Shown piece by piece: positions 1 to 64,000 of a DNA stretch of 64,000 nucleotides. The stretch is from positions 72,807,137-72,871,136 of the forward strand of contig JARDVH010000025.1 in assembly GCA_030324005.1 (NCBI GenBank), written 5' to 3'. The first letter of the stretch is position 1. Every line of letters begins with the position of its first letter. A program made the translations under genes and the position numbers. The notes under the pieces are model-generated. The model ran no database searches. It saw only the letters and a list, made by a program, of their open reading frames with translations, and was not told where the DNA came from. Origin of the DNA: Negaprion brevirostris. Lineage: Eukaryota.

Positions 1-475
1 AAATTGCTATTCACAGCAGCAGAGAACAGTACATAATTCCGAGACTATACTGTCCCTACCACTACTATGTTTCTTTTTACTGCCCCATCTAAAAGGCCTC
101 CTGTACCATGGTGCCATAATCAGTTTGTTCATCTGGTCTGCAGACTTTGCCCTCATCCACACAAGCAGCAAGAATTTAGTATCCATTGGATAAGAATAAA
201 GGCCAAAACTTCTCGAGTGGTGTACCTGGGTCCCCTTAGTTGCCTTACTTGCAGTCATGTCTTTCTGTCCCTGACCACAAACCAGACCTGTACCATTTCT
301 TAAACTAAGGGAAGTGACTGCCTTCAAGTAACCATCCCTTCTCTGGTGCCTTGCAATGTCTTCACCTTGGACTCCAGCTCAATAACTGAAGTTCTTGAAA
401 CGCAGACATTCATTGCTGATGTGCTTATCTGGAATCACAATACTTTCAACAACTCCATATGCTACTCACACATAA
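1..475 (-). mobile_element. Decayed CR1-clade LINE ORF1 fragment
   Basis: The reverse strand resembles the ORF1 region of the CR1 at 40.8-41.4 kb (Cys-rich start, GQGQKDMTASKA, GRDSIV...VLC); frameshifted. Confidence 0.55.
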
Positions 476-1407
476 GAGTTATGCATCTTTATGATTGTTT
501 TGGTTTTGTTTGTAATTGATAGAAGTTATTGATAATTTTCTTTCCATACATTTTAACTATATTNNNNNNNNNNNNNNNNNNNNNNNNNNNNNNNNNNNNN
601 NNNNNNNNNNNNNNNNNNNNNNNNNNNNNNNNNNNNNNNNCCAAATTCAAGGTGCAAAACTTACGATCCAGGTGGGCTCCATAAAACACTCTGGAGTTTC
701 TGACCTGAATTGTAACATTTTCTAGAATCATTCTGTATTTTTAAAATTTCTTAACTAATGATTTGATATAGTTTGTTACATATGCAATGCATATTTACCT
801 TTAACTTATCCTCACCACTTCTCCACTTGCTTGGATGCCACTGTCATTTTCATTTTCTACTGTGCCACGCTCAGACTCAGCTGCTTTTGCCTCTGAGCAG
901 CAAGAGTTTGAAACTAGAGAAGTGTTCCTGCTTTTTTCAATTAGCTGCTTGGTTCCTTTGTTCCATATTCAAACTTTTAAATAAAATTGAAAGAACTCAG
1001 ATTGATATGAAGTTTTTACAATCTCTGTTTCTTCCTGGCTAATGAAGCAAGAGACGATCAGTAGCTGATGAAGTCATAGCAGTGGCCTCCTGCCTCATGC
1101 AAATTAGGTGCCCTCCCACTGACCCCACGTCTCAAGGATGGTTTGTGTTCCTCTGGATTCACAATAAATTTGATGGTTACTTTCCTGATGCTAGACGACA
1201 GATTTATAGATTCATTAAATTTAGCTTCACAGCTTGCTAAGGTGGGATTTGAACCAAATTCTCTGGGATGCTATTCCAATATCAGAACAATAGGATATCA
1301 TTACTGGTATTTTGGATTACTTCTAAAGCATTAGATAACAGAACTGTCTGTGCAGAAAATATCATATTAATCCATTCCCTCAAGCTAGTTCCCTAGTAAA
1401 TGTACAG

Positions 1408-1700
1408 TAAAGTTTATTTATTAGAGTCACAAATAACAATGCAGTGAAGTTGTGAAAATCCCTTAGTCGCCACACTCCAGCGCTTGTTCAGGTGCACTAA
1501 GGGAGAATTTAGCATAGCCAGTGCTCCTAACCAGCATGTCTTTCAGATTGTGGGGGGAAACCGGAGCACCTGGAGGAAACCCAAGCAGACACAGGGAGAA
1601 TGAGCAGGCTCCGAGCAGACAGTGACCCAAGCCAGGAATCGAACCAGGTCCCTGGTGTTGTGGGGCAGCAGTGCTAACCACTTTGCAAGCATGCCACCCC
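1408..1700 (-). mobile_element. tRNA-derived HE1/V-type SINE, variant with aataaataaacttt tail
   Basis: Reverse strand: gtggttagcactgctgc...cagggacctggttcgattcctggcttgggtcactgtctg (A/B boxes), then core gggtttcctccaggtgctccggtttccc, then the tail shared with the copies at 34.9, 45.1 and 62.8 kb. Confidence 0.85.
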
Positions 1701-2928
1701 ACTGAAATGGAAGGCTGTAAGACAACAAACACTGATTCACCGATGGGAAAAACTGAACTCAAGTGTATACATTTCTGCTTGAAGAACAAATTCTATTCCA
1801 CGCAAACTGAAAAGTTCAAACACAAAAATCATACATGGATGCTTTTTGTTTTTGTGTTCTATTCTCTGTATTGATTTGTATAGATTAAATTATGCATAAA
1901 CCTGGGCATTTCAGTACAATTATAGTATTATCAACTTTCATTGTTAAAAAAGAAAATTATATCAACATGAACATCTACATTGAGAAGAGGTGCCTGTCCA
2001 TAAATATACATACACAGATATTTTCCAAAAATTAGTTGAAAAAACCAAAGCCATTAAACTGTATAATTTAGAGTTGTCTTCCACAAATAACAGACTATAC
2101 AGTTTTTAAGACAGTAGTGATTAGTACAGTACATTTTTAGATCAAATTACTGACTAAAACAATGCGCTAAATTATAGGCATATGCAGTGCACTATGGATA
2201 AAGGGCAACTGTATATTTCCTCTCAGATGTATACTTAATTTTTCCTCCTGGTTGTCACAACAACCATGTGNNNNNNNNNNNNNNNNNNNNNNNNNNNNNN
2301 NNNNNNNNNNNNNNNNNNNNNNNNNNNNNNNNNNNNNNNNNNNNNNNNNNNAAGTACAGGAAAATTATATGGGTAATTAAAAAATTTAAATGGAGTTCCA
2401 CAGCTTTATAAGTACAGCAAGTGTTAGGAAGGGTTTATCCATCATTAATCTAATTCAACCTCAGTAACACAAATAATAGTAGTAAATTGTTTAAAAGCTG
2501 AAGCAATGGAAATTGCATTTCTGCTTTCTGCTGTGGTGGCACTTTAAACATTCACGAAAACATTTTGCGTTTCACTAAATAGACAACAATCACATAACCT
2601 GAAGTCTATCCTAATTCCAATAAGGCTGTATTAATTACAGTTCAAAAGTAATTTAACTTTTCAACTCAAATTTCTTCCTACAAACTTAAATGCATTGTGT
2701 AGTTAACATTTTCTCTAATGGAGCAAAAGAAGATAGCATTTTAAAATGTGCAACGATAGCAACAAAGGATATTATATTTTGATAAAACCTAGCCTTCACA
2801 CTAACCTACATGAATGGTATTTTTTTGTGGCAAAACATTCTGAGATATTTTAAACATTCATAGCTGCATTGCAAAGGTCTATTAGTTAGAGTTTAACCTT
2901 AATCCACTTTACCAGACAAAGAATCAGG

Positions 2929-3943
2929 TTAAATCTTAGGTCTCCATCCTTTAATAAATTGCATGATCTTTTTCACTTGCAGTTTTGTCAGTTTAAAATC
3001 ATCAGATAGGATTTCCTCAGTCAATTGAACGAAAATGTTTCCATCAATTCGCTCACGGACAAAGAACGTCAACACATCTTCTGATAGGCCTATGAACCGT
3101 AGGCATTTGGAAACTTCCTCCACAGAAAGGGTAGAAAGGTCAGATGGTGGGTGCCAGTACAAACCACTACCATTTAATTTGGGCATACTTGGGGTATTAG
3201 ATAAAGGGAGGGAAACAGGTATTTCTGTATTGCTTCTCGATGACACTGGAGGGACCTCTATAACTCCTTGTGTGAGATAGACCCTTGTGACTCCACCTTC
3301 GGCACCTCTTACGATCGTAGGTGAAAGAGAAGCTGTGCTTCTGATGATGATGTTGTCTGAATCACAGACTTTGGGAGGACGTGGTGGTGGGACTGGACAA
3401 GATATGCTCTCGGTCTGTTTGTATAATGAATCCTGCACACAGTTCCTAAACTCCTGATTGTACCTTAAGTCTCCAGAATTGCTGACCGACCCTGGATCAG
3501 GAGAAGTGCTACGGCTGACCGTAGGATCAAAATGGTCCGATGTGGTGGGTGGAGACTTGTGATGATCAGAAGATTCCAACCAATCTGTGGCTGACGGACT
3601 AGATGAGTAACTAGGATTGGCAAAAGGGTTTAATGCCCCAAATGGAGCAAACCGTTTCTGAGAGCTTGGTGGTTTCAGCCGAGGGCAACTGTAGTAACTC
3701 TTGAGCACTGCACCTCCTGATAATTGAGGTGTAGATCGCCCACTCATCACATTTTGAACATTGTCTGAATATGCCCATGGATCCGACCAGGAGGTCTGCA
3801 CGTTCTGGATATTAGATGAAATGTTCCCTGATATTGGATGATTGGAAGAATCTGTAGCCTTGCAGTCTCCCCACGTACATGGGTAACAGTAGAGGGAATA
3901 CGAGTCTGGGGATGGCGAACAGCTGCCACTGCGAGTTCCAGAA
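2929..3943 (-). CDS. GAREM2: GAREM2 last coding exon with C-terminal SAM domain and stop codon
   Basis: Acceptor tttcctcctgtttccag|T (phase 2). Reads SGTRSGSCSPSPDSYSLYCYPCTWGDCK...QKRFAPFGALNPF...WHPPSDLSTLSVEEVSKCLRFIGLSEDVLTFFVRERIDGNIFVQLTEEILSDDFKLTKLQVKKIMQFIKGWRPKI*. In frame with ORF 2929..3801; TAA at 2929-2931. Confidence 0.97.
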
Positions 3944-4584
3944 CTGGAAACAGGAGGAAATAAATGAAGAGTTTATTAGAGATGTGACATGTAGATTAGT
4001 CCTCTATCATTACCAGACTGTGTGAAGTGATCTCTTCAACAGAACTATCACCACAAACCACAAGGAAGAAGCTCAACAAATAGTGGGCAAAGTTAGTGGA
4101 ATTTAGGAAAGTAAATTCAATTCAAATTGTGAAGATTCTGGGAGAAAACTCAATTGCTTCAATTTCATTCTCTTAAATGTTGAGCTCAATTATGAGTTGA
4201 TCAATATAACTGATAGTGTTGTGTTCTCATTCACGAGGTATCTCATTCTCACCCCAAACTGTTGGGCAATTTATACATTGTTAATGACATGCAACATCCA
4301 CAAGTTGTTATTTCTTCAACAAATCCACTACTTAAAGCATAAAACCCAAAGATAGGAATTCTGGACAATATTAATCATGCCAATTAATTTTATTGTCTGA
4401 TCTGAAGCATTGAGATTTCATTGACTATTTTAATCACAAACTCTCTCAGTGCATATTTATATATTTAGAAGATGTCCATCCAACAAAATTAAACTTTTCT
4501 GTATTTGAATTGTTACCAGAACATTCAGGATTCACTTAAAAATTGTCAGATTTTGTTATGCCACTTTCAACAATTGTTGAGCAT

Positions 4585-4731
4585 TAAAGTTTAAAGTTTA
4601 TTTATTAGTTTCACAAGAAGTCTTACATTAACACCACAAGTTACTGTGAAAATCCCCTAGTCACCACACTCCGGCACCTCTTCAGGTACACTGAGGGAGA
4701 ATTCAGCATGGCCAATGCACCTAACCAGCAC
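4585..4731 (-). mobile_element. 5'-truncated SINE (3' half of the same family)
   Basis: taaagtttatttattagtttcacaag...gaaaatcccctagtcaccacactccggc...ggccaatgcacctaaccagcac matches the 3' half of the 1.4-kb copy. Confidence 0.8.
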
Positions 4732-6210
4732 ACATTACACAGGCATATTAAGAAACTTATTGACCATTATAGCAGTTATGTTGCTTGAGTGCTGTGAGGG
4801 AAGCATCAAAGGTTCGTTATTACAGGTGCATATGATTGGCTCATTTTTTGTTATATTTACCAACAATCACATCCAAGACAATTTTTTATTTCATTTTTTT
4901 CCCAACAGAGGAATCTTAACCCCCTAACATAATGCAAGGAAAGTCTGTTATTTGGATCTACTCTCTCAATAACTGACTATAGCAATGCAATACTCCATCT
5001 GTGTGAACAAAATAACTTGTCGTTGTAAATGTGTCAGAATCTGTGAACTGGATAACAACTGCCAAATGCCCCTCCCGAAATGGTGGGAAGCAGGCATTAA
5101 AATTGGGAAATAACCCTCTATATCCCTAGTAGAGAACATTCTGACAGTAATTGTCAAAGATTCAAATGTCCGTAGGCAGCTAGAAAAATTGCCTGTCATA
5201 CTAAAGCACTTAAAGAAATAATTAAGGTACATAACAGGAAGCATAAATGCAGAAAAGACAAGTCATAAGCATTCCAAAATTGAATTTGCAATATTAAGGA
5301 AAGCCCATTTGTCATGAAATTGGCCATTCATGTTAGCATCATCTGACCTTAATGCACTTTACATTACTGAATGAATGTAATTTGGTACAGTATTATAGTG
5401 TTTATCAATAGGAGATTTTTTTGCTTGTAGCAGTATATTTGTTATAGATGCACCATGTACATATAATGGAATACAAATACATTCTTCAACTGGGTAGGGT
5501 TCCCCAGTGATGCAGAGACATTTCAGTAACTAATCCCTTCAAACACTTAAAGGGCAATAGCATTATATTGGAAGTTTTGGATGGCCTCACTGCAACACAC
5601 TAAAAAACTAATCTGAAGCCCACACTAGAATCATGGTGTCAATGCCACCATTAATGCAATAGGCACTACGAGTGAGATTCTAACTCATTCATAACCCACC
5701 TACTTGAACAGAGCTAAATGTGGGCACAAACAAAGTAGTTGGTACTTCTTATATTCCTTGATCTAGTTGGGTCATTAATCATCTTGCAACACTGAGTTGC
5801 TATGTGTGGGTCATTCAGCTGATAATCAGTGCTCTCACCATCTTTTTCACTGAACTTAAGCACATTTCTTTGAAGTCCTTTGTGGTTAATTATCCGAGGT
5901 AAAGCCTCCTTCCTCTGCTTTCCTTAAGCTAACACCACTTGCACAGCCAGAACCTAAGGTTCTACACTTGAAGCCAACTTATCTTTCATTGTTCAAGGAT
6001 GTAAACTGCTTTTAATCAAAGTTTGTTTTGATTATACCAGCCTCTTTAAGGTACAGCAGGTATTTAAATCCTGTGTCAAATCACCATTTCAATCTTCAGC
6101 TCCATTGGTTCCTCTTTTTTATCCATTTATAGTTACAACATTTGAATGGTCTCCTGGATGTTGACATATTTTGGATGTACAGGAAAATTAATTAAAGTTA
6201 ACAACTTGTT

Positions 6211-6540
6211 ATTTCTTCATGGGGTGTGGATGTTGCTGGCTGGGCCAGCATTTATTGCGAATCCCTGAGAGTATTTACAAGTCAACCATACTGCTGTCAC
6301 ACTAGAGGCGCATGTAGGCCAGATTAGGCAGATTTACTTCCCTAAAGTGAACCAGATTTTTTTTTACAACAATTGACAATGGTATCATAGTCATCATTAG
6401 ACCTTTAATTCCAGATTTGTTTTTTAACTGAATTCAAATTTCACCATCTGCTGTGGTGGTATTCAAACCCAGGTCTCCAGAGCATTATCCTGGGTCCCTG
6501 GATTACTAATCCAGCAACAATGCAACTACAACGCCATCCC
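6211..6540 (-). mobile_element. tRNA-derived SINE with L2-like 3' tail
   Basis: Reverse-strand head (tggattagtaatccagggacccaggataatgctctggagacctgggtttgaataccacc) and tail (caataaatgctggcccagccagcaacatccacacccc) are shared with the 18.6 and 45.4 kb copies and with the 3' end of the L2-like LINE at 49 kb. Confidence 0.75.
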
Positions 6541-8152
6541 CCAATTTAGAAACATAGGAACAGGAATAGCCATTTGGCTACTCGAGCCCATTCCATCTTT
6601 CAATGAGATCATGGCTGACCTGTTACCCAACTTCACCTTTGCCCCATTTCCCTCAAAATCAAACACTTAATTTTAAAATTAGTNNNNNNNNNNNNNNNNN
6701 NNNNNNNNNNNNNNNNNNNNNNNNNNNNNNNNNNNNNNNNNNNNNNNNNNNNNNNNNNNNNNNNNNNNNNNNNNNNNNNNNNNNNNNNNNNNNNNNNNNN
6801 NNNNNNNNNNNNNNNNNNNNNNNNNNNNNNNNNNNNNNNNNNNNNNNNNNNNNNNNNNNNNNNNNNNNNNNNNNNNNNNNNNNNNNNNNNNNNNNNNNNN
6901 NNNNNNNNNNNNNNNNNNNNNNNNNNNNNNNNNNNNNNNNNNNNNNNNNNNNNNNNNNNNNNNNNNNNNNNNNNNNNNNNNNNNNNNNNNNNNNNNNNNN
7001 NNNNATCACATTAAAAACCCAGGGGGCGGGGCCAATTCACATCAGGGTTTGACAGCTCCGGAACTCTGTGCATGTGCTGCCCCCTACCTCAACACCACCA
7101 TGGCCCAATCTCGGCCCCCATGACAACTCCCGGGCCAGGCCCAACCCGACCCCTGTCCAAGAGCACCCCGATCTCCAGACTCCCCCCTCCAGCAGTGGTG
7201 ATCCCCTTGCCCACCGGCAACCAACCAACCCCCCTACCCCTATCCACCGGAGGCAGACTCCCCCAATGGAAGGTAGACCCCTTCCCCTCGACAGGAGAGC
7301 ACCCAACCCCCAGCCTGCCCTGATCGCTGGCCTCCCTCCATCGATCCCCATGCCCAGAAGGTACCACTCCCACTCTGCCCCACTCCCCCTGGAAGGCCCT
7401 GTTTGCCCTCCCTTCACTCCAGCGGGGTCTCCTGTTAGTTCCCTGAATGTGGGGAGCTACTGTAAACCCCGCTGGAGTGAAATACTTTTTGTGGGGTGGG
7501 AGATGCAATCTGGCAAGTTCTGTGCTGGGCCTGATAATGACATTTAAAGTAGATTAAAAATACATTTAAAATCACTTCCCTCTCTTCCCACAGGTTTCCA
7601 GTGCAGTCCCAACTGCGCCTGTTCTCTGGCTCTGGGAGACACGCATGCATCAGGAACGCATGAGCAAATCTCGCAAAATGGCCAAGAGGCACCTCTTCCA
7701 ACCTGACTGACCAGAAAATTTGCGGGTGGCGATAGGAGAATCGGCCTGAATGTCTCCCAACCCAGCCCAAACTGTTCTCCTCACTAAGTTGAGAAGTTTA
7801 ATCACAGCACCATTCAACCTTCCAAAGGCTAGGGAACGCACCTCTAGCTTGAATAATCTCTCCTTGAAATTTAAGCCTTGATGCCTAGGTACCATTCTGG
7901 TAAACTGACACTGCACTCCCTGTGGCCAATATACCTTTCCTAAAATGCAGTGCCCAGAACTGAGTACAGGAGAAAATTTGACTCATCCAAAAACTTGCAA
8001 GAAACAGTTAAAATGCAAAACAGTTCAATAACAATAGCCTACATCCCTATGAGTAATTAATCTGAAGATGTCAAAAATATACCCAAATCTGGTGACAATG
8101 AAAAAAATTTAAGTTATAGGCTGGAAATTAGTGTTTGCAATATTAGCATCTG

Positions 8153-8478
8153 GAGGTCTTATGGTGCAGTGGGTAGTAGCATCCCTGCCTCTGAGCTAGA
8201 AGCTCCGGGTTCCAATCCCACCCAAGATTTGATGGTCACGGAAGCTGCATACATAACATGGTCAAACAGGTTGTGTATCAACCAACAAAATCCTTTCAAC
8301 ATGGTGGTGGAGCAGGAGAGACTGCTGCTCAGCCATGCTTGATGTGGAGTGGCGCCCTTCAAGCTATAAGCCTCTGGCAGTGGGCAAGTGATCTGTCCCT
8401 GGAATAACTAACCATGGAAACAGATGAAAGTCTACCTTGTGCATTACTGGATGTGGGAAGGGAAACAAAAGCAACAAC
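8153..8478 (+). mobile_element. tRNA-headed SINE with (CAA)n tail and 11-bp TSD
   Basis: Head ggtcttatggtgcagtgggtag...ccgggttccaatccca (A/B boxes); tail aaacaaaagcaacaac; flanks attagcatctg (8142-8152) and attagcacctg (8479-8489). Confidence 0.7.
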
Positions 8479-9688
8479 ATTAGCACCTGAGTGGTGGCAT
8501 TCCCTGGAATCAAGATCCTGGGGCATAACTCTCCCCGACCAAGAGTTGTTGACCAATCAAAGGCCACAACACTTGTGCTTGGCAGCACTAAGGAGGAGGC
8601 CATGTCCTCTGCCGGTAGGAGAGGCACCAGGATCCTAGGATCGAGGAAGATCTCGTGGGTCAATAATCCTTTAAATTCCCACTATTTCTTCTTCTGTATC
8701 TGATTTGGCATTGAACTCGTCACGTCTAATTCAGACTTCTCAGCTCCTGTGCTGTTTAATTCTCAATTTTTCAGTCTGATTGCTTATATAAACATGCAGT
8801 TGCTTTCCCTGTTCACGCAGATGCTATGTTTTCCTTAATGCGACATCATCAGCTTACACATTCAGCAAGTCACCACATAAAATAAAATTAGAAACCTAAA
8901 TGTGTAAGGGCAAGTCTAACTAATGGCACACATGATGTCCTGCTGCAGTACAATTTGGACCATTGTGCCATATAATGGGAAATGTATTATGTTACTGTCA
9001 AAATGGAGTTGTGTGTAAATGGCATTTTCTTTTAAGGCCACAAGGCGGACTTTCTGTAAATAAACAGATTTGTGGGAAATTCAATGAGTCGACTTTAGAC
9101 ATTCCTGGAGTGAATTAAAAGCTAACTGCTGGCAAATTTTCTTCATAGATTGGCAGCTACTTGTAAATCCCCAGTACTTCCACAAGGTTGGGGGAAAGCA
9201 ATAAATAACTGGTTTCTATTGTCTTAAAATGCTGTTTCAGTAATTAATAATCTCCCTGTGCATAACTAAGTTATTGCATTTTTTAAAAAAAAGAACATTT
9301 GCAAAATCAAAAACTGGTTGCAACAATTTGCCTGGGACCATTTACCTACTTACCTAAGACTGAGAAATAAAAGAAAAATATAACAAAAGAACTGTTGCAT
9401 TACAAGAAATGTATGCATGTATCATTTTGTTCCGCAGTGATTTCCCCCGAGAATGTTCCTCAGGATCAGTCAGCAGTTATATTGTTTTACAACAAGAGAT
9501 GCTGTGTCATTCAGATAACAAAAAAATACATGCCACTGACTTAATGGCCTGAACATTGCAGAAAGGCGCTAACCCTACATTGATCTTCGAGATCAGGTTT
9601 TTCCCTTTCCCATCATTAGTTTGAGCAGTAATGTCACCAATCAAGGTAAGCAGCTCATCACGTTCTCACAGGCTGTAAACTAGTGATT

Positions 9689-9815
9689 GGCCGGAATTTT
9701 ACCATCCCGCCCACCGCGGGAAGTGGAGCGGGCAAGGGGACAGATCACGGAAAGGTCCGTTGACGTCAGCTAAGATTTTCCGATTTCGGGATGAGTGAGG
9801 CCAGAAAATCTCACC
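9689..9815. mobile_element. 127-bp MITE, PIF/Harbinger-like
   Basis: Imperfect terminal inverted repeats ggccggaatttt...gaaaatctcacc with a 3-bp ATT duplication on both sides; GC/CpG-rich within AT-rich flanks. Confidence 0.6.
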
Positions 9816-10803
9816 ATTACCTTCCACTTTTAGTAAAATTTACTGACAGCAAAATAAAGACCTGGGCATAGGGGTAGGATTCTGGATAGAATCTAAAAGA
9901 TAAATTAACTTTTAAAACAATTATGGAATTTTTTTAAAATTAGACTGGAGAAAGTTGACACCACTCGAATAGAAAACCAGATTTCAGGACTGGAGAGGTT
10001 TTCAGCATTAATAATCATCTTAATACGCAACCTTTAAAAAAAAAAGTTACAACTCATTTAGCAAGGTCTAACTTGAAGTGTTTCCACAGTGAGTCTAACT
10101 GTGAAAAAAGGAAAGCTCTCAGGTATTTTCTAATTAATTGCAGCTTGAGGGACTTGAAGGGGCTGCACTTTTGTCTGGGTGGTGAGGTGCTTTTCGGCAT
10201 GCTAGTGGCCACTCTTAAGATTACTGGGGAGGAAATCTGATTTTCCTTCTTATTCCTGATCCCACGCCATTTTCGTCGAGTTTTTTGCCGAAAGTGCAAA
10301 ATGCACACCCGCTCCCACTGAAATCAGGCTCCCTATCTTAAATAGGGATGGAAATCAGATATCCTCATATCACTCATTTCCATCTTGTTGTGTGGGATTT
10401 AGGAAGTCCATTAAAAGCACACCAGGTATGAGAGTTCCTGAAGAAAATAGAAATTTTGCTGAGGGGTCTGGAATATTCTGGAAGGTAAATCTGAAGTGTC
10501 TTCATACCTTAATATGTCACCATTAGGTGCTATAACCAAGATGTATTTTTAACGTGCTGATTTGTTTTGCTGATGCTGATAGGAGGAGTTTAAACTAATT
10601 TGGCAGGGGGAGGGTTCACAGTCTGTTAGCAGAATAAGGGCACAGAATCATACAGTAAAACAAACACGTCAGAGGGAGTGCAGCTGTATTAGTTTCAAGG
10701 GAGTAAGGCCAGGCGAGATGGCCTCTAACACCAGGAGTATTGCAGGCAAAACAGATAAGTTGAGGGCGATAATTTTCACATGGAACTGTGATATAGTAGC
10801 TAT

Positions 10804-10977
10804 AGTAAGAAATCTAACAACACCAGGTTTAAGTCCAACCGATTTATCTGATAGTAAACTCGCAAGCTTTCGGGGTTTGCCCCTTCATCAGGCGAATGGA
10901 GAGTTCTGGCCTCAGACAGAGCATGCCAGACTTCTTACTGTGTTTACCCCGGTCCAACGCCAGCATCTCCACATCAT
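10804..10977. mobile_element. Short Penelope-like (pLTR-type) insertion with hammerhead motif
   Basis: agtaagaaatctaacaacaccaggtttaagtccaac...cttcttactgtgtttaccccggtccaacgccagcatctccacatcat. Flanked by atatagtagctat (10791-10803) and atataggagctat (10976-10988); splits the CR1 motif DIVAI|TxTWL. Confidence 0.75.
10858..10897 (-). ncRNA. Minimal type I hammerhead ribozyme motif (intact core)
   Basis: Minus strand: AUUCGC CUGAUGA A GGGG-CAAA-CCCC GAAA GC UU GCGAGU. Stem I is 6 bp (one G-U), stem II is 4 bp, and a palindromic AGCU replaces stem III. Confidence 0.7.
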
Positions 10978-12280
10978 ATAGGAGCTATCACAAAGACATG
11001 GTTGAAGGAAGGACACGATTGGCAATTCAACATTCTGGAATATAGAATCGTCAAGCGAGGCAGAGGAGGGGATAAAAGAGGAGGAGGCGGTGCACTATTC
11101 GTTAAGGAGTCAGTTCCTACAGTAAGGAGAGAAGGTATCTTGAAGGGGGCATCAAATGAAGCTTTGTGTGTAGAACTTAGAGGTAAAAAAAGGGGCAACC
11201 ACATTGTTAGGTGTTTATAGACCCCCAGGTAGAGGGATATTGAGGAGTAAATATATGGAGATGTGTAAAAACAATAAGAATAGGATTATTATATTACGTG
11301 ATTTCAACTTTCCCAACATTAACTAGGATGTATATAGTGTTAAGGGCTTGGATGGAAATGTATACAGGAGAACATTTTCGATCAATATATAGTGGGTCCA
11401 ACAAGTGAAGGAACTGTGCTGGACCTAATTCTGGGAAATGAAGCTGGATAGGTGGCTGAGGTGGAGGTGGGCAGCATTTAAGTGATAGTGATCACAATAT
11501 GGTACAATTTAAGTTTGTTATTGACAATGAAATAGACAGGCTGCAAAAGAAAATTTTGGATTGGGGAGAGTGGATTTTAGTAAAATAAGGCAGGATGTGG
11601 CCATAGTAGACTGAGAACAGCTACTAACGGGAAAAATCTACAGAAGAGGAGTTGGGGGGGGCATTCAAAAAGGAAATGGGGAGGGTACAAGCCCAACATG
11701 TTCCTTCTAGGGTGATAGATAGGAGTAATAAGCCCAGAGAACCATGGATGACAAGAGATATCCAGGATACAATGAGAAGAAAAGAAATGCTCTTAGAAAG
11801 TACAACGGGAACAAATCAGTGGATGCATTAGTGAGATTTAGAAAGTGCAGGGTGAAGCTTAAGAAAGCAATTAGGAAAGCAAAGAGGGGATATGAGAAAG
11901 CTCTAGCTTGTAAAAGTAGGGAAAATCCCAAAATATTCTACAAGTATATCAATGGGAAGAGGATAACCAGGGAAAGAGTAGGGCATTTGGGACCATGGGG
12001 ACAATCTGTGGGTGGAGTCAGAGGACATTGGTAGAGTGTTGAATGAATGCTTCACATCTGTCTTCACTCTAAGAATGAGGACGGTAGTATAAAATTCAAG
12101 GAGAGAGACTGTGAGCAATAGACATAGGGAAGGACAAGATATTGGAGGTATTGGCAGCCTCGAATGCGGATAATTCTCCAGATTTGGATAAATTGTACCC
12201 CCAGCTGCTGTGGGAGGCAAGGGAGGAAATTGCAGGGGCTCTGCCCAAATTTTCAGTTTCCATGTGGCTTTTGGGGAGGC

Positions 12281-12363
12281 ATGATATGGAGATGCCAGTG
12301 TTGGACTGGGGTAAACACAGTAAGAAGTCTCACAACACCAGGTTAAAGTCCAACAGGTTTATT
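12281..12363 (-). mobile_element. Penelope-like repeat end (tail plus arm), truncated by an assembly gap
   Basis: atgatatggagatgccagtgttggactggggtaaacacagtaagaagtctcacaacaccaggttaaagtccaacaggtttatt is the reverse complement of the tail seen at 45.7 and 38.5 kb. Confidence 0.75.
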
Positions 12364-13171
12364 NNNNNNNNNNNNNNNNNNNNNNNNNNNNNNNNNNNNN
12401 NNNNNNNNNNNNNNNNNNNNNNNNNNNNNNNNNNNNNNNNNNNNNNNNNNNNNNNNNNNNNNNNNNNNNNNNNNNNNNNNNNNNNNNNNNNNNNNNNNNN
12501 NNNNNNNNNNNNNNNNNNNNNNNNNNNNNNNNNNNNNNNNNNNNNNNNNNNNNNNNNNNNNNNNNNNNNNNNNNNNNNNNNNNNNNNNNNNNNNNNNNNN
12601 NNNNNNNNNNNNNNNNNNNNNNNNNNNNNNNNNNNNNNNNNNNNNNNNNNNNNNNNNNNNNNNNNNNNNNNNNNNNNNNNNNNNNNNNNNNNNNNNNNNN
12701 NNNNNNNNNNNNNNNNNNNNNNNNNNNNNNNNNNNNNNNNNNNNNNNNNNNNNNNNNNNNNNNNNNNNNNNNNNNNNNNNNNNNNNNNNNNNNNNNNNNN
12801 NNNNNNNNNNNNNNNNNNNNNNNNNNNNNNNNNNNNNNNNNNNNNNNNNNNNNNNNNNNNNNNNNNNNNNNNNNNNNNNNNNNNNNNNNNNNNNNNNNNN
12901 NNNNNNNNNNNNNNNNNNNNNNNNNNNNNNNNNNNNNNNNNNNNNNNNNNNNNNNNNNNNNNNNNNNNNNNNNAATTGAACTTTTTGAAGAGGTGACCAA
13001 GCGTGAAGACGAGGGTAGCGCAGTCAATGTAGTTTATATGGGTTTCAGCAAAACCTTTGACAGGGTCCCACATGGGAGGTTTATAAAGAAGGTAAAGGCA
13101 CATGGGATACAGGGTAATTTGATAAAAATGGATTCAAAATTAGCTCAGTTATAGGAGACAGAGGGTGATGA

Positions 13172-13290
13172 GGAAGCCCACACAAATAAGGGAAGAATGT
13201 ACAAACACCACAAAGACCATCACCCAGGTCAGGAATTGAACTCAGCTCTCTGATGCTGTGAGGCAGCGGTGCTAACTACCACGTCACTGT
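13172..13290 (-). mobile_element. HE1-type SINE head fragment
   Basis: ggaagcccacacaaataagggaagaatgtacaaac...tgctgtgaggcagcggtgctaactacc is the reverse complement of a SINE head. Confidence 0.6.
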
Positions 13291-13385
13291 AAAATTCTTC
13301 TATTGATATTGCTTGGACTGTGTGTAGTGCATACTGAGTGACAGGTTATGGAAGATACATGGTGCACATAGACACTCAGAGGGCG

Positions 13386-13416
13386 CAGGGGGGTGGGGGG
13401 GTGGGGGGGGTGGGGC
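13386..13416 (+). repeat. G-rich simple repeat, approximately (GGGGGGGT)n
   Basis: cagggggtgggggggtgggggggtggggc-type run of G tracts separated by single T. Confidence 0.7.
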
Positions 13417-14176
13417 AGTGAGGGAGGTGAAGGGTGAAGTGCAGGGGGCCTTTAAACTCTGTTGGGAACTGGGATATTGTGTTGGAGAACCGTCGCGGGT
13501 CTTCTGACTGGCCTGCTTCTATACCCACACATTTCATATACTCCAACATGGTTTACAAACTGCACTGGTAAGAGGAAGCTGGAATGAAAAGACACAAATG
13601 GCCCATGCAATCACCCATGTGTAGGGTGCAGTTTGCGAGATTTGGGAGTGCATAGATTGTATGTTTTTTTTCCAAGCTCAGAGGAAGATTCAGCTGTCAC
13701 AGTGAACCCAGCAAAGAAGTGACCACAACGTGCAGACTCCAGAAGTTGCTCCAGAATTTTAGAGAAATAATGACAGCAGCACTAATGATTTTTCCATCAT
13801 CACAGCTGCAAAATTCAGGGCATAGTAATGAAATTAGTCAAAACATACCTCACTACATGGTACTCTGGAATTATTTTAAACCAATATTTTGGTAGTTCAT
13901 GAAACTGTAATTGAAATTTCTTGACATTTTTTGTGAGAATGAATGTCCTTGATTACTACAAATTTCCTTATTTGTGTGCCTATCATTTTGTCTCTTATTG
14001 GTTTAAAAGCTAGGATCCATGTAAAGGTGATAGTCAACATACAGTATATTGGAAGCAAATAGTTGCCAGCTTATAAATAATTGGGAGGAAGAGGTTAAAT
14101 TGGTTAAAATTGGTTAAACTGTTAAATTGGTGAAATGAGCAGCTGATAAAATGAGGAGTTATGTGTTTTATGTATA

Positions 14177-14500
14177 CTCATAAAAACCCTACAGTGCAGA
14201 AAGAGGCCACCTGGCCCATCGAGTCTGCACCGAGCACAAACCCACCCAGGCCCTATCCCCATATCCCTTCAAATTTACCCACTGATCCCTCTAACCTACG
14301 CATCTCAGGACGCTAAGGGACAATTTTAGCATGGCCAATCAACCTAACCCACACATCTTTGGACGATAGGAGGAAACCGGAGCACCTGGAGGAAACCCAC
14401 ACTGACACAAGGAGAATGTGCAAACTTCACAGACAGTGACCCAAGCCAGGAATCAAACCCAAGTGCTTGGAGCTGTGAAGCAGCAGTGCTAACCACTGTA
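14177..14500 (-). mobile_element. HE1 SINE (V-type core, CR1-like 3' tail)
   Basis: Reverse strand has a tRNA-like head, the core, and the tail ggtgcagactcgatgggccaggtggcctctttctgcactgtaggg. Confidence 0.85.
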
Positions 14501-16485
14501 CGAATTGAGGCATTTACTGGTGTCGTACCTGCAGTTGAATNNNNNNNNNNNNNNNNNNNNNNNNNNNNNNNNNNNNNNNNNNNNNNNNNNNNNNNNNNNN
14601 NNNNNNNNNNNNNNNNNNNNNNNNNNNNNNNNNNNNNNNNCCTTTCTCTAGCATGCTAGATGAGGTGATGTTTGGCGCAATTAGCTTGATGACCTGGCCA
14701 TGAAAGGAGGTTTTGGTCCGATGGTGGCCTCACAGGTTGAACTGTTGGGGATGGAGTAATAAGGTCTTGAGCGTGCTGTGTGACATGTAAAGATTTGATG
14801 TTGGTGATTAAAAAAAGACATTTGCAAATAGAAATTAAAGAAAGGAATAGGATAGCAATTTCCAAAAACTATAACTATTAAATGTAGTTTGAAGGAAACG
14901 AGACAGTGGCAAACGGGATTTTAAAAAAATGGAGTGGGCACACGCAACACACGATATACTGTCAACGAGCTGTATGGTATAGAGTGGTGTCCCAGATGTG
15001 GCAAAGCTGGCTTATGAGTTTTTAAGATCATTGCAGATGTTCGGTTCAGTACTTTGTACTTGGGTTCTGCATAATTCTCAGCATATTTTGGGAAGGGAGG
15101 GGAAGGGAAAGGAGGGGAAGGGGAGGGTCCAACTAAAACATGGGTTGATTTGGATTCAGCAGGAAGTTTTAAAATCCTAAAGATCAGATTCCCAACCCAA
15201 CCTGAAACCTGCCCGGCTTTAACTGAGATAAGTAGGTGCTTTAAATTTTTTGAGTTTTGCAAATCTTGGAGAATTTAGCAGCTATATCCAAACAAGGACA
15301 TGCTGGATCCAGGAAGTGCCTTTACACCTGGATCAGTGTACCTGCCCCCACCATCACAATTTCCTCCCGTTCCCCCAGAGAACTCTGATTTTACCTCCTC
15401 CACCCCTCTGGTCTCTCAACACCCCGCATCCCCGATCATCCTCTGACATCACCATGCTCCCTACCGAGGACAAACCTCCATCCAGACCGCCAAACCCTTA
15501 TTTAGGCCTCACACCATCGTACCTCAGACTGCCAAACCCCAAAATGATTCCCCAGTGCCCATAACCCCTCCCCTCCCTCGCCATGTCAGCTCACTAGGCT
15601 TCTGATTCACTTTCCCGCCTTGTCTTTCCAGCTGAGGCAAGCAGGTAATAATCCAGTTCTCTGTCGGTCCACCCAAATCTTGGTACGCAGATATGACCAT
15701 TTGTTTTGCTGCTGTTGTTAATTAGAAAAGTCATGTTTACTATCAGTCAGACACAGGAGATATTAGTCAGACCATGTGCATAAAAAGTTGCAGTTTTACG
15801 CACTGATGGGGGACACACCCTTATGCTGCAACTCAGAAATTTACTGATGAGTGCTGAGAAATCTTGCGAATTAAACAAACTCAGAATGCACTGTGTCAAC
15901 TTGTCAGGGAAAATTAATCCAAGTGAAGTCCAAACTTTCAGGGAGGCTGAAGCTTAAAAGTATAAACTTTAAGAGAAGGTGTAAATGACATGTAGAAAAA
16001 TATAAGTTAATGATTTTATAACAATTGTATTGTTGAGATACAATTGTCTCAATTGTATTTAAAACCTTAACTTTTACATCAGAAATCTCAGTTCTAGATA
16101 TACAAATTGACAGTTTTTCCCAAAGGTATTTTGAATGATTTGACCGGTTTATCGATAAACAGTGAAAGATGACTGTTACATAGAGAAATGCTGTTATAAA
16201 GTATTTACACTGATAGCATCAACTTCAAACACTGAAAAAACATCATTACGAAAAATGGTGCCAACAAGATGTCAGTTTCATGGAGAGGATGTGCTTATCT
16301 GCAAGATTTTAAATCATACATGGATGGTTAGCTAGGTGATATATGTACATTTGAAAGTTTTAGAAGTGATTGATGAGGAAAGCGAGAATTCATTTCCTGA
16401 ATGGTGATTTTTAAAATCAGGACAAATCAATGACCCACAGAATCCTACAAGGTTTGCATTCATTATTTAGAGCTATTTCCACTTA

Positions 16486-16656
<171 letters not shown>

Positions 16657-18571
16657 CTATCAAAAGAAAACAATGGAATGTGACATATTTAAAAATTCAG
16701 ACATATTGCAGAATGCGTGCACATTGATTTGCATTTGAATAGTTCTATTTTGCCAGTTTTACTACACATTAAAATCAGAAGTCCATCACATAAGGCAATC
16801 AGAACATCTCAGTTGATTTCACATATTCTGCCCGTTAAATGAATAGCATTTGTTCGTTAGTGTCAGCTCTCATACTGCAGAAACAATCCTCAATGTAAGA
16901 AGGTTGGAAACTCACTGGGTTCAAATAGTACACAGATAAATCCTGCAAAATGAACAAGATGACTCAATGTTTTGCTATTAACAATCATTGTTGAATCTTA
17001 TATTGAACCTTTTCCTTGCTGAGGAAAATATACGATTCTCTGAAACACACATTGCCAAAACATACTGCAGCAGATTCACAAATCACATCCACGTTGGAGT
17101 TATTTACAGATGCACATAGAAATTTATCAGGGACTGTACTAGCTAGGTATTAATCCATAGAAAGCTTTACAAAATTGTATGGCTTTGAAAGGATTCAAGG
17201 GCCAGTTAGTCTGAGAAAGAATGGACTAGAAGGATACATTGATAGGGTCAGATGAAATAAAGAGACTTGTGACAAGCACAAAAATCAACATAGATCTGTT
17301 GGGCTGAATGGCCTGTATCTATGCTGTAAAACACTATGCATTCCTGTGAATTGGCTCTCAGTAGCCCCAGTGCCGGCCCTAGCTGTCTTTAAAAAATGTA
17401 CCAAGGCACAACTGAGGACAGGAGAGGGTCTTATTTGGAGTGTCTGCGAGGTAATTGCAAGGGTGATAATTACTTATGGATAACTACATAATACTAAAAT
17501 AGCTACATTGCAATATTCTATTCAAACTGCCATGTTATCAATCCTGTCAAGTAACAATCATTCCCCATAACCTTTAGTCCAAACCCACACTGTACCCACC
17601 TTGCCCATGCGAACCACCCCCCCCACAACTCACGATCAGTACAAATATAACGTGCTCCTGGCCTGTGGCCTCTTCTCCAGCATTTCCCTCTCAACAGGGG
17701 CAAAGCCTGTCAATCAGGCTGACTTTCAGGCTGGGAACCTGTTAAAAAAAAAGCATGCACGCCAATGGAGTTAAAACTCCAAAGAGTTTGTTTAATCCCA
17801 AGCCAGAACCCTTTTCTCCCCAAATTTGGAAATCCCACTCCAATAAATACAGAGGTCAGTAATACTGTACAGTAAAGGCGATAACCTAAAGCTATGTGAC
17901 TTTAGCAAACCATTGTCTTTGAACTTCAAATACAATACAATCACCCAACAATACAGCTTTGAAAAATGTCTTAATGGTCTCCTAGAGTCTCCACACTGGC
18001 TGGTGCTGGTCCCCTCTACTGCCAAGGTAGGTGCACCTTGGCTTGTACACTGTATAAGTGGGTAAGTGAAAGTGTGTCATGACAGTCTTGGGTGTATGCA
18101 CATTTCTTTCTCTCTCGTGCCTTCTCTGACTCTTCCTCCTCCAGAACCAGCCGGTACAGTAATATTAGCAGCAGCATTTCCATTGCCAGAGATGCAGCAG
18201 AGGTACACAAAGTAACAGTAGACAAAACACTGACAAGCAGTAAATGGGAGGAGGGGCAAAGATAAGAAATCAACACAGTGGACTAAAAAAAAGGAAAGGA
18301 AATTTGCCAGAATGTGAAAAATAGCTGTTATAGACAACCATGCTAAATTTAAGGAAATAAAATAAGAGGGTAGATTTACACTTGCCATACAGGCATAAAA
18401 CTGGCATTGCAGATCAGTTAACCCTTGCATAGCTCACATAATTTTAATTTGCATTCAAATCACACAAGCCCAGTTTTACAGAATTCATTGCCACAGAAGG
18501 CTGTCAAAGCCAGGTCATTGAGTATATTTAGGATAGAGATAGACAGGGGAAAGGCGGAAGAATGGGGTTGA

Positions 18572-18938
18572 GAGTGGTATTGTCACTGGATTCGTAATCC
18601 CAGGGTAATGCTCTGGGTCCTGGGTTTGAATCCTGCCATGGCAGATGGTGGAATTTGAATTCAATAAAAAAAATCTGAAATTAAGAATCTATTGATGACC
18701 ATGAAACCATTGTCGATTGTCGNNNNNNNNNNNNNNNNNNNNNNNNNNNNNNNNNNNNNNNNNNNNNNNNNNNNNNNNNNNNNNNNNNNNNNNNNNNNNN
18801 NNNNNNNNNNNNNNNNNNNNNNGTGGTTGACTCTCAACGGCCCTCCAAGGGCAACTACGGATGGGCAAACTGCCCTCCAAGGGCAACTAGGGATAAGTAC
18901 TGGCGAGCCAGCAACACCCCTGTCCCATGAATGAAAAG
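18572..18938 (+). mobile_element. tRNA-derived SINE with L2-like tail (gap inside)
   Basis: gtggtattgtcactggattcgtaatcccagggtaatgctctgggtcctgggtttgaatcc...gggcaactagggataag...ccagcaacacccctgtcccatgaatgaaaa; internal 18-bp duplication gccctccaagggcaacta. Confidence 0.75.
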
Positions 18939-20623
18939 AAGAAACTTATCAGCTATGGTTGAATTGTGGAGCAGATTCAATGGGCCAAATGGCGTAATTC
19001 TGCTCCTGTATCTTATGCTCTTATGCCTAAGCGGTAAATTGAAATCTACCCTAATATTTCCCATTAAGACTAGAAGCCCCAAAAATGTTTTAGTGAGTCG
19101 CAAGCTAAATGATGAATGTTTGCAGCATTTTTCCAGTGCTGATTCCAGTTTACAGAAATAACAAATCACTTCAATAAATTTGGTATGGTTAATGAGAGAA
19201 ATGCAATCTATACTTACTCATTTTCTGATCCCTCGTGCAAGGATAACTTTGAGAGATCAATTGGCATGCAGACAAGTTAATGTACACCCTTCTTTTTTGA
19301 TTGACACCTGCATTGCCAATGTGTGTCATTATGGAATTATCCGTGGCATCAACAATGTTGCGAATTGCAGCAATGGTGCAGACCTGGCTCACGTCTGCTG
19401 GGGTCAGGACAGTTACTCTGCTCCTGATGCTATCAACATTGAATATGTTTATGCCGAAGGCTGACTGATTCCTGTTAGGCAAGTGAATGTTTTCAGAGAT
19501 AGATGGGAATGTGGAATTCAAGACACAAGCTGGTTAGCCTTGATCATACTGAATGATGGAGCAGGAACGTGGGGCCAAATACTTCTGCTCCTACTTTGTA
19601 AGTTTGTATATGATACTTCCACTCGCAGTAATCCTTTGCATTACTGAAATATCTCCCTCATATTCCTTTTTTCCCCCATAAACATTCTATAAATTTTCTC
19701 ATATAGAGTTAAATCAAAGTGTTGAATGTCTATAATATAAACTGAGTAAGTAACCTCTCAAAGTGCATTCTGACCATTCATGTTTGAGTTAGCTGGGGAA
19801 ACACAATTTGCATCCTCCATTTACCAAATCCACCACAAATATCAGTAGAAAGTGCTTCACGAATATCAGTACATAGGTTTGTACTAACTGATGTCAAGCA
19901 TAAATCCCATGCTCTGCTAATCCACCTACCACAAATAAGGAAACAATAATCGGGGAAATAATAACTTACGCCTGCTCTGGATATTGACTTTTTAAAATCT
20001 CCTTGCAAAACTATGTGCACTCATCCATTTGGACAACTAGTGCTTCCTTTCTGACTAAAAGAGGTCATAAAGTGATACAAGGTTACAATGCTTGGAAAAT
20101 ATTTGTATACGTATTAAAATATTCATATCTTTAGTAATGAGTGAATAGACCAATGGAGGAAAGCCTAACAGGGGATCACAGGCACATATAACCTTTTGGA
20201 GAGAAACTGGAATTACATTTCCGTTTCTTGTTACTGGCATTAAAAACATTTAAAGTGGCCTAAATTATTTAACATGCTGGAAACAGAAAGCAATTTGTCA
20301 GCGGACAGAAATGGTCCTATCGTACCAGAAGAGACAGCTGCAAGTAAAGCACTTCCCACAGGAACAGCTCCTGTATCCAGAACAATTAACTGGCGGGTCT
20401 AAATGTTGCACATTATCAAACTGCTTAACTCTTGTATCACTTAAACATCATTGTCCTGCATCTTTCTCTGTCAGACGTTTATGAAGGTCAATACTTCCAG
20501 ACAAATATCCATCTCTTTTCCCTTAGCTGTTTGTGGTGAGGCTACAAATAGACTCCAAATAAACTAACACAGAAGCAAAATGTGCCACAGATGCTAAACT
20601 CTGGAATACATAAAAAATAAAAG

Positions 20624-21760
20624 GTTGACATCAAGGCAACATTCAGTTTGGCTCCAAAAAATATTAGCAAGACTCTGATTCATAGAAAATCATCCAATGG
20701 TTGAGTGAAAATAGTCATGGTTATAATCGGCCAATCAAAGTTCTTTAGAGTAGTGTCCTCAAGCCTACCATCTTCAACAACAAATAATATCACTCCTTCA
20801 ACCAGAGATGTTAATTCTGTTTCTGTCTCCAGGTGCTGGCTGACCTGCTGCATATTTCAGAAACTCTCTATGTTTACTCTACCTAAGCTATTTAGATTAT
20901 ACTGAATTTTGCTCTATTCAGTATTTCATTTAGGACTCGAGGCTTCCTCTGCCACTTTGTCAAGAAGTTGGGAAAACCTGACCAGAAGTAGCATTTTCTT
21001 TAGTTCTTACGTGTGTGTAAATGAATATCTGGCTTCTTCAAAATTAAAAGAATATGAGTTTCAAAATGTTAGGATACATGCAATTAAAAACTATTAGACA
21101 ACATCTGTCACATGTGATTACATGTTAGGTTGCTGGTCATTTAGCAATGTGACATCACAACAGCTAAAGTCTCACTCCATTCTCTGACACAGTTTCCTAT
21201 AAGCAAACAATTACTGTTTATTTTGGTAAGTAAAACAATATTAATAAAAACTGACTTTGTTTGACTTCTTAAAATGCTGAAATTTGTGCTTTTTGTTCAA
21301 AATATTTTAGCTTCTTTACAATAATTCTGAACTTTTGTCCATCTTTACCACACTGCCAAAGGGTACAGGCTGGGCCTTTACTTTATGAACATAATTATTA
21401 TCTGACATTTCTGTAGTGTGTATATTACCTACCATCTTCCAGCCCACAACTTAGTCTTACCCAGTCCTACCATGGGTGGTACAGCCTGTTCCATTTCCAA
21501 ACAAGTTGTGAATGGAGCTGAGCGCTGTACAATTATCAGTGAACAGTATAATTCATCATGTTATGACAAAGGGAGTGATGTTATTTGTTGTTGAAGATGG
21601 TAGGCCTGAGGACACTACTCTAAAGAACATTGATTGGCCGATTATAACCATGACTATTTTCCTGCATGCCATATTTCACTCAACTGTTGGGTGATTTTCT
21701 ATGAATCAGAGTCTTGCTAGTATTTCTTGGTGCCAAACTGAATGTTGCCTTGATGTCAAC
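20624..21760. repeat. Inverted repeat: arms 20624-20796 and 21572-21760, ~775-bp spacer
   Basis: gttgacatcaaggcaacattcagtttgg...caaataatatcactcc is the reverse complement of ggagtgatgttatttg...ccaaactgaatgttgccttgatgtcaac, with scattered mismatches and one ~16-bp indel. Confidence 0.9.
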
Positions 21761-21835
21761 TTTACTAACTCTTGTTCCTGCTCTGGCATTCTGATCTTAC
21801 AAAATCTTTCTATGCATGGATCAGTGCTTTGTTGA

Positions 21836-22036
21836 GAACACAGGAACTGACTTAAGAATAGCTTCTTCCCTGCTGCTGTCAGACTTTTGAATGGATCTAC
21901 CTGATATTAAGTTAATCTTCCTCCATACCCTAGCTAGGGATGTAAAACTACATTCTGCACCCTCTCCTTTCTTTCTATATGTATGGTATGCTTTGTCTAT
22001 GTACTGCACAAGAAACAATACTTTTCACTGTAAAAC
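21836..22036 (+). mobile_element. Rex1/Babar-like LINE 3' end fragment
   Basis: Encodes LKNSFFPAAVRLLNG, a C-terminal motif typical of this clade, followed by a 3' UTR ending gaaacaatacttttcactgt. Confidence 0.55.
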
Positions 22037-24000
22037 TAGTTTTTTCAGTTCCTCATTTGCACGAGCCAGTTGGTTCCCCAGTATTTTTGGGAGATGTTCA
22101 GTGTCTTCCTCTGTGAAGACAGATACAAAATAATTGTTTAGTTTNNNNNNNNNNNNNNNNNNNNNNNNNNNNNNNNNNNNNNNNNNNNNNNNNNNNNNNN
22201 NNNNNNNNNNNNNNNNNNNNNNNNNNNNNNNNNNNNNNNNNNNNNNNNNNNNNNNNNNNNNNNNNNNNNNNNNNNNNNNNNNNNNNNNNNNNNNNNNNNN
22301 NNNNNNNNNNNNNNNNNNNNNNNNNNNNNNNNNNNNNNNNNNNNNNNNNNNNNNNNNNNNNNNNNNNNNNNNNNNNNNNNNNNNNNNNNNNNNNNNNNNN
22401 NNNNNNNNNNNNNNNNNNNNNNNNNNNNNNNNNNNNNNNNNNNNNNNNNNNNNNNNNNNNNNNNNNNNNNNNNNNNNNNNNNNNNNNNNNNNNNNNNNNN
22501 NNNNAAAATACCAATCCAACATGGCCCCTCATCCCACCTTGGTTTCCTTTGTTCAGATTTAAGGCCCTAAGCTTCAGAATGAATTCATTCACTTTCAAAC
22601 TTAATGTAAAGTGTGGTCACTATTTTCTAAAGGTTCCTTTTCAATTAGATATTAACTAGCTCTTTCTCATTGTATAAAACTAATTCTAAAATAACCCGAC
22701 CCCAGTTGATTCTTCACTGTACTGCTCCAGAAACCCAGCTTGAGCACACTCCAAGAATTCATCCTCCAAAGCATTAATGTGAAATTTAGATCTAGCACAA
22801 CCTTAGAGCTGGTTGGCTCTCGAACATGCTCTAACAAACTATCATGAAAGCACTCTCAAACTCAACACCCAACTTTGTCCAATGCATATGTAGATTGAAA
22901 TCATCAGGCATTTCTCACAAGCTCCCATTATGTCTTCCTGCAGTGTGGTTACTGTTACTGGTTGAAAAACCATACCTACAAGTGGCTTCTCACCATTACT
23001 ATTTACTTACAAATACATGAATTAGGAGTAGACTACTTAGCCTCAAGTCTATTCTGCCATTCAATAAGATCATGGCTGACCTAATTGTGACCTTAACTCT
23101 AAATTCCCACCTCCCTGATAATCCCTAATTAAAAATCCTCTACCTTAAAACTATTCAAAGACTCTGCTTCCACTGTTTTTTGAGGAAGAGGATTCCAAAG
23201 ACTCATGACCCTCTCCTCATTTCTGCCTTAAATGGCCGATCCATGAATTTTAAACAATGATCCCTAATTCAAAACTCTTCCACAAGAGGAAACATCCTTT
23301 CCATATTCAACATGTCAAGACCCCTCAGGATCTTATATGTTTCAATCAATCACCTCTTATTCTTTTAAACCTAGCCTGTCAAACCTATCCTCATAAGCCA
23401 ACCTTGCCCATTTCAAGTATTAGTCCAGTAAACCTTTTCTGAATTGCTTCCAATGCATTTATGTCTTTCCTTCAGTAAAGAGACCAACAATATACACAGT
23501 ATTTCAGATGTGGTCTCTTAATACAGCCCTGTATAACTAAAGCATAACCTCTCTACCTTTGTATTTCATTCACCTCACATCTCCACCCAAACATATAGAA
23601 CATCTTGACCTCCAGATCCAGGTCATATCTCTCTCTAATGTACCACTGTCATTCTTCATTGACAGCTTTTCCTAACTTCCTATGTTTCGTAAATATCATG
23701 TGCTCTTGAGTATGCAGGCCCTAGTTATCTTGCAGCCACATCTTTGTAATGGCACACACATAATTTTTATTTGTGCAGTCTATTCACCTGTTTTGTTACA
23801 TTCATTCAGAAAATGAGCCTTTAATTGTGTCTTTTTACTACTTTTGTAGTCTCTAGCCTTATCTGCTGGTGCATTCTTAGATTTGTACACTCTGTCTCTT
23901 CCTGGAATGCTCCGATCACCATTTCCCTTATTGATACATTATTCTCTTGCCTTGTCTTCTCTCTTATCATTACATTTCTGGGTAACTGTTCCTCTATTTC
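22030..24000 (-). mobile_element. Cluster of decayed CR1 fragments (ORF2 pieces and a 3' end)
   Basis: Reverse strand LNNYFVSVFTEED and LNLNKGN; CR1 3' end at ~23015-23580 (catgaattaggagtagactacttagcctcaagtctattctgccattcaataagatcatggctga). Confidence 0.75.
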
Positions 24001-26085
24001 TGGTAAATAAAATGCTATATATATGTTTATTCTGATAAGAAATAACATTTATTTCATGCAACAAAATGTATGACATGCTTTACAGAGAAGTGCTGAATAA
24101 TGAGCCAGGAATCCATGTTCCCAATATTGCTATGATGGAAAGACAGGACATAAACAATACCCCTCTCACTACATCATTTGAACGTCATCCAAATNNNNNN
24201 NNNNNNNNNNNNNNNNNNNNNNNNNNNNNNNNNNACACCTTTTACATCTTTGGGCTCAATTTGTCCAATGTTTTAATTCAACCAGCTTTCTGAGCTGTAC
24301 ACTACTTAATCTCCAAAGAGATTAAGTAGTGTACCATGTGCTCCCAATTTCACATTAATTTGTGCTTGCTCTGTCATCCCAGCCTCCAGTGGCTCTTCCC
24401 TCACTCCAAGAGATGCAGTCACTCATTATCAAATCATCATTGATTTTGCTCCTCTATATTTCTGCAGTCTTCTCCAGTCCCATGCCCCTGTTTATTTCCC
24501 TCATTTGCAGATAATTTTAACTTGGGCATAATTCCACTTTGACCATCAATGGTAGAGACTTCAACAATTTGATCCAGTACCATGTAACTCTCACTCTAAA
24601 GTCCTTCACCATATTACTTCTGTCCCTACTTTTAAAGCTTCCTCAAAACCCAACTCCTGGACGATGGTTTTGTCACTTCCCTAAAACCTTTGCTCTTTTG
24701 CAAAGAACCTCGGGATGTTTATTGAATGAAAGGCACTATCTAAATGTAAGTAGTTGGTTGCAGCAAAGCCAATTTGACTAAAATAATCATCTGTGGAAAT
24801 GTAACATAATGGCCAGGTATCTATGACAGGATTCAATCTGTTGCACGTCAAAATAACCAGACATCCTTTGGAAAATACTTAACACTTTGAACTGATTTTA
24901 GCCAAAGGCAAATGCTGCGGCATTGCTGAAACCAGTTCATATTTGAAACATCTAACAAAAACTTTTCCCAAAAATATTCTCTCTTATTTTTAAGTCTGTC
25001 AGGGAAGTGTAAATAAGTATAAAATATTTTTGACAAACATAATAAACTTATCCTGTTTCTCAATCCAATGAATGTGTATTCACATCAACAAGAAAAAAAT
25101 TGCTAATGTTGCCAAATTACTGCCTTTAAAATATCTGCCCACAGACTGTGTTCCAATATCTGTATACAGCTAATGTTTAAAAATAGATTCAAATGTCCGG
25201 TTACTTGCTGAAAATATGACACAGCAATATTTCACATTTTAAAATTTTTACCGTAGCAAATGACTAAATACTATTCTCTTTTTGTAGAAAATTATACTTG
25301 AAACTACAGAGAGAAACATTCCCCATGTATACTTATCACCCATCACACGCCCCATGAAATTACAGTGCTTATAACAAGCAGTGCACACTTCTTCCCAGCT
25401 TCGAATCGCTTCCCACATCCCCACTTCTCTAAGTAGTAAATTTGAGTGGCCACCTCCAGGAACATTCCATAGTTCTGAAGGGGCTCTTAAATCCAGCACC
25501 AGCAGTAAATCCTGTTCTGATTATTCTTCTTCTCCGCGGTCACACCAGGATGAATCTCCCAGAATCCTGAGATGGCTGTAGGATTCCCTCTTTGACTAGA
25601 GATCATCTATTTTCCACATCTAGTTGTGATAGCTCACAATGTCATGCAGGGTCTCCTTGCTGCTAACTACGTAAAGCTGCTGCCCATCTGAAATAATCAT
25701 TGATTTGCAGGGAAACTTGTAACCTGATCTCAAAATGGCTTTCTTGCCCTCTTTCCCATGGCAACACATTAACTTTGCATCCGGGTAGAAATGCTGACTA
25801 GTTGTTTTTGACTTCAGCTCCCTTTCATCTTAGAAGTAAATGGACAGTTACTGCACAACTGTTTGCAACCAGATACATAGAACACCATTCTGGGACTTTG
25901 AGTAAGCTCATTGTAAAATCAGAGACAAGCTAAGTGTAAATACCTTGCACTTTTGCCACAGTAATTTAAACCTTCCTTTGATTACAAACAATTAAACCTC
26001 ACTGGCTTACTGTCAGGCAGATTTCAGAACAAGTCATCTGACTATCTTTGTCCACCCTAAATGTGAAGCTACAGTCTCAAAACAT

Positions 26086-26340
26086 GATGTGGAAATGCTG
26101 GCGTTGGACTGGGGTAGGCACAGTAAGAAGTCTCACAACACCAGGTTGAAGTCTAACTGTTTACTGTTATTTCATATGACTCGCATTCCAACCATTACCT
26201 TGTAATTGAGTCTGTGTCTATATATTCCCTGTTTGTGAACCCAACTCCCACTCACCTGGTAAAGGAACAGTGCTCCGAAAGCTTGTGCTACGAAATAAAC
26301 CTGTTGGACTTCAACCTGGTTTTGAGAGACTTCTCACTGT
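26086..26340. mobile_element. Penelope-like insertion with inverted arms, tail and degenerate hammerhead
   Basis: Tail plus arm at 26086-26160; inverted arm at ~26295-26340; cacCTGGTAAaggaacagtgctccGAAAgcTTgtg at 26253-26287; flanks gtctcaaaacat (26074-26085) and gtcccaaaacat (26339-26350). Confidence 0.75.
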
Positions 26341-28002
26341 CCCAAAACATAACAATCGTATAAACTTCATAATTGTAACAGATTGTCAAAACCAGTAACT
26401 GTCTCTTTTTATTGAAATCCAACATATCAGGCTCATGGTCCTTTCCTCTGTGTCAAAGTCAGTCCAACAAGAGGATTGACCATTGTTGTCTAGTTATAAT
26501 GCAGGGTCTGTTCCCAAATTATTATTCTATTCTTCACCTTACAGATGCTGAGCAACTTTCTGGACATTTCTAGTATTTCTTATCTTTATTTCACATTTGC
26601 ATCACTTTCTTTATATTTCTTGAGTTAAATCTAAAAGTCTGAGGTGCAAAAAAGTGGCTCAAAACAAAAACTTTAGAACGGAATATAACCAGAATGAATT
26701 GACTCAGATTTCGAGGTAGTAATGAGGCAGGACTGCCAGCCCTCATCATTATTACTCCTCTGAAACTGACATCAATCTCTGGAGCCCATACATACACAAT
26801 AAATGAAAAATCCAGAAGTTGCCATTGAGGCTACCTTTGCTAATCAAGTGTTTTGCTCAAGTTCCTTCAACCATCCCCTCACCATCCCACCTGCCTGCTC
26901 ACTCCCAAAGTCTGCAATCAATTAGAAATCACTGAATTGATGAGAATCTACCTTTTGGGGCTATTAACCTTGGTATAAAAGTCCTTGAAAAAGTTACACC
27001 TTGCTGAATGAGGTTTAACTGAGTTTTTAATGACCTACTAAGTTGATATTTTCTGTGACCAGCCTCACTGGCCCTGAAAAACCCTAAAAACTTCTCCAAT
27101 ATGATAAAAAAGATTCCATATTTTTACTTTTTACAAGTATTTTATCTTCTACTTTCAATTCCGTGCAGATGGTCAAATCATGGTTTTGTCCTCTGTAAAA
27201 TTTAATTAGAAGTGGGGGGGGGTAAACAATGCATTTTACTTCTTGCTTTGCTGTCAGTAAGAATATTTTCTTTTACTCTGCTTGGTGACATCACTGTTGC
27301 TGGATACCTAGAGATCTCCTTGACTTGACACTAAATTATATCTAATCTTGGTAAAGGGGAAATCCACACCACTGAGATTGCCAGATCCTTGTGGGCAGCT
27401 CCCTTCCATGTTAGTGGTGATTATCATGATTTTACCGATGACTATGAAATTCCAGGCAACACGCCAGTAAAAAGCTGGGGTTTGAATGTTTGTGAATGTG
27501 CAACTGAAGGTCCAATGTAGCATTGGAGAGAGGATTGCAGAAAACCTGGAGACATGGAATAATTAAGCATCATTCATGCCATTTCCTCAGTTACAGTGGA
27601 TGACAGCCAGATCTCTTATGGAAGTCAGGTAGGAGAATTAAACAATAATGAATGATGGATAAAAATAGCTTGCATGTATAAATAGGATAATTTTGCAAAC
27701 CTCTGCTTCCAGTGTGGCGTTTGGCTCGATGGGATCAGGGTTCACAGAATCAACCCTTGCGTATTATAACCCTTCCTCTGAATGTACTTCTGCTTAGTCA
27801 GACTCCATGTCACATGTTCATTTTCAGGAAAATAACACCAAGTTGCCTAACAGAGGAGAAACAGGTGGCATGGAGTACCAGTAAAGTTAGGTAAAAAATC
27901 AAAAGCATGACTGAAAAAATAGTTTAAGGAAAATGTAGATATATAGAGAAATAGTAAGGTCAAGGGTTTTATGGATTATGCTGCAGAGAGCAGGGCTGAC
28001 AG

Positions 28003-28225
28003 TAGGGTTGCCAACTTTGGATGGATATATTCCTGGGTTTTCATCATCTGACCTCCAGCCTTTTCATTTTTCCAATTTTTTTCAGCTAAATTGTTTGAAA
28101 AAAAATAGCAAAAACAGAGTTTTCACTTGATGATTTTCCTCCAGTATTGCTCACAGCAGCGTCCAGGAGATTAGTGGCCAATTCCTGGTGCCTCCAAAAA
28201 AATTCCTGGGGGCTTGGCAACCCAG
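28003..28225. mobile_element. Putative hAT-type non-autonomous element
   Basis: Termini tagggttgccaac...cttggcaacccag form an inverted repeat resembling hAT TIRs; no convincing 8-bp TSD. Confidence 0.45.
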
Positions 28226-30107
28226 ACTGTGAAAGCTGAAATTTCTGTCTCTGATGATGAACCAGGGCTGTGGGGCAATGCACTGGAGATTAGAGTTAAA
28301 CCAAGCAGCAGTCATCAGAGGTATTTTGTCCCATTACTACCTCTGACACCTCCTCCAATCCAAAGCCCTAAATCGTTTCATTATAAGCAGTACAAAGACA
28401 AAAAGGTGAGTGAAACAGCTCCAAAATGGAAGTGGACAGACTGGAATGTGAAGGGCAGAAACTTGCAGAAAAAAGGAAAGGCAGTTAAAGAGTTGCTAAA
28501 ATTGGGGTTCATGTTAATAGGTTTTGAAGTGTGCAGCAGGAAGATAAGTAATTAGGATAGTTATCACACAAGTTATGCTTGTGGGAGCATGAGACAGAAC
28601 CACAACCTAATGCTGATTCTCCAGCCCGTGCTCCGAGTCCAGTTTTCTGTTAGCAGCACAGATTCAGTGAATTTATGCTAAGTTCCGGACATTTCTGCAG
28701 CTTAATTAAAGCATTTACATGCAGACTATCTGAAAAAAATTCTAACTTTGAATACTCCTGTATTGTCCGCAGGAATCCGTAAATAACATCTTTTTGAAAA
28801 CCCAGGTCAGATGTCGGTCACTTAAAATATTTTTCCCTCTCTTGGTTCCAGTACAACATAAATTACTTAGAACAACCCATAAGAACGAAAACATTTCAAG
28901 AGAACATACTCCACGGATGTAGCCTTGAACGTAACTCATGGATCTGTTTCTTAGGGGATGCCTTTAGACAGCATCTTTATATTCAAGCAGTGTATTCACA
29001 ATTGTGATTTAGCAAGAAGAAAACAAACGGGTTTCACACTGCAAGATGTGGGAGAGTTTTGCAAATCCATGCTGGGAGTACTCCAAACTCTGACACTGAT
29101 AAATTATATAGCTAGTTCAAGGCTTTGTGCGCAACTCACTGAAAGATATAATTTTCACTGTTGGTTCTCTCAACAATCACATCTAAGAAAATGCTATTCT
29201 TTCAGGTTTCACAATCTAGGAAGTTCAGTGGCCAATTAGATAAATATTTAGCATTTCATTATGTGAAAATGGCAAAGAACTTGTCCTAATTTTTTTTTAA
29301 AACATAGTTTATTACAGGAAGAGTCCTTTTGAGATCTTCTCCATTAGGTCATCCTTTATACTCTCCTTGTGCTTTTGATAAATTTTCGCACTTCACAGGG
29401 CTTGCTAAGCAAACTTTGCCAAACAAACGTGACTAGAACTTCAAGCAAAATTATGCATATGCAATGGGTTCTTTCACAATGTGTCCTTGGGCTGGCTCAT
29501 TGTGAGCGAGGCTAAACTTACTTTGGCATGAACAGCCTCCACAATGTGGCCTGTTCATTGAAACACGGATTAAATGGGCCACAAGGACAAGGCTGAAGCC
29601 ATATTCCTCTCCAGGCAACAAGAGAACGTATTTGTTTTATTTAAAAAATGTATTCTAATAAGATATATTTGCTGCTACCATTAGCAGCAGATTTCACAGG
29701 AAGCTATGCGAAAATCTGAGTGTGCAGGCTGCATTTTTCCTGCATGACGACCTAGAATAAAATGATCACTTTATACTACCTGTCACTAATTCTGCAACTG
29801 AGATTGAAGGGATATGAGTTGAACTGACCGTCCACCAGCCCTCTTGATGATATTCTCAAAAGGTGCTTTGAAATTTTGTTGGTCTCTAACAAGGGGATGA
29901 AGAGTGACATGCACTGTCTCCATGCATTGAGACACTTCAGTGGAGTCATCTCTCTGTAGGTTCATTCCAGAATCAATCATTAATTGTGACATTGACATCA
30001 GTGATCTTAAGAGCAGTTGAACATTGATTTGATAAGAAAATCAATTGCGATTTCGGATGTAAACACAGGAAGATTCAGATCTTCAAGTAATTGCAGACTG
30101 ATTGATA

Positions 30108-30385
30108 CAGAATAGAATCACTACAGTACAGGAGGCCATTCAGCCCAGCGGTTCCACACCAACTCTCCAATAGACTATCTTACCCAGGCCTACATGCTGC
30201 CCCATCCCATGATCCCACACATTTACCCCACTGATCCCCTTAACCTGCACATCGTGGAACACTAATGGGCAATTTGGCACGGGCAGTCCCCCTAACTTGC
30301 ACATCATTGGACTGTGCGAGAAAATTGGAGCACCCGGAGGAAGCCCACGCAGACAAGGGGAGAAGGTGCAACCTCCACAGAGGGA
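30108..30385 (-). mobile_element. HE1 SINE (CR1-like tail); head degraded or in the gap
   Basis: atagaatcactacagtacaggaggccattcagccc...ggagcacccggaggaagcccacgcagacaaggggagaaggtgcaacctccacag. Confidence 0.8.
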
Positions 30386-31410
30386 GTTTTCCTGTCCCAC
30401 CCACCACTNNNNNNNNNNNNNNNNNNNNNNNNNNNNNNNNNNNNNNNNNNNNNNNNNNNNNNNNNNNNNNNNNNNNNNNNNNNNNNNNNNNNNNNNNNNN
30501 NNNNNNNNNNNNNNNNNNNNNNNNNNNNNNNNNNNNNNNNNNNNNNNNNNNNNNNNNNNNNNNNNNNNNNNNNNNNNNNNNNNNNNNNNNNNNNNNNNNN
30601 NNNNNNNNNNNNNNNNNNNNNNNNNNNNNNNNNNNNNNNNNNNNNNNNNNNNNNNNNNNNNNNNNNNNNNNNNNNNNNNNNNNNNNNNNNNNNNNNNNNN
30701 NNNNNNNNNNNNNNNNNNNNNNNNNNNNNNNNNNNNNNNNNNNNNNNNNNNNNNNNNNNNNNNNNNNNNNNNNNNNNNNNNNNNNNNNNNNNNNNNNNNN
30801 NNNNNNNNNNNNNNNNNNNNNNNNNNNNNNNNNNNNNNNNNNNNNNNNNNNNNNNNNNNNNNNNNNNNNNNNNNNNNNNNNNNNNNNNNNNNNNNNNNNN
30901 NNNNNNNNNNNNNNNNNNNNNNNNNNNNNNNNNNNNNNNNNNNNNNNNNNNNNNNNNNNNNNNNNNNNNNNNNNNNNNNNNNNNNNNNNNNNNNNNNNNN
31001 NNNNNNNNNNNNNNNNNNNNNNNNNNNNNNNNNNNNNNNNNNNNNNNNNNNNNNNNNNNNNNNNNNNNNNNNNNNNNNNNNNNNNNNNNNNNNNNNNNNN
31101 NNNNNNNNNNNNNNNNNNNNNNNNNNNNNNNNNNNNNNNNNNNNNNNNNNNNNNNNNNNNNNNNNNNNNNNNNNNNNNNNNNNNNNNNNNNNNNNNNNNN
31201 NNNNNNNNNNNNNNNNNNGTCCTGTCTGTGACTATTGCAATATGACCATTGTTTGGTGTTTTGAGATTGGTTACTGATTAAAGAGCAACTGGCAGAGTTA
31301 GTAACAGTAAATAAACCATAAGTTACTTATAAAGAAGTTATGCTGCAATGAAAGGTGAAACTGAGGAGGTGATAGTTTCATTTGTGCACCATTATAAAGA
31401 TTTTGCATGG

Positions 31411-31760
31411 GTTGGCATGATGTCCCAGTGCCACCATAGTTAGTACAGCTGCCTCACAGCACCAGGGACCGGGGTTCAATTCCAGCCTTGGGTGACTGCT
31501 GGTATAGAGTTTGCTGTGCAGGGTGCTTTAGTTTTCCCCACAGTCCAAATGTGTGCAGGTTAGCTAGATTGGTTTTGGCATTAAATTGCCCCTTAGTGTC
31601 CCAAGATGTGTAGGTTAGGTGGGGTGAGCCATGGTAAATGTGTGGGATTACAGAGATAGAGAGGGGGAGAGGCCTGGGTAAAATACTCTGTCCGAGAGTT
31701 GGTGCAGACTTGATGGGCCATATGGCCTCTTCTGTACACTAAGGATTCAATGATGATTGA
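31411..31760 (+). mobile_element. HE1 SINE (CR1-like tail)
   Basis: gctgcctcacagcaccagggaccggggttcaattcc...ggtgcagacttgatgggccatatggcctcttctgtacactaaggattc. Confidence 0.8.
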
Positions 31761-32040
31761 CATCATGACATTCAAAAGGAACTAATCTGACTTACTGTGT
31801 TTGCTGATCAACCTCAGGAGTTCTGGAAGTNNNNNNNNNNTGAAGCTGAAAATCCAAGCAGCATTGGTAACAAGATCTACTTGCCCAAACTATGCTGCTG
31901 ACCTTTCCAAAGTTTGTAGGGTTGGGGAATTCCATTCCTTTGGCATATCACAGGCACACCAGGGGCAGATTAGATCCACCTGCATCACCTCCCCAAGGAA
32001 GCAGAATGCCCAGGTGAAGAGAGCAGGTCAAGGAATGTTG

Positions 32041-32385
32041 GGCAGCACGGTAGCACAGTGGTTAGCACTGCTGCTTCACAGCTCCAGGGACCTGTGTTCG
32101 ATTCCCGGCTTAGGTCCCTGGTTGTGTGNNNNNNNNNNNNNNNNNNNNNNNNNNNNNNNNNNNNNNNNNNNNNNNNNNNNNNNNNNNNNNNNNNNNNNNN
32201 NNNNCAAAGATGTGTGGGTTAGGTTGATTAGCCATACTAAAAATTGCCCCTTAGTGTCCTGAGGTTAGAGGGATTAATGGGTAAAGTGAGTAGGGATATG
32301 GCGGTCGGGCCTGGGAGGGATTGTGATCGGTGCAGACTCAAAGGGCCAAATGGCCTCTTTCTGCACTGTAAGGATTCTATGATTG
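32041..32385 (+). mobile_element. HE1 SINE (CR1-like tail)
   Basis: ggcagcacggtagcacagtggttagcactgctgcttcacagctccagggacctgtgttcgattccc...ggcctctttctgcactgtaaggattctatgatt. Confidence 0.85.
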
Positions 32386-33220
32386 TAGATGCCCTCTACT
32401 GTTTCCTTACTAAGATTGAACCATTTTTTTATTCTCATATTCAGAGGTTCAGTTTCAGTCTCAAACGGAATAATTCACAATGATGACTATAATGTCAGCC
32501 TCATTATCCATCACAAATGGTCAGATTATGGTGATATAGGCCTTGAGTTGTACTGTCAGCTATATTTTAGAGAGCAGATAGGCAAGTGGTGGGGATCCGT
32601 TTGCGGCTTATAGAACTCTAGGCATGATGACATAGAACTCAGAGGCATAGCCAAGCCTAAAATAGCAATGCATGACTTTGTGCCTCACAATGGCAACACA
32701 ACATTTTACCACTTTTCCACCGAATAGTTTACTTTGCTCACAGGGGAAATTAGGGATTGCCAATAAATGCTTGTCTGAGGTTGACACATTCCAAACAAAT
32801 AAATATCAGAAAGCTGGGATGGACTGCAACTGCAGACTGCCATGCCCATGAACCAGCTGGGTTTTACCTAGAGATTACAAACTAATTCAATTCCAGTAAC
32901 TTCTTCCAGGTTCACACCATCTGTAACCTCAAATGTGATAGCACGGTGCACAAGATTAGGCAGACACAAGTTGTTAGGAAGAGGGAGAATCATGGTAGCA
33001 GGCACTAGGATCAGAGACACATCATACTTCAGGTGATAAAACATGGCAGCACCTTAGTAGCAGCACCCAGAGAGTTTTGTTTATATGGTCCTGGAAGATA
33101 TACCTGTAAGTGAGAGAATTGTTATGGCTGACGAGTATAAAGACTGCTGTGTGAATAAAGCTGATGGTGACTTTTTCCCAAAGCAAGGGCTGTTGGTGAA
33201 AGCCATAAATGGAAATAAAT

Positions 33221-33315
33221 CCCACAACACCAGTTTAAAGTCCAACAAGTTTATTTGTAGCAAATGCCGCAAGCTTTAGGAACAGGCTGTCCCTTCGTCA
33301 GGTGGCTGGGAGAAA
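33221..33315 (-). mobile_element. Penelope-like arm with mutated hammerhead motif
   Basis: Minus strand GCCAC CUGACGA A GGGAC-AGCCU-GUUCC UAAA GC UU GCGGC (33266-33306); GAAA is mutated to UAAA. Confidence 0.65.
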
Positions 33316-33424
33316 ACCATGGTCAGGGTACTTATGAAGCCAGAAAACATATATGAGAGACAGTCATATAACTTCTTCAGGTATGATTCCTGACACTTTG
33401 GCCATAGCTGAACACATACTGGCA

Positions 33425-33591
33425 TATAGTTAGTATTGCTTCCTCACAGTGACCTGGATTCAGGTACCAGCTTAGGTCATTCAGTGTCTGTGTGGAGTTT
33501 GCATGCTCACCCCATGTCTCTGTGGGTTTCCTCTGGGTACTTTGGTTTCCTCCCACAGTCTGAAAGATGTGCTGGTTAGTGCATTCGTCAT
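33425..33591 (+). mobile_element. HE1/V-type SINE 5' part, running into a gap
   Basis: gtctgtgtggagtttgcatgctcaccccatgtctctgtgggtttcctctgggtactttggtttcctcccacagtctgaaagatgtgctggttag. Confidence 0.75.
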
Positions 33592-34874
33592 NNNNNNNNN
33601 NNNNNNNNNNNNNNNNNNNNNNNNNNNNNNNNNNNNNNNNNNNNNNNNNNNNNNNNNNNNNNNNNNNNNNNNNNNNNNNNNNNNNNNNNNNNNNNNNNNN
33701 NNNNNNNNNNNNNNNNNNNNNNNNNNNNNNNNNNNNNNNNNNNNNNNNNNNNNNNNNNNNNNNNNNNNNNNNNNNNNNNNNNNNNNNNNNNNNNNNNNNN
33801 NNNNNNNNNNNNNNNNNNNNNNNNNNNNNNNNNNNNNNNNNNNNNNNNNNNNNNNNNNNNNNNNNNNNNNNNNNNNNNNNNNNNNNNNNNNNNNNNNNNN
33901 NNNNNNNNNNNNNNNNNNNNNNNNNNNNNNNNNNNNNNNNNNNNNNNNNNNNNNNNNNNNNNNNNNNNNNNNNNNNNNNNNNNNNNNNNNNNNNNNNNNN
34001 NNNNNNNNNNNNNNNNNNNNNNNNNNNNNNNNNNNNNNNNNNNNNNNNNNNNNNNNNNNNNNNNNNNNNNNNNNNNNNNNNNNNNNNNNNNNNNNNNNNN
34101 NNNNNNNNNNNNNNNNNNNNNNNNNNNNNNNNNNNNNNNNNNNNNNNNNNNNNNNNNNNNNNNNNNNNNNNNNNNNNNNNNNNNNNNNNNNNNNNNNNNN
34201 NNNNNNNNNNNNNNNNNNNNNNNNNNNNNNNNNNNNNNNNNNNNNNNNNNNNNNNNNGTCCTCCCCATTATTTCAGGACTTTGTTTCTTGTAAATCAACT
34301 TAATCAAATCCTACTCTGTAACCCCCAGGGAAAAACCAAATTAAACTAAAATGCATTCATTCAGATTAAAACAGATTGGCACCAGGTAAGGCAGAACTGA
34401 ATTTTAAACATACGCCTCACAAGAAACATGATATAAATAGACTTCTTAAAGGCACAGTATCATCAAATACTGTTCTGATCGGTAGATTTATAAGATACTA
34501 TAATCTCTTTCACAAATTTAGGTGAGACATTTTTCACCGAGTTCTACACCTTGAAAAACACAGCAAAGCATTTTCCAGTAAGGCACTTCTGTCAATTTTG
34601 TAGCATTGAAAGTGGAACATTTCAGACAACATGAATATAGATAATCGTAAAGTTACCAAAGATAAAAGCATTGATGATTGACCCTATTTATATAAAGTAA
34701 ATAATGTTTACCCATCAAATTGACCAATTCCAGTCAGTAGTTTTCAAATTGGACTGTATAATATCAGTCATACATTTTTATCAATCATCATAAATCATTC
34801 AAAGCTCTGTTCAGTATTTTAAATGGGTCAATACCCTCACATAACGGGCAAACCCACTTCCTATAAATGCATTT

Positions 34875-35160
34875 GTTAGCACTGCTGCCTCATCGTGTCA
34901 GAGACCCAGGTTCGGTTCCTGGCTTGGATCACTGTGCGGAGTTTGTGCGTTCTCCCCTCGTCCATGTGAGTTCCCTTTGAGTGCTCCAGTTTCCTCCCAC
35001 AATCCATAAGACATGCTGGATAGGTGCATTGGCCATGCTAAATTTTCCCTCAGTGTACCTAAATAGGCACTGGAATGTGGCCACGGGGGGATTTTCATAG
35101 TAACTTCATTACAGGGTTAATGTAAGCCTACTTGTGAAACTAATAAATAGACTTAAACTT
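34875..35160 (+). mobile_element. HE1/V-type SINE, aataaataaacttt-tail variant
   Basis: gttagcactgctgcctc...ccctcagtgtacc...ggggattttcatagtaacttcatt...taataaatagacttaaactt. Confidence 0.8.
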
Positions 35161-35474
35161 ACAATGATTTGCTGACAATAAACAGGCAGAAACAATGGGT
35201 TTCAATTGCAGGTCTGCATACTTGGGAGATGATTTTAGTCAGCATTGCAAGTTCCTTGGTCCATTAATTTTAATGGACATATGCAGACCACTAAATTCTG
35301 TGCTTGGAAACTATATATGTTATATATAGCACCCTGAATACAAAATTCCATGTTAAGAGGATTCATTCATAAAGTCTTCACTATCATCTCCACTAGGTGC
35401 TTTCCTGAATGATTTAGACTGGGAACTTTACATTTAACAATTGCTGGTATGAACCTATCCTTTATTATCCCTTA

Positions 35475-36917
<1,443 letters not shown>

Positions 36918-37918
36918 TTATAATAGGGACTAAACAATCCTGACATTGCTAATAACATGGGGCCTTAACCAGTGGCAGTGGTGGTAATTATGTTGGAGAG
37001 ATCGCTATATTTCTTCGACAATGAACATGCTGAGGCCCTGATTCCGGCACAGCTATGTCACTGTGCAGGCTGACACAGAAACATGCTTTCAGATTCCCCA
37101 CATACAACTTTTTAAATTAGTTAAAGAAATGGGCTAAGGTCCAGCTAAGCTAGCAGACAGAAGAAATGTGAAACACAAAGCAATGCCTTTTGATACATTC
37201 CTTACTGACCTTACTGTATATTAGCCAGTCTCTGAAGGCGCTGCACAGAAATAAAGATTAAATAGTCTAAAGGTCAAGCAGAGTTAGAAGGTGGGATATA
37301 ATTGGATAATGCCAACAGACGATGGCAAAGATAAAGGCCAAAAGAGAGAAAATTGAGTAAGATAGGTTGGGTTTGAAGGAAAATATAGAGTGGGATTGGC
37401 GGCCACTAAGCAAAGTAGAGAAAGGCTCCAGCGAAGACGAGTGTTGGCGTCGATGAAGTAAAGGAGAGTAAGAGATCCATGAAGAAGAGACAATGGTAAA
37501 ACATTAGAAGATTCCTCAGTGAAGGGTGAAGCATGGTCAAAGGGTTAAAGAGTCTATCCTGTTCCTAAATTCAGAGCAGAGTCAGAGAGTCAGATTTTTG
37601 TGGTATTGCGGGGTTGAGGGGGACGGGGTTTGGCGAAGCAGCTACTAATACCAACTAAGCATTCAACAGGAGGGAGCCGGAAGTGGCAGCAGGAGCCACT
37701 TTGGCCGGGCTTACAGCAGAGCAGTGACTGGGAGAGTCCAGAACATCAAATTGGAAGAGGAGTGAGAAGAAGTTTTGACAATAACAAACTGGTATCACAG
37801 TTATTGCTCTAAAGTTTACAATTAAAAATGTCAAATTTTGAAAAAACTAGTCAAGTACTCTTATTGGAGAGCATTGTGGCTGAGGGGAAGCAGACGAGGA
37901 AGTGCTCTGTGGTACCAC

Positions 37919-38591
37919 TCTGTCTGAGGCCAGAACTCTCCATTCACCTGACGAAGAGGGTGACCCCTCGAAAGCTTGTGGGTTTATTATCAAANNNNNN
38001 NNNNNNNNNNNNNNNNNNNNNNNNNNNNNNNNNNNNNNNNNNNNNNNNNNNNNNNNNNNNNNNNNNNNNNNNNNNNNNNNNNNNNNNNNNNNNNNNNNNN
38101 NNNNNNNNNNNNNNNNNNNNNNNNNNNNNNNNNNNNNNNNNNNNNNNNNNNNNNNNNNNNNNNNNNNNNNNNNNNNNNNNNNNNNNNNNNNNNNNNNNNN
38201 NNNNNNNNNNNNNNNNNNNNNNNNNNNNNNNNNNNNNNNNNNNNNNNNNNNNNNNNNNNNNNNNNNNNNNNNNNNNNNNNNNNNNNNNNNNNNNNNNNNN
38301 NNNNNNNNNNNNNNNNNNNNNNNNNNNNNNNNNNNNNNNNNNNNNNNNNNNNNNNNNNNNNNNNNNNNNNNNNNNNNNNNNNNNNNNNNNNNNNNNNNNN
38401 NNNNNNNNNNNNNNNNNNNNNNNNNNNNNNNNNNNNNNNNNNNNNNNNNNNNNNNNNNNNNNNNNNNNNNNNNNNNNNGACCCCTCGAAAGCTTGTGGGT
38501 TTATTATCAAATAAATCGGTTGGACTAAAACCTGGAGTTGTCAGACTTTTTACTGTGTTTACCCCAGTCCAACGCCGGCATACCCACATCA
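37919..38591 (+). mobile_element. Penelope-like insertion with hammerhead motif and tail, spanning a gap
   Basis: Same arm and tail family (ends tactgtgtttaccccagtccaacgccggcatacccacatca); flanked by gtaccac at 37912-37918 and 38592-38598. Confidence 0.75.
37942..37983 (+). ncRNA. Minimal type I hammerhead ribozyme motif (intact core)
   Basis: AUUCAC CUGACGA A GAGGG-UGAC-CCCUC GAAA GC UU GUGGGU. Stem I is 6 bp (two G-U), stem II is a perfect 5 bp, palindromic AGCU. Confidence 0.7.
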
Positions 38592-38659
38592 GTACCACCT
38601 AGTGGCCAGAGCATGCAGGTGAAAGCCAGGCTTCTCACAAAACACAAAAAAACTCTCAA

Positions 38660-39135
38660 AAAAACGTAGTTATCCAATTAGTCCCACTTCCCTGATCTTT
38701 CCACAGAGCCCAGCATTTTTCTTCTTCTTCAAGTATTTATCCAATTGCTTTTTGAAAATTTCTGAACCTATTTCCCATCACGTCCCAAGCAGTGCATATG
38801 AGATCTTAACAAATCACCACTTAAATGTTTTTTGCTCATGCCAGCTATTTTTTTTGTCAATTACTTTAATCTGTGCCCTCTGGTCACTGATCCTTCCACC
38901 AGTGGAAACATTTCTCCTCATTCACTCTAACAAAACTCTTCTTGACCTGAATATCTCTGTCAAATCACTTCTTGATCGCCTCTGCCCTAAGGGCAACAAT
39001 CTCAGCTCCACTCATCTTGCTACATAACTGAAGTTTTTCATCCCTCTAAAGTCTTTCTACTAAATCTGTTCTAAGTCCTTGACTTCCGTCCGAAGGTGCG
39101 ATGCCTGTAATTGCGCACAATACTCCACTTCCTCT
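38660..39135 (-). mobile_element. Decayed CR1 3' fragment
   Basis: tcaagtatttatccaattgctttttgaaa...ctaagtccttgacttccgtccgaaggtgcgatgcctgtaattgcgcacaatactcc; the reverse strand gives an EYCAQL RT C-terminal motif. Confidence 0.6.
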
Positions 39136-40399
39136 TTCCTACCAAAAGGAATCAATTCCCCAGTGATGTGATATAGGATTAAGAATGAGTTAAGAAGGTA
39201 AGCTGTAAAATCCATAGATATACACAGGAGGGTCAATTGGCAAATCATGTGCTCCCAGCCTGTTTGAAAAAAGAACAGGCCAGAGAATTGGCACTATGGT
39301 GTGATTTCCAGCTGTACAGTTTTTAAGTGCAGCTAGGCTCAGGATCAGTGAACTTATCGTTGGATTCAAACCTGGATAAAGAAGATTCAACAGCCGGATG
39401 AACTTCTGCCCTCAGCAAAATAGAATATCTGACTCATTCGTAGGATTAGAACTGTGGCGGTTTTGAACAGTACAATGCTGGATTCCTGTAGGTTAACTTT
39501 GTTAGAAAAAATACCAAGCCAGCTGTTACACAAGACTTCCACACAGGTTCATAATAGGCTGGAAAATTGATAGTTCACCATCATTTCACAAATGTATTCA
39601 TTATTACGAACCTGGCAAGGCGCATCAAAAGTATTTAATTTTAAAGCACTATTTGTGCAATCTTCTAGTTTTGTTTTGCTTCAGATACGGTGTTCCATTC
39701 ATTTCCTAACACAGATACATAGAAAGGAGGAATTGCATATACATGTACAAAACAACACATAAATACACATCGGGAAAAATGCAAACATATTATACATACT
39801 CAAACAGATGCATAAGGATGAATGTACGAACATTCGGAGGAGAAAACACATACAAACAAATACAGAGGTGCAAAGCGATCAGATGATTCATCCGTCCAAA
39901 TCCAAGATTTGAAAGTTGCTGTATGTTATTCTATTTCTCATATCTTTTGTCCGTCAGTCATCAATGCAAGACTGCTGAGTTTGCCAAGGAAAACCTCCGA
40001 ACAGGGAAAAAATGAAATATTAATGGCATCTTTCTGAANNNNNNNNNNNNNNNNNNNNNNNNNNNNNNNNNNNNNNNNNNNNNNNNNNNNNNNNNNNNNN
40101 NNNNNNNNNNNNNNNNNNNNNNNNNNNNNNNNNNNNNNTTTCTGAATATGGTTTAAATCCAGGAACATGGAAAGATTGCAACAGAATTTTTATAGTGATT
40201 GGATGACTTTGGAACAATATTTCTGAATTCAATGTTCTTTAGTGCAGTCAAGACAAATGAGTGCAAGTCAGGAATTGAACGCATACCTGCGAGTTTGGTG
40301 AGTTGAGGTGTTTAAAGTATTATTCTTGTTCTTGAAAAATCTAGCCTGTAATTAGCAGTAGCTGGAAAACACTATGTAAGTAGATAAGTTTCTTTCTTC

Positions 40400-43300
40400 C
40401 AGCCCTAGGCAGGGTAAACACTGTTGAGAGAGCCGAGTAGCGAACTAGCTAACTGGTTGAATCTTGTTCCTTTCGCTCCAGTTCAGTTTACTATAATTTC
40501 AGGGTTCTTTAGTGCATCTCAGGGGAATAATTGCAGCTTCGCCTTCAAGTTCGTAGCTGGGAGTTTAATGAAGTCAGGGGAGAAAGAGATGTCCCTTTCG
40601 TTTTCAATTCTCACCTGTAGGAACTCGCTCTTACTTCACTCCAGGGAAAGGTGCTAGCTGTTTGTTTATTATCTGGTTAGTGGTTAAGGTCTGTTCCAGT
40701 CCGAAGGCTTAAAATTGTATACAAATCAATAGTAAAGTTAATAAAATATATTAAAAAGGAAAATAAGCGAATGATAAGTAACTAAAATGCATTAAGGATG
40801 GCAGGACAGATGATGTGTCAAGGCGTAGCACGTGGAAGCTCCTGGATACCGATGTGATCGAGGGCGGTACATGCTTGCGGCTTGTGGAGGGTCACTGAGT
40901 TTAAGGTTGAGCTGCCAATTCTGCAACACACCAGGGAAGGGGAAAGCTACCTGTATGCTTTGTAGCAGGACAAAGTCACACACCACACAAATAAGGTCTT
41001 CTGATTTGGTCCATTGTCAGGGACAGGAGGATGTGACTGCGAAAGTGACAAATTAGGGGACCAGAGGGTGGAATGCAAGAGCCTCAGTCTTTGCAACTGT
41101 CCAACGGGTTTAAGTTTTTCTCAGCTTATTCCTAAGAGAGTGGGAGCTGCAGAGCGTACCAGTAAACTGACCATAGTACTATGATATAGGAAGCCATTCA
41201 AGTGAGGGAAACAAAATGGAATGCAGTGGCAGTAGGAGACAATATAGAGAAGGGGGTTTGACACTGTTCTCTGCAGTAAAGAGTGGGAATTCAGATAGAT
41301 ATGTTGCTTGTCCGGTGCCAGGATTCAGGAAATCTGTTCAGAGTTGGAGAGGAACTTGCAGTGGGAGGGGAGGATCCAGTTGTTGTGGCTCATGTAGGTA
41401 TCAAGGACCTAGTAGAACAAGGAAAAAGGTTCTGCACAGAGAGTAGGAGAAGCTAGGCACTAAATTATAATAGCAGAACCACAAAGGTTATAACCTCTGG
41501 ATTATTACCTGAGCCATGTGCAAAGTGGCATAGAGTACATAAAATTGAGAGAGATGAATATGTAGCTCAGAAATTGGTGTGTGAGGAGTGGGTTTAAGTT
41601 CGTGGGGCACTGACATCAGTCTGGGGAAATTGGGGGCTGTACTGTTGAGATGATCTGCAGCTAAACCATGTTGGGACTCAGCATTCGAGTGAGCTGCATA
41701 ACTAGAGATGTAGAGAGGGTTTTAAACTAAATAGTGGGGCAAAGAAATAAAGTTGGAGGGATCTAGTAAATCAAAGGACAGAGAAGACAAGAGAGAAAGG
41801 ATAAACAGACAACAACAGGACTGGAATACGTTTTAAGAGTACAAATCTAAGTGTCAATCAGCAGGTGAGATTAGAGTTCGCAAAAATATTTAAAGGTTCT
41901 GTATCAGAATGCAATAGCATTCACAGCAAAACAGATGAACTGAGAGTGCAAATAAGAATAATTAAGTACGATCTGATAGCCATTACCGAGCAAGGGCTAC
42001 AGGATGATATGGATGGGAACCTGGATATCCAAGAGTTTCTGGCATTGAGGAAGGAAAGGAAGGTAAGGAAAGGTGAAGGGGTGGCTCTGTTAATTATTGA
42101 TGGTATTAGTATATTAAGGAGGGATGACCTGAGTTCAGGAAACCAGGATATAGAAAAGGTTTGGGCGGAGATTAGAAATGATGAAGGCAAAAAGTTACAT
42201 GGGAATGGTGTACACACCCCGTAACTGTAACCATACAGTAGAACAGGATATAAAGGAAGGAACAATGGGAATTTGTCAGAAAGGTATGGTAATAATCATG
42301 GAGGATTTTAATCTGCATACAGACTAGAAAAATCTGATGTCCAAAGGAATTCATAGGATGTTTCAGGATAATGTTTTAGAGCAGCACATTCCGGAGCCAA
42401 CCAGAGGGCAGGCTATACTGGGTCTGCTATTATGCAGCAAGATAGGATTAATTAAGGACCTTATAGTCAAGGTGCCCCTAAGTAGCAGTATGATTGAATT
42501 TTAAATTCAGACTGCAGCAGAGAAGAATTGGTCCAAGACTTGTATTTTTAACTTAAATAAGGGCAATTATTAGGGCATAAAAGCTCAGTTAACTAAAGTG
42601 AACTGGCAATTTAGGTTAGGGTTAGGTCAATGTGATTTAGTGGCAGATATTTAAAAGGATATTTCAGAATACAGAGAACAGATGGAACCCAATGAGAAAG
42701 AAAATTTGCAAGGGGAGGCCCTACCATCCACGGTGAACTGAAAAATTTAAAGATAGTATCAAACTTAAAGAATGGACAGAAATGGGTGCAGGTCAGAAGA
42801 TTGGACAGAATATAAAAAACTGCAAAGAACAGCTAAAAGATTGACAAGGAGGAAAAATTAAAATACAAGAGAAAGCCTACTAGGAATATAAAGACAATGG
42901 GCGGAATCTTATGGCCATTCACACTGGTAGGATTTTCCCATTTGGCTGGCAAGAGCTTGACATGAACGGCTGGTAAGATCATACCAATGGTAAGAGTTTC
43001 TATAAATGTTTCAAAAAGAAAAGAGTTAACAAAGCGAACATTGGTCTTACAGAAAGAGAGTCTAGAACACTGACAGTGGAAAACAGGAGATGGCAGCTCA
43101 ACTGAACCGGTATATTGCATCAGTCTTTACCATAGAGTATAGAAATAACATTCCAGTAAATAAGAGGGAGGGAGGAAATCAAGATAATTAGAATCACCAG
43201 GAAAGTGGCACTGAGAAAGCTGTTGGAGCTGCGGGCTGCCTAATCTCCAGGTCCTGGTGGACTTCACCTGAGGGTCTTAAAAGTAGTGGCTAGTGAGACA

Positions 43301-44715
43301 GTCAATGCATTGGTTTTAATTTTCCAAAGTTCCCTCGCTTTGGGAAAGGTTCGACAAGATTAGAAAACAGCCAATGCAATTCCTTTATTCAAAAAGGGAG
43401 GGAGACAAGGGCAGGAAACCACAGGCCAGTTAGCCTAACATCTATGACAGGGAAAATGTTAGAAGTTATTATTAAAGATATTATACTAGAGCGCTTAGAA
43501 AAAAATAGACAATGTCGATGTGGTTTTGTGAAAAGGAAATCATGTTTAACCAAATTACTGAAGTTCTTTGAAGAAGTAACACATGCTGTGGACAAAGTGG
43601 ATGCATTGTATTTACATTTGCAGAAGGTATCTGATAAGGTGCCACATCAAAGGTTATTGCTAAAATTATAAGTTCATTATGTAGGGAGCAACAAATTGGC
43701 ATAAAAAGAAGATTGAGTAATAAACAGGAAACATATGGTAGACACAAGTAAGCTTTTTTCTGATTGGGAAGATGGAATGAATGACGTGCCAAAAGGATCA
43801 GTGCTGCAACTTCAATTTTTTACAATTTATATAAATCACTTGGATGAAAGGANNNNNNNNNNNNNNNNNNNNNNNNNNNNNNNNNNNNNNNNNNNNNNNN
43901 NNNNNNNNNNNNNNNNNNNNNNNNNNNNNNNNNNNNNNNNNNNNNNNNNNNNNNNNNNNNNNNNNNNNNNNNNNNNNNNNNNNNNNNAGTGGGAAATTGT
44001 CCATTTTGGTTGGAAAATTGAAAAAGAAGCATATTGTCTAAATAGCGAGAGCTCCGAGATACCGAGGGATCTGGGTGGCCAAGTGCCTGCATCTCAAAAG
44101 GCTAATATGCAGATGCAGAAAGTAATTGAGAAAGCTAATAGAATGTTATAATTTATTGCAATGGGAATTGAGTACAAAAGAAGAAAGGTTATGTTTCAGT
44201 TAAACAGGACATTGGTGAGATCACATCTGGAGTACTATGTATTGTATTGGTCTCTTACTTAAAGAATGAAATAATCGGATTGGACGTAGCTCAAAGAAAA
44301 CTTACTAAACTAATACTTGATTGGACAGTTTGCTTTAAGAGGCTAGACCTGTGACTGGTGGAGCTTAGAAGAGCGATAGGTGACTTGATTGAAACATTTC
44401 AGATCCTGAGGGATCTTGATATTATCGATACACAGTGGATATTTCCTCTTGTGGGAGGCCACTGTTTAAAAATAAAGGGTCACCTATTTAAGACAGTGAT
44501 GAGGATTTTTTCTTCTCTTGAAGATCGAGAGCCTTTGGAACTCTCTTCCACAAAAGGCAAGGGAAGCAGATTCTTGATGAACGAGGGATGAAATGTGATT
44601 GGGGGTAGACAAGAATGTAGAGTTAGGGTTACAATCAATATCAACTATGATTTCATTGAATGGCAGAGCAGGTTTGAGGGGCTGAGTGGCTACTCTTCTT
44701 AATTTATATGTTTTT
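40400..44715 (+). mobile_element. Near full-length, inactivated CR1-clade LINE (ORF1 Cys-rich/esterase-like; ORF2 APE endonuclease plus RT; 3' tail)
   Basis: ORF1 from ATG at ~40798 (MAGQMMC...; later VACPVPG and VVVAHVG-like motifs). ORF2 SIHSKTDELRVQI..YDLIAITE..GEGVALLI; GNHRPVSLTSMTGKMLE; GFVKRKSCLTKLLKFFEEVT; KVSDKVPHQRLL; VPKGSVL. 3' end tgaatggcagagcaggtttgaggggctgagtggctactc. Many stops; the 5' boundary is approximate. Confidence 0.9.
42899..42985. mobile_element. 87-bp MITE inserted in CR1 ORF2, PIF/Harbinger-like
   Basis: Termini gggcggaatctta...taagatcatacc with an AAT duplication (42896-42898 and 42986-42988). Removing it restores the reading NIKTMVRVS, at the position of the CR1 NIKTxxKSF-type segment. 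Confidence 0.65.
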
Positions 44716-45097
44716 CTGAGCGAATAATACTTTTTCCATCTTCCATGCAACGAATTATGTTTGTATGCTCATACATTTGAGCAAATGTATTTGATCCAAA
44801 ATAAACACTTAGAAAAGATGATGATCAACTTTAACAAAACTGACAGCTCAAAAAACACCACACAATTGAAAATCAGCACAAACTATAGCCATCAAATGAA
44901 AGTGACTGAATAACTTAAACTTACTGATCTTTCGCTAAATCTCAGGATACTTTTGTGTTTGGGATCACATTCCATAATTCAATTTATTTTTCCATGACCA
45001 AAATCTCAATAGTCTCATGTTGAACTTGACTGTGAATGGGATCGTGAGGATACCAAAACATTATTGAGGGAAAGCAGACACTAAAGTGCACTTCTGT

Positions 45098-45375
45098 GCA
45101 CGGCAGCAAGTGGTTAGCACTGCTGTCTCACAGTGCCAGGGACCTGGGTTCGATTCCCGGCTTGGGTCATTGTCTGTGAGGAGTCTGCACATTCTCCGTG
45201 TCTGTGTGTGTTTCCTCTCAGTCCGAAAGACGTGCTGGTTAGGTGCATTGACCATGCTAAATTCTGTCTCAGTGTACTCATCAGAGTGTGGCAACTAGGG
45301 GATTTTCACAGTAACTTCATTGCAGTATTAATGTAAACCTACTTGTGACACTAATAAATTAACTTAGAAACTTAA
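45098..45375 (+). mobile_element. HE1/V-type SINE, aataaataaacttt-tail variant
   Basis: gcacggcagcaagtggttagcactgctgtctcacagtgccagggacctgggttcgattcccggcttgggtc...gtgacactaataaattaactt. Confidence 0.85.
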
Positions 45376-45477
45376 AAAGGCAAGTTTTCTGGATACGCTT
45401 AGCCAGGGTAGAAAATGTTGAAATCACTACAAGCATACAATGGACAAGGAAGGTAGTGGCACTGTTACTGGACTATT

Positions 45478-45718
45478 CACAGTAAAAAGTCTCACAACAC
45501 CAGGTTAAAGACCAATAGTTTATTTGTAGTAAACGCCAGTAGCTTTCGGAACTGGCTGTTCCTTCATCAGGTGGGCGGGAGTTCAGAACGGACGAAGGAC
45601 GGGCCAGTTCCGAAAGCTAGTGGCGTTTGCTATAAATAAACCTTTTGGAGTTTAACCTGGTGTTGTGAGACTTCTTACTGTGTTTACCCCAGTCCAACGC
45701 TGGCATCTCCACATCATG
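45478..45718. mobile_element. Palindromic Penelope-like element with a hammerhead motif in each arm
   Basis: Arms 45478-45569 and ~45590-45682 are near-perfect reverse complements. A ~36-bp tail (45683-45718) is on one side only. Flanks actggactattca (45467-45479) and actggactaatca (45719-45731). Confidence 0.8.
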
Positions 45719-45892
45719 ACTGGACTAATCATCAAGAGGCCAAGGTTAATGGTCTGGGACACAGGTTCAAATCTCACCACAGCCATCTGGAATTAAAAGC
45801 TGGCCATTGTTAAAACCCACCTGGTTCACTATGTCTTTCAGGGAAATAAATCTACCATCCTTATCTGGTCTGGCTTACATGCAACTCCAGAT

Positions 45893-46430
45893 TCATTGGG
45901 AGAGTATTGTGTGCAGTTCTGGAATCCACATTATAGGAGGGATGTGTTGGCGCTGGGAAGGGTGCAGAGGAGATTTACCAGAATGTGGATTGGGCTGGGG
46001 AGTTTTAGTTATGGAGAGAGTTTAGATAGATGGAGTTGTTTTCCTCTTAGCAGAGGATATTACAGGGACAGATGATTGAGATGTAAAAAATTATGCAGAT
46101 AGACAGGAAGAAACTTTTCCCCTTGGTGGAGGAATCAATGCCCAGGGGACACAGATTTAAGACAAACAGCAAGATGTTTAGACAGGATGGGAGGAAAATC
46201 TTTTTCACCCAGTCAGGATTCTGGAACTCACTGCCTGAAAAGGGTGGGGGAAGCAGAGACCCTCTTAAAAGTTAAGAAGTATTTAGATGTGCATTTGTGA
46301 TGCCAAGGCATTTAAGGATATAGACCAAGTGTTGGAAAATGCGATTAGAAAAGTTAGGTGGTTGTTTTTGACCAGTGCAGATGCGATGCAGCACTAGGCC
46401 TTTTCTATACTGTAGACCTCTATGACTCTA
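45893..46430 (+). mobile_element. CR1 3' fragment
   Basis: EYCVQFWNPHYRRDVLALGRVQRRFTRM, then RGHRFK...FFTQ, then tail ggccttttctatactgtagacctctatgactcta. Confidence 0.85.
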
Positions 46431-47419
46431 GGATCCACAGCAATGTGGATGACTCTTAACCATCTGAAATGACCTTGTAAGACACTCAGTTCAAGGACAA
46501 CTCGGAATGTACAATAAATGCTGGCCTTGCCAGCAACATTCACATCTCGTGAAAGAGGAAAAACAATACAAGTTCTCCAGTCTACACAAAGAAAGTTGGC
46601 AAAATATACCTATATCTAACTTTTAATTATTTGACAACACAATTGAAAGATGTAATGAAATCCACTACCGCCATCACCAAAAAGCTACTGGGACAATATT
46701 TAATTGCAATGTTGAGTGACTGTTTAATAAGTGTATTGTTATTCATACCCCTTGTCCAACTGTTTTACTCTCTGTGTTATATTAGAAAATAAAAATGTAT
46801 GTCATCTTCCAAACAAATATGGAACGCAGAAGCTCTTCGAAGAAAAACTATTTGTAAACTGCAAGAAGAAACAAACAGGAATTTGAACAGTTTCTTGCCA
46901 AGTACATTGCATACAGCACACACGTTAAATCAAAGCTGACTGCTCTAGACAGACTGAAAAGATGCCCACTGCTCTGTCTATGCACTTAGAGCAAAGCACA
47001 CGCACACAAACTCAGCCCTTTTCTAAAAACACTTAGATTTTTCAAAGACACTAACAAAGAGTTCTACACAGGGACTGGAATCTTAATGAGAAAATGCTGT
47101 GGAGCTTTGCTAATGTGGCTTTTCATTCTGGCCTCCAGCAATGAAAAGATTCCTGTATTGTGATGAAGAAGTGGGATATTTTCTCAAAGTAGTAACCTGA
47201 AATAAATCATTCTCAAAACTGATTTACAGTGAATTATTCAAGAGCAGAGACAGCATTCCAAATGTTTGCTCATTATCCTTAAAGTTTTCAGTAACTATAA
47301 AATAGATTCCTGTTTATGGCTGGCTGACTATAACTGAGAATAATTGTCAACAATCAAATCTAATCAGTGTAACTTTGAACTTGACAATTTTTTTGCCATT
47401 CACAAGTATTTTTGAAAAT

Positions 47420-48445
47420 TCTTTCATGGAATGTTGGCATCACTGACTCTGTTACTCTTCCCTAATTGTCCTCCAGAAGATGATTGAGAGTCACCTTCTT
47501 GAACTGCTGCAGTCCAAGTGGTGGTAGGTACACCCATAGTGCTGTTATGGAGGATTTTGATCCAGCAACAGTAAAGGAACAGTGATATAGTTTCATGTAA
47601 GGATGGTATGTGGCTTGGAGGAGGAAATTCAGGTGGTGTTCCCTTACGTTTGCTGCCCGTGTCCTTCTAGATGATGGTGTCTTGCAGGTTTGGAAGGTGC
47701 TGTCAAAGACTTGCCATGCATTGCATCNNNNNNNNNNNNNNNNNNNNNNNNNNNNNNNNNNNNNNNNNNNNNNNNNNNNNNNNNNNNNNNNNNNNNNNNN
47801 NNNNNNNNNNNNNNNNNNNNNNNNNNNNNNNNNNNNNNNNNNNNNNNNNNNNNNNNNNNNNNNNNNNNNNNNNNNNNNNNNNNNNNNNNNNNNNNNNNNN
47901 NNNNNNNNNNNNNNNNNNNNNNNNNNNNNNNNNNNNNNNNNNNNNNNNNNNNNNNNNNNNNNNNNNNNNNNNNNNNNNNNNNNNNNNNNNNNNNNNNNNN
48001 NNNNNNNNNTCAGTGATAATCCCCAGGATGTTGATGGTGGGAAATACACAATAATAATAGCATTGAATGTCAAGGCAAGATGGTTAGATTCTATCTTGAT
48101 GGAGATGGTCATTGTCTGTTATTTGTGTGACAGTATGGCAACTTGCCACTTATCAGCCCAAATCTCAATATTGTCCAAGTTGTGCTGTTATGAACACAGA
48201 CTGGTTAGTACTGGAGGAATTGCAAATGGTATGGAATATTGTGCAGACAACAGCAAACATTCCCAGTTTTGAGCTTATGATAGGTCTGCAGGTCAAGCAA
48301 CAAAAGATGGTTGGACCAGGGACACTATCCTGAGGAACTCCTGCAGCGACGTCCTAGGGCTAAAATGATTGGCTTCCAAAAACCACAATCCTCTGCCTTT
48401 GACCCAGGAATGAATCCAACCACTAGAGACTTTTCCCCTGATTGT
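47420..48445 (-). mobile_element. Decayed L2-like LINE 3' region
   Basis: ctttcatgggaatgttggcatcactg...cctaattgtcctccagaagatg is the 3' tail in reverse; reverse-strand RT motifs (GVPQDSVPGP, MFAVVCT). Confidence 0.7.
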
Positions 48446-48957
48446 TCAAAACAATCTTGTTTTATAGCTGTAGAACCAAAATTAATGTAGCCCCCTCTGG
48501 ATAGACATAAATAGGTGTCACTTTCAGACTCTACAAACTGATCAAATCGATCATACAGTAGCAACTTGGTAAACAATAATCAGCATGGATTCAAAAAGGG
48601 GAGACTACACCTGACCAATCTCCTTCACTTGTTCGAGCTAATAACTGTGCATTTTAGGATTAAAAAGGCACTTAAACTTGTATTTAATCCAGCAAAAAGT
48701 CTGAATGACTTTTTCAAGGGTGCCAGAGAGACAACCAAAACAATGCAATGAACCTTTTCATTCCTTTAAATTAAAGCAAGAAAAATGGCAAAAATTGTGC
48801 ACTTTATCATTTTTGAGTTTAAAAAATAATGACCACATTTTCTTCCAGATTTAGAAATGAAAAGGATTTTTTAAATTAAAAAAAATTGCATTCAGAGCCT
48901 TTTTTGGGGAATGCCAGAAAAAACTCCACTTCATAATAAAATTGAAACAGTTGATTT

Positions 48958-50085
48958 TTTAAAATGTGTTCATGAGATATGAGCATCACTAGTTGTGTTA
49001 GCATTTATTGCCCATCCTTAATAACCCTTCTAAGGTGGTGGTGAGTTGGAATCCACATGGTGTACGAACCAATAGTGTTGTCAGTTGCGGAGAGGGGGAG
49101 GGCAGGTTCCAGAAATTTGATGCAGCGACAGTGAAGAAACAGTGATAGAATTCCAGGTCAGGATGGGAGAAGAACTTGTAGGTGGTGGTATTCCCAAGCA
49201 TTTTTTACCCTTGTTCTTCTAGATAGTAGAGGTTGCAGGTTTGAAAGGTGCTGGCAAAGGAGCCTTGGTGAATTGCTGTAGTGCATCTTTTATATGGTAC
49301 ACACTGCTGCTGCGTCTCGGTGATGGAAGGAGTGAATGTTTTAGGTGATGGAAGGAGTGTCAATCAAGCCAGCTCGTCTGTCCTAGATGATGTTGAGCTT
49401 CTTGAGTGTTACTGGCACTGCCCTCACCCAGGCTAGTGGTGTTTATTCCAGCACACCCCTTGTACTAAGCTTTGGGAGTCAGGAGGTGAGTTCACTCCCA
49501 ATCTGTCTTGCTCTTGTAGCTACAGTATTCATACATCTGGTCCAGTTCAATGGTAGTTTCTAGGATGTTAACAGTGAGAGATTCAGTGATGGTACTGCCA
49601 CTGAATGTTGAGGGGTAAGTTAGATTCTGTCTTGTTGGAGATGCATTCCCCGGCACTTGCTTGGGCCAAATGTTTCTTGCCATTTATTAGCCCAAGCCAG
49701 AAAATTGTTCAGATCTTGCTGCATATTGACACAAACTGCTTCAATCTCTGAGGGGTCACGAATAGTCCTGAACATTCTGCAATCATCAGCGAACATCCCA
49801 ATTCTTATGAAGGTCATTGATCTAGCAGCTGATGTGGTTGGGCCTAGGACACTACCCTAATGAGCCTCTGCAGTGACGCTCTGGGACCTCCAGCAACCAC
49901 AACCATCTTCTCTGTGCCAGGTATGACTCCAAGCGGAGAGTTTTCCTCTGATGCTCATTGACTTCAGTTCAGCCAGGTCTCCGTGATACCATGTTCAGTC
50001 AAATGCTTATGTCAAGGGCATTCACTCTCAACTCACCTTGAGTTTAACTCCTTTGCCCATGTATGGACCAAGGCTGTAATAATAC
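48958..50085 (-). mobile_element. Decayed L2-like LINE RT and 3' end
   Basis: ORF 49620..49817 GMFADDCRMFRTIRDPSEIEAVCVNMQQDLNNFLAWANKWQETFGPSKC (FADD catalytic motif); 3' tail gcatttattgcccatcc on the plus strand. Confidence 0.8.
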
Positions 50086-51344
50086 TGGAGTTTTCTGGGG
50101 TTTATTGACATATGTGACAATCCTATATTACCTGGGCCTAATTTTTGTGCCGATGGAATCCAGCAATAAAATTGGATGAATAAAGAGTTATAAGAAGCAG
50201 AGAGAAGGCTGCCATAATTGGGAATGATATACTGTGTGATGCTCCATGGACCAATACTGGGATCTCTTTCTGTTCCTGGTGTACATAAATAACCTGCAAT
50301 CCGAATCTCATAGTCGAGTAATTACATGTGACAGTAAACTAGGAATACTGTGGATTCAAAGGAAGCCCTCACAACCTCATTGTAATTTTATGGCTCAGGA
50401 TCTTGCACCTGGGTTAATCAGTAGCAAATGAAGTTCAACATGGACAGATAACATGGGCCAACAAATGCTGAAAGAAAAAGTAGGAAGCTGGAGTAGGAAA
50501 ACAATGAATCTCACCAAGAAGGAAATTGAAAAAAAAATGAAGTCTGTTGTCTAAATGTTGCAAAGCAACAAAGACACAAAATCAATTTTCTAATAACTGT
50601 CACCCATGCTGAAGCCAATAAATGTTTTTCCTGGTCAGGGTTTGCCCGATAGGGTACCATGTATATTAAAATATAGAATCATAGATGTTTACACAAAAGA
50701 AGGGACTGTGTGGCCCATCTTGTCTGTTCTTGTCAGCACAACTCAAAACTGATCCCAGTGCCTCGCTCTCTTCCCAAAGCTTGCAATGATTATTCAATTT
50801 TCCTTTAGAGGGCCTCAGCTTCAACGAGTTCCATGCACTGTCACAGATTGACTAATTTGTCTCTTCAGTGCGCACTCTCTGTGACCATTTTAAATTCATG
50901 ATCAATTTTCAGTTATGGTTACCAAGATAAGGGCAGGTCTCAGATCTAATGAAGGCAGAACAATAAAACTGATCTCCAGTGAAGGACGAAGAGCAATGAA
51001 TAGCAGCCATTTGAACTGCACAGTCTCTGACTCAACCTCAGATCTGGAGACTTTTTCAGAGGGTCCTGGGAAACAGGAGAATTGTCCATCAGATGTTCAG
51101 CATTCCCAGTCAATTCTGGGTCAAACACCCACAATGATCCTTTGTTGGGATTTCTGTCCATCTGGAGGCGGGAAGAGCTTACAAGAAATTTGAATCTACT
51201 AATTTAGCTGCAAATTCAGGCAACAAGGCTATTGGTCAAAATATTTCAGAAGAAACATGTCCCAAAAGACAAAGATAATCTCAGACAGTTTTTAAATTTC
51301 TCACAGCATCAGCTGATGGCCTATTTAACAGGATTCAAAGTTAA

Positions 51345-51610
51345 ACCACCTCAAGAATGTCCTACCAAGTTACCACCAATATGTTCCACCAGAGGCCCAA
51401 ACTTTCTAGATCACAGCTACACAAACATCAAACATGCCTACCACCTACCCACACTTTGGTAAATCAGACCACAAGGCTGTGCTCCTGCTCCTGGCTTACA
51501 AGCAAAAACTGAAGCAGGAAAATCCGATAAAGAAAATCATGCAATCTGAGGAATTGGATGATCTCCTACAGCACTGCTTCGAGTCAGTGCACTGATCAAT
51601 ATTTAAGAAC
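51345..51610 (+). mobile_element. Rex1/Babar-like LINE endonuclease fragment
   Basis: STRGPNFLDHSYTNIKHAY, then after a frameshift PHFGKSDHKAVLLLLAYKQKLK (APE SDH motif). Confidence 0.7.
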
Positions 51611-52970
51611 ATAGAACATTACAGCGCAGCACAGGCCCTTCGGCCCTCGATGTTGCGTTGACCAGTGGAACCAATCTAATGACCCTCTAACCTAAACGNN
51701 NNNNNNNNNNNNNNNNNNNNNNNNNNNNNNNNNNNNNNNNNNNNNNNNNNNNNNNNNNNNNNNNNNNNNNNNNNNNNNNNNNNNNNNNNNNNNNNNNNNN
51801 NNNNNNNNNNNNNNNNNNNNNNNNNNNNNNNNNNNNNNNNNNNNNNNNNNNNNNNNNNNNNNNNNNNNNNNNNNNNNNNNNNNNNNNNNNNNNNNNNNNN
51901 NNNNNNNNNNNNNNNNNNNNNNNNNNNNNNNNNNNNNNNNNNNNNNNNNNNNNNNNNNNNNNNNNNNNNNNNNNNNNNNNNNNNNNNNNNNNNNNNNNNN
52001 NNNNNNNNNNNNNNNNNNNNNNNNNNNNNNNNNNNNNNNNNNNNNNNNNNNNNNNNNNNNNNNNNNNNNNNNNNNNNNNNNNNNNNNNNNNNNNNNNNNN
52101 NNNNNNNNNNNNNNNNNNNNNNNNNNNNNNNNNNNNNNNNNNNNNNNNNNNNNNNNNNNNNNNNNNNNNNNNNNNNNNNNNNNNNNNNNNNNNNNNNNNN
52201 NNNNNNNNNNNNNNNNNNNNNNNNNNNNNNNNNNNNNNNNNNNNNNNNNNNNNNNNNNNNNNNNNNNNNNNNNNNNNNNNNNNNNNNNNNNNNNNNNNNN
52301 NNNNNNNNNNNNNNNNNNNNNNNNNNNNNNNNNNNNNNNNNNNNNNNNNNNNNNNNNNNNNNNNNNNNNNNNNNNNNNNNNNNNNNNNNNNNNNNNNNNN
52401 NNNNNNNNNNNNNNNNNNNNNNNNNNNNNNNNNNNNNNNNNNNNNNNNNNNNNNNNNNNNNNNNNNNNNNNNNNNNNNNNNNNNNNNNNNNNNNNNNNNN
52501 NNNNNNNNNNNNNNNNNNNNNNNNNNNNNNNNNNNNNNNNNNNNNNNNNNNNNNNNNNNNNNNNNNNNNNNNNNNNNNNNNNNNNNNNNNNNNNNNNNNN
52601 NNNNNNNNAACTTCATTGTAGTGTTAATGTAAGCCTATTTGTGACTAATAAATAAAGTTTAACTTTATCAAGCATTTTATACAAGCAATTTCATTTCAGG
52701 TTAGCTCTGCATTTCTGGAGAAGTCTGGATCAGAATCCTGACCAGAAATGTGGAGCTCCAATGCGGCACAGAAAACTAGGAGGAGAGTGGCAATCTGATG
52801 GTGACTGTCACTCCTCAGGCGATTGGGCCGATGTATTCTTGGGTCTTGCATTCAGGACAGAAGTTTAGGCATGAAGTTGCTGCATTTAGTTCAAGCTGTT
52901 ATCATTAGTGAGAGGAAAATGCTTGCCAGTGGAAAGATGTTTCAGTTCTCAGCACTGTTCCCCATATTCA

Positions 52971-53207
<237 letters not shown>

Positions 53208-54034
53208 TTAAATTAAAATCACATTGCTGATATCTCTCAGTTTCAATACTATAATGCAGTTTTGGCTGGATATTAGCTGATCCAAAATAAAACAAATTAC
53301 AAGCAGAACATTATGGAGAGATATAGGCAGCAGGACAAATGGAATTCATAATGTGTCATCCTCTTTGAATTTAAAAAGGATAGAACAGGGTACTTTCCAA
53401 ATAGCTAGAAACAGTGAAGGGAACCAAAGGTTATGGTGACAAGGTGGGAAAGTGGTTTTGAGGATTATCCTCAATCAATCATAATCTCATTGAATGGCAC
53501 AACAGACTTGATGTGCTGAATCACCGACCTCTGCCTTGTTTTATGGCCTACCTGGGCCAGGACTTTCAGCCACTCTCACTCAAAAGTATATTCCAGTNNN
53601 NNNNNNNNNNNNNNNNNNNNNNNNNNNNNNNNNNNNNNNNNNNNNNNNNNNNNNNNNNNNNNNNNNNNNNNNNNNNNNNNNNNNNNNNNNNNNNNNNTTC
53701 CAGTCTTGCCAAATTGAATTGAGGTATAAATGGCTCAGCACATGCGCTGGAACTGTGGGGGAATTAGGGGGGGCGGGGGGAGCAGTGGTGGGGTGCGTGG
53801 ATGGATGGATGGATGCCATAGTAAGGCCATAAAATCCTGGTCTTGGGGTTCCAGGATACATAGTTCATTAATCTGTTATGAACAGGCACAGAAAGTTATC
53901 ACAATGACTTAATAAGTAGAGGACTTGAATACAAAGGAGTAGAAGTTATGCGTCAGCTATGTGAAGCCCTGGTTTAGGTCACGCCCAGAGTACTGTGTGC
54001 AATTGTGTGCACCACACCTTGTAAAGAAAAGGAA

Positions 54035-54162
54035 CACTCATACTGAACTCAAAATGTTAACTCTTGTTTCTCTCTCTACACAGATGCTGCCAGACCTGCT
54101 AAGTTTATCCAGTGCTTGCTGTTTTTATTTCAGATCTCCAGCATCTGCATCTTTTTCTTTTG
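54035..54162 (+). repeat. Second Penelope-associated short repeat family, decayed (related pieces at ~20565-20620, 20800-20880 and 26540-26600)
   Basis: aaaatgttaactcttgtttctctctctacacagatgctgccagacctgctaagtttatccagtgcttgctgtttttatttcagatctccagcatctgca; no intact hammerhead core is visible. Confidence 0.5.
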
Positions 54163-54759
54163 ACAGAGAGGCAGGCCCGACTTTACCAAGTTTTCGCACC
54201 TGGAAACGGATGCAATGCGATGGTAAAATCAGGCTTTATGAGCGGGATTCTCTATGTCTATCCACTAGGGGAACAGATTCTGTTATAGCTACTAAGTCCC
54301 GTGAGAGGGCCACAACAGGATTTGTGATGACAGGATCTTAGTTTGAGCTTGGTGCTGGACTTCAGTCTGCTGGAAATCAGTCTCGATTTCATGGAACGAT
54401 GGAACTGACTTGATGGACCAAATGACCTACTTCTCCTATGTTCAACATGTGACCTAGAGGATATCTTGGAATAGATTTTTGTATTTCTGTGGGTCAACAA
54501 GAAAGTGTGTACCCTTCATATTTATTGTATTTAATTGCAAAAGCAAAGATGTTTGTGTCAATAACCGCATTACATACTGAAATGCATAACAGAAGAAACA
54601 GATTCATTGAAAGTAATGTACCTTCTTTACAAGACAAAAAAATTAACTCTAATCAACAGGCCAAGCTCCCCAATAAACATAGCTGAACTCAGACATTTTA
54701 AAAATAGTGATTATTGCAGTTAAAGACAAATAGCTTCTCTGCCCTACATTACTGCTGTT

Positions 54760-54820
54760 TGAGAGTGTGTGTGTGTGTGTATGTGTGAGAGAGAGAGTGA
54801 GAGAGTGAGAGAGAGAGAAA
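54760..54820 (+). repeat. Compound (GT)n(GA)n microsatellite
   Basis: gagagtgtgtgtgtgtgtgtatgtgtgagagagagagtgagagagtgagagagagagaaa. Confidence 0.9.
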
Positions 54821-55089
54821 GATCTATTTAAGGGGTTAAAATTAATCACCAGTTATAAGAACTAACTTTAAATTCTTTACATTATACTTGTTTGTGAAAA
54901 GTATTTTATACTAAAGTTATTTTTTAAAACTAAGATTTTCAACTTCAGGTTTGTAAACACAAAATGGTGGCAAAGACCTGATACATTTATGATTAAATAA
55001 AAAGGTAGTAACCAGCCTCAAAAACTGAACATTTATACACATTATGCAATGATATATGTTGGAAATCAGAATAAGAAGACAATCTGAAA

Positions 55090-55665
55090 ATCCACTTTTC
55101 TATTATCAAGAGAGTTGTGGGGGTATGGAACGCGCTACCGAGTAGGGTGGTGGAGGCAGGGATGTTGGACTTGTTTAGAGTTTACTTAGATAGACACATG
55201 AGCGAAACAAGGATGGAGGGTTATAGTAGAGGGTATTAAATAGGGTCAGAGCCTCGNNNNNNNNNNNNNNNNNNNNNNNNNNNNNNNNNNNNNNNNNNNN
55301 NNNNNNNNNNNNNNNNNNNNNNNNNNNNNNNNNNNNNNNNNNNNNNNNNNNNNNNNNNNNNNNNNNNNNNNNNNNNNNNNNNNNNNNNNNNNNNNNNNNN
55401 NNNNNNNNNNNNNNNNNNNNNNNNNNNNNNNNNNNNNNNNNNNNNNNNNNNNNNNNNNNNNNNNNNNNNNNNNNNNNNNNNNNNNNNNNNNNNNNNNNNN
55501 NNNNNNNNNNNNNNNNNNNNNNNNNNNNNNNNNNNNNNNNNNNNNNNNNNNNGCTAAGGAAGGGGTTCCATTCGTAGACACGCAGGGTAGAATAGGTGTA
55601 GGGTGATGGCGGCGCGGGCTCATTGGGCCAAAGGGCCTGTTTCCCGTGCTGGGTTGTTCTTTGTA
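55090..55665 (+). mobile_element. CR1 3' end fragment (gap inside)
   Basis: RVVGVWNALPSRVVEAG; tail ggcgcgggctcattgggccaaagggcctgtttcccgtgctg. Confidence 0.75.
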
Positions 55666-57744
55666 TTAATTAGTCACAAAGGCCTAGGCCAATTAAGCTA
55701 AATGGAAGAAATATCAGCCAAAGGGAGACAAGACCATGTGGCAAGGAAAGACATAAACTCCCCTAAGGGTTAAAAAACCCTACCTCAAGAGACACCTTTA
55801 GCTAGCTAGCCTTATTCTGACTGTAGAGTACTTATTCAAAAGAAGGAAGGAGTTGTCACGGAAATGATCAACTCATGGAACTCATATCCTCCTGTATGCC
55901 ACCTTGCACTTCAGTTAATTAATTAATTAACTTCACAACACATTCATTAAAAACAAATTTAACTATTAAATGAAGAAACTCTCTTCATCTTCCTTTGTCT
56001 CCCTCTCTCACCTCTCCTGGTCTCTATATGTTCCCTGTTTGACACACACAGTCTTTTGGACTTTTGTCAATTTGTCACCCAATCAAATGGAATACATTTT
56101 CTAAACTTTATAGAACATAGAGCACAAGCAACAGCAGAGATGTCTTCAGAACACTTTCTCTCACACACAATGACAAAATCTCCATGCATTGCATTTCCTT
56201 GAAAACATTCAATATAAATTCTTCCACTTCAATAAAGCTTTTACAATGCTCTTCTTGTTTACAAAATAATTTGAAGTATAGCTAATGCTTACAATATGCT
56301 GGATTCTAAAGGAAACTGTCCCATTTGCACAGGTGACTGAACAGTACCAACATATCCTGGGAAATTAGCTAAACTATATTTATTAAAATCGCGGAACAAA
56401 ATTGAGCTTATTTTGGACAAAAACATTAGATTCAAGCCCATTCTTTTAAGATTTTCAATAAACTGATCAAAACATTCAAAGATACAAAAAAACATTCCCA
56501 TGGATATATTCAACCATGTTATTACGAAATCAATAATTATTTGAATCTTTAAGTAATTATTTTAGACAGTAAAAATTTCAATTACTGGGAAAAAATGACA
56601 TTGAGAATTAATTCCAGAAAGTATTCCGAGTGATTCAATAGGTAGCTGATATCTGGACTGTGCAAATGCATGACTTTCCAGAGGCAAAACCTTTTATCAA
56701 CGTGGACAAACAAACGTAAAAAAATTGACACAAAGTAGGACAAAGTCAACAATCAGAAATCAATTTGTGCAAGCAGAAAGTGCAATGATAATATATTTAA
56801 GACAGATTATAGCAAGTCTTAACAAAAAAAAAAACCATACAACGCAGGAATTTTAATGTTCATGACACAAACCACATAAACTTTGAATCGACTAAGCTGA
56901 TAACTGCAAAACATTTAAGGCATGGATCCCAGAGCTATCAAACAATTCCGAACAGGAAAAAACAATTGTCCCATTTTTAAGTTCTTCGTCCCCCATGTTG
57001 GGTGGGGAAGGATTGGGGGACAAAGTGATCAACTTATACATTGGGAACATCCCATGCACAGGCCCACAAGTCTATTATACATCGCTGGATATGGGGCGTT
57101 AGCTTGAGCCACCATGCAGAAGGGGAATAGCTCATTATCATTGCTACATCAGGCCCTAACAGTGCAACGGAAACCCATTTTAAAATTGGCCCTGAGAAAG
57201 AAATGCAGCGACATTCAACTTTAAAGCAGAAGAGTTTTTGGCCATCCCCAGCCATAATCTCTAGTTNNNNNNNNNNNNNNNNNNNNNNNNNNNNNNNNNN
57301 NNNNNNNNNNNNNNNNNNNNNNNNNNNNNNNNNNNGTCATCTCTTCACCACCCTCCCAAAGCTCTCCCCGAACTGTGCCTTCTTCCACTGGATTCCCCCA
57401 CCTCACCCAACCTCCAGCATGTTGTCTATTTGGCTGGCTTCCAAATGCTTAAATTGTAACAAAAAAATAATGTGAATGAAGGCCTGTCATTATGTTCTTC
57501 TGCTCACACCACATCCTCCATAAAAATATCAGGCCCACTAAGTTCCAGCAACTCCAGGTTCTTAAAGCACTGAGGAGCTGCTTTTACAAAATAGTCATTG
57601 TGAGAAACATGTGGCAAAACTCCCGAAACACGTGTCCAACAGGAAAAGTCACCAGTCTAGCATCATTTCAATCAGCTGTAATGAGCCCAATTTTATAATC
57701 CAAGTGCAGTTCTGGCCTCATGGTCAAAATTAATGGAGACAGCT

Positions 57745-57958
57745 TTGCTGCTCTTCTTTAAAGGAATGCCTTGGGATCTTTTACATCCACCTGAGAGGGG
57801 AGATAGGACTTGGTTTAACACCTCATCTGAAAGGGTGCAACATTCCCCCCCTACTTCACTGGAGTGGTAGCCTTCATTTTTGTGCTCAGGAGCTGACATG
57901 GGACTGGAAGCCACAACCTTGTGACTCCATGTGCTCCCAGCTGAACCATGGCTAACAT
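57745..57958 (-). mobile_element. DeuSINE (SacSINE1-like): tRNA-like head plus Deu domain
   Basis: Plus-strand tgccttgggatcttttacatccacctgagaggggagataggacttggtttaacacctcatctgaaag matches the Deu domain in reverse as I recall it; reverse-strand head tagccatggttcagctggg...aggttgtggcttccagtccc. Confidence 0.65.
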
Positions 57959-58270
57959 GAGGAGCAATACTCACTGCTTCCATTTGGGGGAAAGGGAATG
58001 GTAGCAGAGTTAAAATCAAAGTAGTTGACTTACAACCCACATTCACACTCAAGTACAATTTTAAATTGGACCCTCTACCAGGTAGCCCTGGCAATATCGT
58101 CAATTCAGGGGTCTCAGTAACCCTGAATTAATTTTCAGATCTGGAGTCTTAATATTGATACACCCCCTATGCAAGTTTGAGGACCTACTGAACATTTTCA
58201 TCATGAGGGACAGGACTCAAAAGTCTAAGCCTTAAATTGTTGGGCCAAGATGGGAGGACTGCTGTTCCAG

Positions 58271-58318
58271 ACTTCACAAGATTAACATGGGCAGACTTCA
58301 CAAGATTAACATGGGCAG
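58271..58318 (+). repeat. Perfect 24-bp tandem duplication
   Basis: acttcacaagattaacatgggcag repeated twice. Confidence 0.9.
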
Positions 58319-59744
58319 CTTTCCCTAGCCTATCCCTGCTATGTTCCCACCCCACCTTCATACCTTCCATATGTGCCATCCACCTCCCCCCACCTATATG
58401 TATTTATTTTCTTGTACGCAATTGAGCATCCTGCAGTTGCACTGGTCTAGAATGGTGAACAGTAGCTGAATGCCCATTTTGGGACATTAACTTGAGGGGT
58501 CAGAGGTGAGTGTGCTCTCAACTGAACCATGGCTAAGATGAGGAGCAAATTCACTCCTTTCATATGACAAAGTCACATCCTTAAAATGGATTGGGTTTCA
58601 GGAATAGGTGGCCTGCTTTTGTGCTCTGACCAATTATTCAAATCCCCCAAGGTGTGGCCTGAATTGAACACTATACTGTTTGGTTACAATTTCCTCTAGT
58701 TTGGAATCTATTTTGGATTTACAATTTATTATTTTGAAGGCTTTCTTGATTGCTGCTGAGCAATTATTATACTTACTGACCTGGATTTTCATCTTGGGAG
58801 GCCAAGTTTTAGCAAGGCCGAGATTCTGTTAATCTCTGCACATTCTCTCCAGCGTCAACTCATTTTCTTGGACTGAGATTCATTAGAGATGCACAGCAGA
58901 CTCCTGACAGAAACTTTGTCATTAAGATAGCAGCTGCTAATGGGTTGTGCAGCTACTTTAAAAGGGCATCTGAGGGAATTCATTGACGAAAAACCCTCTG
59001 CCATGATCTGGCTTAACTTTGACTGGAGCATGGTGGGAAATTGGTGCATGGATTACAAATTACTCTTCATAACCGAGTATCAAGTTGATGAAAAATCCTG
59101 ACCCTCTTTTCATTTCATCCTCAGCTATTCCAGCACAAAGCAGGAGTGGCACCCATTTTTCACCCAATGTGCTGTACTTTATTCTGTAGAATACCTATAG
59201 TGCAGAGGAGGCCATTCAGCCCACTGAGTCTGCACCAACTCTCCAAAAGAGCATCTTATCCAGATATGGATGTAATCCTTACAATGGTACCCAAGGCATT
59301 CCATTTAGTACTTTTCTCCATTTCAGCCTAATGCCGCTATAGTTTTCTATCAAATCCTAACCAATTTCTAACCAAATTCTCATCCATAATGTCATGTGAG
59401 TGTACTATTAAGAACTTTCCCTTTTTAAAAATCACCCAGCTTACAGCTTCAGCGATGTCATTGAGGATGGAGCTAAGCTGTGGTAGTCAGGTGATAAGGT
59501 TTTTTTCCTTTGGGCTTTCAGTTTTGTTTTGGGGATTGTGTTGGAAGCACTTTAGCAGCAAACTAAGAAGCAACCTCTCTCTTTCTCTGTTCAGTTCAGA
59601 AACTATTATCAGTTAGCTGAAGGAGAGGCTTATTGCCATCCTGCCTTACAAAAGCTGTGTTTTGTGAAACAGATTTCACTACAACTTCTTCTGAGTTTCT
59701 TCACAAGGGATTTTTCAACATTCAACCCAGGAGATGGGATTCCT

Positions 59745-60100
59745 GTATTTTGATGCAACTGTTGTAGGATATCAGGTTACACAGATCATGGGATAACAAC
59801 TTGCTTTCCCTTGAAGATGACTCCTTCAGATATTTCAAGTTCACCTCAATAGGTCCAGAATGGTCTTACAGCTCTGGAAAGACTTTGGTCATCTGCTATG
59901 TCACTGTGTTCCATAGTTGCTATAGAACAAGTTCATTGGATATTTCTCCCTGCAACGATTGGCAAAAATGCATAAGGGAAACATGCAGAACATCTTTGAT
60001 TTTAACATGAACAAGATCTAGCAGTGGTCCTAGGGCAAAATCTGCAGTTTTTGATGGGTTCGGTACATAGAGTGTTGGATGTGACCATGGAACTATCCAA
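59745..60100 (-). mobile_element. Ancient Ty3/Gypsy pol fragment (linker before the integrase zinc-binding region)
   Basis: Reverse strand SLQGEISNELVL*QLWNTVT, then after a frameshift VRPFWTY*GELEISEGVIFKGKQVVIP*SV*PDILQQLHQ, resembling the Gypsy pattern PFWxxRxEL...GxIxKGxxxVIP..L..H. Confidence 0.6.
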
Positions 60101-60344
60101 CCTGTGTGCATCACAATCATTGCCTTTTGGTTCAGGAATATTGAGGTCCAGAAAATAAAGCTCTAAATNNNNNNNNNNNNNNNNNNNNNNNNNNNNNNNN
60201 NNNNNNNNNNNNNNNNNNNNNNNNNNNNNNNNNNNNNNNNNNNNNNNNNNNNNNNNNNNNNNNNNNNNTGATCTTATTGAATGGCGGGGCAGGCTCGAAG
60301 GGCTAGATGGCCTACTCCTGCTCCTACTTCTTATGTTCTTATGA

Positions 60345-62160
60345 GTAGGTCAGTTGGCTCCTCCTTTCAACAAAATCTGATTGCAACCTCAACGTTATAT
60401 TCCTGCCTACATCCAAGAACTCAATAACTCTTGACTCTTGTTAATCAAGAATCTAAATTAAAAATATTAGACGACCTTGTCTCCACCACTCTGAGGAAAT
60501 GAGTTCCAAAGATTCACAACTCAGAGAAAAAAATTCTCCTCATCTCCATCTTAAATGAAACTCCTTAACTGTGTCCTGTCATTCTCGTCTCTCCCACCAG
60601 GGCAAACTTCCCTTCAGCGTCCACCCTGTCAAGTTTCATCAGGATCTTATACATTTCAATAAGATCACTTCTCAGTCTTCTAAACTGCGATGAACACAGC
60701 CCAGCTTGACCATCCTTTTCACATTAGATAACTGCCCCCCCACCCCCCACAGCCTGACCATCCTTTTCACATTCGATAACTCACCTCTCCCACACAACCT
60801 ATCCCAGGGACCGATCAAGTGAATCTTCTGAAGCATATATTTTCTTAATTAGGGAACTGTACACAGTACTCTGGATATGTTCTCACCAATGCCCTGTAGC
60901 AAAGCATCCTGACTTTCATATTCTATTTCTCTTGTAATAAATGACAACATTCTATTTTCCTTCCTAATCACTTGCCGTAGCTTTCTGAGATTCCTGTATT
61001 AGGACACCCAGATCCCTCTGTACCCATTTGCCAATTTTTTGCATCCTTGCATCTAACTTACTAATGTCCTTTGCAGACCCCTTATTTCCTCTTCACAAGT
61101 TACTTTTTCACCTATCTGTGTCATCAGAAAATTTAGCAACCACACATTCAGTCAACCAAACCATTGATATTATTGTAAATAGTTGAGGCCACAGATCCGA
61201 TCCCTGCGGCACTCCACTTGTCACATCTTGCCAGCCATAAAAAGGCCAATTTATCCCTATTCTCCTCTGTTCCCTGTTAGCTGACAAATCCTCATTCCAT
61301 GCTTATATTTTATCCTGAACACCGTAAGTCCTCATTTTGAGTAGTAATCTTTAGTGTGACACCTTGTCAAATACCTTCTGGAAATCTATTACAGCACATT
61401 TACACGTTCTCCTTTATCTACACTGATTGTTACTTCCTCAAAGATCTCCAATAAATTAATGAAACATGATATCCCTTTCACAAAACAATGCTGATTCTGC
61501 TAGGTTGCATCAAGATTTTCGAAGTGCCCCACTATAACCTCTATAAATAGGAAGAAGGGGGTATGGGAAACAGGTGTGGAGATGGATTTGAGACCAGGAA
61601 GAGATCAGCTATGATCTGACTGAGCCTTTCGAGCCTGCTCCACCATTCAATGTGCCTACTTCTGCTTCCAATTCCTATGTTCCAATGTTCCTAATGGAAT
61701 TCAGCATTTATCCAACAACAGCTGTTAAACTAATTGATCAGTAGTAACCTGCTTTCTGTCGCCTTCCTTTCTTGAACAGAGTCACATTCACTATTTTCCA
61801 ATCTGATGTGATCTTTCCAGAATCTAGAGGATTTTGGAAAATTAAAATCAATCCCTCTCCTATTTACACAGCCACTTTTTTAAACACCCTAGGATAAAAT
61901 CCATCAGGATCTGGGGACTTGTCCGCTTTTAGTTCCAGTAATTTTCTCAGTACCCTTTCCCTAGTGATAGTAATTGTTTTAAATTCTGTTTTTCCTTTCA
62001 CCTCCTGATTCACAATTATTCTGAGATGTTATTTGTATCCTCTGGTGAAAACAGACACAAAATCCTGTTCTGTTCATCTGCCATTTCCATTTTCCAATAT
62101 TAATTCCCATTCTCCCACTCTGGAGAACCATCCTCACTTTATGTTCTTCCTTTTTAAATA
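60345..62160 (-). mobile_element. Decayed CR1 ORF2 RT and 3' end, with a small plus-strand CR1 tail inserted at ~61550-61690
   Basis: Reverse strand KSPDPDGFYPRVFK, QHCFVKGISCFINLLEIFEEVT, FQKVFDKVSH, SGVPQGS, KFSDDT. Confidence 0.85.
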
Positions 62161-62794
62161 CCAATGGAATGTGAGTTGCGTGGCATTACCACCATGCCAA
62201 ATGGGATGGAATTTGAACAGATCTAGCAACTCAAGATTGGACATCAATGAGACGCTGTAGGCAATCAGCAGAACTGTACTTGACCACAATCTGTAACCTC
62301 AGGACTGGCATATCCCCCACTCTACCATTACCATCAAGCCAGTGGATCAACCATGGTTCAATGACCCACAACTACTGCCATCTAGAAAGACACAGCAGCA
62401 GATACCTGGGAACACCACCACCTGGAGATTCCCACCTCCCCCCCCCCCGCCCCCAAGTCAGTCACCATCCTGATNNNNNNNNNNTGATTTGTAAATATAT
62501 TGACGTTTCTTCAGTGTCACTGGACCAAAATCCTGCAGTATGCATATAACAAAAGTCATGCTGTGACTGAAAATAGGTATGAGTCATGTGCGATAGCTAT
62601 TGCTCAGTTTGGGTGGTGAATTGAGAAGTACCTAAGGCAAGTTGGATTTAGGACTTGAAGATGCATTTATTGACCTCGAGTACCCATGTGAGGCGATTAA
62701 GCTTCTTTGGAAGGGGAGTTGATAAGGCATATATGCCAAGGGAAGGACTTCAAGAAAAAGGGGCATGGTCCTATAAAGTCCTATTGTCCTATTG

Positions 62795-63100
62795 GTTGGC
62801 ACAGTTAGCACTGCTGCCTCACAGTGCCAGGAACCTGAGTTCGATTCCTGACTTGGGTCATTGTCTGAGCGGAGTCTGCACATTCTCCCCATGTCTGCAT
62901 GAGTTTCCTCTAGTTGCTACAGTTTCCTCCCACAATCTAAAAGACGAGCCGGTTAAGTGCATTGGCCATGCTAAATTCTCCCTCAGTATATCCAAATAGG
63001 TGCCAGAGTGTGGCGGCTCGGGGATTTTCAAAGTAACTTCACTGCAGCGTTAATGTAAGTCTACTTGTGACACAAATAAACTTTTAAACATTAAACTTTA
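62795..63100 (+). mobile_element. HE1/V-type SINE, aataaataaacttt-tail variant
   Basis: gttagcactgctgcctcacagtgccaggaacctgagttcgattcctgacttgggtc...cttgtgacacaaataaacttttaaac. Confidence 0.85.
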
Positions 63101-63129
63101 AAATGTTTCTCTTAATTTTCAACACCCTG

Positions 63130-63512
63130 ACTAAAAGGTTGGATCGACTGGGCTTGTAATCACTGGGTTTAGAAGAATGAGAGGGACCTCATGGAAACAT
63201 ATAAAATCCTAATGGAGCTGGACAGGCTAGGTACAGGCAGAATGTTACCGATGTTGGGGAAGCGCAGAACTAGGGGTCACAGTCTGAGTTGTGAACCTGT
63301 GGAATTCTCTAACATGGAAAGCTGTCTGGAGCCAGTTTGTTAGATATATTCAAGAGGGAGCTGGACAGTGGCCCTTATGGCTAAAGGGATCAAGGGGTAT
63401 GGAGAGAAAGTGGGAATGTGATATTGAAAGTACATGATCATATTGAATGGTAGTGCAGGCTCAAAGGGCTGAATGGTCGACTCCTACATGTATTTTCCAT
63501 GTTTCTACGTTA
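63130..63512 (+). mobile_element. CR1 3' fragment
   Basis: RRMRGDLMETYKIL..LDRL..RTRGHSL; tail tgaatggtagtgcaggctcaaagggctgaatggtcgactcct. Confidence 0.85.
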
Positions 63513-64000
63513 AAACCCCCTCAACACTGACTAGATAAAGGAATTCATTGGCTGTAAAGGTCTCAGATGAAGTGAATTTGCTTGTGTTCACACTGCTGTT
63601 TGAAGTCCACAGTTTAAATGCATTCACAATGTTTTATCCAAATTGGAAGTCTCAGCTGACATTAATATAGTAGAGCTTGTGTTTTTAAAAGTAGCTTTGT
63701 CAGTACAGCAATGTGAAGTGTTTAGTATAACTGCAGTTTGAGTGTAGTTCAGAATTTAACGTTGAGTTTGAGATCAGCGAGTAGTAATCTCACATTCCTT
63801 TGATCTGCAGCAAGCACAAAGCCATGTTTTTAAACAGGAGTTCGACCATCTCAAAAGCATTCAGGTGGTCAATGGACCAAACTTGCAATGTTGGTCACAA
63901 GACCATTGGATCATTATGAACATTAAACTAAAAATAACAGATTGCAGAACTCTGTGCATTTAAGGATAAGGCTTCTGCATATGTGGCTGACTCAGAATGT

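What the first reader, a model, noticed from the sequence alone, without database searches (positions are those of the whole stretch)
10804..45718. Family of short Penelope-like elements carrying co-varying minimal hammerhead ribozymes (at least 6 copies in GAREM2 introns)
Seen: copies at 10.8, 12.3, 26.1, 33.2, 37.9 and 45.5 kb share an arm (cacagtaagaagtctcacaacaccaggttaaagtccaac...). Five show a one-sided ~36-bp tail and four have 7-13 bp, mostly imperfect, flanking duplications. Five show the pattern stemI-CUGANGA-A-stemII-GAAA-GC-UH-stemI', intact or with point changes. Stem II sequence differs between copies but pairing is kept: GGGG/CCCC, GAGGG/CCCUC, GGAAC/GUUCC, GGGAC/GUUCC. Stem I swaps CAC/GUG for CGC/GCG. 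Established: Penelope-like elements carry minimal type I hammerheads in their pLTRs, with a vestigial palindromic stem III thought to act as a dimer, and often insert with an inverted pLTR plus a tail. An extra A after A9 occurs in a natural viroid hammerhead (CChMVd). Inference: several subfamilies of a shark PLE, or a non-autonomous retrozyme-like element, with ribozymes under structural selection. I cannot tell whether this family is already catalogued.
Basis: partly seen in the sequence, partly recalled or inferred. Interest (0 to 1): 0.8.

Follow-up and report, generated by a model that had tools for sequence, protein, structure and literature searches.

The report
Truncated shark Penelope retrotransposon ends
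These are six short, decaying leftovers of a shark jumping gene whose tip carries a tiny self-cutting RNA, a well-described arrangement in animals, so the find is real but mostly ordinary.

Summary
Six intronic loci (A-F) share one arm. Five carry a minimal type I hammerhead, but only two (A, E) have an intact core and both stems. Five have the 34-36 bp tail; four have clear target-site duplications and a fifth a weaker one.

The tail's reading frame runs straight into the initiator codon of a shark Penelope-like ORF in 6 of 10 database gene models. Relatives of that ORF carry RT and a GIY-YIG-like end with a Neptune/Nematis-type linker. The loci are therefore 5'-truncated, ORF-less insertions of an autonomous endonuclease-bearing PLE, not retrozymes.

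Stem II covariation is real by eye but cannot be significant with about three independent types (8 of 120 permutations). It reflects different master elements; the copies decay as if neutral. Minimal hammerheads, the extra A, covarying families, opposite-strand pairs, one-sided tails and PLE-rich shark introns are all published. Small additions: the tail ends at the ORF's AUG, and each of 3 two-armed insertions has exactly one tail. Verdict: new member of a known kind; interest 0.22.

The parts
10804..10977 (.). Locus A: two-armed head-to-head insertion. Left arm on minus (10804-10921, no tail, hammerhead), right arm on plus (10927-10977, with tail 10943-10977). Sits in a LINE-like endonuclease remnant.
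10858..10897 (-). Intact minimal type I hammerhead A (C3 at 10891, H17 at 10864; stem I 6 bp, stem II 4 bp); sense to the host pre-mRNA
10791..10803 (+). Target-site duplication of A, left copy (right copy 10976-10988, 12/13)
12280..12363 (-). Locus B: arm plus tail (tail 12280-12315, ending in ATG); runs into N gap 12364-12973; no hammerhead visible
26083..26340 (.). Locus C: left arm on minus with tail (26083 to about 26176), right arm on plus without tail (about 26176-26340); 8-bp palindrome at the junction (26172-26179)
26253..26287 (+). Decayed hammerhead C (C3 at 26256; A6G, G8A; one stem II mismatch)
26071..26085 (+). Target-site duplication of C, left copy (right copy 26336-26350, 13/15)
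33210..33336 (-). Locus D: single arm without tail; candidate duplication 33200-33209 / 33337-33346 (9/10)
33267..33305 (-). Hammerhead D (C3 at 33301; G12U; one stem I mismatch)
37918..38591 (+). Locus E: single arm with tail (38558-38591), interrupted by N gap 37995-38478 whose flanks overlap by 33 identical bases (probably one copy of about 157 bp); duplication 37912-37918 / 38592-38598 (7/7)
37942..37983 (+). Intact minimal type I hammerhead E (C3 at 37948, H17 at 37977; stem II 5 bp); antisense to the host pre-mRNA
45478..45718 (.). Locus F: left arm on minus without tail (45478-45585), right arm on plus with tail (45586-45718; tail 45683-45718 ending in ATG); duplication 45467-45479 / 45719-45731 (12/13)
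45534..45576 (-). Hammerhead F-left (C3 at 45570; core intact, first stem I pair broken)
45591..45625 (+). Hammerhead F-right, cut inside the first core box; lacks the 5' strand of stem I
35472..36917 (-). Context: open frame holding the large CABIT-domain exon of the GAREM-type host gene; other exons near 53.07-53.17 kb, 16486-16656 and 2929-3943 (SAM)

Best explanation
The six loci are dead, heavily 5'-truncated insertions of an autonomous endonuclease-bearing Penelope-like retrotransposon of sharks, probably of the Neptune type. Only the tip of the terminal repeat (pLTR) was copied: hammerhead, AATAAA, an inner end point, and a 36-nt tail that ends at the AUG of the element's ORF.

Mechanism: (1) Read-through RNA from a tandem or partial-tandem master copy is bound by the element's RT/GIY-YIG protein (inferred from PLE biology). 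(2) The protein makes a staggered cut 7-13 bp apart (shown by the duplications). (3) Reverse transcription starts inside the RNA at one of two sites 36 nt apart (end points shown; initiation inferred from Poseidon_Ac, PMC11167929). (4) In two-armed loci both DNA ends are primed, one at each site; the cDNAs stop after 50-170 nt and join head to head (anatomy shown; two-ended priming inferred, about 0.55). (5) The template was usually uncleaved, since 6 arms cross the scissile bond (shown).

The ribozyme lacks a stem III, so it can cut only as a dimer of two pLTRs or with help from the element's protein (inferred from PMC4209133 and PMC11167929). Stem II differences mark at least three master subfamilies in which pairing was maintained; the genomic copies themselves drift.
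For: Link to the ORF: a profile of the arm+tail frame finds 4 proteins among 1.84 billion, among them a Rhincodon typus gene model and P0003, whose first 95 residues match shark PLE ORFs (5 hits of 31 candidates). P0006 (Heptranchias perlo), found with a query lacking the tail, reads through the tail peptide into the Met that aligns with the first Met of P0005, P0008 and P0009. Of 10 hits, 6 carry the tail peptide directly before that position (P0006, P0012-P0016; Met changed in P0012), 2 start at that Met, 2 enter further inside. Window B tail versus P0013 12/16 and P0015 9/9 identical. P0009 (881 aa, 53% to P0003's N-terminal part) has RVT_1 (E 4e-10), a DKG motif, a CX4CxxC linker and a C-terminus whose nearest Atlas clusters carry GIY-YIG in 18-47% of members. 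Anatomy: one tail in each of 3 two-armed loci, duplications at 4-5 of 6 loci, matching PMC8557442 and PMC3846280. Hammerhead matches the min-HHR consensus in the supplement of PMC4209133.
Against: No PLE ORF remnant in the window (tblastn with 9 proteins), and no DNA of a full-length element could be fetched (genome-contig scan empty; no eukaryotic DNA collection). The link rests on predicted proteins; the query itself contained the tail peptide. The full-length P0009 is a relative from an unnamed record (48-56% identical to the shark proteins), not the shark master. No RT phylogeny was made, so Neptune is a motif-based call. Palindromes at all 3 head-to-head junctions (chance about 0.008, post hoc) fit fold-back self-priming as well as two-ended priming. 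Catalysis was not tested.
Confidence: 0.88

Rival explanations
1. The loci come from a short non-autonomous element (non-LTR retrozyme or mini-PLE) mobilised in trans, with unit-length RNA defined by hammerhead cleavage or by a fixed start.
For: All visible insertions are under 270 bp and ORF-less. A-left and E share a 5' end 30 nt before C3. E has a 33-bp repeat across a 484-N gap. Retrozymes are reported in one chondrichthyan genome (10.64898/2026.07.22.740005).
Against: No tandem array overlaps a locus (5 TRF rows, none here). The other 5' ends differ widely. 6 arms cross the cleavage site. The 33/33 identity at E contrasts with 38/48 and 43/47 between arms of one insertion, so it is more likely an assembly overlap. 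The tail continues into a PLE ORF.
Confidence: 0.08
2. The element is a PLE as described, but the inverted arms arise by fold-back self-priming (proposed in PMC3846280) and the tail by endonuclease resolution of the intermediate (suggested in PMC8557442), not by priming at both DNA ends.
For: Palindromes at 3 of 3 junctions: 6 bp (A), 8 bp (C), 4+1+4 (F); 20% of random 13-nt windows have one.
Against: Both arm ends fall within 0-3 nt of two fixed RNA positions. The Poseidon_Ac protein nicks and extends both strands and starts at two sites that bound the tail. The outer ends share 0-3 nt with the duplications (sum 9 over 7 ends, read by eye, P about 0.007), as expected if both ends primed.
Confidence: 0.35
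3. The apparent covariation is not selection for catalysis; it comes from templated repair of a DNA/RNA hairpin and from CpG decay.
For: The stem I swap sits on a CpG on both strands in copy A. Strand permutations give 8 of 120 (stem II) and 48 of 120 (stem I). Only about three independent stem II types are present.
Against: A and E differ by a base pair added on both strands of stem II while the 30 nt upstream match at 29 of 30. Core bases and G10.1-C11.1 are constant apart from 3 changes. 6 of 9 pairs change on both sides (alignment fitted to the structure, 7 rows including one spurious hit and one partial copy, relatedness not controlled). The same pattern holds across 56 animal families in PMC4209133.
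Confidence: 0.15
4. One or more copies have been adopted by the host as intronic ribozymes acting on the GAREM pre-mRNA.
For: Copy A is intact and on the sense strand of the host gene and folds into stems I and II as a monomer (z -2.4).
Against: 2 intact of 5 is what neutral decay at about 10% predicts (P(all 13 intact)=0.24 each). A has no stem III and no partner nearer than 22 kb. It sits in a LINE remnant, and its own inverted right arm does not cover the ribozyme.
Confidence: 0.02

Closest known systems
Minimal type I hammerheads in pLTRs of metazoan PLEs (Cervera and de la Pena 2014, PMC4209133)
   Same: Core boxes, one extra base between 9 and 10.1, G10.1-C11.1, palindromic 15.2-16.2, short stem I, families with compensatory changes, mostly single dispersed motifs, and opposite-strand pairs 100-700 bp apart.
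   Different: No chondrichthyan among the accessions of Table S1 or the rows of Fig. S3 as read. Stem II here is 4-5 bp, at the short end of their range.
Poseidon_Ac of Anolis carolinensis (Frangieh et al. 2024, PMC11167929)
   Same: Hammerhead, then two end points that bound a 30-40 bp tail; uncleaved RNA is the template; similar distance from stem II to the outer end (111-118 nt there; 119 in E, 122 in F, about 114 inferred for the C type; that their figure is the outer site is my inference).
   Different: There the ORF starts at stem II and the tail is coding. Here the tail is leader sequence that ends at the AUG, and the related ORF has the CX2-5CxxC linker that Penelope/Poseidon lack.
Neptune (and Nematis) clade of C-terminal EN+ PLEs (Craig et al. 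2021, PMC8557442)
   Same: Related full-length ORF has RT, DKG, CX4CxxC linker and GIY-YIG-like end; insertions are 5'-truncated, with an inverted copy and a tail often at one end only.
   Different: No microsatellite target at these 6 loci; clade not tested by RT tree.
Non-LTR retrozymes (PMC7229834; bioRxiv 10.64898/2026.07.22.740005)
   Same: Type I hammerhead, non-coding copies, kinship with PLE pLTRs.
   Different: Retrozymes are head-to-tail arrays of 150-450 bp units; these loci are single or head-to-head, with variable 5' ends, tails and duplications.

Membership tests
EN+ Penelope-like element (truncated insertions) | Terminal sequence belongs to an element whose single ORF encodes RT and a GIY-YIG endonuclease | tested here: met
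   Met at protein level: tail peptide precedes the ORF's first Met in 6 of 10 hits; full-length relative P0009 has RVT_1 and a GIY-YIG-like end. The six copies hold no ORF themselves; DNA of a full-length master was not available.
EN+ Penelope-like element (truncated insertions) | Hammerhead motif in the pLTR | tested here: met
   5 loci, 2 intact
EN+ Penelope-like element (truncated insertions) | 30-40 bp tail, often at one end only | tested here: met
   34-36 bp at 5 of 6 loci; one per insertion in 3 of 3 two-armed loci
EN+ Penelope-like element (truncated insertions) | 5' truncation with an adjacent inverted copy | tested here: met
   A, C, F
EN+ Penelope-like element (truncated insertions) | Variable-length target-site duplication | tested here: met
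   A, C, E, F clear; D weak; B hidden by a gap
EN+ Penelope-like element (truncated insertions) | Tandem or partial-tandem copies forming direct pLTRs | tested here: inconclusive
   Only the 33-bp repeat across the E gap, more likely an assembly overlap
Neptune/Nematis clades | CX2-5CxxC linker between RT and endonuclease | tested here: met
   CX4CxxC in P0009; the CxxC part in P0007. These are relatives, not the master of these copies.
Neptune/Nematis clades | Placement by RT phylogeny | not testable with these tools
Minimal type I hammerhead (min-HHR) | Core boxes, extra base after 9, G10.1-C11.1, palindromic 15.2-16.2, stems I and II | tested here: met
   All met in A and E; partly decayed in C, D, F
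Minimal type I hammerhead (min-HHR) | Self-cleavage 3' of H17 as dimer or with protein help | not testable with these tools
   Bench test needed; 8 of 9 Xenopus dimers did not cleave in 10.64898/2026.07.22.740005
Rfam hammerhead families | Match to a curated covariance model | tested here: not met
   6 matches at E<=10 in the window, none a hammerhead, none at these loci; minimal forms lack stem III
Non-LTR retrozyme | Head-to-tail array with at least two complete hammerheads | tested here: not met
   E gap unresolved
Non-LTR retrozyme | Expressed as unit-length circular RNA | not testable with these tools
   no RNA data

The most novel reading that the evidence does not exclude
These mini-insertions record the PLE integration step almost without noise. 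A dimeric RT-endonuclease primes both cut DNA ends, one at each of two RNA start sites, so every two-armed insertion has exactly one tail. The outer site sits a fixed distance (about 115-120 nt) from the hammerhead in both Poseidon and this Neptune-type family, and here it coincides with the AUG. The hammerhead fold would then serve as a ruler or binding platform for initiation rather than mainly as a cutter. Thousands of shark copies would make this directly testable by counting.
Probability: 0.25. Interest if true: 0.55.

Novelty: new member of a known kind. Interest (0 to 1): 0.22.

Why it matters
As found, it adds sharks to the animals whose Penelope-like elements carry minimal hammerheads and ties a common shark repeat to its parent ORF. 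That is useful for annotation: the tail and ORF start leak into shark gene models. It does not change what is known about hammerheads or PLEs. The value lies in the open question of how PLEs make inverted ends and one-sided tails and what their ribozyme is for. Six copies in 64 kb suggests a very large natural data set for testing two-ended priming.

Tried and rejected
Rfam scan: no hammerhead family matched. The core heptamer alone is not enriched (41 matches, 37.6 expected). Relaxed descriptor hits at 9.1 and 22.0 kb and model hit 9053-9081 are single, low-scoring and unrelated to the arm: chance. A word-seeded protein search with the 40-residue E frame found nothing (5 candidates); the profile search did. 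No PLE ORF remnant in the window. No copy in bacterial/archaeal genome contigs. No solved structure related to P0009. A diverged tail at D: a 6-nt match lies at the right offset, but the local alignment is no better than shuffles (994 of 1000) and lies outside the candidate duplication; rejected. Homology of D's and C's upstream parts: not significant (337 of 1000). The hairpin around the inner end point: strong only in B (z -1.9), weak in E, F, C; not claimed. A full-length element in B's gap: host LINE colinearity leaves room for roughly 250 bp only (weak left anchor, E 0.002). The organism of P0007 and P0012-P0017 stayed unknown. Dfam/Repbase, eukaryotic genome DNA, viral and metagenome contigs were not available, so whether the family is catalogued stayed unchecked. 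Supplements of the bioRxiv preprint (which shark, which families) could not be seen and may already list this family.


Full report

2. Anatomy. Read in the ribozyme's sense, each arm runs: hammerhead, AATAAA about 15 nt later, about 45 nt more to an inner end point, then optionally a 36-nt tail. A, C and F have two arms joined head to head, so both element 3' ends face outward. In each of these 3 loci one arm stops at the inner point (within 3 nt) and the other carries the tail. E is one arm with a tail, D one arm without, and B shows a tail with the rest hidden. Duplications: A 12/13, C 11/13, F 12/13, E 7/7, against 5 and 23 of 3368 random pairs; D 9/10, against 57 of 1500. The 5' ends differ, except that A-left and E both start 30 nt before C3. 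Six arms (A-left, C-right, D, E, F-left, F-right) cross the predicted cleavage site, so their template was not cut there. All 3 junctions hold a short palindrome (chance about 0.008, post hoc). E's gap is flanked by 33 identical bases, the longest such overlap of 22 gaps (next 8). Arms within one insertion differ far more (38/48 and 43/47), so an assembly overlap is likelier than an array.

3. The ribozyme. A strict minimal-hammerhead descriptor finds A and E, against 1 hit in all 300 shuffles. A model built from the five copies recovers them by construction, adds F-right weakly (E 0.26) and one spurious hit. Rfam gives no hammerhead. C has A6G and G8A and a stem II mismatch, D has G12U and a stem I mismatch, F-left has lost the first stem I pair. 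Stem II is paired in 19 of 20 cells over four pairs, with two-sided changes. On the model-fitted alignment 6 of 9 pairs change on both sides and 0 of 500 column shuffles reach 90% pairing, but that test ignores relatedness and included the two weak rows. Swapping whole 3' strands among the five copies gives 8 of 120 for stem II and 48 of 120 for stem I: three copies share one stem II type, so five copies cannot give significance. The best single sign is a base pair added on both strands between A and E, whose upstream 30 nt match at 29. The stem I swap sits on CpGs and is weak evidence. Three core changes in 65 positions, against 6.8 expected from arm divergence (P=0.08), gives no case for selection on the copies.

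4. Link to a PLE ORF. A profile of the arm+tail reading frame (7 window stretches) hit 4 of 1.84 billion proteins. One is a Rhincodon typus gene model. Another, P0003, begins with 95 residues that match shark proteins at 70-85% and an 881-residue protein, P0009, at 53% (5 hits of 31 candidates). P0009 has RVT_1, DKG, a CX4CxxC linker and a GIY-YIG-like end: the features PMC8557442 gives for Neptune/Nematis PLEs. P0006 (Heptranchias perlo), found without the tail in the query, reads through the tail peptide into the Met that aligns with the first Met of P0005, P0008 and P0009. Of 10 hits to that region (31 candidates), 6 have the tail peptide directly before this position, 2 start at the Met and 2 enter further inside. 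The B tail matches P0013 at 12/16 and P0015 at 9/9. The window tails of B, C and F end in ATG. So the tail is the last 36 nt of the leader and ends at the start codon. Limits: these are predicted proteins, the query held the tail peptide, no full-length DNA was available, and the window holds no ORF remnant.

5. Mechanism. Best reading (0.88): dead 5'-truncated insertions of an autonomous EN+ PLE. Staggered cutting and two fixed end points are shown. Internal initiation at two sites is inferred from Poseidon_Ac, whose protein nicks and extends both strands, starts at two sites bounding the tail, uses uncleaved RNA and is needed for ribozyme cleavage. Two-ended priming (about 0.55) explains one tail per two-armed locus and the 0-3 nt overlaps with the duplications (sum 9 over 7 ends, read by eye, P about 0.007). 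Fold-back self-priming (PMC3846280) remains a serious rival because of the junction palindromes. The ribozyme, with no stem III, most likely works as a dimer or with protein help in master transcripts. Retrozyme origin (0.08) and host adoption (0.02) are unlikely.

6. What is known. PMC4209133 (read: parts 1-2 of 4 of the text, parts 1-2 of 3 of the supplement) reports minimal hammerheads in PLEs of fishes, coelacanth, Xenopus and reptiles, with the extra base, G10.1-C11.1, the palindrome, covarying families and opposite-strand pairs; no shark appears in the table or alignment as read. PMC8557442 (passages) and PMC3846280 (passages) describe inverted copies, tails at one end and duplications. 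PMC11167929 (parts 1-2 of 4; two supplement files gave little text) gives the biochemistry. bioRxiv 10.64898/2026.07.22.740005 (parts 1-3 of 5, passages; supplements closed) finds retrozymes in one chondrichthyan and names Neptune and Poseidon as the vertebrate clades. bioRxiv 10.1101/443036 (passages) reports PLE expansion in whale shark introns. PMC6155905 and PMC7229834 were seen as passages; 10.1101/2025.06.08.657570 had no match for the terms. Searches listed no paper on a shark PLE hammerhead, on a tail ending at the start codon, or on twin priming in PLEs; the library lacks most subscription journals, and Dfam/Repbase were not searchable. The CChMVd attribution of the extra A is recalled; PMC4209133 cites it only as seen in some canonical hammerheads.

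7. Verdict. Real, correctly recognised as PLE-like, and a new member of a known kind, probably already in repeat libraries under some name. Interest 0.22. The boldest reading still open is that one tail per two-armed insertion, a conserved hammerhead-to-start distance (111-118 nt in Poseidon_Ac; 119 and 122 in E and F) and initiation at the AUG reveal how a dimeric PLE protein integrates (probability 0.25, interest 0.55); it rests on three loci.

Noticed in passing
window 10921 and 37918: Arms A-left and E, of the same subfamily, start at the same position, 30 nt before C3. It could mark an RNA 5' end, an RT stop, or a short master element.
   Followed up: partly
window tails, e.g. 45683-45692 and 12306-12315 (minus): The first 10 nt of the tail end in a pyrimidine run and CAG, with a branch-point-like motif just before the inner end point. 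Four gene models (P0006, P0012, P0014, P0015) begin their match exactly at the codon spanning this CAG. It may be a leader-intron acceptor as in Drosophila Penelope, or only attractive to gene predictors. A's copy has CGG there.
   Followed up: no
window 26163-26180: C's left arm may extend, after a 3-nt insert, to the first base after the cleavage site (11 of 14 matches by eye); it would be the only arm ending there. The same bases form the junction palindrome, so this is ambiguous.
   Followed up: partly
window 37995-38478: N gap of 484 with a 33-bp exact overlap of its flanks; probably a false gap, but a real tandem of pLTRs cannot be excluded.
   Followed up: partly
window 10726-11217 and 12115-13154: A and B are nested in LINE-like ORF2 remnants (CR1/L2 type by recall). 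At A the duplicated target reads as the same short peptide on both sides, which independently supports the duplication.
   Followed up: partly
P0001 and P0002: Their translations across the ribozyme imply a further stem II variant with G-C at the fourth pair, where C has a mismatch and D and F have A-U (inferred from fixed codon positions).
   Followed up: partly
P0003, P0004, P0010, P0011, P0012, P0015: Shark gene models often absorb this element: PLE N-terminus fused to a chitinase-like or Ig-domain protein, or arm+tail as a false last exon.
   Followed up: no
window 1410-1700, 4584-4731, 13170-13279, 14170-14499, 30112-30385, 31435-32390, 33428-33591, 34875-35169, 45098-45377, 52609-52667, 62800-63108: A second, more abundant repeat family of about 300 bp (SINE-like by recall), at least 11 places.
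   Followed up: no
window 20621-20796 / 21572-21763 and 6369-6537 / 18562-18720: Two pairs of inverted repeats (86% and 78% identical); the first, 800 bp apart, could be the ends of a DNA transposon.
   Followed up: no
window 24278-24350: A hairpin with a weak mir-143 model match (21.9 bits, gathering score 60); probably a small inverted repeat.
   Followed up: no
minus-strand arms at A, B, C, D, F: These put AATAAA (A, B, D, F) or the acceptor-like tail (B, C) on the sense strand of the host introns; possible cryptic processing sites.
   Followed up: no
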